Assembly (NCBI GenBank): GCA_037379345.1 | Contig: CM074519.1 | Location: 34,684,103-34,748,102 of the forward strand | Reading direction: 5' to 3' | From: Perna viridis | Taxonomy: Eukaryota | DNA: 64,000 nt | Shown: positions 1-64,000 of the stretch, piece by piece | Position numbering within the stretch: position 1 is the stretch's first letter | How the letters are laid out: each line of letters starts with the position of its first letter | Translations under genes and position numbers: made by a program | The notes under the pieces: generated by a model | The model's input: the letters and a program-made list of their open reading frames with translations, nothing else | Told to the model about the DNA's origin: nothing | The model's database searches: none

Positions 1-284
1 CTTTTGACAAAACATTAGTTTGTAGAGAGGCAAAAAGAAAATGCACTATATTTTTATGGCATCCATGTTTTGACGTACACCCGCTCAGGGATATGCAATA
101 CGATACTGGTACCTTATATGTGTACCAATAAACAACATTTAGAAACTATACTCTAAGAAATATCAACAGAAGTTTCATGGGTGTCATCTTAATTTGATTT
201 CAACCGATGTGATTATTCTATTTCACAGATAAGAAATATATGTTTTAGAAAGACTTCACGTTCTACCAGACTGGTGGACGTCCT

Positions 285-1204
285 TATGGCAAGCCGAAGT
301 GGACAAAAATCAATATTTTGTAATATTAGAAAATGAATTTGTAATATTACAAAATCATTTTTTTAATATCAGAAAAGATTTTTTAATATTAGAAATTCAT
401 TTTGTAATATTAAAAACTCATTTTCTAATATTACAACTTCCTGATTTATTTATATTACAAAACATCAGACAATTTATAATATTACAAATTGAATATGTAA
501 TATTAGAAAATGAATTTGTAGTATTAGAAAATCACTTTGCAATATTTAAAAATAAGTCACATTATTTAAAATCACAAATGATTTTCTAATATTAAGAAAT
601 CGTAATTGAATATGACAAATTCATTTTCTAATATTAAAAAGTCGCTTTTTAATATTAGAAATTCAGTTGATTGTTTAATATTAAAAAAATTTTTGTGATA
701 TTAGAAATCTTATTTGTAATATTAGAAAACATTTATTTTGTAATATTAGAAAAAATACTTTTTTAATATTACAAAGTCATTTTTTTAATATTAGAAAAGA
801 TTTTGTAATATTAGAAATTCATTTTCTAATATTACAAATTCTTGATTTAGTAATAGTATAAAACATGACACATTATGTAAAATTACAAATTGAATTTGTA
901 ATATTAGAAAATCACTTTCCAATATTGCAAAATTACTCAGATTTTTTTTAATATCACAAAATGATTTTCTAACATTAAAAAATCGTAATTGAATACAAGA
1001 AGTCCATTTTCTAATATTAGAAAATCAATTTCTAATATTGAAAAATCGTTTTATATTAGAAATTCAATCGATTTTTTAATATTAAAACAGAGTTTTGTGA
1101 TATTAGAAATCTAATTTGTAATATTAGAAAATGAATTTTTAATATTAAAAAATCATTTTTTAATATTAGAAAGTACTTATTTTTGTCCACTTTGGCTTGC
1201 TATA
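285..1204. mobile_element. Non-autonomous DNA transposon with 6-bp TSD (IS3EU-like termini), interior of short TAATATTA-based subrepeats
   Basis: TIRs TATGGCAAGCCGAAGTGGACAAAAAT / ATTTTTGTCCACTTTGGCTTGCTATA; CGTCCT at 279-284 and 1205-1210. Confidence 0.85.
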
Positions 1205-1344
1205 CGTCCTTCCAGACTGGTGGAGCAGGACATGCTACATAACACTCCCGAAGCCCACGATGCCATCCTTCTTTTGTGCATGGTAGCTCGTATTATAACC
1301 CCCCCCCCCCCACCCCTCTTACCTAATACTCGGGATCTGCCACT

Positions 1345-1860
1345 GCATCAAGTAGATTTTGAGACTTTGGAAAATTCAACAAAGCGGAACAAAACATAAA
1401 ACATGATCTGTAACTCATCAGGGTAGACTCATATACAAAAAATCAGCTCAATATATGCAAGCGTTTAGAAAAAAAGTGCGGAAAAGTTAAATTTCGGTAA
1501 ATTCAAGGGTCATAACTTGGATAAAATCAGCGAAGTGGAAAGAAACCTAAAACATGAACTGTAACTCATCAATGTAGACTCGCATACCAAAAAATCAGCT
1601 CATTATCTGCAAGCGTTTAAGGAAAAAGTGTTGAAAACCGAAATTTCTGTAATTTGTTCAAAATTCAAGGGTCATTACTTGGACAAATATCAGCAAAGTG
1701 GAACAAAACGTAAAATTGATCTGTAACTCATCAAGGTTGAATCGCATACCAAAAATCAGCTCAATATCTGTGTTTAGAAAAAAAAGTGCGGAAAACTTTT
1801 TTTTCCGGATGGACGGACTGCAATCTTAAGTCCCTTCAGCTAAAGCTGGTATGGAACGAA
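1345..1860 (+). mobile_element. HINE/Helentron-like element with three tandem core repeats
   Basis: Repeated ctgtaactcatca...aaaatcagctca(a/t)tat...gcaagcgttt core; GGAC-type microsatellite and short hairpin at the 3' end. Confidence 0.6.
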
Positions 1861-1989
1861 TAAGCTCTGTAACATGCTGTATACATTGTTGCTAATATGT
1901 CATTAGAAAATCCAAATGTCGCATAAAGGATGAAATATACAAAGAGCATCCTAAATAAATGAGTGTGACATATCTTTCATGTGTGATCA

Positions 1990-2300
1990 GAGTCACTCTT
2001 TTCAGAAAAAAAGGATTAAACTTACTGCAAAAAACAACAATTAGTTAAAACAACATGATCATGGATGCCCATTAAACGCCAAATTATCGTATATTCAAAA
2101 TAAACCATGGAATTGTAACTTCATTATTTTGGAAACTTATGATATGTATATTCTAAGTACATTTAGAATGTTAAATCACAAGTTGCGAAAAGAATAGGGA
2201 CAATGGAAACATGTAACAAGGAGAGGATTTTCCGTACGCAATGGAAATAAAATTGGAGATGAACTTCATTATGTCCTTACATGTAAAAGTTTAAAAAACA
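1990..2300 (+). mobile_element. Degenerate 3' end of a non-LTR retrotransposon (L2/CR1-group ORF2 C-terminus)
   Basis: Translated remnants NYRIFK, FRMLNHKL and KIGDELHYVLTC match the typical C-terminal motif of these LINEs. Confidence 0.65.
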
Positions 2301-2537
2301 GATATTGGAAAATATATGTATGCAGCTTTGGTAGAATTTATGGATCAGACGTAGATGAAGGAATAAAGAACCTCTGTGTTGAAAGTCAGTTGCACGATAT
2401 TGGTAGTAGACAAAATGCTTTCCACTGTTTACATTCACGTGAACTTAGTCATGATGAATACTACGTATTTAGAGTATGTCCGAGCCTGCATGGGTATCAC
2501 AGGAAACGTACGTTACAGCGACATCTTTACCACTACT

Positions 2538-2989
2538 GGCACGAGACCGCAATTAATTTAAAAAGTGCATTTCAATATACATATTTGAGCAGATTAAAAA
2601 AATTCCACGGGTGCAAACTGAATAAAACTTCTCTGGCCTAAAGATAAGTACAAACAGGATTTTATATATAAATTGTAGAAAATTTTACCATCATTTTCTG
2701 AAATTAATACATATAATTCGGAGATGAGGTAAACATGACAAATGAACTGAGTTAAAAGTCCTAAATTTTAACCTTCTTCCACTGAACCAAATCACAACTT
2801 TTAGTCAGAATTTATTAATGAAGAAAAAACCCATGTAATTTTAACCAATTTTCTACCAATTAGAGGCAAAACTTCAGCAAATAAGTTTCCAGTAAAAATA
2901 TGAAAAAATGTGGAAGGTGCCTACTACTAAAGTTGGAACTATATTCGTATACAACGAAAACGAAGGGGAATTAATTGTGTTCTCGTACC
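2538..2989. mobile_element. MITE copy A (about 452 bp)
   Basis: TIRs GGCACGAGACCGCAATTAATT / AATTAATTGTGTTCTCGTACC; nearly identical to 4289-4739. Confidence 0.9.
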
Positions 2990-4288
2990 TATTAGATCAA
3001 TAAATGTGCCCAATTTGAATAAAAACTGCACTCATGTCAAAATGAACCTTTTTTGACTTCAAGTACAAAGTTTCATCATGATTAGTTGAAAAATATATAA
3101 GTTATAGCAAATTTAGTATCAGTGGTACATTGCATGACTCGCATGTCCAATGGTCGAAGAAAATAAGGCCCCTCTAAAATGTACATTTTTTTTTTAAAAT
3201 GCAATATTTTTGTGATTTTTACATTGGTTGCATCATATTATGTGTATTTGATGCAATGAAGATCAGTTTACTCAAGTTCCAGCTGCTTTAAGGCCAAAAA
3301 TTGGGTTTTTATACATGCGGCCATGGTCAATGCACTTTTAGACCATGTATAGGGGTACACATATGAAAACTCATTTTATGATGCTGACAATGACTTAAAT
3401 TGATCAACTTCAAACATAAAGTGGTCTACACATATCAAATGTACATTGAAAACAATAAGAAGTGGTTTCAAAGCTAAAACTGTCACTCTAGATCAATTTA
3501 AACCAGACCTGTACAGAGCTTGTTCAAGTGCGATTGTGTCCGATATTAAAAGTTAGCCTTTATTTGGGTTTTGAATGATGAAAGATCTGAAACAAATGTA
3601 AAATAACGTAAGGTTCCAAGCTTATCAGGTACATAAGCAGACAGTCAGCTGTATTTTTCCAGTTTTTCTACAAAAAATTTCATTTTTGAAACCTTATAGT
3701 GTATGCGGAACTCTAAAATTAGGTGTTTTTGAGACATCACAAGGTATTTACATGTAGTGACTTACATTAGATGCATGAATATCAATGGAATGAATATATT
3801 AGGTTTTTTTCACATTATTTATATTATTTACTAGCAAATACAAAAGATTCAGACCAATAAAACACATATCTGTGATTTCATAGATCCTAAGACAAGGCTG
3901 TGAAAACCCCTGATTTTGCCATATTTCATTGACTCGGTTCATAAAAATTACACTGAATTGTCAGATTTCTGCCTACACCTTGTTCATAAAGTATGTTTAT
4001 TTGTTGATTTGAAGTTCCTAGTGTATAGTTAGAGGAGAAAAACTCAAAGCTGTACAATATTTTCCCCACTGGTCTATATTTCATACCTAGCACCTTAGCA
4101 AAAGTGCAATTTCAATGGAAAATCCCATAGAAACCATATTTTTTATTTTAATTTCTGAAAATAGCGAATAATGGGCCAAAATCTTATTATTTCATGCAGA
4201 TTTACTGAATTCTTGAAAATAAACACCAAATTACCCCCAGCAAATACTAGCAAGTACAATTTCTGATACCCAGGCAACCCCCTTATTA

Positions 4289-4739
4289 GGCACGAGACCA
4301 CAATTAATTTTCAAGTGCATTTCAATATACACATTTGAGCAGATTAAAAAAATTCCACCAGTGTAAACTGAATAAAACTTCTTTGGCCTAAAGATATGTA
4401 CAAACAGGATTTTATATATAAATTGTAGAAAATTTTACCATCATTTTCTGAAATTAATACATATAATTCGGAGATGAGGTAAACATGACAAATGAACTGA
4501 GTTAAAAGTCCTAAATTTTAACCTTCTTCCACTGAACCAAATCACAACTTTTAGTCAGAATTTATTAATGAAAAAAAATCCCATGTAATTTTAACCAATT
4601 TTCTACCAATTAGAGGCAAAACTTCAGCAAATACGTTTCCAGTAAAAATATGAAAAAATTTGGAAGGTACCTACTACCAAAGTTGGAACTATATTCGTAT
4701 ACAACGAAAACCAAGAGGAATCAATTGTGTTCTTGTACC
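4289..4739. mobile_element. MITE copy B (about 451 bp), direct repeat of copy A
   Basis: Same TIRs and interior as 2538-2989. Confidence 0.9.
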
Positions 4740-5175
4740 TACTGATTGACCACACTCCCCCAGTAATACATAAACATCATCCTGTTACAGAACATGTTGC
4801 ACCATTAGGTGAAGATGTGGATTATATTACATCTAATACTACTATCTATGGCCGCTGGGATAGTGCTTTCTCAGATGATGAAAGTAGCACTATTGAATAT
4901 ATTGTGGCACAGTAAAAATTTTGCCGAGAGGAGCGAGGCAAACAATTTGTTGAGGTTAAATTTTGAAACATTCTTCTACAGTGAGTGAAATGTGGATATC
5001 TTTTGAGGTAAAATTAGGAAGAAATTAAAGTTTCAACTTAAAAGCGCCAAAATCTACTCTTGACAAACCCATGTTTTGCAAATTTAAGGGGGGGGGGTGC
5101 ATGCCATCATACCCCGCCTGAATCCGCTGCGAATATTAACAATGAATAAGAGAATAGGATAATGAATCTATCTAC

Positions 5176-5181
5176 TTTATT
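5176..5181 (-). terminator. Candidate polyadenylation signal AATAAA of the giant gene
   Basis: tttatt on the plus strand, about 65 nt after the stop codon. Confidence 0.5.
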
Positions 5182-5244
5182 GTTTTTTTTTTAACAATTT
5201 ACAAATCATGGATGGAAATATAAAAATTAGTCTTTCTTTCCCTT

Positions 5245-5701
5245 TCAGTCAGTTGAATTGTCACCACTAGCCAAACTAAACTCCTTTACAGTGGCTTCCT
5301 GATTACCACTAACATCTATAGGAGGAAGCTTCATCGGCTTTGATTTATGTTGGTTCCTCTTTAACTCTGGTGCTGTAGAGTCATCCTTAGTTGTAAACAA
5401 CATATGATGAGGAGCTTTCTGGCTTACATAACTCGCTGTTACGGGCTGAAGGGTTCTGTCAAATAACTCCATTGTTTTCTCAGAGAAAAGAATAAATCGT
5501 TTTGGTTTTTCTTTCATTTCTTGTTTAGGACTTGTCTGTCCATCTGGTAATGCACTGCCTATTCCCACATTGATATCACTAGCAGTAGTAAGACCATGTG
5601 AAGGACTGGGCCGTATATCATCAGCAGGCTCAGTGAAACTAAATGTCGATGGTTTAAATGCTTTGCCCTTCTCCTGTCCAAGAAACTCTTTTCCAAAACT
5701 C
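5245..5701 (-). CDS. Exon 38 (terminal): low-complexity cytoplasmic tail WSFGKEFLGQEKG...SGDNSTD*
   Basis: tttatag| acceptor in phase 2, continuous with ORF 5245..5568 to TGA. Confidence 0.85.
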
Positions 5702-6394
5702 CTATAAAAATGTTATACATGTAATAATGAAATACAGTATACATTTTACAAAATGATTGTACTCACAGGAAAATATTATTTATTTTGACAAAGAAGGTGA
5801 ATGCATGTACATGAATTTGCTGTTATTTTGGAGTGGTAAAATTTCTACAGAATTAAAAGTAACAAGATGGCTACACATACCCTTATATCCCCTGTATATA
5901 TAAGCAGAGATGCATGGTGCGACATGTTAGTAAAGTAGAAAGAGGAAATCATCCAATTCAGAAGTAATGGATTAATGGTATATTGTTTTGATTAAAATAT
6001 TTTAGTTTCAGAGTTGCATTCACAACATTTTCTTTCAATATTAACAACAAAATTTGCTGAATAAAATAGTTGGTGTAGTATGCACATCTACACCTCATCA
6101 ACAACAGAACATTACATCTACACCTCATCAACAACAGAACATTACAAATTTGAACAGAATCCATTAAGTGGTTTCCACAAGGTCTATTGTTGAACTTGCT
6201 AAAAATGTGTAAGCCACTTAACTCCAACAAACAGAAACAAAAGGGTAGTAAAGTATGCACATTTACATTGCATAACATTACACGATACAAAATTTCAAAA
6301 TGGTTACTAAGGAGTTGCATCCATCAAACCTAATGGAGGAAGGATGCCTACCATTTTTACTGTGTCCCTCTGTCATTTTGTAGAAGAGGAAAAA

Positions 6395-7122
6395 CATGAA
6401 GTTACATGTATTGTTGCGCTATGCACATACCCTCACTCGTACATAAAGTTAATATAGGAGAGCAACCAAAATCACTTACAATAGATGGCTTACCTACATG
6501 AAGCCACACACCAAATTTGAAATCAATCAATATGTTTGAAACCTAGATGTTTATGATGAAAATTTTCTTTTGCTATTCCATATAGTAAAAAAAGACGAAG
6601 TCCCATGAAACAGGAAGTTGATAGCAGACAGCAAAAAAATTGCTTATAAAATATGCCTCATCTACATGTATATGAAGCCACACACCAAATTCGAGATCAA
6701 TCCAGCCATTAGGAGCTGAGATTTTTGTGACAAAAATTTTTCTATTCTTCCATATACTGAAAAATGGCAAAGTTCCACAAAACAGGGAGATAGTATAGGA
6801 GAGCATTACAAGATATGCACTATCTATATGATGCCACACACCAAATTTGATATCAATCCTTTCATTGGGAGCCGAGAAATTTCTCTATCATTCCACAGAG
6901 TGAAAAATGGCAAAGTTCCACAAAAATGGAAGTTGATATTGGAGAGCAACAGAAACTGCTTACAACATATGCCCCATCTACATAAGGCCACACAATAAAT
7001 TTAAAATGAATCCATCCATTGGGAGCTGAGAAAATTGCGACAAAAAATTTGGACAAATGGAATGACAGACGGACAAGGGTATTACAATATACCAACTACT
7101 CGTTGACTGGGGGTATAATAAA
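6395..7122 (+). mobile_element. HINE-like element with tandem core repeats (related partial copy at about 12480-12860)
   Basis: Repeated gccacacaccaaatttgaaatcaatc...ggagctgag core; gacagacggac tract; 3' stem ending ggggtataa. Confidence 0.6.
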
Positions 7123-7271
7123 AACATATGAAAATTTGGCTTTCATTACTCTATAACAATTTTATGCATTTCAAACTTTTAAGCCAATCTACTTCCATTT
7201 AACTGAATAAAATTGTACCTCCATAAAGGAGCTAAATAAGAGATGTTCCAGTACAGCATAGAAACACTTAC

Positions 7272-8417
7272 CATATGTTATAGCCAGGGTCTATTTTACT
7301 AGGCCTCTTTTTCTTGAAGTATCTTCTAATCAGTATAAAGCACATTACTAGTGTCAAGGCCACAGCAAATGTCAAGAGGATTGTCTTGACGACATTAAGG
7401 TTACATTTCTGGTAGCCAATCAGATCTTCACAATCATAGAAGACAGAACATGGATTTGGGTCACATTCATTGATGTCAGTCTGACACCATTGGTCGGTGT
7501 AACCAACATCACATTGGCAAACATACTTCTCAAAGGTCATTGCTCTCTCCTTGTCATCACACTGGGTAGAAGTTATATTGAGACAGTTACCATGGACACA
7601 TGGAGATAAAAGAATGTAAACATTAACCTCCATCATTTTAGTTGTAAATCTAGCTTGATCAAATCCCCTCACACTTAATGTCATCTGGCCATTGAATTCC
7701 TTATCAAGAGACAACCGAACTCTAAACATCTTTTTTCGTATGCCATGGAATTTGACAGGTTCAAAGGTCAAGTTGGCCAGCTGTTGGTTTGTTGTTCTCA
7801 TAGTGAAGTTTATTTCATTCGATGAGGGATCTACAAAGTCCACATCAAAGAATGTCACATGACCAAGATCATGTGACTTTGTCACATTTCCTTCCAGAAG
7901 TATAGACACAATCTTCATTCCACTACCTTGAACATCTATTTCTTCAAATACAAGGTCAGAATCAAATGGAAGAATTATAGGAGCATCATTTGCAGGTTTC
8001 ACATGTACTGTTATATTTCTGGTGCTAAAAAGTGGATGGAACGGTGGTAGAAGTCCTGTCTCCACAACTTTTACTACCACATAATCAATGCCATTGAAAT
8101 CTTTTGGAGGGAAGTAATGTATTTCCCCATCAGCAGTGATGTTTGCTTCTCCATGTTTCAATTCAACAATAGAGAATTCAACTGTATCCATTTCACCATC
8201 TAGGTACTGTATAGTCATAGTACCATTCTGATTCTGGGCATCATCCATATCTTCTGTGGCAAACAGGTCTGTTGTCAGTATCCTGGGCTGTGTGTTGGGG
8301 GCACGTCTGGACAAGCATTAAGGACCACATTCTTGGAACAGGAATATGGAGTGCAGCAGAACTTTTCTTCCTATCAGGATGATCAACTTCAAATTTCATG
8401 AACACTTCTTTACATAA
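7272..8417 (-). CDS. Exon 37: cadherin-like module(s), two EGF-like modules, TM helix and basic stop-transfer segment; apparent +1 frameshift near 8297-8301
   Basis: ORF 7268..8314: PNTQP...ATED...DGIDY...VKPANDAP (cadherin-like); SPCVHGNC...YVCQCDVGYTDQWC and DINECDPNPC (EGF, calcium-binding EGF start); ILLTFAVALTLVMCFILI-RRYFKKKR; ttccag|, |gtaagt. Confidence 0.9.
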
Positions 8418-8849
8418 CTGGAATTAAAGTACAATACATGTTAGTTGTACATATTACATTTATAAACCATGATAATTAAGTTATCAAATTTAGTTAAGTG
8501 GTTGATAGTACGAAAACATTAATTATGCTAATTGATCTTAAGTTCTAACAGTTAAATGGGGAAAAACTGTGTGAAATCAAAACTTACAATTGATTTTTAG
8601 TTTAAGGGGACAACCCATTGATTTTATGGAGTCAGAATATTTATATCTAGGAGGTGTAGGCCAGAATATTTATTTCCAAACACTGCAAGACCTCCCTTTC
8701 ATAATCAAATGCTTTTATGAAAATAGTCACAGGGCTTTTAAAATGGTATTTATATCATTGGTTACAAAGACTTTTTAAACACAAATTGGAAAACATTACC
8801 AAAATAACAAAAAAATTGAGGAAAACCAGTTAAATCTCATTAATCACAA

Positions 8850-9420
8850 GAGAAACACAATGCACAATGAAATATTGATATTTGGTCAGACCTTTATGCT
8901 CTATTTTTAGTAATGGCAGCTTAAAATTGTCACATTAGTTCTATGCAGAATACAATAAGAAACATTCATACCAAGTTTTGTACTGATTGGTCAAATATAT
9001 CCAAGGAAAATATTTTTTTTTAAAGTGAAAACTTCTAAGTGTAAAAATAGCCTAAAAATAACATAAAGAAGGGCAATAACTCCAACATGGCTAAACAAAT
9101 TTATACAAAAATTTGACCACAGATACATCTCCTAATGCTGAACACTAAATACAGTCAGAATTTTGCTTAACCTAACAGTTTTGGAGATATATGTAGACAA
9201 CTTTTGTCAGACCCCTATGTTCTATTTTTATTTAAAGCGGCCATAGTTTTCAATGGATCAGAAATCTTAATATCTGTTCTACGAATAATACCCTAATAAA
9301 CATTCATACCAAGTTTGGTTCTAATTGGTCAAGTAGTGTCAGAGGAGAAGAGTTTTAAAACTTTTTTCATGGTGTTGGATGTAAAGTGGTGGCAATAGTT
9401 CACCTGGCCCTTAGGATGGA
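8850..9420 (+). mobile_element. Degenerate copy of the HINE family also at 16018, 46097 and 50442
   Basis: Shared motifs aacattcataccaagtttggtt, gggcaataactccaacatggc, tggcaatagttcacctggcc. Confidence 0.65.
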
Positions 9421-9785
9421 AATGGATAGACACGTAGACTTCTTCATATATATACCGATCACATTTTTTTGCAATTGTGCAATTGGTATACTGTATAAGT
9501 ATTATTGTTTGTGGGGTACCAATTTTTGTGGTCTTCTTCAGTTTGGCGAACCACAAAATTTGATTCCTTAACAAAAACAAAATTTCCCATTCATTGGTAT
9601 TAATCCATGAAATAAAGAATCTATGAACTGACATTTTTGTTCCAAAACAACGACAAAATTAAGTTCTTTAGGAGTAAAATGAAAGATACTAATATTCTAA
9701 TAACTGTATTTTTATTGCTGAAAAATTCAAGCATATTGAATAGTTCTCACTAAAAGAGTGAGAATAATTGAATGATGTTGTATAC

Positions 9786-9871
9786 CTTTGTTGAGAACAT
9801 GGAACCCTTATAGTCTGTAATATCCTGTACACCTTTACAGGTGTCTTGAGGATGCTTCCACAATTCAGCAA
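9786..9871 (-). CDS. Exon 36: VAELWKHPQDTCKGVQDITDYKGSMFSTK
   Basis: attgtag| ... |gtatac; phase 1 to phase 0. Confidence 0.8.
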
Positions 9872-10523
9872 CTACAATCAATTTATCATAATTAAATTAG
9901 TAATACCAACTTTCAAAAATGAAATATTTAAATTAATTTTCCTTTTAACATTAGCAATACATCTTGCATTAAGAAAGTTTCAAATAACAATTCAAATTGA
10001 TATAGTTTCACATCATTTATTTTGGGGCCTTTGTATAGAAGTTTTATTGTTCGTTGCTTGACTTTTGGTGGACGACTGTCTCAATGGCAGTCATGCCACA
10101 TCTTCTATTTTCATATATAATACTTGTTCTCAAGTTATATGCTAAGCATGAAACATATGACAAAATGTGAGCAGATATTTTCCAAACATCTTTTCACCAC
10201 CATTACTTTTAAAAAATTGTACTAGTCATTATTTGACTAACCATTTGAGTAGCATTTTTCTGGTAACAAAGAACATTTTGTAAGCAACAGTTTGGATATG
10301 TTTTGATGCAGCAGGAATGAGATCAATTCACATAAAACATATGCCCTGAAATTCTGTGAGTTGTTTAGTTACTTTAATTTAAATCAAGTGCTAGGCTTTA
10401 TCCATGTGAACAACATGTGAATTTCTGGTTGTACTCAAATTAATGTTACTGAAAAAAAAACATTGTCAGCAACATTATGTATATCAAATTTGACATCTTT
10501 ACAATAACTTGTAACATATATAC

Positions 10524-10669
10524 CATTGTCCCAATATATGAGTACAGGTAGATCTGTGTTGGGATCAAACATTGAAGAATCAAACTTTACATTGATCTTG
10601 TTCTCCCTCAAACTCTCAACTGTTGTTGATGGCGAGAGGTAAAACATTATACCAGCATACTGCTTCAAT
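10524..10669 (-). CDS. Exon 35: LKQYAGIMFYLSPSTTVESLRENKINVKFDSSMFDPNTDLPVLIYWDN
   Basis: ORF 10435..10668; ctatag|, |gtatat. Confidence 0.85.
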
Positions 10670-12323
10670 CTATAGAAAGAAAGAGTTGTGCTAACCCTAG
10701 TAGAGATATTTTAATCCTGATCCCCCTATTAATACAGCCCTTCTGTCTAGAGCACACACCCCAAAAACCAAGTTAAAATAAATCAGTTGTATTGCATCAG
10801 CAGGTAAACATACCATCAGGATGATGTAGAAATATATATATACAGATATATAATATCATAAGAGGGATGTGTCCCAGCAGAGTAGTAGAAAAATCAGGAC
10901 AGGGATGCATGTACTATAAATTGAGGAAAAAATTATATATTTACCACAAGAAATAATGTAAAGGGGGAAAGAGAAAAAATGATATCAGTCCAACTTTTGT
11001 GGAAGAAAAATTATTAAAATAAAATTCTTTGCAAGATGAAGCTCAATACTCCTTGAACAGTTGGGGCTAAGATAAAAATAATAGTCTTGATTTCTGCTAC
11101 CAGCAAGAAAAAATAGAGTATGTAGGTAGGGAAATTATTTCATTTTTCAAAAGCATTTCACATTGAGTTAACGGGACAACAATCTAGACTTTAACAGTGC
11201 TCGAGCCAAAATGGCAATGCATAAAATGTTAAGGGTAGAGTAGAGTGGAAGGACAACTTTAAGGCTTAATGAAGTTCTAAATTAATTTGGATTACATGTT
11301 TGACACAAAATAAGATTTAAAATAGACATTTAAAGATTATCAGGACAGACAGCATTTTAATGTTTATTGTTATTTTATGAAGTGTGAACCATGGACAGAT
11401 GAACATTCCTTTACATACTACAATTGGTTTGGACACTATATTGCAAAACAATTTAAATTGAAATAAAAATTTAGCAAATCAGACCACCAACGAAAAAGTC
11501 AATTTTCTGGGGTCTTGCACCTTTGAGCCCTTATAACTTGTTAACCATAAGAGATATGTAAAATCCCATTTGATCAATGCAAGCACAGATCTTCATAAGG
11601 AAAATAATATTAGTTTTTGACACATTTATAAGCATAGGGACTTACAATTCATTGTGGACACAACAACTGGTTTGGACACTATATTGCACAAAATTTAAAA
11701 ATCAATGTTTTTGAAATCGGACCAAAAATAAGGAAGTTGATTTTTTGGCCCCTTTAATCCCTTATAACTTGGAAAACTGTAAGAGATATCTGTAGAAATC
11801 TGATTAAAAAATGCAGGCAGGGATTTTCATATGGAATCCAATAAAAAAATTGGAGACCAGACCAAAAATAAAATTGTAGATTTTTTTGGGATGTGGCCAC
11901 TTTGACCCCTAATAACTCCAAAATGGTCCAAAATGCATCAAATCTGCTGAAACATTTATTTACCAAAATTATAAAAAAGGAATAATTAAAATCTGAAGAA
12001 AAAAACCATTCTACACTAGTTTTAATTAAACACCTATTTTTACTGTTTTCCCCTTATTCTTAAACGGTAGGGGTCACAAATTCCAAATTAAATAGGAACC
12101 TTCCTTTAGTGGTTAGTAAAATCATATCAACATTTCATAACAATTAGTAAACCACAACTAAAGTTATCACACGAAAACCAAGTGTCTAAGGACGATAATG
12201 ACAAAGACACAGATGACAACAGCATCATAACAACATATGACTGCACATTTTTTGTGGTCCTATACAAATTAATACATAACAAAAATTAATTCCATTGTGA
12301 TGTTGAAACTATCAGCAACTTAC

Positions 12324-12468
12324 CTATTTCTGAGGAACCTTGATGTATCATTCCATCGTGACATAGGATTTATCAGATATCGGTTGTATTTGTCAGAAGC
12401 AGCAGTACCATAGTCTGCTGTAACATCATCTTTTGACAAAACACCTCCTAACATTGTTATGTTTGTTC
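12324..12468 (-). CDS. Exon 34: GTNITMLGGVLSKDDVTADYGTAASDKYNRYLINPMSRWNDTSRFLRNR
   Basis: ttttccag| ... |gtaagt; open frame. Confidence 0.88.
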
Positions 12469-13099
12469 CTGGAAAAAAAACATGAAGTTGTACATGTTAT
12501 TGTGCTAGGTGCACCCCACTCATACAGGAAGTTGATATCGTAAAGCAACTAAAATAGCCTCTATAGTATGCCCCATCTATAAAAAGTCCCACTTGAAATC
12601 AATTTGTCTATTAGGAGCTAAGATTTTTATGACGAAAATTTTCCTTATAGTGAAATATGGCAATGTCCCACAAAGGAGGAAGTAAATATCCAACAGCACC
12701 CAAAATTACTTATAATGTATACCTCATCAAAAAAAAAAAACACACACCAAATTTGAAATCAATCCATCCATAGGGAGCCACTTTAGACAAAATGTGAAAA
12801 AATGTGGACATACAGACTTTGGATAAGGTGATTCCAATATATCATCCACTTATTGAATAAAAACCAATAATGTAAATGCAATATGGAAACTAGAAGAAAA
12901 TGATCAATAAATATGACAAGAATGCTTGTATTGAAGCTCCCTACCAAGTTTCAAAATTACTCCCATGAAAGGTTCTATACTTTCAATAAGCATATGGATA
13001 TGGAAACCTATGGGAGAATTAAAATAGAATATAAAGGACTGCCGTAATCCTTAATGCCCTGATGATAAGGGCAAGGGATAGAATAGCTGCACTTCCAAT

Positions 13100-13430
13100 G
13101 TAAGAAATACTCATCCCATTTTGCATTTCATTTCTCATTTTTATTCAATAAAAGACAAGGTATGTGCCAAAGGCTTGACTTTGTTATAGGAATAGTAAGC
13201 ATGCTGCCAGTAGCACTGGTAAGTGTCAAGTTGGTTGTCCATTCCATAAGATATTAAATTTAACCTCAAAGATTGCTTGTCTCATCTGTGATATAGAAAC
13301 ATAATATTGTCCAATCAAATAGTGATGACAACCATAAAACCTTTTTAGTGGTGATAATAACAATTAAAGGCTGAACATAACCCTGTTTTAGAAACTTATT
13401 TGATAGTAACCTTGCTATACAAAGACTTAA
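13100..13430 (-). mobile_element. Penelope-like retroelement 3' remnant
   Basis: Minus-strand ARLLSNKFLKQGY remnant followed by the usual ggtg...actgg...gcttac tail; similar to 55980-56300. Confidence 0.55.
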
Positions 13431-13451
13431 CACAATACTAGAAACACCTAC

Positions 13452-13626
13452 CTTTGATAATAATATCAGCTGACAGCCCTGTTTCTGTGTCCTGTAACTT
13501 GATCTCTCCATGCTGTTTAGTACCTGTACGTTTCCGATGGTCTGTGGGGGGTCTCAGGGACAGGTCTTGATCTTCATTGCCTATAATAATTGTAATAAAT
13601 CCTATAGATTTACTGTTTCCGTACAT
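13452..13626 (-). CDS. Exon 33: ...FITIIIGNEDQDLSLRPPTDHRKR TGTKQHGEIKLQDTETGLSADIIIK (acceptor uncertain: 13626 or 13601)
   Basis: ORF 13438..13626; strong donor G|gtaggt in phase with the next exon; the best acceptor (tttgacag) is out of phase, a weaker one (ctatag) is in phase. Confidence 0.7.
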
Positions 13627-14866
13627 CTGTCAAAATTATTTAAAACGTATTGACTTTGAATATTTTTTGACTGACTTTTGTCAAATACATGTACTTACAT
13701 GACAAAAGGACCTTATCTTTGTATACCATTCAGCAATAGTGCAAAATCATAAAACAACAGTATTAGGACACTATTGTGTGGTATCAGTGTTCATTGGTAC
13801 TTGAAAAAAAAGTAACAATTATCTACATTTGACTATTTTTTTTATTTTTAAAGATTCAACCTTTTAATAACAGTACATGTATTACACAGAAAATCTCTCA
13901 AGCCATACACATAGACAAACAGTAGGTTGTTGTTACCTGCAAAGCCCACAATCGTACAATGTAAAACACCCATACTATGCTTTTGTCAACATAGGTGAAA
14001 TAGTATACCCATCCAACAGATTAGGGATATAAGTACTAGCTGTGACAAAAACTACAGTGGTAATTGTTGTAATAGACAGACAGCTGGACAAGGGTAATAT
14101 ACACATAATGTTTGTAATTGAGGGTGTTTATATACCAGAATACCACACAAAGTAAATATATCTCCCGAGACTCAGTTGAGGGTAAATATCTTCTGAGTGT
14201 AGTATTATGGTATATCACTCTTCACCACATGCATTATGTGTTATGTTAAACTGAAAACATTGTGCATGTAAATTGAAAAAAAAAAAGAAAAAAAGAACAA
14301 TGCCGCTGAGAAGAGTGACCTATCACAGATATAGATACAGGGTGATATAATATCCTGAGGAGGGTTATTTAACAGGGTGATCTATCTGGGCAGTCAATAA
14401 TTCATCCAATCATTGTGTAGGGGTGAAGTAAATAAGGAATAAATAAAAAAAGAAAACAAACAACCAAATACTGACTCTAATTGAAATTCCATATTTTTGT
14501 ATGACCAAAGTGTGATAATAGATTCAAAGAAGATGATCAAATGGCTGCCTTTTACCTACATCATTTTGTTAATTATGACACCTTAGTAATTGTTAGGATT
14601 ACACCAATCTGACATCAGTTTTACCTCAAAAAGATTTGATTTTATTTTTCTAAGTTTACCATATATTACACTCCTAATTTTCACCTGTTGTACAAATGTG
14701 TATATAGCTGGTGAACAACTTGAAGTGACAACTGTGTAATTTTTGTATAGCATCTCACAAATTGAAAACTTTTGATACATTTAAAATTATTATAGAGTGA
14801 TCGTGCTTTACTGCTTAATTTACATTACAACATCAAAACTAGATATCCTATTTCTAAAATACTCAC

Positions 14867-15163
14867 GTTTGATACAGAGAGGTTCTGATCTGACACTTGA
14901 TGAGAGATGTGACCTTCCCACTGCATACAGTGTCACATAGACACATTTTCCTGGTTCTAAGACAAAGAAGGTGTTAGACTGAGCCTCGTGAACAGACTCA
15001 TTGCTCCAGCTCTTATTGGCAAACTCTCCTACAGAGATATTAAGGGGTGTCTTATCAATCCATAGTTTCCCATCCTTGATAAAGGCTTTCCTGGAATCAG
15101 TGATCCCAACTTTAATTCTTGGAAATACATCATCTGTCTCAGGTTCAGAGCCTATCTCCCATT
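14867..15163 (-). CDS. Exon 32: EWEIGSEPETDDVFPRIKVG...SEPLCIK
   Basis: ORF 14820..15233; ccacag|, |gtgagt. Confidence 0.88.
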
Positions 15164-15556
15164 CTGTGGAATGAAAATGGATTCTTACAATAGTTGACAA
15201 TTTTTTGATGAGCTCATCTTTTTTCACAAGCAACTTGCTTACAATTCCTGATGTTGATTAAATTTCACATTAACTAAAAGCAAGGAAGTCGTTATTCCAA
15301 AGTAACCAGTCAAATGTTTGACACATTAATTGCTGTCAACAGAGCAATAAAGGCCTGCTGTAAAGCCCAATCAGACATGCAACAAACTGTGTTTCATAAT
15401 TTACAATAATTCAAAAATGTATAAGCATGATGTCAACTAAATAGATGTATGACATATGCAACCCAGCAAACATTTCATGTTGAAATCTTACAATTTAAAT
15501 CAATATACATTTTTTTCATTAAGAGAACTAAACTTGATTTTCTTTTAAACATTTAC

Positions 15557-15859
15557 CATAAAATGCCACATCATCTTTCCCACCATCCCACTGCAGTCCA
15601 ATATTTTTGTTGTCTGCTGTTAAAACTGTGTCATCCATGACATCATCACTGTACATGTAGGTCAAGGTGACATTACTGACATCTGGTGGTAATATCTCTA
15701 CGGTAACATTACATGAATCCTGGGATACCAGACCAGCTGAGTTGACCACAGTGACAGTAAAGTAGTAGGTATGATCATGTTGTAGTTTTCCACTCAAACC
15801 AGTGACTTCAAGTTTCTTTGTCAGTCCTACAGATACTTGAGATTTTATGTCAGACTCAC
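15557..15859 (-). CDS. Exon 31: GESDIKSQVSVG...LQHDHTYYFTVTVVNSAGL... (FN3-like)
   Basis: ORF 15528..15929; ttttag|, |gtaaat. Confidence 0.9.
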
Positions 15860-16017
15860 CTAAAAACAAGAATAATGATAAATGTACTTCTTTATTGTTA
15901 GAATTCATGTACAATGCTTTGTTTTTCAAACTTCCCTGCTAGGCAATTAATTGCCAAAAAACAAATACAATTCTGCTTAACAACAATTTAAGTATTAAAA
16001 CAATGAGTTCATTGAAT

Positions 16018-17348
16018 AACCAGAGACTCTAAAGAGCCTGAAACGCTAACCTGTCTCAATAAGCAACATTCTACTTTTGTAACAATGTCCATGTTTTTTT
16101 CTTGGATAAATATTCCTAAAGCTCATAAATTAGAAAAAAATTATACCAATTTTCATTAAATTCTGTCCAGTAGATTTCTGAAGAGAAAATTTCCTAAAAT
16201 AACATTAAAAATAGCAAAAAAGATGTCGAAGGGCAGTAACTCAACATGACTAAACAGATTTACATGACAATTTGATCACTGATAGACCTCATCATACTGA
16301 ACATTTTATCCTACATCAAAATTTGGCTAATCCTAAAAGTTTTGGACAAAAATGCGAAAAACTACTGTCGTACCCCTATGTTCTATTTTTAGTATTGGCC
16401 GCCATGTTTTTTTGACGGATCAAAAATCCCCGTATCAGTTCTATGCAGGATACCCATAGGAACATTCATACCACGTTTGGGTCCAATTGATCAAGTTGTG
16501 TCAGAGAAGAGTTTTGAAAAACTGTTCACAATGACAGCGGACACGTGATGGCAATAGCTCATATATGCCTTCAGTCAGGTGAAGTAAAAAAATATTTATG
16601 GGGCCTTAACTTCTACATCAAATGATGAATTGCTTTGAAAATATTGGCATACGTCTATCGCATGATGCTGAACAATAGTACCCTGCCAGAATTTTGCTAA
16701 AGGCAAGAACTTTTGAGTTATTTGCAAAAAACTGCCATCTGACACCTATATTCTTTTCATTTTTAGAAACAGAAGCCATGTTTTTTCATGGATCAAAAAT
16801 CCCAACATTCATTTTGTGTGGGATACGCTAAAGAACAAATGTGCTATCTTTCATTGAATTCTGTAAAATGGTTTTTGAGAAGAAGATTTTCAAAGTTGTA
16901 CATGCAAAAAATGCCAAAAAAGCTATTTCAGGGGCCACAACTCCTACAATAGTTGACAAATTGTTATAAAATTTTCCGCATATGTCCGTTTCCTGATGCT
17001 GAACAATAACTGCTGCTAAAGGCAACATTTTTTGAGTTATTTGGAAAAAAATGCCTTCAGACCCCTGTGTTCAATTTTTAGTGACGCCGGCCATGTTTTT
17101 TCATGGATCAACAATCCCAATATTCATTTTGTGCACAATACTCTAAGGAACAATCATGCCAAGTTAACATCCTGTTGGACTAGTAGTTTCTGAGGAGAAA
17201 TTTTTCGAAAATTTGTCCGTATTGACAACGGACACCAAGTGTTGGCATGAGCTCATTTGGCCTTTGGTCAGGTGAGCTAAATGTTGTTCATGACGATGGC
17301 ATCAGAGGCCAAGCGATGGCAATAGCTTACATGGCCTTTGAGCTAAAA
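16018..17348 (+). mobile_element. Adjacent HINE/Helentron-like non-autonomous elements
   Basis: aaccagagactctaaagagcctg start; 3' hairpins gctcat..ggcc..ggtgagctaa; about 16600-17280 resembles 43060-43740. Confidence 0.7.
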
Positions 17349-17595
17349 AAGACTTCAGGATTCATAGACTAATTATAAATGTGGAGGTATAGGTGCTTAT
17401 GGCAGAATAAGTGATTTTTTTATTACTTTCCATAGAACGGCAAGCAATTAAGAAATTCTTAGTAGTATTTTGAAATGATACTGCAGTTATCAAAGAAAGA
17501 GAAGTCAGATGACATCTTAATATTTTAAAGGCATATTATAGGAACTCTAAAAAGAATGCCCAAAAATTAATTATACAAGGCTTTATCAATATTAC

Positions 17596-20500
17596 CTGGT
17601 TTAGAACCAATCTGTATCCGATACTGCACAATATCTCCAACATCTTCACTACACTCCCAGTAAGCTCCTATGCTGCTACTGGTTCCCTGAAATTCTGATG
17701 GTTCATCCATGGAATTTGATGGGTCAACACACCTGACATACTGTAGATCTGGAGGTGTAGAGTCTATCATCACTCCTTTAGACCTAGCAAATGTCTCACG
17801 TCCTGCATAGTTAATGGCTAGAATATTATAGAAGTATGTTGTAGCATTCAGCTGGCTATCAGAATTCTTTTGTGTTCTGTCTACAGTTGCTGCATTGAGG
17901 GTCAGATTTCCAACTTTAACATCAATTATTTGAAAGTCCTCTGTGTGACCGTCCGTACAGCTTGTCTCACAACCAATATTACAGCCTGGTTGGCATGGGT
18001 TACAGAATGATTTATAGAGCATCATGGGAGATATTGAGTCTGTGTCATTTATAGTATCAGAAATACCTACCCAAAGTTCCTTTATACCACTTTCACCATC
18101 ATAAAATCCTGCTCCATGAGAACATTTCATGTCATCTGTTTTTGCTAAGGGTACAGTAATACTGGTAATGATAGCTTCCCCAATGAATGGATTCAAGAAG
18201 TCTGTAACAGGTGGAAAGAAATTATCCTTATTCCATGTGTAAATTCCTGAGACTCCAGTTTCCTGTAGACCAACACCATTAAACTGGGCAATAATCTCAC
18301 CATTTAAGAACATATGAATACTCCAAGTTGTAGTTACAGGAGTCACAACTTTTCCAAGACTCACAATAAAATTATTATATGAAGAAGTAGGATCAAATTT
18401 CAGCTTAATCTGTTGAGAAATAGTTTTGTATTTATCCCGCTTCCAGACATAGCCATACCATTTTCCTTCCATCTGGTAGCCAGGGATATGAAACCCTATA
18501 CCATACTGATCTGAAAGTGCAAAACCTAACTCGTCAGATGTCTTGTTTAGCACCTTCCTCCTGAACTGTTGGCCTGGTGTTGTCAGCAACTTCTTGCTGC
18601 TATGGTAATCCAATGTTGTTTGTTTACTTTCTGTTGTACCATACACGGCATAAATAGGTTCTCTTGTTATATTTGTATAAAAATTTTCAGTTGTGACAGT
18701 TCTATTCCATTCATTGTTATAAGATGTACTATCGTCAGTGGAGTTATCAACAGTTGATGTTTCTGCATATCTTGTGGTTGGTGAAGATGATGTTCTTTCA
18801 TGAGTTCTAGATGTTAGTATATTAACCTCTGCATCTAAGCCACCCCTGATATCTTCCATTTTCACATTAGTATCATTTTCTGGTGGCTCAAATGTAAAGT
18901 CCGTTAATATACCATCAAAACTTGAGGCAAGGAACCAACTAGTTATCATGTGATCACCAGTAGCAGCTTTGAACACAGCACTATAATTTCCTTCCAAGAT
19001 TTTCTCTAAAGAAAGTTTGATTCCACCTTTTATCAAATGCTGTAACTTGTCATCATGTTGAATAAACAAGGATATTTTATCCTTCGTTTTTACAACACAT
19101 TCTGAATCAAAGTCCATTCCTAAAGCTACAACACCACTTTTAGCATTAGACGGTGGAAAGACTTGAATAGAGCGTGGACATTTTGATGCCTTTTCTGTGT
19201 AAGCAATTCCTACCATACCCTCCATAGTGTTGGCATTTGATTGGAATGAGATGTCAGTTTTCCAGTCTTTTCCCATTTTAACAACTCCTGGGATAGGTGG
19301 GGTAGTGTCAAGATGCACAGGAAGTGATCTTACAGTTGTTCTCAAACCTGCCCCATTTACTGCTGTGACCACTACAAGGTAAGTAAATTTTGAGTTGAGA
19401 TTAAGATCATAAAATTCCATTCGCAGATCATGAGTTATTTCCTCAGATCTTATAACAGAATACATTTCACCAAAATCTTTAACAGGAACCTCCCCAGTGT
19501 CAAAACAAGTGATACCAGAATAAAGCTTCAGCTCATAGATACTGACATGACTTTCAGGGTCTGTAAACTCTGTCCAGGAAATCTCAAGTCTCTGTGGATC
19601 AAAGACATATGCAACATTTGGACCAGTCCCACCTGGGAGATGTAACACCCCAGGTTCAGGGGGTGTAATGTCTATCATTAATGGGGGACCATATGAACCC
19701 ATGCATCTCTCAGTAGTATCCATGGCTATGACTGTCACATAATACTCATGTCCATGTATAAGACTCAGGTTGGTCATTTCTGTGAATGTATCAACCCCAA
19801 CATCATGTAGGTTTACAGTATTAAACACTGGTAACATTTCATCATAAAGCTTACAGCTTAATGTGTCATTTGGAAGTTGCCAGGGTTTGAATGTAGATAC
19901 TCCAACCCTGAATTTATCAATACCCATATCTGCTTGGAAACCATTCCATGATACATACAGCTTATCTGTGTATGACTGAACAGGGCTGTACTCAACAACT
20001 CCAGGAAATATCTCATCATGGTAGCCTACTTTAACACCATTGGAACTCTCTTCTTGGTAGCTACCAGCAAAACTATAACCCCTTACAGTCATGTAGTAAG
20101 TTACTGTTTTAGCAGTCAAATTAAGGTTCTTGAAAACATGGGATGTATTGAGACCTACATCTATATAGTAATGAACATTACTTCTGGTGCTTGCATATCT
20201 TCTGTCTGTTCCTATGGCTACTTCATATCTCTGGATCTTTTGTGTAGAGTCCCTGGATTTAGAATCTCCAAATGGATCCCAGTTGACATACAATTCATGT
20301 ATAGACTCTTGATAATTAAGGTCTTCAGATTCACCATCTCTAACATCTCCAGGTATAGGAGGTTCTATCTTCACAGCTATTCCATCAGAACGAGATATTC
20401 TGGATCGGTTTAAAGCATCAACAGTCCGTATAATATTGATGTAGGTTCTTCCATTGGTTAAGTTCATAACATCTGAGTAAAATCTATTTATAGCAGATGG

Positions 20501-20879
20501 CAAGGGAGTGAACTCCTGAAGAACATTCCCAGCAATATCTTCTACAGACCAATCAGCAGATATGATCTTACACCTGTCAGAATATCTCCATCGACCTTGA
20601 ATAACATTCAATGATGTCTGGTAATCTTCATCATCCTTACTGATTCCATCAAGTACTTCTAGTTTGGGAACCAGACTTACAATAACAGGGTTCGAGGTCA
20701 CTTGAGCGTACAACCCAGCCTTGTTGTAAGCCCGGAGAGTGACTGTGACAGAACTGCCATCATCAATATCTAGGTCAGTAATTAGGACTTTTTCCTTGAC
20801 CTTAACATCCTTGACTGTCAATGAGGTAAAATCTTGAATGTTTGATGTTCTCCCATTAGATCCAATGGCTGCTTCATAC
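17596..20879 (-). CDS. Exon 30 (3284 bp): FN3-like repeats, Ser/Thr-rich linker, beta-rich insert, Cys cluster CNPCQPGCNIGCETSC
   Basis: ORF 17567..20896 (1109 aa); ttttag|, |gtaata. Confidence 0.95.
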
Positions 20880-21325
20880 CTAAAAATAATGTTCATGAAA
20901 TAAAGTTCAGCACATAAAGAAATCGCTTTTGTAAATAAGTTTCAATTCTTAAAGCCATTTTTAACTTTAAACTTGTTAATTTTACTTAATTGACAATATT
21001 TCAGTAAAAATAAATTCATTTTTTTAAGAATATCTTAGCAGTTCTCAATTTACAATAAACATGGATTTCAATGAGTTCTATAGTACATAATTAGTGATCA
21101 GATACCAATATAATACTGGTGTAATTGCTCTCTAGAAAATATTAAAAAAGTTTAGTTTAAACAAAACATGCACTAGTTATTCTGTTAAAACAACAGACTT
21201 TTTAGCAGTAATGCAATACCTATCAAAGACTTGAACTTGTGCCCTCAAGAAACATTTCAACAGTAACATTTAAAATTTTACACAGGTCAAATAAACCTGA
21301 CACTTCTGTTTATTTCCTATAATAC

Positions 21326-22797
21326 CTATCAATGTCAGAGTGTTCATCTTTCCATCCATCAACTGTGAATTCTACAAAGCTGAGAGGTATCTGACAGTCC
21401 TGCTTCTGTATAGGTCCATTTATATCAATAGTTGTGACAATGTCAACAAGTCCACCAATAGGAACAGTTCTATCTACAATGACCTTGAAAGGAAGAGTCT
21501 TAGCCATTCCAAGGACATTCTCCAACTTAAATATGATGTAGATTGATGTCAGATTGTTGTTTTTTATCCTTGTAAGTAAATCCCTGATCCAGTTACGTTT
21601 GACAATAGATTGTTTATGGAAAAGGGAGATATCAGTTTTAATTTCTTCTGACCCAACACCCACAGTGAAGTTTTTTATGGTACTTTCATACTCCTTGATC
21701 ATGTCCCATTGACACGTGACTAGAGACTTTAGAACAGAGATGTAGGGTGTACATGTCAGGTTTACAATCTCTGGAATACTGGTATCCACAGTAACTGGAG
21801 GGGATGTCACCATATGTTTGTTCCCTGCATGGTCTCTAGCACCATTGTTTAAATAAAATGTCTGACCATGCTTGAAGGAGACTGTTCCAGCTGGGATATA
21901 AGTCTCTTTCGTAACTGTTACTGGATGAATGTCATGTTTCCCTGGCAAGGACCCGATGGACCACCAATTCTCAGCAATTCCTGAAGCATCACTGGACTCC
22001 CATTTAAAATCAAGAGAGTCAGTCCTGTTTTGATATAAACTAGCAGTAATGGACTCTGGGTTAATTTTCTCGTCACCAAATTGGACCATCCTAACTGTAG
22101 GTGGTGTTGTATCTAACATGATTCCATCTGAGCATGAGATGATGTAGTCTTCTTTACAGCGGTGTCCCGTTTGTGCTCGAACAGTTATGTAATATGTTGA
22201 CCCTTCATACAGCCGCAGGTGAATCTGCCCATGTCCATGTGTGTCATTTATTAATACAATGCCATATGTTGTAAATGGTAGAACGTCATAGTAAAAAGGC
22301 TGGCTGCCAACTGCCCATTGGTATCCTACAATGCCACACTGCTGACTTTCAAAACCAACAAATGACATTCCTAAGGAGGTCCTGTCTATTGTATAGTCAG
22401 AGTCTTCTGAGTCCTGCCTACCATCAAATACAGTACCAGGAACATTGTCCTTCAGAACTTTGATTGGGTAAGACAAATTTTGTATCTCTGAAAACATTCC
22501 TGCTCCATTTTGAACTTTGACCTGTACATAGTAGTATACAGGGTCTGGATCATTGGTACTGACAGGTTTAAGATTAAGATCATTTAGCACAGCCTTTGGA
22601 TCAGGACCAAACTTCTTGAATCCATTGGTTACAGAAGTATCACTAAAGGATGTTCCTATAGCAACAAAACTTTTGACAATGCCACTTTGATAGTCAAAAG
22701 AACTCCAGGTCAAGGTCATGCTGTGTTGGTCATCATGTTCAATATATTTGTTGTCCTCTGTCATTTCTTCTGGAAGACTTTGGAGCCCAAGATGAAC
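21326..22797 (-). CDS. Exon 29: about 4 FN3-like repeats
   Basis: ORF 21310..22836; recurring W...D.ESGI..Y...G...Y..V.A.N.AG...DTTPP motif; ttgcag|, |gtatta. Confidence 0.93.
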
Positions 22798-24140
22798 CTG
22801 CAATACAGATATAAAGTTTGAGGCCATGATGTTCAATCAATCAAACAGAACATGCTTTGAAGTAGTCCAACTGCTAAAAGCCCTATTTTATTGTGCAAGA
22901 ATACAGGAGAAACAGACTGCATGTAGGCATGTCACTGCACACATTATAATTTGACTCTACAACAACCATAATAGAACCCATGATCTACAGGAATCATTAG
23001 GTAAGCATGCTACCATGAGACAGAGACAAAGTAGATGTATTACCAGTCCAAAAGTTTCAGTAAAACTTGGTAGATGAAGCTGCATACCAACATTTGCAAT
23101 AATTCCTAGGAGCAAACTCAAGTACATATATATAGCTAACAAAAAATAAATACACTATTTCACTAAAACTCATAAAAAAGTTGGTTAATTTGATGAAAAT
23201 GTACAACTAAGCCAAAAATCATAAACACTGTACAACTTTTCCTGCTAAGCTCCGTTCTGAAAACTTGTTGCAGTAAACTGATTTCAGGTTTTAGCAGACA
23301 AAACATTTCACAGCATAAGTATAATTTAAATAGATGCTTGGTAAACAGGATTTGCAGGCATGTCAAAAGTTATATGCACACATGATACATCATACTTCAG
23401 TTGCAGGTCAAATATAAAATCATTCCCATGAATAGTGAATTGTTTTAGCTGACAAATATATATGGGACATAAATATTCATGGACAGCACTTATTAGGCCC
23501 CAAAGGCATTAACAAGAACAGCAAACAATGTCCTCAAACAAATTTAAAGTTCAGGACTGGGTTGCACAAATATTCAATGGTTATTAAATTTCAACACTGT
23601 TAAAATGGTTAATCTACAGATGTTAAAAGACAACCAGATATCATTGAGATGGAATCCATCTCTGTGGGCCTTGCTGAGGTAAAAATCCTGTACATCAGCC
23701 ATGCCTAACAAATTCAATTAATCATGCAAAACTCATTGTGGTTGAAACACAAATAGTATAGGTCAAAGCTCACCAACTATGATACATGACACATTGTCTT
23801 TAGGTAATCTACCAACATGCCAAATATCAAAAGCCTACATTGAAAGACAAAAAAGTTACAGACAGGACACAAATTTGTCGACGAAAAAAAAAAAATGAAT
23901 TTGACCTTGATGTCAAAGTGCAAGGACAAAGACCATTATCCATGTTATGGGACACATTGTCTTTATGTGATCTACACACATGTAAAATATCAAAACACTA
24001 CTTTGAAAGACAAAACAGTTACAGTCTAGACACGAATTTGTAACGAACAGACATTCAAATATTAAATGTGTAAGTCACATAACTTTTTAACTACCAGCAT
24101 CTCCTTTCAATATTTAATACATCTACATATACATACATAC

Positions 24141-24446
24141 CTTCTCAAGCTTTGGTGAAGAGCTATCTATCATGACACCAGGAGACTGCAAAGATATCGG
24201 CATATCAGCATGGTTCAATGCAGTTACTTTCACGGAATATTTATGTCCACTGGAGAGATTAAGACCACTCAGTACTACATTAACTGTAGTTTTATTGTGA
24301 ACAGGCAGAGTGATATAGTCTGAATTATTTGGGTAGAACTTGATACCACTTCCATGAATGAAATCTTCTATGTGGTATCTGTATTCCTTCATTCCTGATT
24401 CTTGGTCCTCAAACTCCCATCTCAAATGAAGTTGGGTTGCATCAAT
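24141..24446 (-). CDS. Exon 28: IDATQLHLRWEFEDQESGMKEY...IDSSSPKLEK (FN3-like)
   Basis: ORF 24123..24425; ttccgtag|, |gtatgt. Confidence 0.9.
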
Positions 24447-24633
24447 CTACGGAAAAAAAATGAAAAATCAGTTATATTTAAGGCTTCACCATATTTTTTC
24501 TTGACCTTTCAACCGTTTTTAAAAAAGTAATAATACTTTCAGGAATTTTATTTCTTGTATGTGAATTAAAAATACAAGTCTGTAAAATGCTTTATGACCT
24601 GCTTGAAATTATATTGGAACAACAGGTAGGGCT

Positions 24634-24937
24634 TTTGTGTGGCCATCACATTGGTATAAACAATTTAATGACAGCATCGTTTGTGTGGCCATTACATTGG
24701 TATAAACAATTTAATGACAGCATCGTTTGTGTGGCCATCACATTGGTATAAACAATTTAACGACAGCATCGTTTGTGTGGCCATCACATTGGTATAAACA
24801 ATTTAACGACAGCATCGTTTGTGTGGCCATCACATTGGTATAAACAATTTAACGACAGCATCGTTTGTGTGGCCATCACATTGGTATAAACAATTTAACA
24901 ACAGCATCGTTTGTGTGGCCATTACATTGGTATAAAC
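24634..24937. repeat. 46-bp minisatellite, about 6.5 copies
   Basis: Unit TTTGTGTGGCCATCACATTGGTATAAACAATTTAACGACAGCATCG. Confidence 0.95.
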
Positions 24938-25607
24938 ATGTCATCTAGGATTTTGTGGTATCACTTCTATCATTATTATATGAAAAGTATAATATAGCAA
25001 ATTGTTCATTGTACTTCGGGCCAATTGGTACATATGTATGTGGTAGTATATGAACAGTAACTCACCCTCTTAAGATATATAGCTACAGATGCTTTAGTTC
25101 ATATAATATTTTTTGGACAACCTACCTTTCCATATACTGCCATTTGGCCAACAGAGGAGGGATGAGATGCAAGGAACAACCCTAAAGGGGGAGGGGTTAC
25201 TACATTTAAAAATGGGTATATATATGGACTGATTGTGGTGGTGAAACTGGAACCTATTCATGACCATGAAATTTGGAAAACAATATCCTGCTATACTCAT
25301 GATACTGTTAAACTTTTATCATTGAATAATGTTAGCGTTAGTTAAACATGTGTTAAATTGGTTAAAATGGTTAAAACAGAGGGTGATTTGTAACAGACCC
25401 CCTGCCATCATAAAATTCAAATATGTAAGGCACAAATCCTTGCTATTTGTAGAAGTTATTGTTTCTTGAGTCATTTCATACTTACCATAAAATCTGCAAA
25501 AATTATAAAACTCAAAAGATACTGAATAGAACTTTCAAAGGTTACATGTATTAAAAGTTTTGTTCTTATAAGGGTGTAAGTCTCCCACTATGTGTAACTT
25601 GACTTAC

Positions 25608-25990
25608 CTGATAATGCATTCCATCCTCAGTATCATGAAGGTATTTAACCACTGGCGGTGTCTGGTCAATAACAAAACCATTTGAATCAACTATTGATGT
25701 TACATCAGCACCATTTTTAGCAGTCAGTCTGATGAACACATGGTCTCCATGCTTCATACTCAGAGAATAGTCTACAAACTTAGTTTTGAGTCCATTGTCA
25801 AAGGACTGAGGTGGGTCATCGTTAATGTGTACCTCCACTATGTATGATACAATTCCACTTTCTGGATCACTGAAACCACCCCACATAGCTGCTACCTCAG
25901 CAGTTTCTGATGAGAATTCCATATCATGGCCATGGCCAGCATCACCATCAACAATCCAGCCTTTCACAGGGACCGTTGTATCAATCAATA
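25608..25990 (-). CDS. Exon 27: VLIDTTVPVKGWIVDG...WGGFSDPESGIVSY...IDQTPP (FN3-like)
   Basis: ORF 25566..25988; tttcag|, |gtaagt. Confidence 0.9.
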
Positions 25991-28859
25991 CTGAAATAAA
26001 GCAGACATTAAACTAGATTTTAGGAACATTAATCAGCAACAACAACAACAACAACAAAAATCAACAACACAATGAGAAAATTTTCTAACAGAAAAGAATC
26101 TAATTTAAAAACATTACCAACATAGTTCTTTTTGTAGTTTGTTTATTTCTAAGCATGGAGAGTACAGACACACACTTAAAGTCACAATGTATAGAACTAA
26201 ACTACAAAGAAAGAAAACAAAAAAACAATGTTTCTTGCAAGAAATTAAAGTATTTGTTTTTATTGGCACCCAGTGCAGTTTGCAAGGGCAACCATCTTCT
26301 AAAATAATAGTATTCTTGTGTTAGAGTGGTATACATCTGACTATGTATTTCTATCTTAATACAGTATTTCAAATATTCCAAATGTGATAGGACAGTGGTT
26401 AGACATTCTTGATTAAATAATGTTAGTCTTTGAGAAAGGGAGGAGAGTGTATGGACATTTTGAGACTTTATAACTGATATTTTATCAAGTGAACTTTTGA
26501 TTAAATTAATACGTACAAGGGGTAAAACAATTATACAAAACAAGAGAACAGGTACAAAATAACTCCCAATACATAAGGATATTCCAATGTGGACAACAGA
26601 TAATAAAACAAATTATAAACACATACATGTACAAATCAAAAAGGTGTTACATGTACATGACATACCCATATACATAAACAACCATTAAGATGACAAAGGT
26701 GCATGAGGAAAATGGTAGTTGTACAGGTTCATTTATAATTAAGAGGGTAATATCAATAAATAAATGACAAATTGAAAGGGAGGAAATAAACATAATGAAT
26801 CAATGATAACATAGACATGAACAGGGGGTTTGACATAGTTGTTTTACATAATCGTTAGTATATATAGGGAGATAGGGAACTTAGAAAAGAGGACTAAGAA
26901 GGAACTTATTAAAGAGAGAACTTTAGAGATTTAAGTTCAAGAGGGTTTGCCCTCAAGAAGGGAGTCTTCTGACTCTTTCTCTCTTCTTATTGTTTGTACG
27001 TTGCTGTTGTATTGTGATTGCTGAATAATAAAAGTACCAGTCACACATCTGCTTATTGATCACGGTCATGGAAGGTAGCAGGAGCAGATCTTCATACTGT
27101 TATACAAAGCACTTTTCACACAAAGCATATTACCAATACATGCACATTTACTTATATATAATATTTCATGAAAAGAAAGATAAGATCAACAACATTATTT
27201 GGATCAATAATTTCTCATTAAAGAGACGAGAAAATTCCTATTTTTAGCCGAGAGAGATTTCCTTTTCTCACCCTGGGATTGAGACAGAGCAATTCTTTAC
27301 TGTAAAAAATGGAACAATTGAATAAAAAGTCATAATCATATTTTACCAATATTGAATGTGTGTATGAGATTTATTTTAAAATAACAATTTTTTTATCGAG
27401 AAGAATTGATAATTTATTATTTCTTGCAGTTTGTTTATACTATCTTGCATTGAGACATATAGGTGTTAGATTCTAAATATCTCAAATGCCAAAAAGTTTG
27501 TCTTTATATGTGTCATATTGGCTGTTTGTGGGTGATGTTGTGGTCTGTCCAAGTGCACTGTATCTAACAGACAACATCACGTACAACAGCCTTTATATGT
27601 AATTTGGTGGATTTCATGACCACATTTTTGTAACAGGGCTTTTACCCTTAGTCAGATGTCTAAGTCTGCAATCACAAAATATGAGGTAAATACTCTCTTT
27701 ACAGAAAGTACACATTTGCAATTCTTTTAAATCTCATACTTATACAACAAAAAGTTTGTTGCTAAAATCCTGTGTACTGTACTGAAAATTTTGAAGCTTA
27801 AGAGTTTTTGTAATGGATTAACTCAAAAAAAAAATATGGTTCCAATCTACTATCTCCTGTTCAAGTAAAATATCCCATTCTTGTTGAAGTATGATGGGAT
27901 TTTCTGAAATATTTGTAATAAATAACTTACAAAATTATTAACTATGTTTCTTCTCACTTTTCAACATTTCTACAATATTTTTTTTTTATTTCATAAATTT
28001 TTGCCTTTCCCTGTACTGATTATTTCCTATGTTCTGGGATTGCAGAGATCATAATATTCAACAACATTTGTTGTATACTTGGGTTCCATTACTAAATAAA
28101 TTAAACTAAGGCTAAAAAAAATATATGCTAGGTTCTCCGACACTGTTGCATCCCTAAAAAACCTCCCGCATCTGAAATTTTTTTTAATGGTAAAATCCGA
28201 AAAAAATTTTATATCCGTTCTGGAAATTTTCATATCCAGTCAAGAATCGACTTTTAATTAGTTATGGAATCATCTGCATGCTTGACAGAAATTTAAAAGT
28301 ATGATGCGAATGAGGCTTTTATTTAACACTGATCATTAAAAATGTTTGTCTTGTGGCGGAGAGATGGCTTTTATTTTTTGCCACATCTCATATTTTAGTT
28401 AAGTCTTAATGCCATGGAGAACTTTCCTGTACGTTTACAGATTTGTTCAATTCGATGAAACATCTGGAAAAAAACTTGCTTCTGATAAAAAAAAAGTAAA
28501 CCTCCCTACCACATCAATTATTAAAAAAAATGGCCTGAGAACTTGGCATTTTTTTTTGTATGACCTGAGAATACCTTAAATAACATCCAAATAAAGGTAC
28601 AATACTTTCTAGTTCTAATAGATAAAAGCTATAAGTATGCATTCTAGCCTACCTCCTGCTTTTGAAGACATTTAAATTGGATTATCTCCACCTTCTGAAC
28701 ACTTGACAATTTATCTACAGTAATAGAAAACTAGAACACTATATGGAAAGATAGAAATGGTGACTCCAACATTCCCCAAAACTTCCTTTGCAGAGTATAC
28801 AAATATGTAATGCTGCTTTCCTTCTGGCTTAAGGCCCAAAACATCCCACTGAATCTTAC

Positions 28860-29044
28860 CTCCATTGGAGTAGGCCTCTACCATTTTAGGATTGAGGGCA
28901 CTATTTTTGGCTCTAACAGAGGAGTAATAGGTTTGGTTATGTTTCAGCGGAACATGAGAGCAAGCCTGATTATGATCTCTGGAGTATGTTGTGTGTTTGA
29001 CAATGTCATCAAGTCCTGGTCTGGTTCCTACTCCCCATCTATAT
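28860..29044 (-). CDS. Exon 26: EYRWGVGTRPGLDDIV...LKHNQTYYSSVRAKNSALNPKMVEAYSNG (FN3-like)
   Basis: gatttag| ... |gtaaga; completes the FN3-like repeat begun in exon 25. Confidence 0.9.
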
Positions 29045-29495
29045 CTAAATCAAAGTGAAATAATAAATAAATTCAGACTAGAAATATTGACAGCATGTTC
29101 ACAAAAATAATATAACTAGTTTATAAATGCAATAAATAAAATAGATAAAATTAGTATTATTGAATTTTTGATATTACAGGAGCTGAATTTTTATCCATAT
29201 TGAAATAGTTAGAATCTCTCTACTTTCTCTAACTGACAAAATCTTATAAATAAATGCACTCAATATGAAAGAATCTCATTGAGAATGCTCACAATACCCC
29301 ACACATCCACTTATGCAATCTGACCATGGAAATATCAACATCTCTGTTAAAAATCTGCCCTATCAAAGCTTTTTTTACTCAAGAATGGTCAGCATAGGAG
29401 ATTTATTATACTTCCGAAAGTTGTAGCATGAACAAAATTTTAAAGATTTCATGATGTAAAATAAAACTGAAATTATACATTTCCCATATTATTAA

Positions 29496-30251
29496 CCCTT
29501 GTCGTGCTACACCCAGACCTGTTTGGGATTGGACCTGGTTCAGCTTTATTGGTTTTGGCAGTGTTAATCTTAGTTTAGCAATTTGTGTCCATCTGCAAGC
29601 AGCATGACTGTGCTTTCAAATGAGGCTATCTGACATAGAGTTTGTTAAAAAATAATGACTTGAAAGCTGAAAGAAAAGGTCATGAGTTTCCTCTGTGGAA
29701 AAAAATTACTTTTTGGGGGTTAGGGTTCATTTCTTGGACCCTTGCCAGAGCAGAATTAATCTCCAGTACTCTATTTTGCCTAGAAACTAAATAAGAATGA
29801 TTTCTGTCACCACGATTTCTATGTCAACCCCTTGTATTGACTACTTCTGGTTTTAGGCCAAACAGAGGTCAAAAATAGGAAAAAGTCGTCATTTTTTCAT
29901 ACGAGTGATCCTTCAGGGACTCCTGACCCCCAGACTCATGACTGTAACCCACTTTAATTGGCTTCAGTAGCCTACACGTTGTACAGGCTGTAGGACGAAT
30001 GTGCTTTGGTTCCTGATTTTTTTCCATTGAATACCACATGTAGCAAAAAATGATCAGAAATGGACAAAAATGACCGTTTTCAATTGACTGACCCATTTTT
30101 CTGTGTTGGCCCAGCTGACCTCACCCCGTGATCACCCACCTTTAATTTATATATAATAATCAGCATCGGTACCATAGTGTAACTAATTTGCATAAGTTTG
30201 CAAAATTTTGAAATTTAGACTTATGCTTAGAAATGCTCAGCATGACAAGGG
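29496..30251. mobile_element. piggyBac-like non-autonomous element
   Basis: TTAA|CCCTTGTCGTGCT ... AGCATGACAAGGG|TTAA. Confidence 0.85.
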
Positions 30252-30674
30252 TTAAGAAAAGTTTTCCAAATATTTATAAACTGAATGTCAATCATTGCTA
30301 TTGACTTCTGAAGTAAAAAAAAGATAATCAACAGTTAAACAGAATCCATCTTTACACACATTTACAAATTTTATTCCAGGTCACCTTTTTCCAAATTTTT
30401 AAACCTGTCCTGAAAATAGTTATTATTCAAAAACTATTTTAACAGAGTATTTATCCTACACTATAATAATACTCAAATAAAACTATTAGAGATGGATCAT
30501 CCATGGCCTCCTATATATGTAGATGTCTTGATCCATGGATGTCTCAAATTGTTCTGTTTGAAGTGACATATTTTAGAAATGGCTTGGTGAATATAACATT
30601 ATCTCTTTTTGATAAATCATGATACCTACTGATATCAAAGTCTTTAATTTTATAACATTCTCAAATGTGCTTAC

Positions 30675-30852
30675 TCATTAATGCCAGACTCTGGATCATA
30701 AAACTTCTTCCACTGAGCACATATTTTAGTGTTATCAGATTGATATGTCAGATCTTCATCCATGATCTCTCCATCTAACACATGACCAGCCACCGGAGCG
30801 GTTATGTCTATCAGAATAGGGTTGTCACTGTGAGCAGTTGTAAACAAATCAA
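30675..30852 (-). CDS. Exon 25: VDLFTTAHSDNPILIDITAPVAGHVLDG...WKKFYDPESGIN (FN3-like)
   Basis: ORF 30671..30868; ttttag|, |gtaagc. Confidence 0.9.
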
Positions 30853-30899
30853 CTAAAATAGACACCATCTTTTGTTATAGCATCTGATTAATCTACAAC

Positions 30900-31231
30900 T
30901 TGCCTACTTAGAACCACCCCCCATCCCCACCACATCCCTGCGTATTGATGGATCCTTGCCTACTTAGAACCACCCCCATCCCCACCACATCCCTGCGTAT
31001 TGATGGATCCTTGCCTACTTAGAACCACTCCCATCCCCACCACATCCCTGCGAATTGATGGATCCTTGCCTACTTAGAACCACCCCCATCCCCACCACAT
31101 CCTTGCGTATTGATGGATCCTTGCCTACTTAGAACCACCCCCATCCCCACCACATCCCTGCGTATTGATGGATCCTTGCCTACTTAGAACCACCCCCCAT
31201 CCCCACCACATCCCTGCCTATTGATGGATCC
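30900..31231. repeat. About 55-bp C-rich minisatellite, 6 copies
   Basis: Unit TTGCCTACTTAGAACCACCCCCATCCCCACCACATCCCTGCGTATTGATGGATCC. Confidence 0.95.
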
Positions 31232-31459
31232 TAAGATGGAGTGTCGAGTACATGTATGTTTGTGTGTGTCTACTCCGGCTTTCCCGTCTACTCCAGCTTT
31301 CACGTATTTGATTGTTCTGTATTTAATACCAACTGATAAGTAACAGACTGCATTGACTGCTGTAGATATGTAGATATTAGTAAAAGGTTGTTACATTACC
31401 TGCATTAGAACAGACAAAAATCTTGCACTTGATAATTTTATCATTTGTGTAACATTTAC

Positions 31460-31999
31460 CTTCGTTGACTGATCTGAGTCTTATCCAAACTGGTTCTCCT
31501 GATGCTAGATTAAGATCATCAACAACAATGAATGATTTATTTTCCTTATATGGATATGTAGAATATCCCCTTACATCAACATCATGTTTTGTGAGACCAA
31601 GTCCAAAGTCTATGTTTTTGACCTTTGACCCTAAGTCAAAGGTATCAAAGTACAAGGCCATTAGGTCAAAATCTTCATCAAATACAATGTCATCATCACT
31701 TATACCACGGGTGAAGACGGGTGGTGTGGTATCCACGGTGATAGGTGTAGAGTGGCATACGGTTGTTACCATGGCACCACCATGGATAACATTGTTGATA
31801 GCTTGGACAGTGATGTAGTATTTTCCATCAGGTAGATGTAGATTCCTAACATAGCCTGTATTGGTCCAGAACTTAGGGCTGGATAGGTGAGCATGGGGAT
31901 CTGAGAAATCAGCAATATCTGTACCACATACACTAGTACCCACTGCCCAGGTGTAACCATAGATACCAGTCTCATTGTCCTTAAAACCATTCCAGTTGC
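31460..31999 (-). CDS. Exon 24: GNWNGFKDNETGIYGYTWAVGTSVCGTDI... FN3-like repeats
   Basis: ORF 31377..31943 extended to ttcaag|; |gtaaat. Confidence 0.9.
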
Positions 32000-32364
32000 C
32001 TTGAATGTATTTAAGTGAAATAAATGTAAGTTTTTTTATTTTTAGTTACTCAAATTTGTAGATTATATTTCACCTTCACATTCTTGAAATCATACAAAAT
32101 ATTTAGGAGGAATAAAAAAGCGATTGTGTGCATTCATTAGCACAATAAATGCCAGAAAAATAAAAAAAACAATGATTTTCAATATAGAAATATTAAAATT
32201 TTAGTGATATTCATTTTGATTGCAATATGATATTTGTAATAATATAAGAAGAAATACTGTAAGTGAAGTAAAAAAGTACCTAGAATCATTACTTTAGTGA
32301 TTTGAATCCATGGAAACATTTAACTAATTGTTTGGAGTTCAGGTCAATTTTTAAGCAATGTCTC

Positions 32365-33385
32365 ACTCACCTGACATGAAATTATTAGCCAGTGTATACA
32401 GCGTGTCTACCCTCCTGCATGTCCATTAAACACAATAGTACTGCCTGGTCCATCAATGACTCACCTGACATGAAATGATTAGCCAGTGTATACAGTGTGT
32501 CTACTCCTCCTGCATGTCCATTAAACACAGTAGGACTTCCAGGTCCATCAATGACTCACCCGACATGAAATGATTAGCCAGTGTATACAATGTGTCTACT
32601 CCTCCTGCATGTCCATTAAACACAGTAGGACTTCCAGGTTCATCAATGACTCACCTGACATGAAATGATTAGCCAGTGTATACAGTATGTCTACCCTCCA
32701 TTAAATACAGTTGTACTGCCTGGTACATCAATGACTCACCTGACATGAAATGATTAGCCAGTGTATACAGTGTGTCTACCCTCCTGTATGTCCATTTAAC
32801 ACAGTAGTACTGCCTGGTACATCAATGACTCACCTGACATGAAATGATTAGCCAGTGTATAAAGTGTGTCTACCCCTCCCGTATGTCCATTAAACACAAT
32901 AGTACTGCCTGGTCCATCAATGACTCACCTGACATGAAATGATTAGCCAGTGTATACAGTGTGTCTACTCCTCCTGCATGTCCATTAAACACAGTAGGAC
33001 TTCCAGGTCCATCAACGACTCACCCGACATGAAATGATTAGCCAGTGTATACAATGTGTCTACTCCTCCTGCATGTCCATTAAACACAGTAGGACTTCCA
33101 GGTTCATCAATGACTCACCTGACATGAAATGATTAGCCAGTGTATACAGTATGTCTACACTCCATTAAATACAGTTGTACTGCCTGGTACATCAATGACT
33201 CACCTGACATGAAATGATTAGCCAGTGTATACAGTGTGTCTACCCTCCTGTATGTCCATTTAACACAGTAGTACTGCCTGGTACATCAATGACTCACCTG
33301 ACATGAAATGATTAGCCAGTGTATAAAGTGTGTCTACCCCTCCCGTATGTCCATTAAACACAGTAGTACTGCCTGGTCCATCAAT
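32365..33385 (-). repeat. Tandem array of 11 units (85-95 bp) derived from exon 23 plus its donor site
   Basis: Unit ends CATTTCATGTC(A/G)G|gtgagt; exon-end positions 32371, 32465, 32560, 32655, 32740, 32834, 32929, 33024, 33119, 33204, 33298. Confidence 0.95.
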
Positions 33386-33392
33386 TATCCTC
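33298..33392 (-). CDS. Exon 23: (R)IIDGPGSTTVFNGHTGGVDTLYTLANHFMS
   Basis: ttttgtag|gag NAGNAG acceptor, |gtgagt donor; bridges phase 2 to phase 1. Confidence 0.85.
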
Positions 33393-33624
33393 CTACAAAA
33401 TATCGGTATAATAAAGTTATGTTATAACTGTAATAATAATGAGTAAAGCTCACAAAGAAATACCATACATCCCTTATCATAATGTTCTGCTAACTGAAAG
33501 GACTTGTCATTTTGAGTGAGTCTTGCTATTGACTTCTCACTAAATAGAGTGTTAATTTTAAATTGTTATGGTTGTTGTCTCAGGGAACGTTGTTGTTTCA
33601 AACATCTATGCTTTATTATAATAC

Positions 33625-34842
33625 CTGTGGTTAGGTAGGTTGGTAAGCTCTATACATCTTTGTGTAATGGCTGCCTTACATCCATCAAATCTGATCTCAT
33701 CCAATGAAGCCCTATTGATTGGTCCTGGTTCTGGAGGGGTGTGATCAGCAATAGTCCCGTTTGATGATACATAGCCTTTATATCCTAAAACATTCTCTAT
33801 TTCTGCGTTCAGAATGTAAACAGTTCCATGCTGAAGGTCAAGGTTATGTTCTACAAATGAACTATAACCTACTCCAAGACGTTCATAGTGCTTGTAAGTA
33901 CCGCTGATTCTTACATCACTATTTGGTCCTTCGATTGTTGAATGTAGGTCACAGGTCTCAGAATGGTGCTCATAGTCAAACGACACACACTTTGTCCCAA
34001 AATGAAGACATTTTGCAGCACATTTCTCAACATGATCTGTTTTACTTGTTGTAATTTTATCACCTGTCAATTTTCCTTCTTTTCCGATAGTAAAGGACTT
34101 CATCTGAACAGATGCAGTAGAGTCCGTCCTTTCAGAAGTTGTTTGAAGACGTAGTGTTTGCCATGGTACAATCTCAGCACCAAACTGTCCTACTGAGGTC
34201 CCAACTGCTTCTAAATGACTGTCTACTAGGTCAGAATCATCAAATACAACTATGTTACCACTTATTTTATGTGGATGACTGGTGTAAGGGTAGGATTCAT
34301 CAATTCTACCATCAGGAACAGTGTTGTCATATGTTCTCAATTTACATTGTGTTGTTGTTTCATCACCCTGACTTATCTTAGCCTTGATTATAAAATATAA
34401 TGGAATCCCATAATGTTCCTTGCCAAGCTTAAGAGGAGCAGTAAGGGAGGAACCAGTCATTCCAGTCCATGCTAAAACATTAGTTCCAGATTCATGAGTT
34501 CCAATGGCATAAGATAATTTAATATCACTGACATTAGATTTGGCAGAGACTTCCAATAGGAATGCTGTATCTGTGGGGTCACGACCTTCAATCTGTTTGA
34601 CCTCACATCCCCCAGTAGGACTTGATCGTTTATTTCGTGGACTTACAGATGTAGGTTTCATGTCTACTTTACCAGGGCCCCTCTTTTTATGTGGTAATGT
34701 ATAGAGATTAGTTTTATAAGTTGGTGTCTTGTACTTCCAAAGGCAGGCATCAAACACAGTAACTGTTACAAAGAGAAGCCTCACCCTGGCATGTGCTTTT
34801 AGTCTTAGCTCTAGTGGAATAATAACTAGGTCAAGCTTGAAC
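33625..34842 (-). CDS. Exon 22: beta-rich region, RNKR site, FN3-like segment and PAN/Apple domain
   Basis: ORF 33606..34784; PAN signature CAAKC...KCVSFDY.....TCDL; ttttcag|, |gtatta. Confidence 0.92.
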
Positions 34843-34846
34843 CTGA

Positions 34847-34876
<30 letters not shown>

Positions 34877-34877
<1 letters not shown>

Positions 34878-35385
34878 CGAGAAATACTTTGAGCAAGCCC
34901 CACTTAAAGTGATTAAAAAAATGTTATCTGTAAGTTCAATTATCTCCCTTTGGAGTCCTCTGACAGATACAATATTCCTTCATGCACATCTACATATGAT
35001 CCCAAACCCACAGGTGCATCTACAGTTTTAACATGAAAAACCCTTAAAATCCATTATCTCCCTTTACAACCCTGGGGTAGTAACTATATTTCTTCAAGCA
35101 CATCTACATATAATATCCAACCTTCTTGAGTGGTTTAAGAGAAGTTGCACTTACAAAGTTTTAACATGAAAAACCCTCATAATGGATTATTTCCCTTTGT
35201 TAACAGATCCGCAATTGTAACTGCGCATCTACATGTGATACCCACTCTTACTGTAAAAATTCATCAAAATCCTTTGGGTAGTTATGAAGGAGTTGCACTT
35301 AGAACAAATGTGGACAAACTGACAGAGAGATTACTGTAAACCCCTAAACATTATTAATTTGTTTGCAGGGGAAGTAAAAAAAAAT
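34877..35385 (+). mobile_element. HINE-like element (related copy at about 39855-40412)
   Basis: Shared attatctccctt...catgcacatctacatatgat core repeats and gacagac tract. Confidence 0.6.
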
Positions 35386-35439
35386 TCTATGAAATATTAT
35401 AACAGAATCTGTACAATGTAGATACAATAAAATCTGTAC

Positions 35440-36171
35440 TAGTGACAATTTCCTGTCGATAGCCACCTTTTTGATCCCTCCCAAGAAATATCTTGTGCAA
35501 TTTACCTCTATATAGTGACAACCTGTAAAAAATGACTACTGTTCCTCCACAAAGGCAAATCCCTGCATAGAACAATATTCTTTTTGATTGGACCAAACTA
35601 GAAGTTAACATTTTTCAATTTCATTCACAACGCGATTTCCTATGATACAGGAATTATGGTAGCCAATGAAGCAATTCTGGTATATGCTCTTTTTTTACAG
35701 TTAGTGAACAAGATTCCGATTACATGTAACCACCAACCAATCCAAAAATTGAGTTTTAATAATCTTCATTCATGAGTGAATATTAATTACATAATTGCTA
35801 CGGAAAATCTACTTTAAAAAATGGCTTCTCAGAAGAGAAAAGCATTGGATCTTAACCTAAAAGTGGAAACTATAAAACTTTTAGACAGTGGGAGGCATGC
35901 ATACACAGTTGCAGAATTACTTGACGTCAGGAAAATACAGATTCAGAATTTTTTAAAACAAAAACTTGAGATGTTAAACAACTATGAGAACAATACCCTG
36001 GGATCTCAGAAACAACAGAGGCAAAAAATGGGAAATAAAGACATTAATAACATTTGTTTAGAATGGTTCAAGGATCCCACAAAACAGAGAATCAATGACA
36101 CAGATCCAATGCTAAAGGAGAGAGCACTTGCTTTAAAATACAAAATGTGTAAAGGATGTGGGAAAATGTAA
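35440..36171 (+). mobile_element. Truncated Tigger/pogo-type DNA transposon; N-terminal CENP-B-like HTH domains only, no DDE domain
   Basis: ORF 35821..36171: KRKALDLNLKVETIKLLDSG...VAELLDV and INNICLEWF...QRI...PMLKERALAL, typical of the CENP-B N-terminal HTH plus HTH_Tnp_Tc5. Confidence 0.8.
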
Positions 36172-36319
36172 ATTATCCAACAACATATCAAAAATGAAAT
36201 ATATATAATGACACAACCTTTATTTTCAATACTCTGTATATAACAGAAACATGGCATGTGCACAAACTGACAAGTAGATTTTTACATAGCCCCAAAATAT
36301 GATTAAATTATTTACTTAC

Positions 36320-36477
36320 GTAATATCAATGGGGAACTTGGCAAATCCAAACTCAGCAGTGATAGGGAATCTGGTCTCCAAGAGATGGCCCTCTAATCTG
36401 ATTCCTCCATATGCGAAACCAATATCTACGTTTAATTCTCCCCAAACACTAGCTCCAATGTGTGGGGTTACCATGGC
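36320..36477 (-). CDS. Exon 21: AMVTPHIGASVWGELNVDIGFAYGGIRLEGHLLETRFPITAEFGFAKFPIDIT
   Basis: ttttgtag| ... |gtaagt; phase 0 to phase 2. Confidence 0.85.
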
Positions 36478-37206
36478 CTACAAAACCAACATTTACATAT
36501 AATTCTCCTCAAACACTAGCTCCAATGTGTGGGGTTTAACCAAGGCCTACAAAACCAAAATCTACATTAAATTCTCCCCAAACACTAGCTCCAATGTGTG
36601 GGGTTACCATGGCCTACAAACCAATTTCTACATAAAATTCTCCTCCAACACTAGCTCCAATCTGTGGGGTTTTTAAGGCTACAAAACTGATATTTACATG
36701 TTACTCTCCTCAAACAATAGCTCCAAAGTGTGGGGTTCCCAATGCCTACATACCAATACCTAAATATAATACTCCTCAAACACAGATCCATTGTGTGGGG
36801 TTATCAAGGTTACAAAACCAAATTCTCCCCAAACACTAGCTCCAATGTGTGGAGTTACACAGGCCTAAAAAACCAATATGTCCATATAAATCTACGAAAA
36901 CCTTAGCCCCAATGATTGCCTTTACTGTCACCCACAAAACTAATATCTACATATTATTCTCCCTAAACCATGGCATCAATGTGTGTTTAATGTGACCCAC
37001 AAACCAATATCTACGTTTAATTCTCTCTAAATGCCAGCTCCAATGTGTGGGGTTACCAAGGACTACAAAACTGATATCTACACTTAATTCTCCTAGAACA
37101 CTATTCCAAGGTGTGGGGTTTCTGTTACCCACAAAACCAATATCTCTATTTAATTCTTCCAGAACACTAGTACCAATGTATGGGGTTACTGTGGCCTACA
37201 AAACCA
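36415..37206 (-). repeat. Tandem array of about 11-12 diverged units (about 67 bp) derived from the exon 21 acceptor and 5' end
   Basis: Minus-strand unit GGTTTTGTAG|GCCATGGTAACCCCACACATTGGAGCTAGTGTTTGGGGAGAATT... Confidence 0.92.
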
Positions 37207-37525
37207 GGAGACTTAATTGAACCTACATCACATATCTCTATACCAAAACAAACATTTCCTCCAAGAAAAATGAAGCCATATAACATTTGATGCTGAGTGT
37301 GCTACTGGAACTACCACATCCTTTTTTTATTGCAATTATGAAATTCTATACCAAAATATAATTTAGAATTTTGCAACTGAAAATATATAACCTTTCCAAA
37401 AAACATAAAACCCTTTTTTTTTCATGTTTAAAATCAAATTCCAATAACACTGAACTGAGCAATTTGAGAAAAAATGAAACATTTAAAGAACATTACCTTA
37501 ATTAATTTCATTAACACATTATTAC

Positions 37526-37596
37526 CTTTGCCTCCATCCTCATTAAGCACATGTTAAATTCTAGATCAACTCCAAGCCTTGCATGAGCTCCAAAAG
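37526..37596 (-). CDS. Exon 20: SFGAHARLGVDLEFNMCLMRMEAK
   Basis: ttttttag| ... |gtaata; phase 1 to phase 0. Confidence 0.85.
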
Positions 37597-37853
37597 CTAA
37601 AAAAAAAGATATATATATGGGATGTATATTTATGAATAAGAATAATTGGAGTATCAAAAAAATTATATTCTTCAAAATAATTTTATTTAATGTTTTATAA
37701 TTCTGACACAAACAACTTTTTAGGATTCAGAAACAAGACTTAAAAGTCAATTTGTCATCAAGTCTTTAGAAGACTATGCATATATGGTAAAACTTGAAAT
37801 TCTTCATATTCAATTCTTAAAATTTGAAAAATAGACATGAATCTTGTTCTTAC

Positions 37854-38064
37854 ACAAGCGTAATGGTATTGGTCCCACCATAAATTTAAAGTGTATTCCA
37901 GGTTCATGCATACATATAAATGGCGGTACAAAATGGGGACATGGATTGATAATCTCAGAATCGAAGTTTCCAGGCGATATCACACCAGACTCAAAACAGA
38001 AATCTTCTTTGTCTGGAAACTCACTGCCACCAAAATCCTCCTTGGTGTCATTTTTCCACATCAG
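37854..38064 (-). CDS. Exon 19: LMWKNDTKEDFGGSEFPDKEDFCFESG...FKFMVGPIPLRL
   Basis: ORF 37810..38061; ttatag|, |gtaaga. Confidence 0.85.
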
Positions 38065-39051
38065 CTATAAAATGAAGTTTTCATAACTAGGTTACAGTGC
38101 AAGACATTTCACTTATAGATATTTTTTTTGTAATGATTTGATTAACATTTTGTGGCTTTCAAAATTAATGAGTTTTATTACAGCATGCAAGTTCAAACTG
38201 TCAATTTTACATTTATTGAATCTAAAATTCAGTTTTCAAAAACATTTTACATTGAGTTAATGGGGAAAAAATCTACACTTTTAACAGTGCTCGAGTCAAA
38301 TTGGCCATAAAATGTTCAGAGTAGGCACAAAAAACTAGGGTCGGGTGGGTAGCAGGAAACAGACATATAATTTTTTTGGCCTGAATTTTTTTTTGTGAAG
38401 ACAGAAAGATGTCTTGAGACATGAAGAAACAGAGACTATATGCCACAATATTACAGGTATTCAGAAAGCGATTAATTTGTTGTTTACTAAGAAATTGATG
38501 ATCAAGGTCCAGGTAAAACTTGAACCTATGACATGATCATGAAAAAGATAATGAATATACCAGTCAAACAACTGTAAAAAAATGTTAATTTTCAACACAC
38601 GGGACAAGATTTCATATATTTTCAGGTTCCTAAAAATGAAATCAAAAGACAGATCAGAAAACAAAATATGATGTCAAAACTGTAATTTCTAGACATTAAT
38701 TGCGTGAGTGAATGAAGAGGTTGTGCTGAAATTCCCTCTTTGAATTTTACATTATTCTTCCATTTCTTCCTAAGGGAATTTAAAAACAGATTACAATGAA
38801 CCCAATGCACTTCGTTAACAACAGAATCATTTTTTGAACACCTGTAAATTAAATGTTGTTGTTGTTGATTTTTAAACATTTGAAGATGCCCGATATTTCA
38901 TTTCTTCACTTACTGTATTGGCTAGGATAATCAATAGAGATATATTACATGATAATTACTCTATTGGCCTTGTTAATGTTCTTTTACTACAGCTAGCCTA
39001 AGCCTAGGCCTCAGACCAATTACTTGGTCTATACAGAAATCATTATGTACC

Positions 39052-39054
<3 letters not shown>

Positions 39055-39107
<53 letters not shown>

Positions 39108-39138
39108 GGTACATAATATATATATATATATATATATA
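39055..39138. repeat. Interrupted (TA)n microsatellite
   Basis: Seen directly. Confidence 0.95.
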
Positions 39139-39686
39139 CATCGTATCACAATACTTAAATATTTGAAATGTGTGTGTATTACTATGAAATATAAGGAATA
39201 TATTTAACTTAGTGTAATAATGAATGAAAGTTGAATATTGCAAAATATCACTTAAGTTACTTAATTTCAACATTATAACAAACGAGCATCGGCCAGTTTG
39301 TTAAGATGTTGAACTTCAATAATGGGAGTAGATATTAAACTATCACAGTTTTAAAGCCTTTTTTTATCTATGATTGCTTTTGAATATTTTAGCCACATGA
39401 CATAGCAATCGTCCTTCTATGACGTCACTGATGGTGTTGGGAGAACAATGTTAGATAAGCCACAATAATGCTTTCAACCAATCAGGTTTTACAGACAATA
39501 TATACACAATAACATAACAACCAATCACAAAGATAAAATTTTCATAGCATTTGTTCCTAACACATCATCCATGGTATGATAACACAACTATCTAGTCATC
39601 CAAGAAAAAGATAAACAGACTAATAACAGAAGAGAAGCTTATTCTATATTTATCTTGTAAAAAATAAAATAAATCACTGAACTTAC

Positions 39687-39826
39687 AGCATCTAATATAG
39701 CATTTCTGATTTCATTCACAATGATTAAACAGTGTTTCATATCGAGGCCAAACTCGGAAACTTCCTCTATCAAATCAGGAAGGTTCATGCCATACACACG
39801 ATCAAGGAATGGATCAATTGACTCAT
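39687..39826 (-). CDS. Exon 18: DESIDPFLDRVYGMNLPDLIEEV...NAILDA
   Basis: ORF 39639..39842; ttgcag|, |gtaagt. Confidence 0.85.
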
Positions 39827-40817
39827 CTGCAATATGTAACATGTTAATTAGAAATACTGAGAGCTAGCTCACAATGAAAATACCCCCTGCTTCAAAAAAG
39901 TTTCATATATAACCCAAAAGTTCAATTATCTCCCTTTAATATCATCCCACAGTAACTATATCCCTTCATGCATATCAACATATGATGGCCAGCCTTCCTA
40001 TAAAATTTCACTAAATTAGGTGGAGTTGCAGTTAACACATAAAACTCATGAAGTTAGATTATCTCCCTTTGGAGTCCTCCAACAGTAACTATTTTCCTTT
40101 CTGCACATCTACATATGATGCCTGACCTTATTAATTTCATTAAAATCCGAAGAGTACTATAGGAGGAGTTGCACTAACAAGGTTTTAAAATGTAAAAACC
40201 CTCAAGTTAAATTATCTCCCTTTTTAGTCATCCAATGGTGACTATATTGCTTCATGCACATCTACATATGATGCCCAGCCTTTCTATAAATCCATTGAGT
40301 GGTTTAGGAGGAGTTACAATAAAAAGAAATGTAGACAGACAGAAGAACGGAGGAACGGAAGGACAGACAGGATGATTCCTATATATCACCCATCAAATTT
40401 TGTTTGTGGGGATATATATATAGATACTAAAATTTTAAATAATTAAGTATTATAATATAACTTTAACGAATAATTCACAGAGACTCCATTTTATCATTGT
40501 TTTACCACAAGCCGGTCATTTATGCTGCCTGATTTCCCCTCAATTAATAGTGTGGGGTAAAATAATGACAGAAATGGCATCCATGGTAAAACAATGAAAT
40601 TGGTTTTCAACACTGTATCACACTAATATTTTGTAACTGTCAACTTGATACCCGTATTACAATTTTGAGAGAATTAGAAACCGCAAAAAATAATACTTTT
40701 ATGGTATCTCAATCTTGGATGCATCAACTTTCAAGTCCATTTATCTACCCCCTGATCATCATCATTTCATGCGTTATAACTTAAAAATGAGATTTCATCT
40801 TTTAACTTCTTATATAC

Positions 40818-41048
40818 CTTTATGACATTTAAGATCAGTTTTATTTTGAAGAGGCAGCTTCCAGAATATTCCAACATCTTCAAAGCAGGAGTAATGTGTT
40901 GATACACACAATGCTCCAGATAAAGTCACGTGGAACGTAGGAGATTCTTCATCTGATGTTTTCTTTGGTGAATCCTCTATCTCAATATCAAAAACCAGCT
41001 CTTTAAATTCATTCTTTAACACATCAACTATCATTATGTCTTTTTGAA
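40818..41048 (-). CDS. Exon 17: VQKDIMIVDVLKNEFKELVFDIEI...DLKCHK
   Basis: ORF 40810..41034; ttttag|, |gtatat. Confidence 0.85.
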
Positions 41049-41918
41049 CTAAAATAAAACGTAAGAAAAACTATGAGCAATTCTCTCTAGTGACAGAAGG
41101 TCATATGCATAAAACAAATATGGAACTATGATGTAGAGATGCTAATTCAACTAAATACTAGTTACCATTGACATAGCAGGAGTAGTTAAAATTCATCTGA
41201 TCTAGTCAGAAAACTGAACATTAAAACCCTAAAAGGAATTTTAAAGTCAACAAACCATGACTGCTAAGGTCATATGCATGAAACAGATATGGAACTGTGA
41301 TATAGAGATGCTAATGCAACTGCATACCAAATAAGATTGACTTAGCACAAATGATTCATATTAAACTGACCTAACATTAAAAATCTCAATGTGGACACCA
41401 ATGCCAGAAAAGTGATTCCTAAGTCTTGTCTTCAGGTAAAACAATAAAAACAATAATCAGATCCATAATATCATGGGGGTGTTCCTACAAAAGTATAGGA
41501 TGCTTACCTAAGTACATGCCTCACTATTGATGATCACCATATTTTTTTAAATTAAAAAGAGTATTAGAAATCAATATTATAATCAGAAAAGATTTTCAAG
41601 GACTATCATGAGAACAAAAATACATGTACATGTGTAGGCAAACACTGGGCCAAGCTTCTTTTGTTTTATGCTTTCTGTCCTATAGAAACATAATTAATCA
41701 TGGCATTTATGAATGTGTACCATAAACCATTAAATCTTTGGTTAGTCCAAAAAAATGATTAAACTAGAAATACTGTGAACAAGCTCATGAAGAGAATACT
41801 GCTGCTTCAATAATTGCAAGAAATATAGACAGACTGACGGACAGATAGACAGAAAGAATGATTCCTATATACGCCCCAAACTATGTTTACATGGGGGTAT
41901 AATGAAGATTACACATAC

Positions 41919-42122
41919 CTCTTATAGCAAATTTCTCTGTTCTGTTGTGTACAGTCAAGAGAATTTCATGGTTACATGTATCCATTCTGAGGTCTACTTT
42001 AACAACATGCCTTTGGAAACCTTCTATGAATCCAATACTACATGTTATACCATTACAGTCTTCATGGGCCTCACAATAATGTCCATACCCTCGTACTATT
42101 GATTCATTAAAACTGGAACATT
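41919..42122 (-). CDS. Exon 16: ECSSFNESIVRGYGHYCEAHEDCNGITCSIGFIEG...MDTCNHEILLTVHNRTEKFAIR (Cys-rich module)
   Basis: cttcag| ... |gtatgt; phase 1 to phase 1, open frame. Confidence 0.85.
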
Positions 42123-42479
42123 CTGAAGAATTAACAATGCTTACTTAAAAGAAAAAAGAGGAGGCCATCTAAAGGGACATTAACTGGTTCCCTGCCACAT
42201 TGCATGATAAACGAACGCCCATCATCAAAACCATCAAAAGAGAGATGATAAAATTGGGATTGTGCTAACACTAATCTTAGGATGTATTTACTGGGAAAGG
42301 CCATTAACAACATCAAATATATATGTATATGCATTGAAACACGAATGATATAAAATCATTGTCTGAAGTGATGTATTTCAGAAATGATGCATGCAATTAA
42401 AGAGTGACTCTCAAACAGCCACAAGTATGTAATAGGAAGTCCTGTAAATTCCAAATGGCCGAGACATCAACAATATTAT

Positions 42480-42620
42480 ACATGTACTGCCTGTAAATGA
42501 GGGTGGTATACTAGATTACCACCAAAGGAAGATTATCGCCCAAGACGAAGTCAAGGGTGATATTCTTTTCTGAATGTGGTGATCTAGTATACAACCCTCC
42601 ACTGCAGGCAGCACGTGTTA
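42480..42620. mobile_element. Palindromic element remnant with CCxAGACGAAGTCxAGG-type centre (Crypton-like non-autonomous family, tentative)
   Basis: Arms tgcctgta...gagggtggtatactagat / atctagtatacaaccctc...tgcaggca. Confidence 0.55.
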
Positions 42621-43059
42621 TATTATATTAAATTTCATTAAAAGTCCATGCAAAATAAATTCTCTTAGACACCAACCATTTTCAGTCTGACGGGGCCTGG
42701 GATCTGATGTCTGATACATTGTAAGATATTTTTTTTTGATAAGCAAACAAATTTTTTATTTCTACTTCAGCAGCTAACCAAATCAATATATTTATTGGAA
42801 AAGCTGCTTTTAAAAAAACCATTATTTTAAATTTTTTAAATGTATTAAAACTTTTTTTTTCAAAATTTGGAACATTAATTTTTTTTCAACTCAGGCCCCC
42901 TTGGTAATAAAAAGGTCAGTGCCTAAATGATCTGATCATGATGCACCCTTCTTTTAAAGATACTGCAGAACAATAATCTCACTCTGCATTGTACAATTGC
43001 TGATAATACTGATAATTTCTTCATTTACATTTTATTTTACATATTTTACAAATTACCAT

Positions 43060-43740
43060 CACATCAGTCAATGAATTGTTTAAAAAATTTTGGCAAAGGT
43101 TCATCTCATGATGCTGAACAATATTACCCCATGCCAAAAATTTGCTAAAGGCAACGGTTTCGAATTATTTGCGAAAAACTACTTACTGACCCCTAAGTTC
43201 TAGTTCTAGTTCATGGCGGCCATGTTTTTTCACCAATCAAAATCCCAACAATCATTTTGTATTGGTTACCCTAAGGGACAAATATGCCAACTTTCATTGA
43301 ATTCTGTGCAATGGTTTTTGAGATGAAGGTTTTCAAAGTAGCACATGCAAAAAATGCCGCAAAAATCTGTTTCAGGGCCCATAACTCCTATGTCAGTTGA
43401 CAAATTGTTTTGAAATTTCAGCATAGGTCCATCTAATGATGTTGAAGAATTATACCCTATGCCAGAAATTTGCTAAAGGCAACGGTTTTTGAGTTATTTG
43501 CAAAAAAACTGCCTTCAGACGCTATGTTCCATTTTTAGTAACGGCGGCCATATTTTTTCATGGATAAAAAATCCCAACATTCATTTTGTGCAAAACACCC
43601 TTAGGAACAATCATGCCAAGTTTAAAACCTGTCAGTTCAGAAGTTGCAGAGGAGAAGATTTTTGAAAATTTGTCCACGACGATGACGATGGACGCCAAGT
43701 GATGACATAAGCTCATTTTGCTTTGGCCAGGTGAGCTAAT
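43060..43740 (+). mobile_element. HINE/Helentron-like element
   Basis: Two tandem cores, gacgatgacgat tract, 3' gctcattttgctttggccaggtgagctaa. Confidence 0.7.
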
Positions 43741-44026
43741 AATTCATCTTTTTATGAAAAAAGTAGAATTTTATATGAAGTTTTATATAACAGTACTTGT
43801 GTTTCATAACGTCAAATGTTATTTGAGAACAAATAGCTCTATCCTTCATATGCAAAGTCTAAAAACATCATTACTCAACTGTTTACATTTACTTTACATT
43901 TCAAGAAATATGATTGCATATTGACCTGAGGTCTTTAGATCTGACAATTTGAATCCCAATTACAGATGTATACATGGAGCATTCTTAAATATAAATAAAG
44001 ACAAACAACAGAGCAATAAAGGCTTT

Positions 44027-44338
44027 CTCAACAGGAATAAAAGAAATCTTAGTTCATACCTTCTACAGCATTATCCATGAGTTTATATATCATGGAAAGT
44101 AGATCTCAACAGGAATAAAAATATTATTATTTAATACCTTCTACAGCATTATCCACGAGTGTATCTATCATGGAAAGTCGATCTCAACAGGGATAAAAAT
44201 TGTATTAGTTAATACCGTCTACAGCATTATCCATGAGTGTATCTATCATGGAAAGTCGATCTCAACAAGAATAAAAATATTATTAGTTAATACCTTCTAC
44301 AGCATTATCCATGAGTGTATCTATCATTGATAGTCGAT
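44027..44338 (-). repeat. 78-bp tandem repeat (real exon end plus 3 copies) derived from the exon 15 3' end and donor
   Basis: Exon-end positions 44294, 44216, 44138, 44060. Confidence 0.95.
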
Positions 44339-44553
44339 CCCCAGTAATGATATCAAACTCGTGAGCTTTCTTCAATCTACGTCTAATCTGATGAATTGGC
44401 ATCTCATCAGGATAGCCTAATGGTTCCTCTTGCAGTTTCTTAGCCACTTGTTTGGCTACATCATCCAGCTGTTGTACAAATGGAGTATCCTTTACAAGAT
44501 CTTTTATTGTAGAGAGAGACTTGTCATTCACATCAAAGGACGGGAGGATGGAT
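44294..44553 (-). CDS. Exon 15: SILPSFDVNDKSLSTIKDLV...SMIDTLMDNAVE
   Basis: ORF 44283..44531; ctttcag|, |gtatta. Confidence 0.85.
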
Positions 44554-45360
44554 CTGAAAGTAACTTAAAGGCTAACAATCTGACATACAGAACAGAAATA
44601 AACTGCAGGGATAGACCACACGATTGACCAGTCCCCTAAATTATAGCCTTTCATAAATCAGTGCTGTGTTACAGACATATTTGATTTCAAAATTCTTCGT
44701 GAGATTCTGTGCTGAAGATATTTTTCCATTGATGGTGGGCAAAACAAAATATATATCCAGCCCCTAATTCCAATAAGGATCAATGCTATGTACTATACAT
44801 GCAATAATTATCCTTGAAAATAAAATGACTAGATTTACCATCATTTCTTTTCCTAAACCAGAAACTTGTGAATTACAACCCATGGGTCTCTTAGTATACT
44901 TCTACTCCATGCCCCCTCCCTCCAAATGTGATGCCTCTCTGAAAAAAGTTTGAAAAACACGCTAGGTTGTTAAACTGCAAGTAATTACATTTTGTATGCC
45001 AATGATAAGAAATTGGTATGTCCTAAATGTGATCCCTTACTGAGGTTCTGATGAAAAGGGTGACGAAAGTGTTCGCCTTCCCATAATTACTTGATAAATA
45101 GATTTTTAAACAGTAAATAATAATTAAATTCAATAGTCTTGAAATTGGTGTGCATCTAATAGGTTCTGTAACTGAAGCTCTATACAAAACAGCAAGTGAT
45201 TGTACAAAGTAATTTCGGAGAAAATTGTGATTAAATATATGTTTCAAACAAATGGACTGTTATGCTTTGACATCAAATTTATCATATATGTAGATGGTTA
45301 TAATTGCTCTAATGCAATTGAGATCATTTCTTCCAAAAATAAATTTGAAAATTAACTTAC

Positions 45361-45980
45361 TTATAGGTCTTGGACAGCATGTTTTTATATTTGTCAAATT
45401 TTCCTGTCATGTTATGGAATTTGCCTTTAAGCTTTTCTGTCCATGGATGATTTTCTGGTGGTTGCTCAGCAGATCTTTTCCCTAGTTTATGACCAAGAGC
45501 ATGACTAAACGGGTGCCTAGATGACCCCCCATCACCACTACGATGGATATCCTCTTCATTATCATCAGGATCTCCACTCATATCTCCATTCTCAGTAACC
45601 ATGCCAATATAAAAGAAAGAGAAATCTTTACATAATGGTTTATGGCCAGGTTTAGGAAACCTTCGTTTTAAATAAGGTGAAGGGTCAATGTATTCGTAAC
45701 TATCTTCAGGTATAGACTCAGCATTTTCTGTATCGTTTGGTCTTTTTCTCATGGAAACAAACACAAAGCTTCCAGATTCACAATCTCCAGCATCCTTTGC
45801 TTTTCCAATTCTTTTGCCAGCTCTTAGGAACACCCCTTTCTTTTCTTCATCCAAATGACTGTCGACCTCAAATCCACTAACAACAACTTCATACATGACA
45901 ACATCAACTCTAAATGGACGGATAAGAACCTCTGTATCACTCAATCGGTAAACTGTACCAACGAAAGGATTAACAACTTT
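45361..45980 (-). CDS. Exon 14: KVVNPFVGTVYRLSDTEVLIRP...YIDPSPYL...KNMLSKTY (rest of LECT2/M23-like domain plus linker)
   Basis: ORF 45357..45944 extended to tttcag|; |gtaagt. Confidence 0.9.
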
Positions 45981-46096
45981 CTGAAAAAAAAAAAAAAAAA
46001 AAATTATTATTATTATTATTATTGTTACTATACAACTCTTAAAATGAATACAATATTCATTACATAAGCTCTAACAGTCATATAAAGGACTTTTAC

Positions 46097-46860
46097 AACA
46101 AGAGGCTTCTAGGAGACTGAATCACTCACCTGGTTAAATTTTGCATTATAAGGGCAATAAATTTAACAAGATTTTGTCCATCAATTTTGATTCAAGAAGA
46201 CTTAAGTAGGGCTTATGATAAGGATCATTTCAGCAATTGAAAGTTTCTTTTCTACCTTTTATAGTCTTCGTGATATTGGCTGAAAACTACAAAAAAAAAA
46301 GTCATTTTTCACCATTCAAGGGAATTAACTCCTACAAGGACTCATCTAACAACTTTTATCCCTGGAGACTTTTGTAGGCCATATAATGCAGGATACCCCT
46401 AGGAACATTCACACCAAGTTTGGTTCTAATTGGTCTGATAGTGTCAGAGAAGATTCTTGATGGCAATAACATTTAAAATAGCAACAACAAAAAAACATGG
46501 AAAAAGAGCAATAACTCCAACTTGGCTTCACAAATTAAAATGAAAATATCCCCACAGTTAGATCTCACCATGCTTAACATTTTTAAGTGATGGCAGAATT
46601 TGGATTATGCTAATGGTTTTGGAGAAATATGCAAAAACTACTGTCTGACCCCTTTGTTCTATATTTAGTAATGGCGGCTATGTTTTTTGATGGATCAAAA
46701 ATCCCCACATCAGTTCTATATCAGATACCCCAAGGAATATCCATACAAAGTTTGGTTCCAATTAGTCGAGTAGTGTCAGAGAAGAGTTTTGAACAATTGT
46801 TTAAGATGACAACAACTGATAACAATAGCTCACATGGTCTTTGACAAGGTGAGCTAAAAA
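46097..46860 (+). mobile_element. HINE/Helentron-like element, apparently full length
   Basis: aacaagaggct...ctcacctgg start and aggtgagctaaaaa end (subterminal inverted repeats); homologous to 50442-51168. Confidence 0.8.
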
Positions 46861-47642
46861 TATAAAAAATCTGACAACTGAATATAAACAAACTTTTGTA
46901 AATGCAATATATGAAAGAACAAGAGAGCTACATGTAAACTGTCAATGTACTTTTATTCTTTAGTCAGGACTTTAACAATGCCCCCTTCATTATCAACGAC
47001 ACGGGTATTCGAGGTAATAAAGGATCTTATTTATATAGGAGAAAAATTTGGTACTTCGAAAAGTGTCCAAGAAATCCCGGGTGTTTGAGCCATCAAAATT
47101 CAATTAAGTGAAGTTTGACTGTACAAAAAACTATAGAGCAAATTTAGTTGACAAGTGCAGTGGCCATCTTGCATTCTTTTCAAAAGTACTTTTATTCGTG
47201 GGTGCCAATATTCATGGTTTAGGGAAAACATTAGTGCATAGATTGAATTCATAGATTTAGCAAATATATCATATGAATAAAAGGGGTTTACTGAAACAAT
47301 GTAAAACATAAAAATTGGCACCCCAAAAATGCTTTCACAATATGAAGCCATAGGTTCTCTTGTCACAAAAAAAATGAAAAGTTCAACTGATATACAAATT
47401 AAATAAAAATACTATAAGTCGAAAACAAATCTAGGATCATGGTAAGCAAAAAAAAAAAAGTTAAAAAAAGGGCAAATCTAAGACAAAAACATATCCAAGA
47501 ACACTATACAGAGTCCACTGTCCATGTGGACCAATTTCATTTTCAAAATATCAAAGCTAGATTCAACTTACTGAAAATGTTTTTTTTAAATAGACAAAAA
47601 AAGTAGACCAATTTAAACACAGGGGCTTAAATCAATATAATA

Positions 47643-47848
47643 TACTGTGAAAGTACTTTAATTCGTGGATACCAATTTTCATGGATCAGGGAAGAAATAC
47701 AAGTTCATGGATTCTTTAATTCATGGTTTTGAAGTTTTCAGTATATACATCAATGGGAATCTACTATTCATTGGGAACCAAATTCGTGGTTTGACCTACC
47801 CACAAAAACCATGAAAATTGGTATTCAAGATAAGTAGTACTTTCACAG
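47643..47848. mobile_element. Small MITE (Tc1/mariner-like)
   Basis: TIRs (ta)CTGTGAAAGTACT / AGTACTTTCACAG. Confidence 0.65.
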
Positions 47849-48193
47849 AATACATGCAGTATATCAAGAATTTATACATGCAGTAAATCAAGAATCTTAA
47901 GATATTCAAGTTTCAAACTAAACCCCAATCAAGTTGGCTTGATTACATGAATAAGCACTTTATACAAAGAGTTGAAAAATGTTATATTTTGGTTCTAATA
48001 TTTAAGTGGTTTTGGCAACAACCCCCAACATGAAAATCAGTCCAAACCTTCTTTTTTCAGTATTGAACCTTTCTGTAAAATTCCATTGATATAAAATTTC
48101 AGAGCAATATCAAGTAATTGCATGCATACTATGAATTCACTTTGAATCATGTTCAAGAAGAATGTAATATAAACTGTGTCAGTACAGACAAAC

Positions 48194-48368
48194 CTTAAAT
48201 ATCTTTCTTTTAAAGTTGAGATGAAGCCCAAACCTGCCTTTCTCATCAATTTGAGAGTATTCCCCACAACCACAGCTCTCTGACTCACATGGTGCTGGTA
48301 TTTTAGGAAACTTACGATGGAACTTAGATCCAAATAATTTCTGCAAGTAGTATTTCCCTTTGTTGACA
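48194..48368 (-). CDS. Exon 13: VNKGKYYLQKLFGSKFHRKFPKIPAPCESESCGCGEYSQIDEKGRFGLHLNFKRKIFK (start of LECT2/M23-like domain)
   Basis: ORF 48179..48442; cattacag|, |gtttgt. Confidence 0.85.
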
Positions 48369-49347
48369 CTGTAATGAAAGTGACAAAACTGGCAATAGAT
48401 AATGAGGTAATAGTTCTCTTTATGTTTCAGCACCTTCCACATTGATGAAAAACCTAATGTGTGGTTTTAAGAAAAGCAATCATTTTAAGTAGTACTCCAG
48501 GTAAGAATTAAGCAAAATGTGATTCATGGTTGGAAAGCCTACATATTTCTATTTTTGATATTTTGTTTGAAATGTCATTGTAAACTTAAAGTTACATGTG
48601 GTTTTTGATATAACCCATGTTCATAGGAGATAAAAATTATATAGAAGGCACAGTAGATTTCTAAATTAAGGGAGATAACTCTGTAAATGACACTCAAATA
48701 CATCAGAATCTATTGGAGTTTCAATGTTGATTATCTCCCAAGAGCAGGCAGATTGGAATGAATAATAACACATTTCATAGTATAGACCCATAAAACAACT
48801 TAATTACAAAAATAAAAATATGTAGCCTTTTTTGGGGTGTATCACATTTTTCAGATTTTGCATGATTCTTACAAAGACAGCTACTTAACTACATTTAAAT
48901 AATAAAGACCTTATGGCAGTATATCTTCAAATCTAAATGCTTTTTAAGATTAAGAGAGACATTCTGAGCTATGTTAGAAATTTACATTTCAAGGAGTTGA
49001 AAAATGTTTTTAAGTACCATTTTGACATGCAAGAGTTATTCTAGATAACAGTAATAATGCTATTCCTTTTATAATGAGGCAAGCAATAAATTTACTCGGA
49101 GACAATCTTAGTTTTGAGTGATCTAATTTCATCTTATCTGAAGTCAGACATCATCCTTCCACAAAAAAAAAAAAAAAAAATTAACAGAAGTTCCAGTCAT
49201 CTGAATCCATACAATAAGACCCAAATGTATGTATTTATCTCTAAACTTTAAGTTTGTAGGGAGGAGAAAAATATTCTGCCCATGCATGAAAACAAGTCCA
49301 CTATAGATTAAAATATTGAAATTTGAATTTAAACTTCTGTTACATAC

Positions 49348-49511
49348 ACCTCATGTAATGTTGTGTATGCAGTTTTTATTCTCTTGAAGAGCTCCATAAG
49401 ATGAGTAATCTTGTCCCAAAAAGGGGCTGCTATGTTAAGTGTACCATTCAGTCGGTCTTTGAGAACATCTACGGCTTCATGGATCACAAGTTTGATTGAA
49501 TTGTGGGTTCC
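49348..49511 (-). CDS. Exon 12: GTHNSIKLVIHEAVDVLKDRLNGTLNIAAPFWDKITHLMELFKRIKTAYTTLHE
   Basis: ORF 49329..49538; cttgaag|, |gtatgt (phase 2). Confidence 0.85.
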
Positions 49512-50038
49512 CTTCAAGAAAAGAAACAAACAATTCATATAAAAATGTAGGTAAAGCCATAAATGAAAGTAGTAAAATTAATTCTTTATATCTTAATATG
49601 TTTTTACGGCATCTCTAAGATTTTAACCCCTCCTGTTCTAGGACTTGTACTGAGTTTTACGCTTGGACTTCCTAGTACTTCTTGGCTAATTAAACATGAA
49701 AGGCATAAAAAATCTACAATTTTTCAGCATGGTTGTCACATTTTGTTTCTATTAGAGATCGCTTTAGGTTAAACCAGTAAACTACTCTTCAAAGTTATTT
49801 CTTTTAAATATGTAACCTTCATCAAGAGGCAACACATTTATACTGCAATTATTCTGTTTGAGCAACCTTAAAGCATCGACAGTATTATTTATTGATGATA
49901 AACCATAAAGGACAGCATATCACTCTTTAGATGTGTGTAATTTCCTACCCTTGCATGATCTACCTGTTTAGTTTACTGTCCCAATGGGAACCACATGTGG
50001 GGTAGAACAATAATAAGCTAGTCATTCTTCATACATAC

Positions 50039-50433
50039 ATTGACATTAAATCCATCAGTAATTTGGACAGGTGCCAAATCCTGAACATGTTGTTTGGCTG
50101 ATCCTTGATGGTGCATCAGGTTCTTAAATTCTTCCCAAGTTTCCCTCATGGTCTCATTCAAATGGAGTTTCAAGTCTTTCAATTTTTCCCACGTTTCCAT
50201 CATTTCCTCGTTGGAGTCTGGTTTCAGGTCTTTCAATTTTTCCCAAGTTCCCTTCATTTTCTCACTCAAAACAGGTTTCATGTCTTTTAGTTTTTCCCAA
50301 GATTCCCTCATTTTCTCATTCAAATCATGTTTCATGTCTTTAAATTCTTCCCAACTTTCCACCATTATCCCATTCAAATCATGAAGTATTCCATGGATTT
50401 CTTCCCCAGGGTGGAACCAATATGGCGTTCTTC
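50039..50433 (-). CDS. Exon 11: GRTPYWFHPGEEIHGILHDLN... with about 5 copies of an 18-aa amphipathic repeat (WEKLKDLKPxLNExMRET)
   Basis: ORF 50018..50377; ccatatag|, |gtatgt. Confidence 0.85.
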
Positions 50434-50441
50434 CTATATGG

Positions 50442-51168
50442 AAACAAGAGGCTCCCAGGAGCCTGAATCGCTCACCTGGTTAAATTTTTGCTTTTTAAGG
50501 GCAATAACTCTCTAACAAGGAGTTGCCAGACATCTCTTCATACTGAATATTTTTGATCCATATCAGAATTTGGCTAAATCTAACAGTTAAGGAGATATGT
50601 GCAAAAAACTACTGTCTGACCCCTATGTTCTATTTTTAGTAATGGTGGCCATGTTTTTCAACAGGTCAAAAATCCTCACAACAGTTCTATGCACAATATC
50701 CCAAGAAACATTCATACCAAATTTGGTTCCAATTGGTCAGGTGGAGAAGATTTTTGAAAGAAATAACATTAAAAATAGCAAAAATTGTTGACAAAGGGCA
50801 ATAACTCCAACATGGCTTAACATATCAAAATGAAAATTTGACCACAGATAGATCTCATCATGCTGAACACTTTTAATCCATGTCAAAATTGGTTAAACCT
50901 AATGGTTTAGTAGATATATGTGAAAAAAAATACTGTCTGACCCCTCTGTTCTATTTTTAGTAACATCGACCATGAATTTACATGGATCAAAAATCTTTAC
51001 AACAGTTCTATGCAGGATACCCCAAGGAACATTCATACCAAGTTTGGTTCCAATTGGTCGAGTAGTTTCAGAGGAAAAGAGTTTTGAAAATTTTTTAACG
51101 ACGACAGACAGCGACCAACGCCAAGTGATGGCAATAGCTCACATGGCCTTCAGCAAGGTGAGCTAAAA
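50442..51168 (+). mobile_element. HINE/Helentron-like element abutting the exon 11 acceptor
   Basis: aaacaagaggctcccaggagcctgaatcgctcacctgg ... gctcacatggccttcagcaaggtgagctaaaa. Confidence 0.85.
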
Positions 51169-52132
51169 AAGGAGACAAAATATTACAATTGTCTATTTCA
51201 TATTTATACCCCATGCAACAAAGTAGTGAAAGTATGATGTTTTTTAACACATCCATCCATCACAATTAGTTGTAGCCTAGATAATGCTTCCATTTAAAAA
51301 AAAATATATCCCTCAAAATTTGGTGCTTGGTTAGTAGCAATCAAACCATGGATGAGATTGATTTTCATAAAAATTGCTCAGTAGACTTACTAAGAAATAA
51401 TTATTGTTACCTGTATAGCGCCTACATCATTTGCTGGATTTCATTCAGACTTTGGTGAATGCTAGGTAGTATGAATACTCGCAATTAAATGGGGTTCATT
51501 GATTTCACAGAAATCAATCAAGGGGGACCATGTATATATGGGTGTAGGGGCTGAAGTTTTTCTAAAAAGTGGAAATATGAGCGTGCTATTGTTAAACATA
51601 CCTAATTACTTCATCTTGTGTCCTTTTTTATGCCATTTTAAGTAAACTAAAATGACTTATTTTCATATCACAGTATAATTGTCATGTCCATCTTGGCCTT
51701 CATTTGTACACATTTCAGTACAGAAGAAAGACATTGTAAAATAAGGCATACATGTATCTTTTATTCAAGCCCTTGTCTCTTAAATCTTAATTACAGATAC
51801 ATGTATAATGTATTGCAAAATTCAAAAATTGCATTTTGGGTTAAAAAATAAAACTGGAGCAATTTCAAATAATTATTTTATTTTCTAATATTTTAAGTAA
51901 TGCAAGAAATAACCAGTTCATCCGTTATAAAAGCACAAGCACACATTTTGTAACTCTCAAATTAAGAGGGTTGAGTTGTCTTCATCTATCAATATAGGAA
52001 AAAAATTAGTCTGATACAGCAGGTGTCATCAAAGTTAAACCTTGATTCGGGCATTAGAAATTGTCACATATGCAAGGCATGCAACAAATAAGTGTCTTTA
52101 TTGTATAAAATTAAAAAGAGCTACACTTTTAC

Positions 52133-52203
52133 CTTTGGCAAAGAAACATGCATCCATAATTCTATTCTTAGCTTCAATGAAAGTTCCAACTGCTAATTTA
52201 AAT
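52133..52203 (-). CDS. Exon 10: KFKLAVGTFIEAKNRIMDACFFAK
   Basis: tttttcag| ... |gtaaaa; bridges phase 2 to phase 1. Confidence 0.8.
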
Positions 52204-52562
52204 CTGAAAAAAAAGATTGTTATGCCATTTACAAATCAAGGAGATTAAAATTTGAACATGTAGTTTTAGTAAAGATGTTTTTGTATTTGTGTCTGAACGG
52301 CAGCAAGTCTATATGTATATAGCTGAATTCATGCCAAAAAAGATTATTTGGAAAAATGGAAAAATTACCACGATTTTCAAAAACCAAAAAAAAGAACAAT
52401 TTGAAAGATTTAGATTTAAAAGAAAAAGAAAGAAAAAAACAATTTGAAAAATTAAGACTCACCTTTGAATCATTAAATTCAGGAAAAAAGTTACTCATAA
52501 GAAAAAAGGGTCACAAATTTCATTTTTTGCTTTTGATGAACGTTAGCTTGATGGTTTTTCTT

Positions 52563-52735
52563 TAGGAAACAATTCGTGAAGGGGGTAGATTTGTACTGAT
52601 TTTAACATGGATATGGCATTTATACTAGACCATATAACACCGAACGACAGTGAGGTGTTAAATGAGAATATAAATGCCAAACCCATGTTAAAATGAGTAC
52701 AAATCTACCCCTGGGAGGAATTATTTCTTCTCTTA
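52563..52735. mobile_element. About 170-bp palindrome of a Crypton-like non-autonomous element (tentative family)
   Basis: ggggtagatttgtactgattttaacatgg / ccatgttaaaatgagtacaaatctacccc around aacaccgaacgacagtgaggtgtt. Confidence 0.65.
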
Positions 52736-53537
52736 TATGACAAATACGGTAATTTTTGTAACAAAAATTTCCCTAGGCATAGCCAAAATAACAGCTGTTC
52801 CGTTTAACCTCCCCCATATGGAAGTTGTATTAATGCGTGTTTACATCACCGCTAATTTCTGTAGGAGGCAATTAGAACAGCCACATGCCGATGATGCTCA
52901 TTTCTGTCATACATTTGTATATTTATATTATCGTGTGTGTTAAATGTGTATATTTATATAATTGATTTGAATTCGATAACCTCTCAGCCGTTAAATCATC
53001 GTGTAAACAATTTTAAATGAGTGTTTTGTCTCGAAGGACAGCGAAAAATAAGACAGTGCGTATGTGCTAAAGGTGGGGTTGTACCGACATATACTGTTTG
53101 ACGATACGAAGACGTCATATTAGAATTATGGAATAAGACATGAAAGTTAGCTTGAAGGTTTTATCTATGGAATAAGACATGAAATTTAGCTTGAGGGTTT
53201 TATTTATGGAATAAGACAACGATTTTTCATATGAAGCCATCTAATAAAAGATATTTAAGGTGTTGGCAAACTCAGAATTATTTCCCTATAGAAGAACATG
53301 AATTTTGCCCCTTACAAATATAAAAGAAAGATGTATACATAAATCAGTAATTTGAAGAATTCTAAAAAGAAATATCAAAAAGATTAAACGAGATCTTATC
53401 ATTCGACACAGAAATTTACCCTTTGGTTGCAAGGTTCTTAGATGGGCAGCTACTTTTATTAGAAAAATTACAGAATCATATGAAAAATGACTGAAAATAT
53501 ATTATTCTATAGCTGTGGTAAAGATTAGCCAACCTAC

Positions 53538-53677
53538 TTCAATAGAGCCATTTCGATTCCTTGCATAGAATCCATCGGATGTTCCCAGAACTCCCAGCTA
53601 TCCTTGATCAGCTTGAAACCTTCTCCCATTTCATTTCCGACAAAGGGCAAGGTTACTGTCATAGCATCAGCTATACT
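53538..53677 (-). CDS. Exon 9: SIADAMTVTLPFVGNEMGEGFKLIKDSWEFWEHPMDSMQGIEMALL
   Basis: tatttag| ... |gtaggt; phase 0 to phase 2. Confidence 0.85.
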
Positions 53678-54113
53678 CTAAATACAGTTTAAATATAGCA
53701 ATAGGATTTCATGAATTATTCTAAGTAATGAGTGTATTCAATCATGTTTAGTAATATTCAATATTTATTTGCCTTTTATCATTAAAATGTATATAGCATA
53801 CTTAGATGTGACTAATTCCTTAATCTGCAGTTGATTACTTGTAGGTTACCACAAAAACCAACCACTCCAAATTTAAAATAACATATTAAGTCCCTACTAT
53901 ACATCTGCTTTACACAAGGACTTTTCAAAGAAATTATAAAATAGCATAACTCAAAAACTGTAAAAGTAAAAATACAGAATTTTAACATGACCTGTCTATC
54001 ATGGTCAAAAAAATATAATTCAAGTGAAAAATAAGAGTTGATAATCAATACAAGCAATTGAGCAGAAAAAAATGTCTACCGAAATGTACATTTTTAACAT
54101 ATTGGAATCTTAC

Positions 54114-54446
54114 ATGATAGAACTCCATAACATCTGACTTTATATCCGATATGAAGGTTGTGATCCTGTTGACAAGTTTCTTGAACTTATTGATCAACGG
54201 GAATCCATCAAAGTCTGTTAACTTCTTGTAGGTTTCTCTAATTCTATTGACAATATCTCTGATGATTTCAGGGAGGTGTTTAAATAGGTCGATAATAATA
54301 CCAACAAGTTTGGAAAAGGTCTCATCTCTGACCATTTCAATAAGTTCTGCGATTGTTTTCACTGCATCAACAATGGGATCAATAACTTGATGGAAAATTT
54401 TGTCAAATGCTGAGGCTAACTCTTGTATGGCATTAAATCCATAATC
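54114..54446 (-). CDS. Exon 8: DYGFNAIQELASAFDK...IKSDVMEFYH (amphipathic helices)
   Basis: ORF 54045..54485; ttgcag|, |gtaaga. Confidence 0.9.
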
Positions 54447-54996
54447 CTGCAATTTAATGTACAAATTAAAGAAAAAATATGACAATTATATGATAAAAAT
54501 TCCATTGTTAGTCTTAAACACTATATTATCATTTAATGTCTAAGTAAGGCTAATGATATTTTCTTCTCCTTCGGTATTCCAGTAAGAAGCACAAGCTGTA
54601 AAGTTGACAGCGAACAGGATTTTCCAGTATGTCTATTTTTTTACAAACTCAAAAATAAAAATAGTAATAATTATGAACACAAAAATTTGAAAACATTCTA
54701 TCATTTGCTGTTTAAGTTGCAGTGATTCAAATAATCCCATAAAAATTAACATTTTGAAAACAAACCAATTTCATCAATTCATTTTGATTTAAATTCATAA
54801 GAAATCAAAGGTTATGGGAAACAACCTAGCTTTATACTTTTCACACTTTCAATAAACCAGTACTTCCCAATTTATCAGATAAACTCGCTGTAAACAAGGT
54901 CATTTCAAATAACCTGTTTGAAAATTAGAAAACTTCATTGAATAAATAATGCAAAATATATGTACATAACTAGATAATCTGTTGAATTGTACCAAC

Positions 54997-55142
54997 CTTC
55001 AGAACATTAAGATTGTATCCAAACTTTGTCTTGTAGCACACCAAGACTTTGAATATATCATAGTGCTGATTAATAAGGCCAACATCAACTCTAGCATAGG
55101 CCAGGTTGTCTACTTTCAATTCAAACTTCCCCTTAAATGGTT
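54997..55142 (-). CDS. Exon 7: EPFKGKFELKVDNLAYARVDVGLINQHYDIFKVLVCYKTKFGYNLNVLK
   Basis: aatttcag| ... |gttggt; phase 1 to phase 0. Confidence 0.85.
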
Positions 55143-55684
55143 CTGAAATTTAGACATAAAGGCCATTATTATCAACTTAGATTGAAGACCAGAACTGATA
55201 TAGCAGTCGCCAGAGCCTTTAGATTAGTAAAGCCAGTTAGCATCTTTAATTATCTTACACTACCACAGGAAAATGGTCCTATTGGCAAACTCCATTAAGA
55301 TAAAAAATGCTGGTATTTCTAGTATATCATATTTAATTCTATGCTATTTATGCCAATAAACAACTAACCATTCACAACAACAAGCTTGTGTTTAGATACG
55401 TTTGAATTTGATCCCCGCATTTTCCTTTTATCCCTGCTTTTATCTCGTATATTTCAGTTTGACAATAATTACAGGTGTAAAAATTCAAACAATAGATATC
55501 AATTAATTCAGTACGGAAGTACTTTCATTAATTCTTTTAGAATACTTTTAGACATATTTTCCTCAAGTGCAAAATTGTACATTATAATTATACATTATTG
55601 TGTGTTATGTAAATTGTGATTTGATAAATATAAAGATACAGTACATTTGTATTATTCATATCAAATTTATAAAATACAAGTAGT

Positions 55685-56455
55685 CTCAACCCAGTTCAAC
55701 AATCCTAGTTTCAGGAATTTTATACATCACATCTACCCCAAATAACTTGAGATAAAGGATACTACAGACAATGTGAAGTCAGTCTCATATCTTGACCTAC
55801 ACTTTGAGATCGTTCGTAAAGTAAAACTATAGACCTAACTATACGACAACACTATAACATTTCATTCCGTATTGTCAACTTTCCTTTCATCTGTGACAAC
55901 ATCCCTACAGCACCTGCATATGGTGTTTTCATTTCACAACTCATAACGTTACGCCAGAGCTTGCCTAACTATGCAGACTTTATGTATCATGCTAGACTTC
56001 TTACAGTTAAGCCATCTGGAACAGGGTTATGTTGCAACAAAATTGAAGTCATTACAGCGTGTCATAGTTTTCCTTTCCTCTTTTGTCCACCCTAGACGTT
56101 ACTTTAAATGAGCAAGTTGGCGGGTGTTTCTAAAAGAAATTAGCCCAAGCTTGCTTAGATTCACTGGTACCTTAGTCGTATGATTTGCAGTATATAACTG
56201 TGCATTTATATTTATATGAAGTAGTGTGGTCATGCGGAAAAGCAGAGAATGCTTACCCATCCAGTGCACTTGGTCTATGCTCCTAGTTTTTAGTAGTGTC
56301 TGAGTTGCTCATTTACTTTAGTTACTTTGTATGTATTACTTTGGTTATTTTATGTTCTTTATTGTGTGTGTCTGTTTTTTTCCATGTCTGGTCTTTGTCC
56401 CTGGATTACAGTCTTTTGATTTCCACTAGAATAATGGTTCCCTTGATTACTCTTT
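55685..56455 (+). mobile_element. Degenerate Penelope-like retroelement (RT C-terminal part plus tail); tail-only copy at about 62015-62220
   Basis: Remnant translation LEIKDTTD..KSVSYLDLHFEI...LYD...IVNFPFICDNIPTAPAYGVFISQLI.YARAC with stops and frameshifts. Confidence 0.85.
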
Positions 56456-56594
56456 CACAATAACAAAATCATCAATATACAACACTTTACTTATTAATAA
56501 CAATATTTGCATTATGTCCTGTTTTTTTTTAAAAAAGAACTTAACTTCATTATCTTTGTACAAGACCTTAGTTATGCTTATTAAAATAAAATAC

Positions 56595-56773
56595 CTAACT
56601 GAAGATCAACAAAATTCTCCATCCTCATTCCAAATGAAGCCCCCAGCTTTGAACTCCCGATGGTCTTGTCCCATTGAAACTTAGGCATACCCAGATGGAA
56701 ACTGAGAGCTTTAAGAATATCAGCAAATGAAGCTCTCCTTATCCTGGTTATCACTGGGTAGGTATATCTCTGT
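56595..56773 (-). CDS. Exon 6: QRYTYPVITRIRR ASFADILKALSFHLGMPKFQWDKTIGSSKLGASFGMRMENFVDLQL
   Basis: ORF 56581..56853; ttacag|, |gtattt. Confidence 0.85.
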
Positions 56774-58418
56774 CTGTAATGTAGTAAAAATAGAACAGTG
56801 TTCTTAAAAATAAAAAAAAAAACATAATATACAACAAGAACTATTGTGAACAAAAATACTGACAGTAATTTATTTATTAAGTTGACTTAAGGATTATGCA
56901 AAGCGTGATTAATCAATATTTATATTGTCAAATCCACTCATCTTGGGGATAAATTAAATTTTGTTTACTTCATTAAGTTTCAAATTATGGGCGTTATTTG
57001 CTAATCTATGCAATATCAGTTAGTGTCTCAGTTATCCGTTAAAGGAGACAAGACACATATATTTCATTTTTGTAAACGTTTATATTTATAAAAACTATGG
57101 TATGTTTAGATACGAGTATAACAAACACTTTCTCATCAGGTTAGTGCTAAAAAAAGTTAGAATGATTTATTTGTGTATCAACACAACCTAATTAATATGC
57201 ATAAATGAAAACCAGAAGTAACACCAACTTACCATATATGGGAGTGCTACGTCATTGCTTCTCAATCTCCATTTGGGTGCATTGAAAATGTATTCACGTG
57301 CCCGAAAAAGTTAATAAATCTTCAAAAATAGCTCATATATATAACGCAGAGTGGTCTTGTGATCTGTGTATGAGTCTGATAATCGTGTTTACAAAGTAAG
57401 AAGACTAAAGTTCTTGTTTTCTGTCAGCCTTTCATTTTCATTAGGCATACATCTCCACGTGGTGAAAACACAACTACTTTGCACACTAATTTTAGGACTT
57501 GTATAGGAGGGTGCAAATAAAATAGTGACACTCTGAGTATTGTTCTTTCTTTTCCACTGGGTTATACCAATTAACTAGCCCGGTAGACTTAATTATGGCC
57601 AAGAGAAAGTGTGGGCGGCTTCTTTATCTTCTGTTCGGCGATTTTAGCAAAAAAGATTTAGAACACAAAAAAGCTTCAGCACGAAACCTTTATGGGTTCT
57701 TAAATAAAATTATCAAAAACCAATAAAAATTAAACATGTTTGTATTATCCTATAGCTTTACTTACGGGGTACTGGTACACTTGTCATGAGTAACGTTCCA
57801 TAAAAAGGGGTGAAATCAATATTTTCATTGAAAATTGAAATCGGAACAGTTCAAATCTTAGAATGTGAATTTAATTTACTTTATGTAAAAAATTCAATCG
57901 ATTATGACAGAACATACTGAAATATTTCTATGTAATCTTCGAAAAGAAGTGGTGTCCTCTCTCTTTGGATTCTAGTCTTCACACATATAATAGTTAAATA
58001 TTTCTATCATCGTTTATCATTTTCTTCTCGAAGTTGTTTAAATTAATACAACTCTAAGTATATATACGCTGGCAAGCCAAGACTTTCAATATTTTCACTC
58101 TCAGTTTTAAAAATCATGTAAAAAGTGCAGAAGCCCCACACATTTCAAACACTCTATGAATTAAGAACCAATGACGTAGCACAGTCACGTGACCACATGG
58201 CTAACTAAAATTGGTATGGCTTGTGTCATCGTCAGTTTTGAAACAATTAAATGACGTAAGTAACTACAAGGGATGTTTTTATGATACATATCAGGTGTAA
58301 TTAACCAAATAAACCAATAATTGAAAAAAAATATTTTTTTGTGTCATGTCTCCTTTAAAGTCAATAACTTAAGAAATGTTTATGCTTCTAAGAGGTTTAC
58401 AATTAGTATTTCACTTAC

Positions 58419-58549
58419 TCTAACACCGCTTCTTCCTGCTCCCTTGTCAGCTGTTTACTCTGAGGATGTTCAATGTAGATCTCATAGGCTCCATGTCGTA
58501 CAACATCTTCTGAGTCAAACAGTGTGGACCGCAACAGATGTGCTGCACT
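58419..58549 (-). CDS. Exon 5: SAAHLLRSTLFDSEDVVRHGAYEIYIEHPQSKQLTREQEEAVL
   Basis: tttttcag| ... |gtaagt; phase 0 to phase 2. Confidence 0.85.
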
Positions 58550-58787
58550 CTGAAAAATACATAAATGAGATAAATTACATTACATTTTTAAAAATGAACA
58601 ATGACAAAAGACACTGTTTGTTTTTATGCTACCAAAAACCCCAAATCCAACAAAACCAAAAATAAAAAAAAAACAGATGAAGATAGACAGACTGACACTT
58701 CCAAAACAACTTTATAAGAGAACATATGCAGATAATCATTGATATCATTCAGTTTTAGCTGCATGCTATGTTAAATATTGAACCCAT

Positions 58788-58922
58788 CTTATTGTGAGTG
58801 AACTGCATCAGAGCATGAGCTTTGGTCCTCCTCAGTTCAGCATTGGCCTTTATATATACCTCATTACAAGTGAAATGCCTCAGAGCATGGGCAGCTGTCC
58901 TCCTCAGTTCTGCATTGGCCTT
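58788..58922 (-). repeat. 72-bp duplication of the exon 4 3' end
   Basis: KANAELRRTAAHALRHFTCNE followed by KANAELRRTKAHALMQFTHNK. Confidence 0.9.
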
Positions 58923-59092
58923 GTTCAGTTCTAGATAGGATGTTATATGTCTCAGTGATCGGGGATGTCCAGCATTCCCAAGACAATGTAACAATGTTCT
59001 CTTTAAAGCTACATGAAGATCACGGTCATGGTAACTTATTCCTCTGCCAACTGACCTTTTCTCTCTTGGTTTGACAATGCCACTGAACTCAC
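58860..59092 (-). CDS. Exon 4: ...REKR SVG...LLHCLGNAGHPRSL...ELRRTAAHALRHFTCNE (LLTP alpha-helical domain)
   Basis: ORF 58755..59126; tttaaag|, |gtatat; the LGNAG and R-x-AA-x-ALR motifs are typical of vitellogenin/apoB/MTP helical domains. Confidence 0.9.
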
Positions 59093-59352
59093 CTTTAAAA
59101 AAAAAAAACAATATAGCATTGAGCATAAATCACACATGGGTACCCTTTGCCCATCTCTTTACATATTCATGTACCAGAATATCTTTTTAGAACTAAAAAA
59201 TAATTGGTATTCCCTTCCTCTATCCATGTCAACTGTAAAGTAAAGCTAATGAAAACCCTAAATTCATTCAGACTAAACTTAAAATATAGCAGGTACACAA
59301 TAGTATTACCTAAAAATTATTCACTGAAAGTTTCATATACAGTACCTTAATA

Positions 59353-61402
59353 GTACGTGGGCTGAGATAAACCCTGTGTACCCCCCTCCCAACTCATCAA
59401 CCAAAATATGATTCTCAGGTACCGTTATACTTCCCATTTACGAATCTTTTTGTCACCAAAAAATAAACGGAAGCATTTTTATATTTTTTGGCTACTTTTT
59501 ATACCTCGTTGAGGCAAAAATCTATTTTTAGAGATTTTTTATTCTACAAAATTCTTCTTTCTACAGAACGAAGTAAACAGCCAAATGTACATGTATGTAT
59601 CATCATGTAGCCCAATGTCTCAACTTTCCAACAGTATCAAGAAAGTTGCATTAACACTTAGGGTTTTGCGGTAAAAATAACCCCTAGAGTATTTATGCTC
59701 CAGTAAAAAATGGTTTATTTGGTATTTTCTGTTAAGTATTATCACATATTATACTTCTGGGGTTCTTTTGATGACATTTGGTGATTGTCGTAGTCAGAAT
59801 TTATCCAAAAATGCGAAAAATGGGATTTTTGATTTTTTGGTCACAAGTCACAAAAATTCAACTGTACAAGTTATTACTCAAATAAAACGTCTCAATTTTG
59901 GTATCATTCGATAGATGATTCAATTTCCTACATAGATAAACCACGAAAAACTAATTTGCAGGAAAAAATTTTTAAAAATGTAAAAATTACTACCCCTACC
60001 CCTAGAAAACTGGTCTCGGTATCAAACAGAATTCTCATTCACAGCATACTGACAATGTAGAACTCATATTTAAGGCATTCATAATTAAGTTAATGATGTA
60101 CCTAACATGTACCGAGCAGGTATTTTGAAAACATCGATAATTAAAATACCAGAACACAACATGTCTATTGTACACCGTTTATATGCCAAAAAAAAATAAC
60201 ATTTTAGTTCATGTTGAGGCATTTTTTATCATGGGTTATGGTGGCAATTTTCCACCTATTTGGACTTGGAAAAGTTCAAATATTTATTACTTGGGCTCAC
60301 TAGAAAGCAAAGACACTATACTAATTGTATTTGAATATACAAAATCTTGTTTGAAGTACAGTATTTGCAAGAAATTGCCAATTATAGGTGAAATTGAAGA
60401 AAATATGAAATTGCAAAAATTCCCCTTCTTATGAAAAACTCATTATTGTCACATTAAAACTGAAAAAATACGCCCCTGAAATGAGAAAATATATTGAATA
60501 CATCGATAATTAAAACAACAGTACCCAACATGTCATGTTCATGTTGAGGCATTTTTTATCATGGATAGGGGTGGCAATTTTCCACCTAACTTGACTTGGA
60601 AAAGTTCAAATATTTATAACTTGGGCTCATTTTGAAGCTAAGACATTATATTAATCCACCACATCACACAAAAGCTTTCTTTAAACTATAGTGTTCTGAA
60701 AAAAAGGACAATGTCGGGTGATATAGTAGAAAATTCTAAAATTCTGAAAATTCCCATTTTTCAGATCTTCTAGTAATTTCACCCCAAAAGAAAAACCTAA
60801 GCGCCTGAATTGATCAGATATATTAGGTACATCATTATCTTAATTATGAATGCCTAAAATATGAGTTCTACAATTGTCAGTATGCTGTGAATAAGAATTC
60901 TGTTTGATACTGAGACCAGTTTTCAAGGGGTAGGGGTAATATTTTTTAACATTTTTTCAAAGTCCTTTCTTGAAAATTAGTTTTTTTGTGGTGTTATACA
61001 CAATACTCAAGGGGTTTTGACATTGAAAAATATGTCAATTTAAGCGATTTCTTGGCAGGATAGGGGTACATTTTTTTCATTTGACCACAAAACCCTAAGT
61101 GCTACCGCAACTTTCTTGGTACCAATGTAAAGCTGAGACATTGGTATTTACGATTTAAGTTTGTTTAGTTTTTCCACACATCTTATCCCAGGAAGGCTAA
61201 GATGCTCAAACAATTAAGTCACAAAAATATTGGCTTTTTGACCCAAATATAGGCTTATACCAACCAAAAAAAGAATCAGAGAATATTCTTTGGCAACAGA
61301 TTGATTCGGTAATGGGAGGTATATAGGTACCTAAAAATCACCATGAACTTGATGAGTGGGGGGGGGGGGTGTGTGCACGGTGGACCCTCCCAGCCCACGG
61401 AC
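59353..61402. mobile_element. About 2-kb foldback-type element with long imperfect inverted arms and a central direct duplication
   Basis: GTACGTGGGCTG / CAGCCCACGGAC termini; about 59940-60100 is the reverse complement of about 60830-60990; about 60130-60480 repeats at about 60500-60810. Confidence 0.8.
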
Positions 61403-62329
61403 AAGAGCTGATCTGTTCAACTATAATTGCAAATGGTCATCCATCAAAGGTCAGTTTCAATCAGTCTTTGATCCATTAAACTGGAGATCACTTCCTTTTT
61501 CCATCACACCATCACTGATTGGTTCATATACTTTGTTGATTGTTTTGGTTTTCGAATTGTACACAATTTTATAGTGATATAAATTAAGACGTCCATCTAA
61601 TTACTTCCTCTTTTTTTCTTTTTTCAATGAAATACTCAATGTGGATATAAGATTCTAAATTCAAAGAAAAATTAATATACCACTATACTGGATTTGTTTC
61701 AATGAAAAATCTCAAATTTACATCAACCTAACATCCTTCATTGTACATAATAAAACATCGATCCATCAGCAATCATTTTTATGCAGTCATTAATCCGTAT
61801 AATAATGGCGAGGATCTTTTCGGGGACTGTAAATCCATCATTCAATTTTTGAGTTGATATAAATGTAATGGATGAACTGAAGATGGAGGGAAAGACACAA
61901 ATTATGACCTCTATCTGCCTCCTTTAAAGCAGAGGTATATCAAAATATTATATATGTAGTTGCAATAGCTTAAAAACCAATTTTGAAAAGAAATTTTATC
62001 CAAAAGTTCTTTGAATAGTTACCCTACTGGTGCACCTGGTCCGTGCTCCCAGTTTTTATTCGAGTCTGAGTTACTCAATCAGTGCTGTTTCTTTGTACGT
62101 GTTGTTTTGTTTATTTCATGTTCTTTGTTGTGTGTGTCTGTTTTCCCTGTCTAGTCTTTACCTCTGGAGACCATACTTTTGATTTTCACTAAGATCTTGG
62201 TTCCCTTGGTATTACTTGTTCGGACATTTGAAATCCTAGAATTAGTACAGAACTTTTCAGAGCCCAAAATCTGTGTCTTATATAGTTTATTTTTCATTGA
62301 ATTTTAAATTTGAGGTATAAATGACATAC

Positions 62330-62473
62330 TTTCATTATGGACACCAAGCCATCTTTCAAACTTTTTGACAATTCTCTGAGCTTCAATGTCATCACCTAAG
62401 TCCCTCAGGTGTTTGGACAGAGCTCCCAGGGTCAGACAGGCTCTTTTCTGTGTCAATGTCATATTCCCAACTC
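62330..62473 (-). CDS. Exon 3: GVGNMTLTQKRACLTLGALSKHLRDLGDDIEAQRIVKKFERWLGVHNE (LLTP-like helical region)
   Basis: ttttcag| ... |gtatgt; open frame; 'ACLTLGAL' resembles lipovitellin helical-domain motifs. Confidence 0.85.
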
Positions 62474-62579
62474 CTGAAAATGTAATTAAGTTATAAATGT
62501 TACTTTTCCTCTATAGTTTCAAAAATACAATTAACATAGAAGAATGAATCAAAACATTGCTACAACTCCTTTACTTTAA

Positions 62580-62791
62580 GGAGGTATACCTAAGGTAAGG
62601 GACATAACTCTTAAAAATCATTGGAATGTTTGTATTCAGCATTTTACATCAATCTTATGTAAGCATATAATTAACTTGGATTCATTTTATTCTGCTTCAA
62701 ACAAAAGCTTGAGAGGCTTTGGTGAAATTGAGTATGAAGCAAACATATCACTGATTTCATGAGTTATGTCCCTTACCCTAGGTCTCCTTCC
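62580..62791. mobile_element. MITE with TTAA TSD (Kolobok-like termini)
   Basis: TTAA|GGAGGTATACCTAAGGTAAGGGACATAACTC ... GAGTTATGTCCCTTACCCTAGGTCTCCTTCC|TTAA. Confidence 0.8.
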
Positions 62792-63224
62792 TTAAATCAT
62801 TCTCCTATCAGAAGTTCCTCCATAACAAAAGTTCCAAAAGAAGAAATAGTACAGAATTTAAGTTCCTCTTGAAATCTGTAATATTTGTTCCTAGCAGAAT
62901 AAACCTAATATGACAAATGTTCCTAAAGGAAGTTTCATTATAAATTAATCTATAAGAAATGTTCCATTTTTATAAGGAACAAATAAACATTGACAAATTA
63001 AGTATCAATATAGGTAGAATTCTGCCAAAACATCATAATAATGTGACCTACTTGGATTTTATGACATCTCGGCACCATTTAAACTTTCATCTTTTTGATA
63101 CATTTTCAAATTTGAACTATAGGCAATGTTGATAACTTTAACCATATAGAAATTGTACAAATTCACACTTGAAAAACTGTCCAAAAAATCAATACTCTGT
63201 ATATTTAAAATATTATCAAAATAC

Positions 63225-63279
63225 CATGAAACTTGTCATCCTTCCCAAAGCATAAACATTCCACAGCTAGTATCAAGTT
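63225..63279 (-). CDS. Exon 2: NLILAVECLCFGKDDKFH
   Basis: tatttcag| ... |gtattt; bridges phase 0 to phase 1. Confidence 0.7.
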
Positions 63280-63969
63280 CTGAAATAAAATTATTTGCTA
63301 TGCGTGTATTTATATTATATTAGGTAAAAACAGTAGATATAATATTGAAATTATTTTCATAGAACCCTTGAAAATACAGAAACAAAATTATCATATCTTT
63401 AAGTTTAAAAAAATATATATTCTAGGTTCTCAGGCACCGCCGCATCCCTAAAAATCCTCCCACACCTGCGATTTAAGTTTTCAAAACATGTCAAAAAGAA
63501 AAATTCTAGACTATAGAGAAAGTTGTCAATAACACACATAGGTCTACCAATCTAGTATTATAATTTCAATGTGTAAACTGTCAAGTCAGAAAACAATATA
63601 AGAAGATGAAGGGCTTCAAATGAAGACACACACAATACAATCCATCATGCTGAAATTGTATAAAATTCATGAAGAGTTCCTAAGTTTTAGAAAACTGAAC
63701 CATAAAATTTAAACAAACAAGATGTTGCATACTTCATCATGCTAAGATTATACCCAGTAAAGTCATCATGCAAAAGCAAATAGAAGCTAAGAAATCTGTC
63801 ACAGAAATTTGCAACGAGTGGATGTACAAGGTGATGGCAATGTAATAAAACACCTGGCTAAAACAGTGCTGAAGATTTGTCATGGGAACACAAGTTGCAC
63901 TAACAGTAGACAAAATATGACAAAATTCAACTTCTCAACTACATTGTATGTATATCAATACTATGTTAC

Positions 63970-64000
63970 CTTGACTGGTTGTTGAACTGCAGTACAGTGA
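63970..64000 (-). CDS. Exon 1 in window (partial): ...HCTAVQQPVK
   Basis: Donor AAG|gtaac; phase 0 matches the next exon. Confidence 0.6.

Follow-up and report, generated by a model that had tools for sequence, protein, structure and literature searches.

The question raised by this locus was whether a 2.2-kb block of Perna viridis DNA, in which two direct repeats with inverted ends of their own enclose a middle segment, had been inserted as a single unit, and what that middle segment was. The block occupies 2534..4743 of the window, i.e., the whole stretch of 64,000 nucleotides that was analysed (assembly GCA_037379345.1, contig CM074519.1, positions 34,684,103 to 34,748,102 of the forward strand); the genome searched was the 723-Mb assembly of 46 contigs. 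We consider the block to be best explained, at a probability of about 0.9, as a non-autonomous KolobokP unit that lies between TACT copies in a decayed exon, likely owes its mobility to the transposase of a related autonomous family in this genome, and bears in each repeat a conserved box that is likely cut by the family's His-Me nuclease.

Direct sequence comparison placed the duplicated target site TACT at 2534..2537 and 4740..4743 of the plus strand, solely outside the 2.2-kb block as a whole. Between these sites, all in plus orientation, were found a 5' long terminal direct repeat (LTDR A, 2538..2989, 452 bp) with its own imperfect 21-bp inverted ends (2538-2558 and 2969-2989), a non-coding interior (INT, 2990..4288, 1,299 bp) with TATTA at both tips (2990-2994 and 4284-4288), and a 3' repeat (LTDR B, 4289..4739, 451 bp) likewise bounded by its own inverted ends. 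LTDR A and B were identical at 432 of 451 aligned bases. By this comparison, the repeat coordinates of the original prediction and its restriction of TACT to the outer ends of the block were confirmed. No long open reading frame was detected in the 1,299-bp interior, and tblastn of the window copy gave no transposase or nuclease match, neither protein being encoded. In passages of Kojima and Bao (2022, PMC9587614), the KolobokP layout is given as a repeat of about 450 bp that is itself bounded by inverted ends (11-18 bp in the text, up to 25 in Table S1), RR..YY termini and a 3-5-bp duplication outside the unit. The window element agreed with this layout in repeat length (452/451 bp), GG..CC ends and 4-bp duplication, and is almost certainly a non-autonomous KolobokP monomer of the form LTDR-INT-LTDR, a placement that rests on architecture, on the domain pair of its relatives and on likeness of terminal sequence.

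Elsewhere in the genome, the left flank of the block matched three stretches (L107, L108 and L109), all on the contig of the window. In 3/3, left flank passed straight into right flank, reading TSLPLLIDHTPP, TSLPLRIDHTPP and TSLPLLIDHTAP, and the frame TSLPL(L/R)IDHT(P/A)P was retained. Since all three paralogues were uninterrupted and contained none of the 2.2 kb, the block was inserted as a whole; the proposal that the outer inverted repeats mediated a single insertion, with 4 bp of target duplicated, and with it the look of a composite transposon, is thereby borne out. The anticipated empty sites were thus found, without the middle segment as well, in paralogous exons rather than as a true empty allele of the locus. 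Removal of the block and one TACT does give TSLPLLIDHTPP, as had been claimed; the restored frame is open in the window copy only from ~2476 due to two extra 4-bp frameshifting insertions upstream of the element (2466-2469 and 2484-2487). These two insertions could be footprints of earlier elements with 4-bp duplications.

Homology to the paralogues was limited to 2324-4910 (element included), leaving a 385-bp orphan piece that derives from a large exon of a local gene family and is split into a left part (2324..2537, plus strand) and a right part (4744..4910, plus strand). Judged from its sequence, this host DNA is a decayed exon fragment and not an intact gene, and, as an orphan fragment with two upstream frameshifts, it demonstrates no disruption of a working gene. 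The host exon gave weak fibronectin-III-like Pfam matches below threshold, and no Pfam match was obtained for 2198-2536 of the window. Upstream, at 2198-2323, an open frame with a GDELHYVLTC stretch (no match in Pfam) was observed, a stretch that we take to recall the 3' end of a non-LTR retrotransposon. Elsewhere in the window were noted the exons of a gene for a very large Ig- or cadherin-like protein (~5245-56500, minus strand), which belongs to the local family from which the interrupted fragment also comes, and an AT-rich inverted-repeat element with 21-bp inner units plus two short arrays of ~150-170-bp units (275-1214, 1364-1805 and 6476-7050).

An empty allele was also sought in assembled contigs from 5 of 12 public runs. 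A contig piece of run X5 joined host flank to repeat. In run X2, no flank-repeat piece was found, and the locus-specific flank joined a 43-nt piece that continued like the empty site at a depth of 14.2 (~10.5 + 4.1). This empty-like sequence is explained as well by the nearby paralogue L109, and the absent piece proves nothing. For pieces across the two 4-bp insertions, no gaps were listed in the run contigs, a result that suggests that both insertions are common to the sampled alleles.

A first look at the genome gave 1,410 candidates for the repeat and 761 for the middle (40 scored each), and the middle was found between repeats at many loci with 96-97% identity. The suggested search of 2990-4288 for a donor with the same junctions therefore did recover this middle between repeats elsewhere, as part of one fixed family and not as host cargo. 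Monomers with the same interior and a 4-bp duplication of their own were L126, L129, L131, L135, L138, L140, L205 and L206. Another 83 left ends, picked by an exact pattern preceded by C, G or T and so biased against duplications ending in A, comprised 53 solo repeats and 3 monomers with a perfect 4-bp duplication, 11 insertions with an imperfect one and 16 without a far end in the stretch examined. The length of the duplication, which was to be read from other copies, was thus settled by a perfect 4-bp duplication in 56/67 copies with both ends in hand. The commonest duplication was TGAT (14/48), followed by AGAT and TGCT, with the reverse complements among those ending in A; the target duplications of the family are non-random. 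KolobokP target sites are described as having no strong preference in passages of PMC9587614.

Between single duplications were found arrays of 71 kb on C1 (CTCA; 22 repeat and 48 interior matches), of 15 repeats on C5 (ATCA) and of 3 repeats on C7 (TGCA). By exact patterns, interior-interior junctions that share one 5-bp TATTA numbered 374 in the genome versus 163 repeat-to-TATT junctions. Two satellites consisted of interiors only, with 74 full interiors over 97 kb (C9:13818083-13915293) and 36 full interiors (C6:8009877-8058151), and no repeat inside either one. Their units were 1.29 kb, and one TATTA was kept at each junction read (stretches L157-L162, L167, L168, L173, L180, L185 and L193-L199). 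The genome thus held the further KolobokP features of solos, (LTDR-INT)n-LTDR multimers, INT-INT junctions and autonomous relatives such as L124 with transposase and His-Me frames. Several side observations were made. An array near C1:0.58-0.61 Mb carried a 471-bp insert in every unit. A solo of the autonomous family with a TCCA duplication directly abutted a solo of the non-autonomous family (L156, C15:757469-760495). In a minority of insertions of both families (L137, L139/L147, L075, L123/L149, L148, L150, L151, L154 and L155), the right end was separated from the host by TATT or TATTA, after which a duplication of 4 to ~17 bp sometimes came; the TATT/TATTA may be a spacer carried from an array or a circle.

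Autonomous relatives were reached through a His-Me family search of the genome. An intact autonomous KolobokP family (L124 and others) had 452-bp repeats with nearly the same inverted ends as the window element, and the L124 repeat was 62% identical to that of the window by blastn (302 identities in global alignment). The L124 interior read TATTAGAT..TATTA and contained two open frames: one of 696 residues, which matched the transposase PF20700 (E 4.8e-59), and an antisense one of 160 residues, on the minus strand at L124:4356-4835, which matched the His-Me family PF05551 (E 5.8e-14). The latter aligned over 42 residues to the catalytic stretch of I-PpoI (E 0.0014) and carried SHLCHNT..C..H..E....N. 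A second autonomous KolobokP family (L236-L243 and L285-L294) had 460-bp repeats and a different His-Me protein. With the intact L124, the window interior had no similarity (score 17; shuffles up to 19-20). In a broken sister family (L296-L298), the 5' non-coding leader aligned with 984 bp of the window interior (~3247-4230), with 609 identities, 332 mismatches and a local score of 114 versus a shuffle maximum of 19 for L298. This homology suggests that the supposed cargo is the element's own leader, left after gene loss. Among 30 His-Me loci and 16, 20 and 11 genome stretches, no autonomous element was found with repeats closer than ~62%, and the helper is therefore a candidate only.

Broken copies of the family repeatedly ended near repeat position 410, and indels and breaks were mapped for this reason. 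Copies were chosen by their left end only, and indels of at least 2 bp, breaks and truncations were scored. In the discovery set, positions 408-414 were touched in 25/43 copies, compared to a maximum of 3 for intervals of the same width elsewhere and of 11 in 5,000 permutation runs. In a held-out set fetched afterwards, which included 9 copies of one unscarred segmental duplicate, the same positions were touched in 19/40 copies (maximum of 4 elsewhere; permutation maximum of 10 in 5,000 runs). When 10 copies with duplicated flanks were merged and only breakpoints were counted, 39/73 insertions hit 406-416, and other 11-bp intervals had a mean of 1.52 and a maximum of 4. The sequences beyond the breaks differ, and the hotspot is therefore not explained by a site-specific insert.

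The scars were mostly distinct from one another and included deletions in either direction, insertions of 2 bp ahead of TATA and truncations; in L071, TATA was duplicated with filler, and L049 had gained 390 bp. A single insertion present in three duplicated flanks (L067, L211 and L254) had three different scars, which reveals that breaks post-dated insertion and occurred more than once. Large deletions that joined the interior to the last 27-41 bp of the repeat (L066, L128, L141, L142, L152, L165 and the C1 and C9 array ends) terminated at 412-426. In the autonomous family, which is younger, a deletion of at least 2 bp was found at the same spot in 5/23 copies; in the second autonomous family, with its other nuclease, 3/10 copies had events near 405-415, inside a loose 15-bp inverted repeat. 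Six scars were one and the same 8-bp deletion between two TATA copies, for which slippage could be an alternative source; twelve other short direct repeats within the repeat gave 1 matching deletion in total.

The hotspot fell in a 26-bp box that was identical between the window family and the autonomous family and had 472 exact matches in the genome. Among matches to the box motif in the supplement of PMC9587614, 12/12 lay near the 3' end of an LTDR record and had a variable 4-bp centre. Both boxes of the window copy were intact despite the 19/451 differences between its repeats (2935..2960 in LTDR A, with its central TATA at 2948-2951, and 4685..4710 in LTDR B, with TATA at 4698-4701, both on the plus strand), and each is a candidate nuclease site based on the scars of other copies, the identity with the autonomous family and the presence of the motif in the 12 published LTDRs. 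The box is palindromic about TATA for 6 bp only, and the centre of a looser inverted repeat of 15 bp lies 1.5 bp from that point. According to passages of PMC9587614 and PMC11325842, I-PpoI cuts a 15-bp semi-palindromic site to leave 4-nt 3' TTAA overhangs and binds palindromic DNA as a dimer.

From the distribution of scars, the hotspot likely marks a candidate homing-type cut site of the family's His-Me nuclease. Alternatively, the DDE transposase could nick the repeat where it binds near the end, or a host enzyme or a fragile DNA structure could be responsible, an explanation that we regard as possible though less likely. Transposase binding sites are common at subterminal positions such as that of the box, 30-55 bp from the right end; the conservation of the box suits a binding site equally, and in the second family no clear hotspot emerged from the 10 copies scored. 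The intact boxes of the window copy, the short symmetry about TATA and the 8-bp deletion open to slippage also weigh against a cut site. By contrast, the centring of scars on one 4-bp core, with small insertions, duplication of TATA in L071, the 390-bp insertion in L049 and deletions in both directions, is what a fixed staggered break is expected to leave; the other short direct repeats hardly ever yielded matching deletions, and no pile-up of breaks was detected at the inverted ends within the intervals scored. We thus favor, with moderate confidence, an element-encoded I-PpoI-like His-Me nuclease as the cutter of the box.

The history of the window copy was examined by comparison of its repeats to those of other copies. 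LTDR A departed from the family majority by 14 changes and LTDR B by 13, with 19 differences between the two, and in a tree of 33 repeats they were sisters (support 0.885) with 2 shared changes found in no other copy. In the youngest monomers and one trimer the repeats were identical (0 of 451 differ), and in older monomers they had 10-14 differences. A two-step origin, in which a solo repeat was inserted with duplication of TACT and a circle of repeat plus interior then recombined into it (model b1 of PMC9587614), is improbable. Solos are the commonest form, with a clean duplication at 53/83 left ends, the TACT duplication would survive recombination with a circle, and the 19 differences between A and B are unlike the identical repeats of the youngest monomers. 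However, the sisterhood of A and B and their private shared changes favor insertion in one step, and the assembly held no circle-type junction of right end, TATTA and left end; the sole match for abutted right and left ends (spacer of up to 8 bp) had TCCA as its spacer. The original prediction had, for its alternative, taken the shared TATTA to fit a circular intermediate; this sequence proved to be the constant tip of the interior in both the window family and the autonomous family and is thus not a circle trace specific to the locus.

The original proposal, a composite transposon formed by two independent MITEs around 1.3 kb of captured host DNA, is very improbable: each repeat does have its own inverted ends, and solos with their own duplications exist, but one and the same middle belongs invariably to a large family at many loci, is missing from all three paralogues with an empty site and has its homologue in the non-coding leader of an autonomous KolobokP. 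That the block is a TRIM-like element or another non-autonomous LTR retrotransposon is least probable of all, for although long direct repeats, solos and tandem arrays are known in TRIMs as well (as noted in passages of PMC9587614), the window ends are GG..CC with 21-bp inverted repeats and not TG..CA, the proteins of relatives with these ends are a DDE transposase and a His-Me nuclease and not a reverse transcriptase, and interior-interior junctions lose one repeat precisely.

Taken together, we propose that a non-autonomous KolobokP unit, whose interior would have arisen when an autonomous KolobokP lost its coding part, was inserted at this locus by a DDE transposase that would have acted in trans on the outer inverted repeats. 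The hotspot would reflect repeated site-specific double-strand breaks, for which a 4-nt stagger across TATA is the best fit, with the element-encoded I-PpoI-like nuclease as the putative cutter. Breaks mended by homology would give rise to arrays and solos, and breaks joined by their ends to scars; arrays from which a repeat and one TATTA were excised would, once amplified, yield the interior-only satellites. Stated in full, our proposal, which we hold to be reasonably probable, is that the His-Me nuclease of KolobokP is active, is of the homing type and would cleave KolobokP itself, at G^TATA^C within the GAACTAYATTYG-TNNA-CMACGA box, 40 bp from the right end of the repeat, that self-cutting may drive the formation of arrays, solos and 100-kb interior satellites, and that the half of dispersed copies scarred like edited loci may be its fossil record. 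In passages of PMC9587614, a homing site inside the LTDR is merely not excluded, and a nuclease cut there is proposed to lead to unequal crossover, with no site named; the KolobokP nuclease model awaits confirmation according to a passage of a 2026 review (PMC13565253). No report of the cut site was found in the open-access literature searched, the box and the scars are not mentioned in the searched passages of the main text and supplement 2 of PMC9587614, and Kolobok is not mentioned in those of PMC12628747. Now that the candidate site is mapped to 26 bp and the same genome is seen to hold an intact frame of 160 residues, the model is reduced to a test of one enzyme and one oligonucleotide. 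If the proposal is true, a eukaryotic DNA transposon breaks its own ends to multiply, and a direct route leads from transposon to satellite DNA.

As a type, the element is nothing unusual in bivalves; what is new is the map of scars across the family. In its 2.2-kb LTDR-INT-LTDR form, ~450-bp repeat, 4-bp duplication, solos, multimers and INT-INT junctions, the window element resembles non-autonomous KolobokP elements listed in passages of PMC9587614, such as KolobokP-N5_CGi (1,738 bp; LTDR 445; TSD 4) and KolobokP-3N1_LiLo (2,232 bp; LTDR 467; TSD 4), and its own family sequence was absent from the searched passages of the supplements. It differs from the published elements in its INT runs of 74 and 36 units, compared to (INT)4 as the longest listed there, and in the excess of INT-INT over LTDR-INT junctions (374 to 163) with the whole 5-bp TATTA kept. 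Kolobok-labelled satellites of 2,414 bp are listed for Pacific oyster in a passage of PMC8268682, and tandem Kolobok repeats are therefore not new; interior-only KolobokP runs of the present length were not found in the passages of literature examined. Compared by eye, KolobokP-3_MoPh of the mytilid lineage (supplement 3 of PMC9587614, in part) has a 451-bp LTDR with the same start and end and a box equally far from the end; unlike the window element, it and the mytilid box-bearing families seen there are autonomous and belong to other species. The small open frame of L124 shares its catalytic stretch with the His-Cys box homing endonuclease I-PpoI (PDB 1a73, 1evw), and the scars fit a 4-nt TATA stagger; unlike the site of I-PpoI, the putative KolobokP site is inside the element's own repeat and not at an empty allele. 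As in IS26-type composite and pseudo-composite transposons of bacteria, the mobile unit comprises two direct repeats, each bounded by ends of its own, together with the DNA that they enclose, but here the repeats encode nothing, and the interior carries no passenger gene and is the element's own, inherited within its lineage.

What the first reader, a model, noticed from the sequence alone, without database searches (positions are those of the whole stretch)
5245..64000. Giant type-I membrane protein carrying a vitellogenin/apolipophorin-type lipid-transfer module on an FN3-cadherin-EGF stalk
Seen: one spliced frame of about 4,800 aa joins an N-terminal region with LGNAG and RxAAxALR helical motifs, beta-rich and amphipathic segments to PAN, more than a dozen FN3-like repeats, cadherin-like, EGF, TM and cytoplasmic segments. 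Known: classical LLTPs (vitellogenin, apoB, apolipophorin, MTP) are soluble secreted or ER-lumenal proteins. Inference: this is a cell-surface-tethered lipid-binding module on a long stalk, which could act as a lipid/lipoprotein capture receptor, a pattern-recognition receptor, or a membrane precursor of a shed lipoprotein. I know of no functional description of this architecture.
Basis: partly seen in the sequence, partly recalled or inferred. Interest (0 to 1): 0.85.

Follow-up and report, generated by a model that had tools for sequence, protein, structure and literature searches.

The report
Giant membrane protein with vitellogenin-type head
This is one real gene of about 5,100 amino acids, probably from a mussel-like bivalve, that puts the N-terminal domain of yolk and lipoprotein carriers (vitellogenin, apoB, MTP) on a long fibronectin-type stalk anchored in the cell membrane; the family is conserved from a single-celled relative of animals to amphioxus, and I found no study of it.

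Summary
On the minus strand, 38 in-window exons (5245-64000) plus at least five exons in the 10.3 kb beyond the window end form one reading frame. About 4,790 aa lie in the window and the whole protein is about 5,100-5,200 aa.

- **Order of parts:** signal peptide, vitellogenin-type N-terminal domain (LPD_N), two conserved RX(K/R)R sites, amphipathic helical repeats, a degenerate peptidase-M23-like domain, PAN, at least 13 FN3-like domains, cadherin-like domains, EGF, one transmembrane helix, and a tail of about 170 aa.
- **One gene:** the frame is colinear end to end with "uncharacterized" proteins of Mytilus (67% identity), other molluscs, hemichordates, a sea star and amphioxus. In Capsaspora the LLTP helical domain and the FN3 array lie in one 3,988-codon exon.
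- **What is not:** the lipid-cavity beta-sheets were not detected (PF09172 and PF19444 negative).
- **Anchor:** it varies. Haliotis, amphioxus and Capsaspora models lack a transmembrane helix.

I found no literature on the family. I class it as a new variant of a known kind, interest about 0.6.

The parts
63970..64000 (-). In-window end of exon 6 (the exon continues to 285 bases beyond the window end). It starts the LLTP helical subdomain, profile positions 306-401.
   Evidence: Family profile hit, iE 5e-20; splice model
62330..62510 (-). Exon 7, LLTP helical subdomain.
   Evidence: Profile positions 416-469, iE 3e-11; 73% identical to Mytilus P0166
58860..59092 (-). Exon 8. It carries the first conserved RX(K/R)R site (REKR|S), then LGNAG and RRTAAHALR.
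   Evidence: Pfam Vitellogenin_N positions 482-524, 24.6 bits, E 1.2e-5; motifs; site conserved in 11 of 12 orthologs
58419..58549 (-). Exon 9, end of the helical subdomain.
   Evidence: Profile positions 536-585, iE 1.6e-10
54997..56773 (-). Exons 10 and 11 (56595-56773 and 54997-55142). They carry the second conserved RX(K/R)R site (RIRR|A) and a short conserved beta-type region.
49348..54446 (-). Exons 12-16 (54114-54446, 53538-53677, 52133-52203, 50087-50433, 49348-49511). This is an amphipathic helical region that includes proline-punctuated WEKLKDLKP-type repeats.
   Evidence: Translations; weak ApoLp-III and coiled-coil type Pfam hits only; long low-confidence helices in the matching part of the Capsaspora model
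45361..48368 (-). Exons 17-18 (48194-48368 and 45361-45980): a degenerate peptidase-M23 (LytM)-like domain followed by an acidic linker.
36320..44553 (-). Exons 19-25: a linker, a Cys-rich part and a beta module that join the head to the PAN exon.
   Evidence: Colinear profile hits; splice model. A spliced contig joins 41919 to 41048 with GT..AG on the minus strand, and another contig ends exactly at the predicted acceptor 38064
33625..34842 (-). Exon 26 (406 aa), the most conserved exon. The PAN/apple domain is at 33879-34085.
   Evidence: PAN_1 E 2.3e-7; profile score 590 bits; 71% identical to Mytilus
32365..33385 (-). A 95-bp x 11 tandem array. Each unit is a copy of mini-exon 27 plus its GTGAGT donor. 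The first copy (33298-33392) is the likely real exon.
   Evidence: TRF: period 95, 11 copies, 89% matches; seven copies hit profile positions 2050-2080
14867..31999 (-). Exons 28-36: the array of FN3-like beta-sandwich domains with recurring VD.TPP boundaries. It includes the 1,472-nt exon 21326-22797 and the 3,284-nt exon 17596-20879.
   Evidence: AlphaFold model of 17567-20896, pLDDT 78; Foldseek hits to tandem FN3 arrays, E about 1e-14; 13 boundary motifs; 889 relatives of this exon in the representative library
9786..13578 (-). Four small exons (13447-13578, 12324-12468, 10524-10669, 9786-9871) between the FN3 array and the last extracellular exon.
7271..8420 (-). Cadherin-like domains, two EGF-like modules, the transmembrane helix (7328-7393) and the stop-transfer stretch RRYFKKKRPSK.
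   Evidence: Translation; Big_9 and Cadherin_4, weak here, Cadherin_4 above cut-off in Mytilus P0166; 67% identical to P0166 over 349 aa
5245..5700 (-). Last exon: the cytoplasmic tail, with the stop codon at 5245-5247.
   Evidence: Translation; matches the tail of Mytilus P0166, E 5.8e-12

Best explanation
**Shown.** One minus-strand gene of about 69 kb and roughly 45 exons encodes a type-I membrane glycoprotein of about 5,100-5,200 aa. From N to C it has:
- a signal peptide;
- the LLTP N-terminal domain (N-sheet, then the helical subdomain with LGNAG...RRxAAxALR);
- two conserved furin-type RX(K/R)R sites that bracket the last ~125 aa of the helical subdomain;
- a short beta region;
- apolipoprotein-like amphipathic helical repeats;
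- a catalytically degenerate M23/LytM-like domain;
- a PAN/apple domain;
- about 18-20 FN3-like sandwiches;
- cadherin-like domains, two EGF modules, one transmembrane helix and a tail of about 170 aa.

It belongs to a conserved, unnamed holozoan family.

**Inferred mechanism.** The protein is a cell-surface recognition or adhesion receptor. The FN3 stalk holds an LLTP-derived head tens of nanometres from the membrane. A proprotein convertase cuts the head in the secretory pathway, as happens to apolipophorin II/I and insect vitellogenins. The cut head either stays attached non-covalently or is released.

The head and the amphipathic helices bind a hydrophobic or lipoprotein-type ligand, or a protein partner. 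The PAN domain adds protein or carbohydrate binding. The tail could signal or sort the protein.

My odds: single gene and this architecture, about 0.95; LLTP-derived head, about 0.85; surface receptor or adhesion role, about 0.5; lipid as the ligand, about 0.3.
For: **One gene**
- The exon chain is colinear and matches the splice phases.
- It is 67% identical to Mytilus trossulus LOC134727466 from the helical domain to the cytoplasmic tail.
- Full-length colinear models exist in Haliotis, Ylistrum, Argopecten, Saccostrea, Argonauta, Ptychodera, Saccoglossus, Acanthaster and Branchiostoma.
- In Capsaspora, aa 1-3988 (LLTP helical domain to FN3 array) are a single exon.
- One RNA-type contig joins 41919 to 41048 with GT..AG.

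**LLTP head**
- A signal peptide is followed by the YHYEAGYEHHYTYSS start motif, which is shared by the orthologs.
- PF01347 scores 24.6, 46.2 and 59.6 bits.
- The Saccoglossus ortholog matches N-sheet positions 84-163.
- The family's N-terminal profile hits the exons of three canonical LLTP genes of this genome in colinear order over positions 15-545.
- The MTP helical domain is the top fold match.

**Other parts**
- Furin-type sites.
- Amphipathic repeats.
- M23-like domain.
- FN3 fold.
- Transmembrane helix in the window protein and in the bivalve, cephalopod and hemichordate orthologs.
Against: - No lipid-cavity sheets were detected: PF09172 and PF19444 are negative here and in the orthologs. 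The region after the helices folds with low confidence in the only model I could make.
- The evidence for the N-sheet is weak: 19 bits in one ortholog, and single-exon E-values of 0.005-4.
- Expression is very low in the two RNA runs laid, and only one junction was seen.
- The anchor is absent from the Haliotis, Branchiostoma, Acanthaster and Capsaspora models, so tethering is not the family's conserved feature.
- Cleavage, ligand, tissue and signalling are all inferred.
Confidence: 0.55

Rival explanations
1. The head has nothing to do with lipid. The LLTP N-terminal domain is kept only as a protein-binding scaffold, as the MTP N-sheet and helices bind PDI and apoB, and the vitellogenin N-terminus binds its LDLR-family receptor. 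On this reading the protein is a structural adhesion or matrix/glycocalyx component, or a tethered ligand for such receptors.
For: - No open beta-sheet or MTP lipid-binding profile was found.
- The rest of the protein is typical adhesion hardware: PAN, FN3, cadherin-like and EGF domains.
- In other lineages the C-terminus carries Sushi plus a C-type lectin, or somatomedin B.
Against: - Conserved amphipathic, proline-punctuated helical repeats follow the head.
- MTP's own lipid-binding sheets are covered by PF19444, not PF09172. Divergent sheets could escape both profiles, so the negative result is weak.
Confidence: 0.3
2. It is a membrane-bound precursor of a shed lipoprotein or opsonin. Convertase cleavage at the two conserved dibasic sites releases the N-terminal ~460-aa fragment, or a larger head, into the haemolymph or onto mucus.
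For: - Two RX(K/R)R sites are conserved across molluscs, a hemichordate and amphioxus.
- From my own knowledge, not tested here: apolipophorin II/I and insect vitellogenins are cleaved at such sites.
- Some family members lack an anchor.
Against: - The sites lie inside the helical subdomain, where cleaved LLTP subunits normally stay associated.
- A released fragment of about 460 aa would lack any candidate lipid-holding part.
- There are no protein data.
Confidence: 0.1
3. It is an artefact of reading: two adjacent genes, a secreted LLTP-like gene and an FN3 membrane gene, joined by eye.
For: - RNA support in the linker is thin.
- Exons 21-24 are weakly conserved, at 12-16 bits.
Against: - Phases and profile gaps match at every junction.
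- No stop codon, signal peptide or transmembrane helix lies between the two parts.
- The same join is found in more than 10 species and in the intact paralog.
- In Capsaspora the two parts share a single exon.
- A spliced contig bridges 41919 to 41048.
Confidence: 0.03

Closest known systems
Unnamed ortholog family: Mytilus trossulus LOC134727466 (P0166), Haliotis XP_067664253 (P0003), Ylistrum LOC132554093 (P0006), Argonauta LOC115224694 (P0162), Saccostrea LOC134249704 (P0163), Ptychodera (P0167), Saccoglossus LOC102804939 (P0035), Acanthaster LOC110986022 (P0185), Branchiostoma LOC144887293 (P0155)
   Same: They are colinear over the whole length, with the same order of head, M23-like domain, PAN, FN3 array and cadherin-like domains. 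Identity to Mytilus is 67%. The same transmembrane helix is found in bivalves, a cephalopod and hemichordates.
   Different: All are annotated 'uncharacterized' (one amphioxus entry is called 'SELE'). The C-terminal end varies: Haliotis and Acanthaster models have no transmembrane helix, and amphioxus ends in Sushi plus a C-type lectin.
Classical LLTPs: vitellogenin, apolipoprotein B, apolipophorin II/I, MTP (Pfam PF01347; solved structure 6i7s)
   Same: They share a signal peptide, the start motif of the N-terminal domain, and the helical subdomain with LGNAG...R..A..ALR. There is a fold match to MTP residues 298-552. Dibasic processing sites occur as in apoLp-II/I.
   Different: No PF09172, PF19444 or VWD domain is present. 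The protein is about 4,000 aa longer through non-LLTP domains, and it is membrane-anchored. Identity to canonical LLTPs is very low, with exon-level E-values of only 0.005-4.
Capsaspora owczarzaki KJE92161.1 (P0178, 4,741 aa, 'Fibronectin type-III domain-containing protein')
   Same: It has the LLTP helical domain (59.6 bits), then the M23-like domain, then the FN3 array, in the same order. It scores 304 bits against the metazoan N-terminal profile.
   Different: It is almost intronless. Its N-terminus is cut by an assembly gap, which I did not fill. Its C-terminus is EGF repeats plus somatomedin B, with no transmembrane helix.
Peptidase M23 / LytM domains (PF01551; 3nyy)
   Different: The first zinc histidine is absent in all members aligned, and the remaining HxH histidine is lost in the window protein and in Mytilus. 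This points to a pseudo-enzyme.

Membership tests
LLTP superfamily (PF01347 / LPD_N proteins) | Secretory signal peptide directly followed by the LPD_N start motif (aromatic-x-x-G-x-x-Y-x-Y) | tested here: met
   MLLILAVLVFGSTTA, then YHYEAGYEHHYTYSS, lies 10.3 kb beyond the window end. The same pattern is found in 10 orthologs.
LLTP superfamily (PF01347 / LPD_N proteins) | N-sheet beta-barrel (PF01347 positions ~1-300) | tested here: inconclusive
   Only Saccoglossus P0035 matches positions 84-163, at 19 bits, below the cut-off. The family profile gives weak but colinear hits on the N-sheet exons of three canonical genes. Single exons gave no Pfam hit. The joined sequence was not folded.
LLTP superfamily (PF01347 / LPD_N proteins) | Helical subdomain with LGNAG and R..A..ALR (PF01347 positions ~300-590) | tested here: met
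LLTP superfamily (PF01347 / LPD_N proteins) | Lipid-cavity beta-sheets (PF09172 open beta-sheet, or PF19444 MTP lipid-binding) | tested here: not met
   Whole-genome scans hit only the canonical genes on C1, C2 and C4, and nothing on C9. Neither profile is found in the orthologs. A divergent version cannot be excluded.
LLTP superfamily (PF01347 / LPD_N proteins) | Binds or transfers lipid | not testable with these tools
   This needs biochemistry.
Unnamed giant LPD_N-PAN-FN3 family (Mytilus LOC134727466 and kin) | Full-length colinear homology | tested here: met
   Profile positions 10-4871 are matched in order. Identity to P0166 is 67% over 4,756 aligned residues.
Fibronectin type III arrays | Tandem beta-sandwich domains of FN3 topology | tested here: met
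   AlphaFold model of the 1,109-aa exon, pLDDT 78. The top Foldseek hits are tandem FN3 arrays, E 2e-14 to 1e-11. Pfam fn3 is above its cut-off in the orthologs.
PAN/apple (PF00024) | Profile match above the curated cut-off | tested here: met
   31 bits against a cut-off of 21.4, E 2.3e-7.
Peptidase M23 (PF01551) | HxxxD and HxH zinc/catalytic motifs | tested here: not met
   The first histidine is replaced in all members. The HxH histidine is replaced by Phe in the window protein and in Mytilus. Only the fold and motif remnants are kept.
Cadherin-type domains | Profile match above the cut-off | tested here: inconclusive
   In the window exon, Cadherin_4 scores 17.7 bits and Big_9 21 bits, both below their cut-offs. 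In Mytilus P0166, Cadherin_4 scores 26.8 bits against a cut-off of 25.1.

The most novel reading that the evidence does not exclude
This family is a fourth branch of the LLTP superfamily that predates animals, beside Vtg, Apo and MTP. Its ancestral job would be sensing or capturing lipid or lipoprotein at the cell surface, not transport. If so, the secreted carriers could derive from an adhesion-type receptor. The Capsaspora member would then be a candidate sensor for the host lipids and lipoproteins that trigger its aggregation (PMC11399711 reports the response but names no receptor).
Probability: 0.15. Interest if true: 0.85.

Novelty: new variant of a known kind. Interest (0 to 1): 0.62.

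Why it matters
- **A class that LLTP surveys miss.** LLTP reviews and a 2024 mollusc survey (PMC10799875) sort the superfamily into Vtg, Apo and MTP and date its origin within animals. Here the LLTP N-terminal domain sits on a giant adhesion-type protein. The architecture is conserved in molluscs, hemichordates, an echinoderm and amphioxus, and it is also present in the filasterean Capsaspora.
- **What that would imply.** The domain would be older than animals, and it would have a second, non-carrier use.
- **It is testable.** Expressing the head and asking what it binds is a direct experiment.
- **Annotation.** It gives a reading for a set of 'uncharacterized' 5,000-aa proteins.

Tried and rejected
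**Searches that gave nothing**
- phmmer of the Argonauta ortholog against PDB sequences: no LLTP hit.
- Pfam on single N-terminal exons: nothing beyond the LGNAG exon.
- A GTDB scan for the intronless metagenome relative P0113: no relative, so its organism stays unknown.
- Earlier findings of this scan: none.
- Literature searches for the architecture, for the gene identifiers and for pre-metazoan LLTPs: nothing.

**RNA reads.** Over 36300-42200 the two raw RNA runs gave almost no exonic reads. Only one spliced contig and one contig edge were informative. Most of the depth is intronic repeats.

- I did not send a joined (spliced) protein to any search or fold tool. Exons were searched by reference, and a script tallied the exon chain only for coordinates and length.
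- For that reason the LLTP head of this gene could not be folded. I folded the single-exon Capsaspora homolog instead. It lacks the N-sheet because of an assembly gap, which I did not fill.

**Rejected.** Reading the head as a generic HEAT repeat. HEAT_2 scores lower than PF01347, and MTP is the best fold match.

Full report
**Where it lies.** The window is G000:C9:34684103-34748102 of a 723-Mb eukaryotic genome with about 33% G+C. All long open pieces of the finding are on the minus strand, so the protein's N-terminus points towards 64000 and beyond. I fetched 60 kb beyond the window end and 104 kb before its start.

**One gene.**
- The 1,109-aa exon (17567-20896) has 889 relatives in the representative library. 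Several are 4,600-6,000 aa long.
- The named relatives are all 'uncharacterized' proteins of Haliotis, Ylistrum, Argopecten, Saccostrea, Mytilus, Argonauta, Saccoglossus, Ptychodera, Acanthaster and Branchiostoma, plus one protein of the filasterean Capsaspora.
- A profile of 12 full-length orthologs hits minus-strand open pieces in perfect order. The hits run from 10.3 kb beyond the window end (profile position 10) to window 7292 (position 4871).
- A simple splice model finds GT..AG at the junctions. At nearly every junction the number of residues added equals the gap in the profile.
- The Mytilus trossulus ortholog is 67% identical over 4,756 aligned residues. It adds three exons, including the cytoplasmic tail exon that ends at the stop codon 5245-5247.
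- In Capsaspora, residues 1-3988, from the LLTP helical domain through the FN3 array, are one uninterrupted exon. The fusion therefore does not depend on any splice prediction.
- RNA support here is thin. Fourteen small contig sets that are probably transcriptomes hold 23-53% of the words of the two giant exons. In the linker, one spliced contig joins 41919 to 41048 (GT..AG on the minus strand), and another contig ends exactly at the predicted acceptor 38064. Two raw RNA runs show almost no exonic reads.
- I sent no joined protein to any tool. Exons were searched by reference.

**The head.**
- The first exon encodes a signal peptide followed by YHYEAGYEHHYTYSS. The orthologs share this LLTP-type start.
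- Exon 58860-59092 carries LGNAG and RRTAAHALR. It matches Pfam Vitellogenin_N positions 482-524 at 24.6 bits, against a cut-off of 24.
- Orthologs match more strongly: Argonauta at 46.2 bits (positions 315-553) and Capsaspora at 59.6 bits. Saccoglossus weakly matches N-sheet positions 84-163.
- In the other direction, the family's N-terminal profile hits the exons of three canonical LLTP genes of this genome. The hits are colinear over positions 15-545 and stop there. Each hit is weak on its own.
- I could fold only the single-exon Capsaspora N-terminus. Its residues 22-300 form a confident solenoid.
- The lipid-holding sheets were not found. PF09172 and PF19444 hit only the canonical LLTP and MTP genes.

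**Between head and stalk.**
- Two RX(K/R)R sites are conserved from molluscs to amphioxus. In this protein they read REKR|S and RIRR|A. They bracket the LGNAG segment.
- Next come a short beta region and a helical region of about 330 aa. The helical region includes proline-punctuated WEKLKDLKP-type repeats.
- An amphioxus member matches Pfam Peptidase_M23 at 25.1 bits, below the cut-off.
- The zinc and catalytic histidines are missing, completely so in this protein and in Mytilus.

**The stalk and anchor.**
- PAN_1 scores E 2.3e-7.
- The AlphaFold model of the 1,109-aa exon has pLDDT 78. It is a string of beta-sandwiches with one disordered linker. Its best matches are tandem FN3 arrays of titin/MyBP-C, cytokine receptors, RPTP-sigma, LAR and fibronectin.
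- Thirteen VD.TPP-type domain boundaries are present.
- The last extracellular exon holds the cadherin-like domains, two EGF modules and a 22-residue hydrophobic helix followed by RRYFKKKRPSK.
- A matching transmembrane helix exists in the bivalve, cephalopod and hemichordate orthologs. It is absent from the Haliotis, Branchiostoma, Acanthaster and Capsaspora models.

**Surroundings.**
- A complete, intact paralog lies tail to tail at C9:34,595,186-34,648,000 on the plus strand. It is 68-95% identical exon by exon and has its own transmembrane helix.
- An isolated copy of exon 3, and an unrelated plus-strand gene rich in the same FN3-like repeat, lie upstream.
- The intron after exon 27 holds ten further copies of that mini-exon with its donor site.

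**Reading.** The anatomy is that of a surface recognition or adhesion protein whose distal end derives from an LLTP. I think it most likely presents a convertase-processed head far from the membrane to bind a ligand. Lipid or lipoprotein is one candidate and a protein partner is the other. None of this was tested.

**Literature.** In the library I could search, the family is not described. A 2024 mollusc LLTP survey recognises only the Vtg, Apo and MTP classes.

Noticed in passing
window 32365-33385: A 95-bp unit is repeated 11 times, with a higher-order period of 464 bp at 98% identity. Each unit is a copy of the 33-aa mini-exon plus its GTGAGT donor. Because 95 is not a multiple of 3, only one copy can be used. 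The paralog has two copies.
   Followed up: partly
G000:C9:34595186-34648000 (plus strand; loci L021, L017, L018, L022-L024): A complete second copy of the gene lies tail to tail with this one, with about 41 kb between the 3' ends. Identity is 68-95% aa per exon, and the copy keeps an intact transmembrane helix. This looks like a recent inverted duplication.
   Followed up: yes
L006:3840-3956 (minus strand), about 34 kb beyond the window end: A lone extra copy of exon 3 (the N-sheet motif IHYHPEEKDEL...) with no other exons around it.
   Followed up: partly
L008, about 50-60 kb beyond the window end (plus strand): Another gene built from the same FN3-like repeat, but not colinear with this family.
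   Followed up: no
window 62575-62800: An interspersed repeat of about 220 bp. At least 40 copies at 92-95% identity are spread over the chromosome-scale contigs. Its two ends match each other in reverse, as in a MITE.
   Followed up: no
L011:1890-2900 (Capsaspora KE346363.1): An assembly gap lies directly upstream of the Capsaspora homolog, in frame with it. Its N-sheet, if present, is therefore unsequenced.
   Followed up: no
L009:160-12300, L010:787-12882, L019:1431-13547: Intronless relatives of about 4,000 aa on metagenome or Logan contigs. They have a weak Vitellogenin_N/HEAT match plus FN3 arrays, and closely spaced same-strand neighbour genes. The organism is unknown, and no close relative was found in the GTDB genomes.
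   Followed up: partly
G000:C2:6.33-6.42 Mb and 11.06-11.10 Mb; C1:34.30, 67.06 and 69.88 Mb; C4:43.39 Mb: The canonical LLTP set of this genome: three tandem vitellogenin-type genes, two more on C2, three loci on C1, and the MTP gene on C4.
   Followed up: partly
window 38233-38380 and 40240-40630: Piles of RNA reads and contigs in introns, with loose ends that run into unrelated sequence. These are expressed repeats from elsewhere, not exons of this gene.
   Followed up: no

What the first reader, a model, noticed from the sequence alone, without database searches (positions are those of the whole stretch)
45660..48310. Hidden LECT2/peptidase-M23-like domain with zinc ligands replaced
Exons 13 and 14 splice to CESESCGCGEYSQ...GRFGLHL...VVNPFVGTV...FLRAGKRIG...SFVFVS...YIDPSPYL. 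This lines up in order with vertebrate LECT2 as I recall it: GCGQYS, HQGVDI, VYAPFTGMI, IKKGEKLG, SHVHIE, DPTAYL. The M23 motif HxxxD reads RxxxH here and HxH reads FxF, so the domain is probably zinc-free and catalytically dead. M23 folds bind or cut peptidoglycan and LECT2 is an immune ligand, so a pseudo-peptidase next to a lipid-binding module suggests microbe or glycan recognition (inference). It is invisible in the ORF track because an intron splits it.
Basis: partly seen in the sequence, partly recalled or inferred. Interest (0 to 1): 0.8.

Follow-up and report, generated by a model that had tools for sequence, protein, structure and literature searches.

The report
Zinc-free LECT2-like domain in mussel giant protein
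Two spliced exons of a giant mussel membrane-protein gene encode a domain with the fold of bacterial M23 cell-wall peptidases and of the vertebrate signalling protein LECT2, but with every zinc-binding residue replaced; it is a conserved "dead enzyme" module that standard domain databases do not detect.

Summary
RNA-derived contigs from two studies join window 45980|48194 exactly, so exon 13 is 48194-48368(-) and exon 14 is 45361-45980(-).

Three lines of evidence place the encoded segment in the M23/LECT2 fold:
- A domain-only sequence profile of the family ranks LECT2 first among all PDB sequences (E 0.0024).
- Language-model features of the window's own exon 14 return only M23 clusters.

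Pfam's Peptidase_M23 model misses the family.

In the window, LECT2's zinc ligands H35 and D39 read R and H. The H118-x-H120 motif (H120 is the third ligand) reads F-x-F. The family is known only from molluscs and carries every intermediate state. One paralogue in this same genome keeps the full HxxxD + HxH set. The zinc-free copy is under purifying selection (dN/dS about 0.19).

The domain lies between a Vitellogenin_N-like head and a long Ig/FN3-like stalk in one protein of about 4,000-5,000 residues. It most likely serves as a non-catalytic binding module. I never joined the two exons; each was searched by reference.

The parts
48194..48368 (-). Exon '13' (175 nt). Encodes ...FGSKFHRKFP...CESESCGCGEYS...GRFGLHL...KRKIFK, the N-terminal third of the M23/LECT2-like domain.
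   Evidence: Splice sites read. RNA-type contigs end or join exactly at 48368 and 48194. 69% identical to P0008 residues 203-251.
45361..45980 (-). Exon '14' (620 nt). Encodes the rest of the domain plus a conserved acidic/helical tail of about 100 residues. It ends in the donor AA|gtaagt, not in a real stop.
   Evidence: Contigs X1 record 1 and X2 records 8 and 9 cover 45361-45974 and jump to 48194. 53% identical to P0008 residues 257-468. Homologous fragments P0001-P0007.
45981..48193 (-). Intron that splits the domain (2,213 nt). It carries dispersed repeats.
   Evidence: GT..AG ends. RNA depth is 0 at its unique flanks and very high only over repeat segments.
48194..48328 (-). N-terminal part of the M23/LECT2-like domain. 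Corresponds to P0008 residues 214-256.
   Evidence: The VIA-align range 214..355 of the P0008 model matches LECT2 residues 1..133. Mapping by BLASTP.
45666..45980 (-). C-terminal part of the M23/LECT2-like domain. Corresponds to P0008 residues 256-357.
   Evidence: ESM Atlas features of residues 1-118 of this exon return only M23-named clusters.
48254..48289 (-). CESESCGCGEYS: cysteine-rich N-terminal motif. GCGEYS matches LECT2's GCGQYS (residues 22-27).
   Evidence: HMM alignments of the family profile to LECT2 chains 9non and 5b0h. Coordinates.
48221..48235 (-). R-F-G-L-H: the position of the M23 HxxxD motif (LECT2 H35...D39). His is replaced by Arg (48233-48235) and Asp by His (48221-48223).
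   Evidence: Register. LECT2 ligands H35, D39, H120 from PMC8039541. Coordinates.
45951..45971 (-). NPFVGTV: the M23 'P-x-x-G-x-V' strand (LECT2 APFTGMI).
45804..45821 (-). AGKRIG: the M23 'xG-x-x-IG' turn (LECT2 KGEKLG, MepM RGDRIA).
45759..45767 (-). F-V-F: the position of the M23 HxH motif (LECT2 H118-V-H120). Both His are replaced by Phe, and this is invariant within the window's clade.
   Evidence: F72 and F74 invariant; MepM HLH aligns with FLF.
45669..45692 (-). YIDPSPYL: conserved C-terminal M23/LECT2 motif (LECT2 ...DPTAYL).
58755..59126 (-). Upstream exon ORF of the same gene with a Vitellogenin_N / HEAT-like match.
   Evidence: PF01347 E 1.2e-5, 24.6 bits against a cut-off of 24. 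Homologues P0040 and P0044 score 48.5 and 38.6 bits.
44283..44531 (-). ORF containing the next downstream exon of the same gene.
   Evidence: 57% identical to P0008 residues 479-557, directly after the domain.
7268..8314 (-). ORF containing the last coding exon of the giant gene: cadherin/Big_9-like domain, EGF-like cysteines, a transmembrane helix and a short cytoplasmic tail.
   Evidence: The large ORF 17567-20896 is colinear with P0014 residues 2770-3809.

Best explanation
Exons 13 and 14 encode one globular domain of about 145 residues with the M23 metallopeptidase fold, of the LECT2 type. It sits in the extracellular head of a giant, mollusc-specific type-I membrane protein with this layout: Vitellogenin_N-like region, long helices, this domain, PAN, many Ig/FN3-like repeats, cadherin-like domain, EGF, transmembrane helix.

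In this gene every position equivalent to a zinc ligand or HxH histidine is replaced: H to R, D to H, and H-x-H to F-x-F. The position of the second catalytic histidine of active M23 enzymes is not His anywhere in the family. The domain therefore cannot bind the M23 zinc or cut peptidoglycan (shown from sequence and alignment).

The two invariant phenylalanines probably fill the former metal site and keep the beta-sandwich stable without zinc (inference). Purifying selection shows the domain is still used.

By analogy with LECT2 and with the bacterial degenerate LytM factors EnvC, NlpD, DipM, Csd2 and SpoIIQ, it most likely acts as a non-catalytic binding surface. A protein partner is more likely than a microbial one (inference).

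Confidence is split: about 0.9 that this is a zinc-free M23/LECT2-type fold, and about 0.5 that it works as a protein-binding module.
For: Splicing and expression: RNA-type contigs from two studies join 45980|48194.

Sequence: the domain-only profile A5 ranks LECT2 first of 177,635 PDB sequences (E 0.0024) and M23 LytU next. The larger profile A4 gives LytU E 0.006 and LECT2 E 0.013 as its top three.

Features: ESM Atlas gives M23 clusters for the window's exon 14 (0.92, 30 of 30) and for P0027 (0.95).

Ligand states: alignment A3, the hhalign register against MepM, and LECT2 ligands from PMC8039541.

Constraint: dN/dS is 0.19 (domain part of exon 14) and 0.29 (exon 13) against the in-genome paralogue. 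F-x-F is invariant in the clade.

Ancestral state: relatives keep HxGVD and HxH. These are the Batillaria proteins P0027 and P0034, and the own-genome locus on C12 at 23.90 Mb.

Gene context.

Degenerate M23 folds acting in protein-protein contacts: PMC9662197.
Against: - The window's own spliced domain was not folded or profile-searched as one chain, because joining was left out by rule. The structural evidence rests on a homologue that is 53-69% identical.
- Pfam PF01551 does not recognise the family: no hit for the exons, and one weak hit (E 0.042) among 33 members.
- hhalign against a single E. coli MepM is not significant (E 0.12).
- LECT2's Z lead over LytM is under 1, which counts as a tie. 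A specific kinship to LECT2 rather than to M23 in general therefore rests mainly on the shared N-terminal CxGCGxY motif and the E 0.0024 profile hit.
- No evidence of any kind bears on the binding partner.
- Two raw RNA-seq runs showed no reads on these exons, so expression is tissue- or stage-restricted.
Confidence: 0.72

Rival explanations
1. The domain is a microbe or glycan (peptidoglycan) recognition module, and the giant protein is a pattern-recognition receptor.
For: The M23 fold evolved to hold peptidoglycan peptides in its groove. LECT2 has immune roles. The protein is a surface protein, and bivalves have expanded immune receptor repertoires (general knowledge). The fold is supported.
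Against: Degenerate M23 domains with known function (EnvC, NlpD, Csd2, SpoIIQ, LECT2) bind proteins (PMC9662197). The groove residues that hold the substrate around the zinc are replaced here. There are no expression data after infection, and no binding data.
Confidence: 0.15
2. The domain is a purely structural spacer in the head of the giant protein, with no ligand of its own.
For: No partner is known. It is embedded between long helices and a disordered acidic tail.
Against: Surface motifs are strongly conserved across bivalves and gastropods and dN/dS is about 0.19. Constraint of that strength on a spacer would be unusual but not impossible.
Confidence: 0.1
3. The match is a chance line-up of short motifs, or the fold belongs to another 'duplicated hybrid motif' family such as EIIA-Glc rather than M23.
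For: Pfam, NCBIfam and single-sequence PDB searches are blank. EIIA-Glc chains appear low in the Foldseek list (ranks 48-50).
Against: The top structural hits are uniformly M23/LytM and LECT2. The profile search ranks LECT2 and LytU first. Relatives carry the complete, correctly spaced M23 signature HxGVD...PxxGxV...GxxIG...HxH...DP.
Confidence: 0.02
4. The domain is an active zinc peptidase that uses alternative ligands.
For: One His is present at the Asp position (R-F-G-L-H).
Against: That His is not conserved: it is Tyr in the tandem paralogue and Asp in Mytilus edulis. Both HxH histidines are Phe. The second catalytic His position is not His in the family.
Confidence: 0.01

Closest known systems
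LECT2 (leukocyte cell-derived chemotaxin 2; PDB 5B0H)
   Different: LECT2 is a free secreted protein of about 133 residues that binds one zinc through H35, D39 and H120 (PMC8039541). Here the domain is embedded in a membrane protein of about 4,000-5,000 residues and all three ligand positions are replaced (R, H, F). Identity is only about 19%. The disulfide pattern was not established.
Degenerate LytM (dLytM) factors of bacteria: EnvC, NlpD, DipM, Csd2, SpoIIQ
   Different: These are bacterial periplasmic or cell-wall proteins that activate amidases or build channels. They have no N-terminal Cys motif and no homology outside the domain.
Active M23 peptidases (LytM, lysostaphin, LytU, MepM, LasA)
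   Same: Same fold and the same order and spacing of motifs. Some mollusc family members still carry HxxxD and HxH.
   Different: The window's protein has none of the zinc ligands and the family lacks the second catalytic His. Pfam PF01551 does not detect it.
Large lipid transfer proteins (vitellogenin, apolipophorin, MTP)
   Same: The same polypeptide begins with a Vitellogenin_N-type region.
   Different: No known LLTP carries an M23/LECT2-like domain, a transmembrane anchor or an FN3/cadherin/EGF stalk. The open beta-sheet lipid-cavity domains were not detected.

Membership tests
Peptidase_M23 (Pfam PF01551 / MEROPS M23) | Match to the family HMM above the curated cut-off | tested here: not met
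   No hit for either exon or for homologues P0008, P0027, P0034, P0040, P0044, P0014, P0049. One of 33 members reaches E 0.042. No six-frame hit in the own genome.
Peptidase_M23 (Pfam PF01551 / MEROPS M23) | M23 beta-sandwich fold | tested here: met
Peptidase_M23 (Pfam PF01551 / MEROPS M23) | HxxxD zinc-binding motif | tested here: not met
   The window reads R-F-G-L-H (48221-48235). The motif is present in relatives P0027, P0034, P0043 and in own-genome locus L010.
Peptidase_M23 (Pfam PF01551 / MEROPS M23) | HxH motif (catalytic His plus third zinc ligand) | tested here: not met
   The window reads F-V-F (45759-45767), invariant in its clade. H-I-H or H-F-H is kept in P0027, P0034, P0038, L008 and L009.
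Peptidase_M23 (Pfam PF01551 / MEROPS M23) | Second catalytic histidine (LytM H260 position) | tested here: inconclusive
   The HMM alignment to LytU puts a variable, non-His position opposite the YLHL histidine. The register in that loop is uncertain.
Peptidase_M23 (Pfam PF01551 / MEROPS M23) | Peptidoglycan endopeptidase activity | not testable with these tools
   Needs recombinant protein and a zymogram or muropeptide assay.
LECT2 family | Structure superposes on LECT2 over the whole chain | tested here: met
LECT2 family | Significant sequence-profile relation to LECT2 | tested here: met
   Profile A5 against the PDB: LECT2 is first, E 0.0024, 20.7 bits. Profile A4: E 0.013. The aligned stretch covers only LECT2 residues 16-59, so the support is modest.
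LECT2 family | N-terminal Cys loop with GCGxYS before the HxxxD position | tested here: met
   The window reads CESESCGCGEYS and LECT2 reads C-DRH-GCGQYS. Bacterial M23 hits do not align here.
LECT2 family | Structural zinc bound by H35, D39, H120 | tested here: not met
   The equivalent positions are R, H and F in the window. Ligands are from PMC8039541.
LECT2 family | Free, secreted single-domain protein of about 130-150 residues | tested here: not met
   The domain is internal to a giant gene colinear with the 4,640-residue P0014, where the domain lies at 778-968.
LECT2 family | Three conserved disulfides | tested here: inconclusive
   The family has invariant Cys before the GxY motif, before the HxH position and after the DP motif.

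The most novel reading that the evidence does not exclude
Molluscs keep a whole family of LECT2-type domains built into giant surface proteins. One genome shows every step from a complete zinc site to none. If this family is the sister group of free LECT2, it would show how the animal cytokine and guidance cue LECT2 relates to a multidomain ancestor. The head that joins a lipoprotein-type module to a LECT2-like module could then be a new kind of membrane-anchored sensor for microbial or lipid ligands.
Probability: 0.12. Interest if true: 0.75.

Novelty: new variant of a known kind. Interest (0 to 1): 0.5.

Why it matters
M23 domains are overwhelmingly bacterial. A 2022 review calls LECT2 the sole mammalian member described (PMC9662197).

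Here a LECT2-type M23 domain turns up as a built-in module of giant mollusc membrane proteins. Those proteins are annotated only as 'uncharacterized' and Pfam does not see the domain. Within one genome the paralogues run from a full zinc site to a zinc-free F-x-F core that is still under selection. That makes a natural series for asking how a metal-stabilised fold becomes metal-independent. The question is relevant to LECT2 amyloidosis, where zinc loss destabilises the protein (PMC8039541).

It also gives a first functional handle on a large family of mollusc proteins that has no annotation.

Tried and rejected
- Single-exon searches gave nothing: Pfam and NCBIfam and phmmer against the PDB.
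- AlphaFold on exon 14 alone with 8 close sequences failed (mean pLDDT 38), so that model was not used.
- Profile A2, made mostly of exon-14 fragments and lacking the N-terminal third, found no M23 or LECT2 entry in the PDB. Profiles that include the exon-13 part did.
- hhalign of A3 against the single E. coli MepM sequence gave the expected register but no significance (E 0.12). I did not build a deeper M23 profile.
- A PF01551 six-frame search of the own genome found nothing. This says little, because matching is exon by exon.
- The conserved 'stop' after exon 14 first suggested a C-terminus. I rejected that: the TAA lies inside the donor gtaagt, and homologues and RNA contigs continue.
- L001 (Logan contig) first looked like a related species. 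It is identical to the tandem paralogue in this genome.
- Literature searches for LECT2 or M23 in molluscs or invertebrates, or together with vitellogenin, found nothing relevant.
- Raw RNA runs X18 and X19 had no reads on the exons.
Full report
**What is in the sequence.**
The finding lies in a minus-strand gene. Reading the DNA and computing the splice sites gives:
- exon 13 = window 48194-48368 (acceptor cattacag|TGTCAA, donor TTTAAG|gtttgt);
- exon 14 = window 45361-45980 (a 20-T tract, then cag|AAAGTT; donor CTATAA|gtaagt).

The 13/14 junction is phase 0. The apparent stop after ...SKTYK is the TAA inside the donor AA|gtaagt, so the gene continues.

**RNA support.**
I laid two contig sets that the tool guesses to be RNA, from two studies, and two raw RNA-seq runs on 45250-48450. 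Contig X1 record 1 (991 nt) covers 45361-45974 and continues at 48194. X2 record 9 does the same. The six letters not placed lie in the T-run that the tool skips. X1 record 7 ends at 48368 and runs on into upstream sequence. Depth is zero in the unique intron flanks. High depth inside the intron is confined to dispersed repeats. The splice model is therefore confirmed at all four exon ends. The two raw RNA runs had no reads on the exons, so expression is not ubiquitous.

**Gene context.**
- An upstream exon ORF (58755-59126) matches Vitellogenin_N (E 1.2e-5).
- The ORF at 44283-44531 is 57% identical to residues 479-557 of the Mytilus edulis protein P0008, directly after the domain.
- The 1,109-codon ORF at 17567-20896 is colinear with residues 2770-3809 of the 4,640-residue scallop protein P0014.
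- The ORF at 33606-34784 has a PAN domain.
- The last ORF (7268-8314) has a cadherin/Big_9-like match, EGF-like cysteines and a transmembrane helix.

Nearly the whole window is thus one giant type-I membrane protein gene.

**Relatives.**
The word search with exon 14 found seven fragments that are 52-68% identical. A profile search of 1.8 billion representatives found 40 proteins. Every one that carries a name is a mollusc 'uncharacterized' or 'hypothetical' protein: Mytilus edulis, Ylistrum balloti, Argopecten irradians, Pecten maximus, Pinctada imbricata, Potamilus streckersoni, Haliotis asinina and H. rubra, Batillaria attramentaria. In the full-length members (3,300-5,100 residues) the domain sits at about 780-1150, after a Vitellogenin_N region.

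**Is it an M23/LECT2 fold?**
Single-sequence tests are blank: Pfam, NCBIfam and PDB phmmer. Pfam Peptidase_M23 gives one weak hit (E 0.042) among 33 members. Three other lines of evidence agree with each other.

Instead I folded the closest database homologue that contains both parts, P0008 (Mytilus edulis CAG2210632.1), which is 69% and 53% identical to exons 13 and 14. I used a 42-sequence family alignment. The domain came out with pLDDT 90-95.
- Foldseek against the PDB returns only M23/LytM proteins at E<=1e-3: PrgK LytM domain, EnvC, lysostaphin, LytM, DipM, EnpA, LasA and others.
- The helical-bundle hits in the same list belong to the long helices at residues 1-212 of the model and are not informative.

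*2. Sequence profiles.*
- A profile of nine members that contain the exon-13 part gives, as the top three of 177,635 PDB sequences, LytU M23 (E 0.006, aligned across the whole domain) and two LECT2 entries (E 0.013).
- A domain-only profile (292 positions) puts LECT2 first at E 0.0024 and LytU next.

*3. Language-model features.*
- Residues 1-118 of the window's own exon 14 return 30 of 30 M23-named clusters at 0.92.
- The Batillaria relative returns M23 clusters at 0.95.
- These are leads, not tests, but they apply to the window's own letters.

**Motif register and metal site.**
The HMM and hhalign alignments fix the register shown here.

| LECT2 | Window |
|---|---|
| C18-DRH-G-C23-GQYS | CESESCGCGEYS |
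| H35-Q-G-V-D39 | R-F-G-L-H |
| APFTGMI | NPFVGTV |
| KGEKLG | AGKRIG |
| H118-V-H120 | F-V-F |
| DPTAYL | DPSPYL |

LECT2 binds one structural zinc through H35, D39 and H120 (PMC8039541). All three positions are replaced in the window, and so is H118. The His at the D39 position is not conserved: it is Tyr in the tandem paralogue and Asp in Mytilus edulis. The position opposite the second catalytic His of active M23 enzymes is variable and not His in the family (register uncertain). LECT2 also lacks that residue (PMC9662197). The domain is therefore zinc-free and non-catalytic. This follows from the sequence, given the alignment.

**Do relatives keep the ligands?**
The family alignment shows a graded series:
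- H-P-G-V-D with H-I-H or H-F-H in the Batillaria proteins P0027 and P0034;
- T-x-G-V-D with F-I-H or Y-I-H in scallops, abalone and Potamilus (P0014, P0040, P0042, P0044, P0024);
- R-K-G-V-D with F-L-F in Mytilus edulis;
- R-F-G-L-H with F-V-F in the window.

The window's own genome has four loci:
- the window itself;
- a convergent tandem copy about 68 kb away on the same contig (R-L-G-V-Y, F-L-F);
- a locus on contig 12 at 5.82 Mb (I-E-G-V-D, H-I-H);
- a locus on contig 12 at 23.90 Mb with the complete set (H-P-G-V-D, H-I-H).

The zinc site is therefore ancestral to the family and was lost stepwise in the lineage of this gene.

**Is the dead domain still in use?**
Against the tandem paralogue, dN/dS is 0.19 over the 105 domain codons of exon 14 and 0.29 over exon 13. 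Within the clade the two replacing Phe and the flanking V-x-M-R-K, Y-I-D-P-x-P-Y-L and other positions are invariant. This is purifying selection on a pseudo-enzyme, not decay.

**How it probably works.**
*Shown:* the fold (on a homologue), the splice, the loss of ligands, the constraint and the position in a giant surface protein.

*Inferred:*
- The two Phe fill the old metal pocket and make the fold independent of zinc. LECT2 itself is destabilised by zinc loss (PMC8039541).
- The domain serves as a binding surface. Degenerate M23 folds with known function work through protein-protein contacts: EnvC and NlpD with amidases, Csd2 with Csd1, SpoIIQ with SpoIIIAH, and LECT2 with receptors (PMC9662197). 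A protein partner is therefore my first choice.
- 'Lipid-binding neighbour' is only partly supported. Only the Vitellogenin_N region is detected, and it is separated from this domain by several hundred helical residues.

**Comparison and novelty.**
The domain works like LECT2 and the dLytM factors. It fails the membership tests for an M23 peptidase proper: no Pfam match, no HxxxD, no HxH. It also fails the tests for LECT2 proper: not a free protein, no zinc site. It does pass the fold test, a modest profile test and the N-terminal GCGxYS motif test.

I found no paper describing a LECT2/M23-like domain in molluscs or next to a vitellogenin-type module. The database entries carry no domain annotation. 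I class it as a new variant of a known kind: a LECT2-type pseudo-M23 domain in a new architecture.

**Limits.**
- The fold evidence comes from a homologue, not from the window's own joined sequence.
- LECT2's structural lead over LytM is within the tie margin.
- Taxonomic range beyond molluscs is unknown, because many hits are unnamed fragments.
- Disulfide pairing and groove occlusion could not be read.
- Function is inferred by analogy only.

Noticed in passing
G000:C9:34615486-34616136 (+), locus L006 943-2142; about 68 kb left of the window: A convergent (tail-to-tail) tandem paralogue of the giant gene. It has its own exon 13/14 pair (about 74% identical in the domain part of exon 14), reads R-L-G-V-Y and F-L-F, and is identical to Logan protein P0001.
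   Followed up: partly
G000:C12:23898416 (L010 about nt 7417) and C12:23900850-23901026 (L009 1501-1680): A more distant paralogous locus in the same genome. Its exons encode ...YSHPGVDLIAEPG... and ...NHIHLAMWRDGGSIDPTSFL..., which is the complete M23/LECT2 zinc-ligand set. The full gene was not reconstructed.
   Followed up: partly
G000:C12:5822202-5822567 (L008 about 725-1690): A third paralogous locus with I-E-G-V-D and N-H-I-H-F-A: first His lost, Asp and HxH kept. Here the domain is split into more exons than in the window.
   Followed up: partly
window 46213-46850 and 47604-47817 (intron 13); also 50597-50791 and 50972-51166: Dispersed repeat copies inside introns with very high depth in RNA-type contigs (hundreds to thousands). 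They share ORF-like words (…IPQG.FIP.LVPIG.VVSE…) and are probably an abundant, transcribed transposon or MITE family.
   Followed up: no
window 50018-50377 (-): An exon ORF made of tandem helical repeats of about 17 residues (…WEKLKDLKP…). It gives a Pfam DUF3106-like hit at E 3.9e-6. It belongs to the long helical region between the Vitellogenin_N part and the M23-like domain.
   Followed up: no
window 14820-34784 (-): Very long exons (up to 1,109 codons) encode many repeats of about 100 residues, each ending in ...D.TPP..G. Pfam barely recognises them (weak fn3, PKD or Ig-like hits only). They may be an undescribed Ig-like repeat family that forms the stalk.
   Followed up: partly
window 45363-45665 (-), second half of exon 14: The roughly 100 residues after the domain (FPKPGH..C..FS.YYIGM..E.GDM.GD..., an acidic stretch, then a helix ...KFHNMTGKFDKYKNM...) are conserved across the clade. 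The model gives them low confidence and they match no known family.
   Followed up: no
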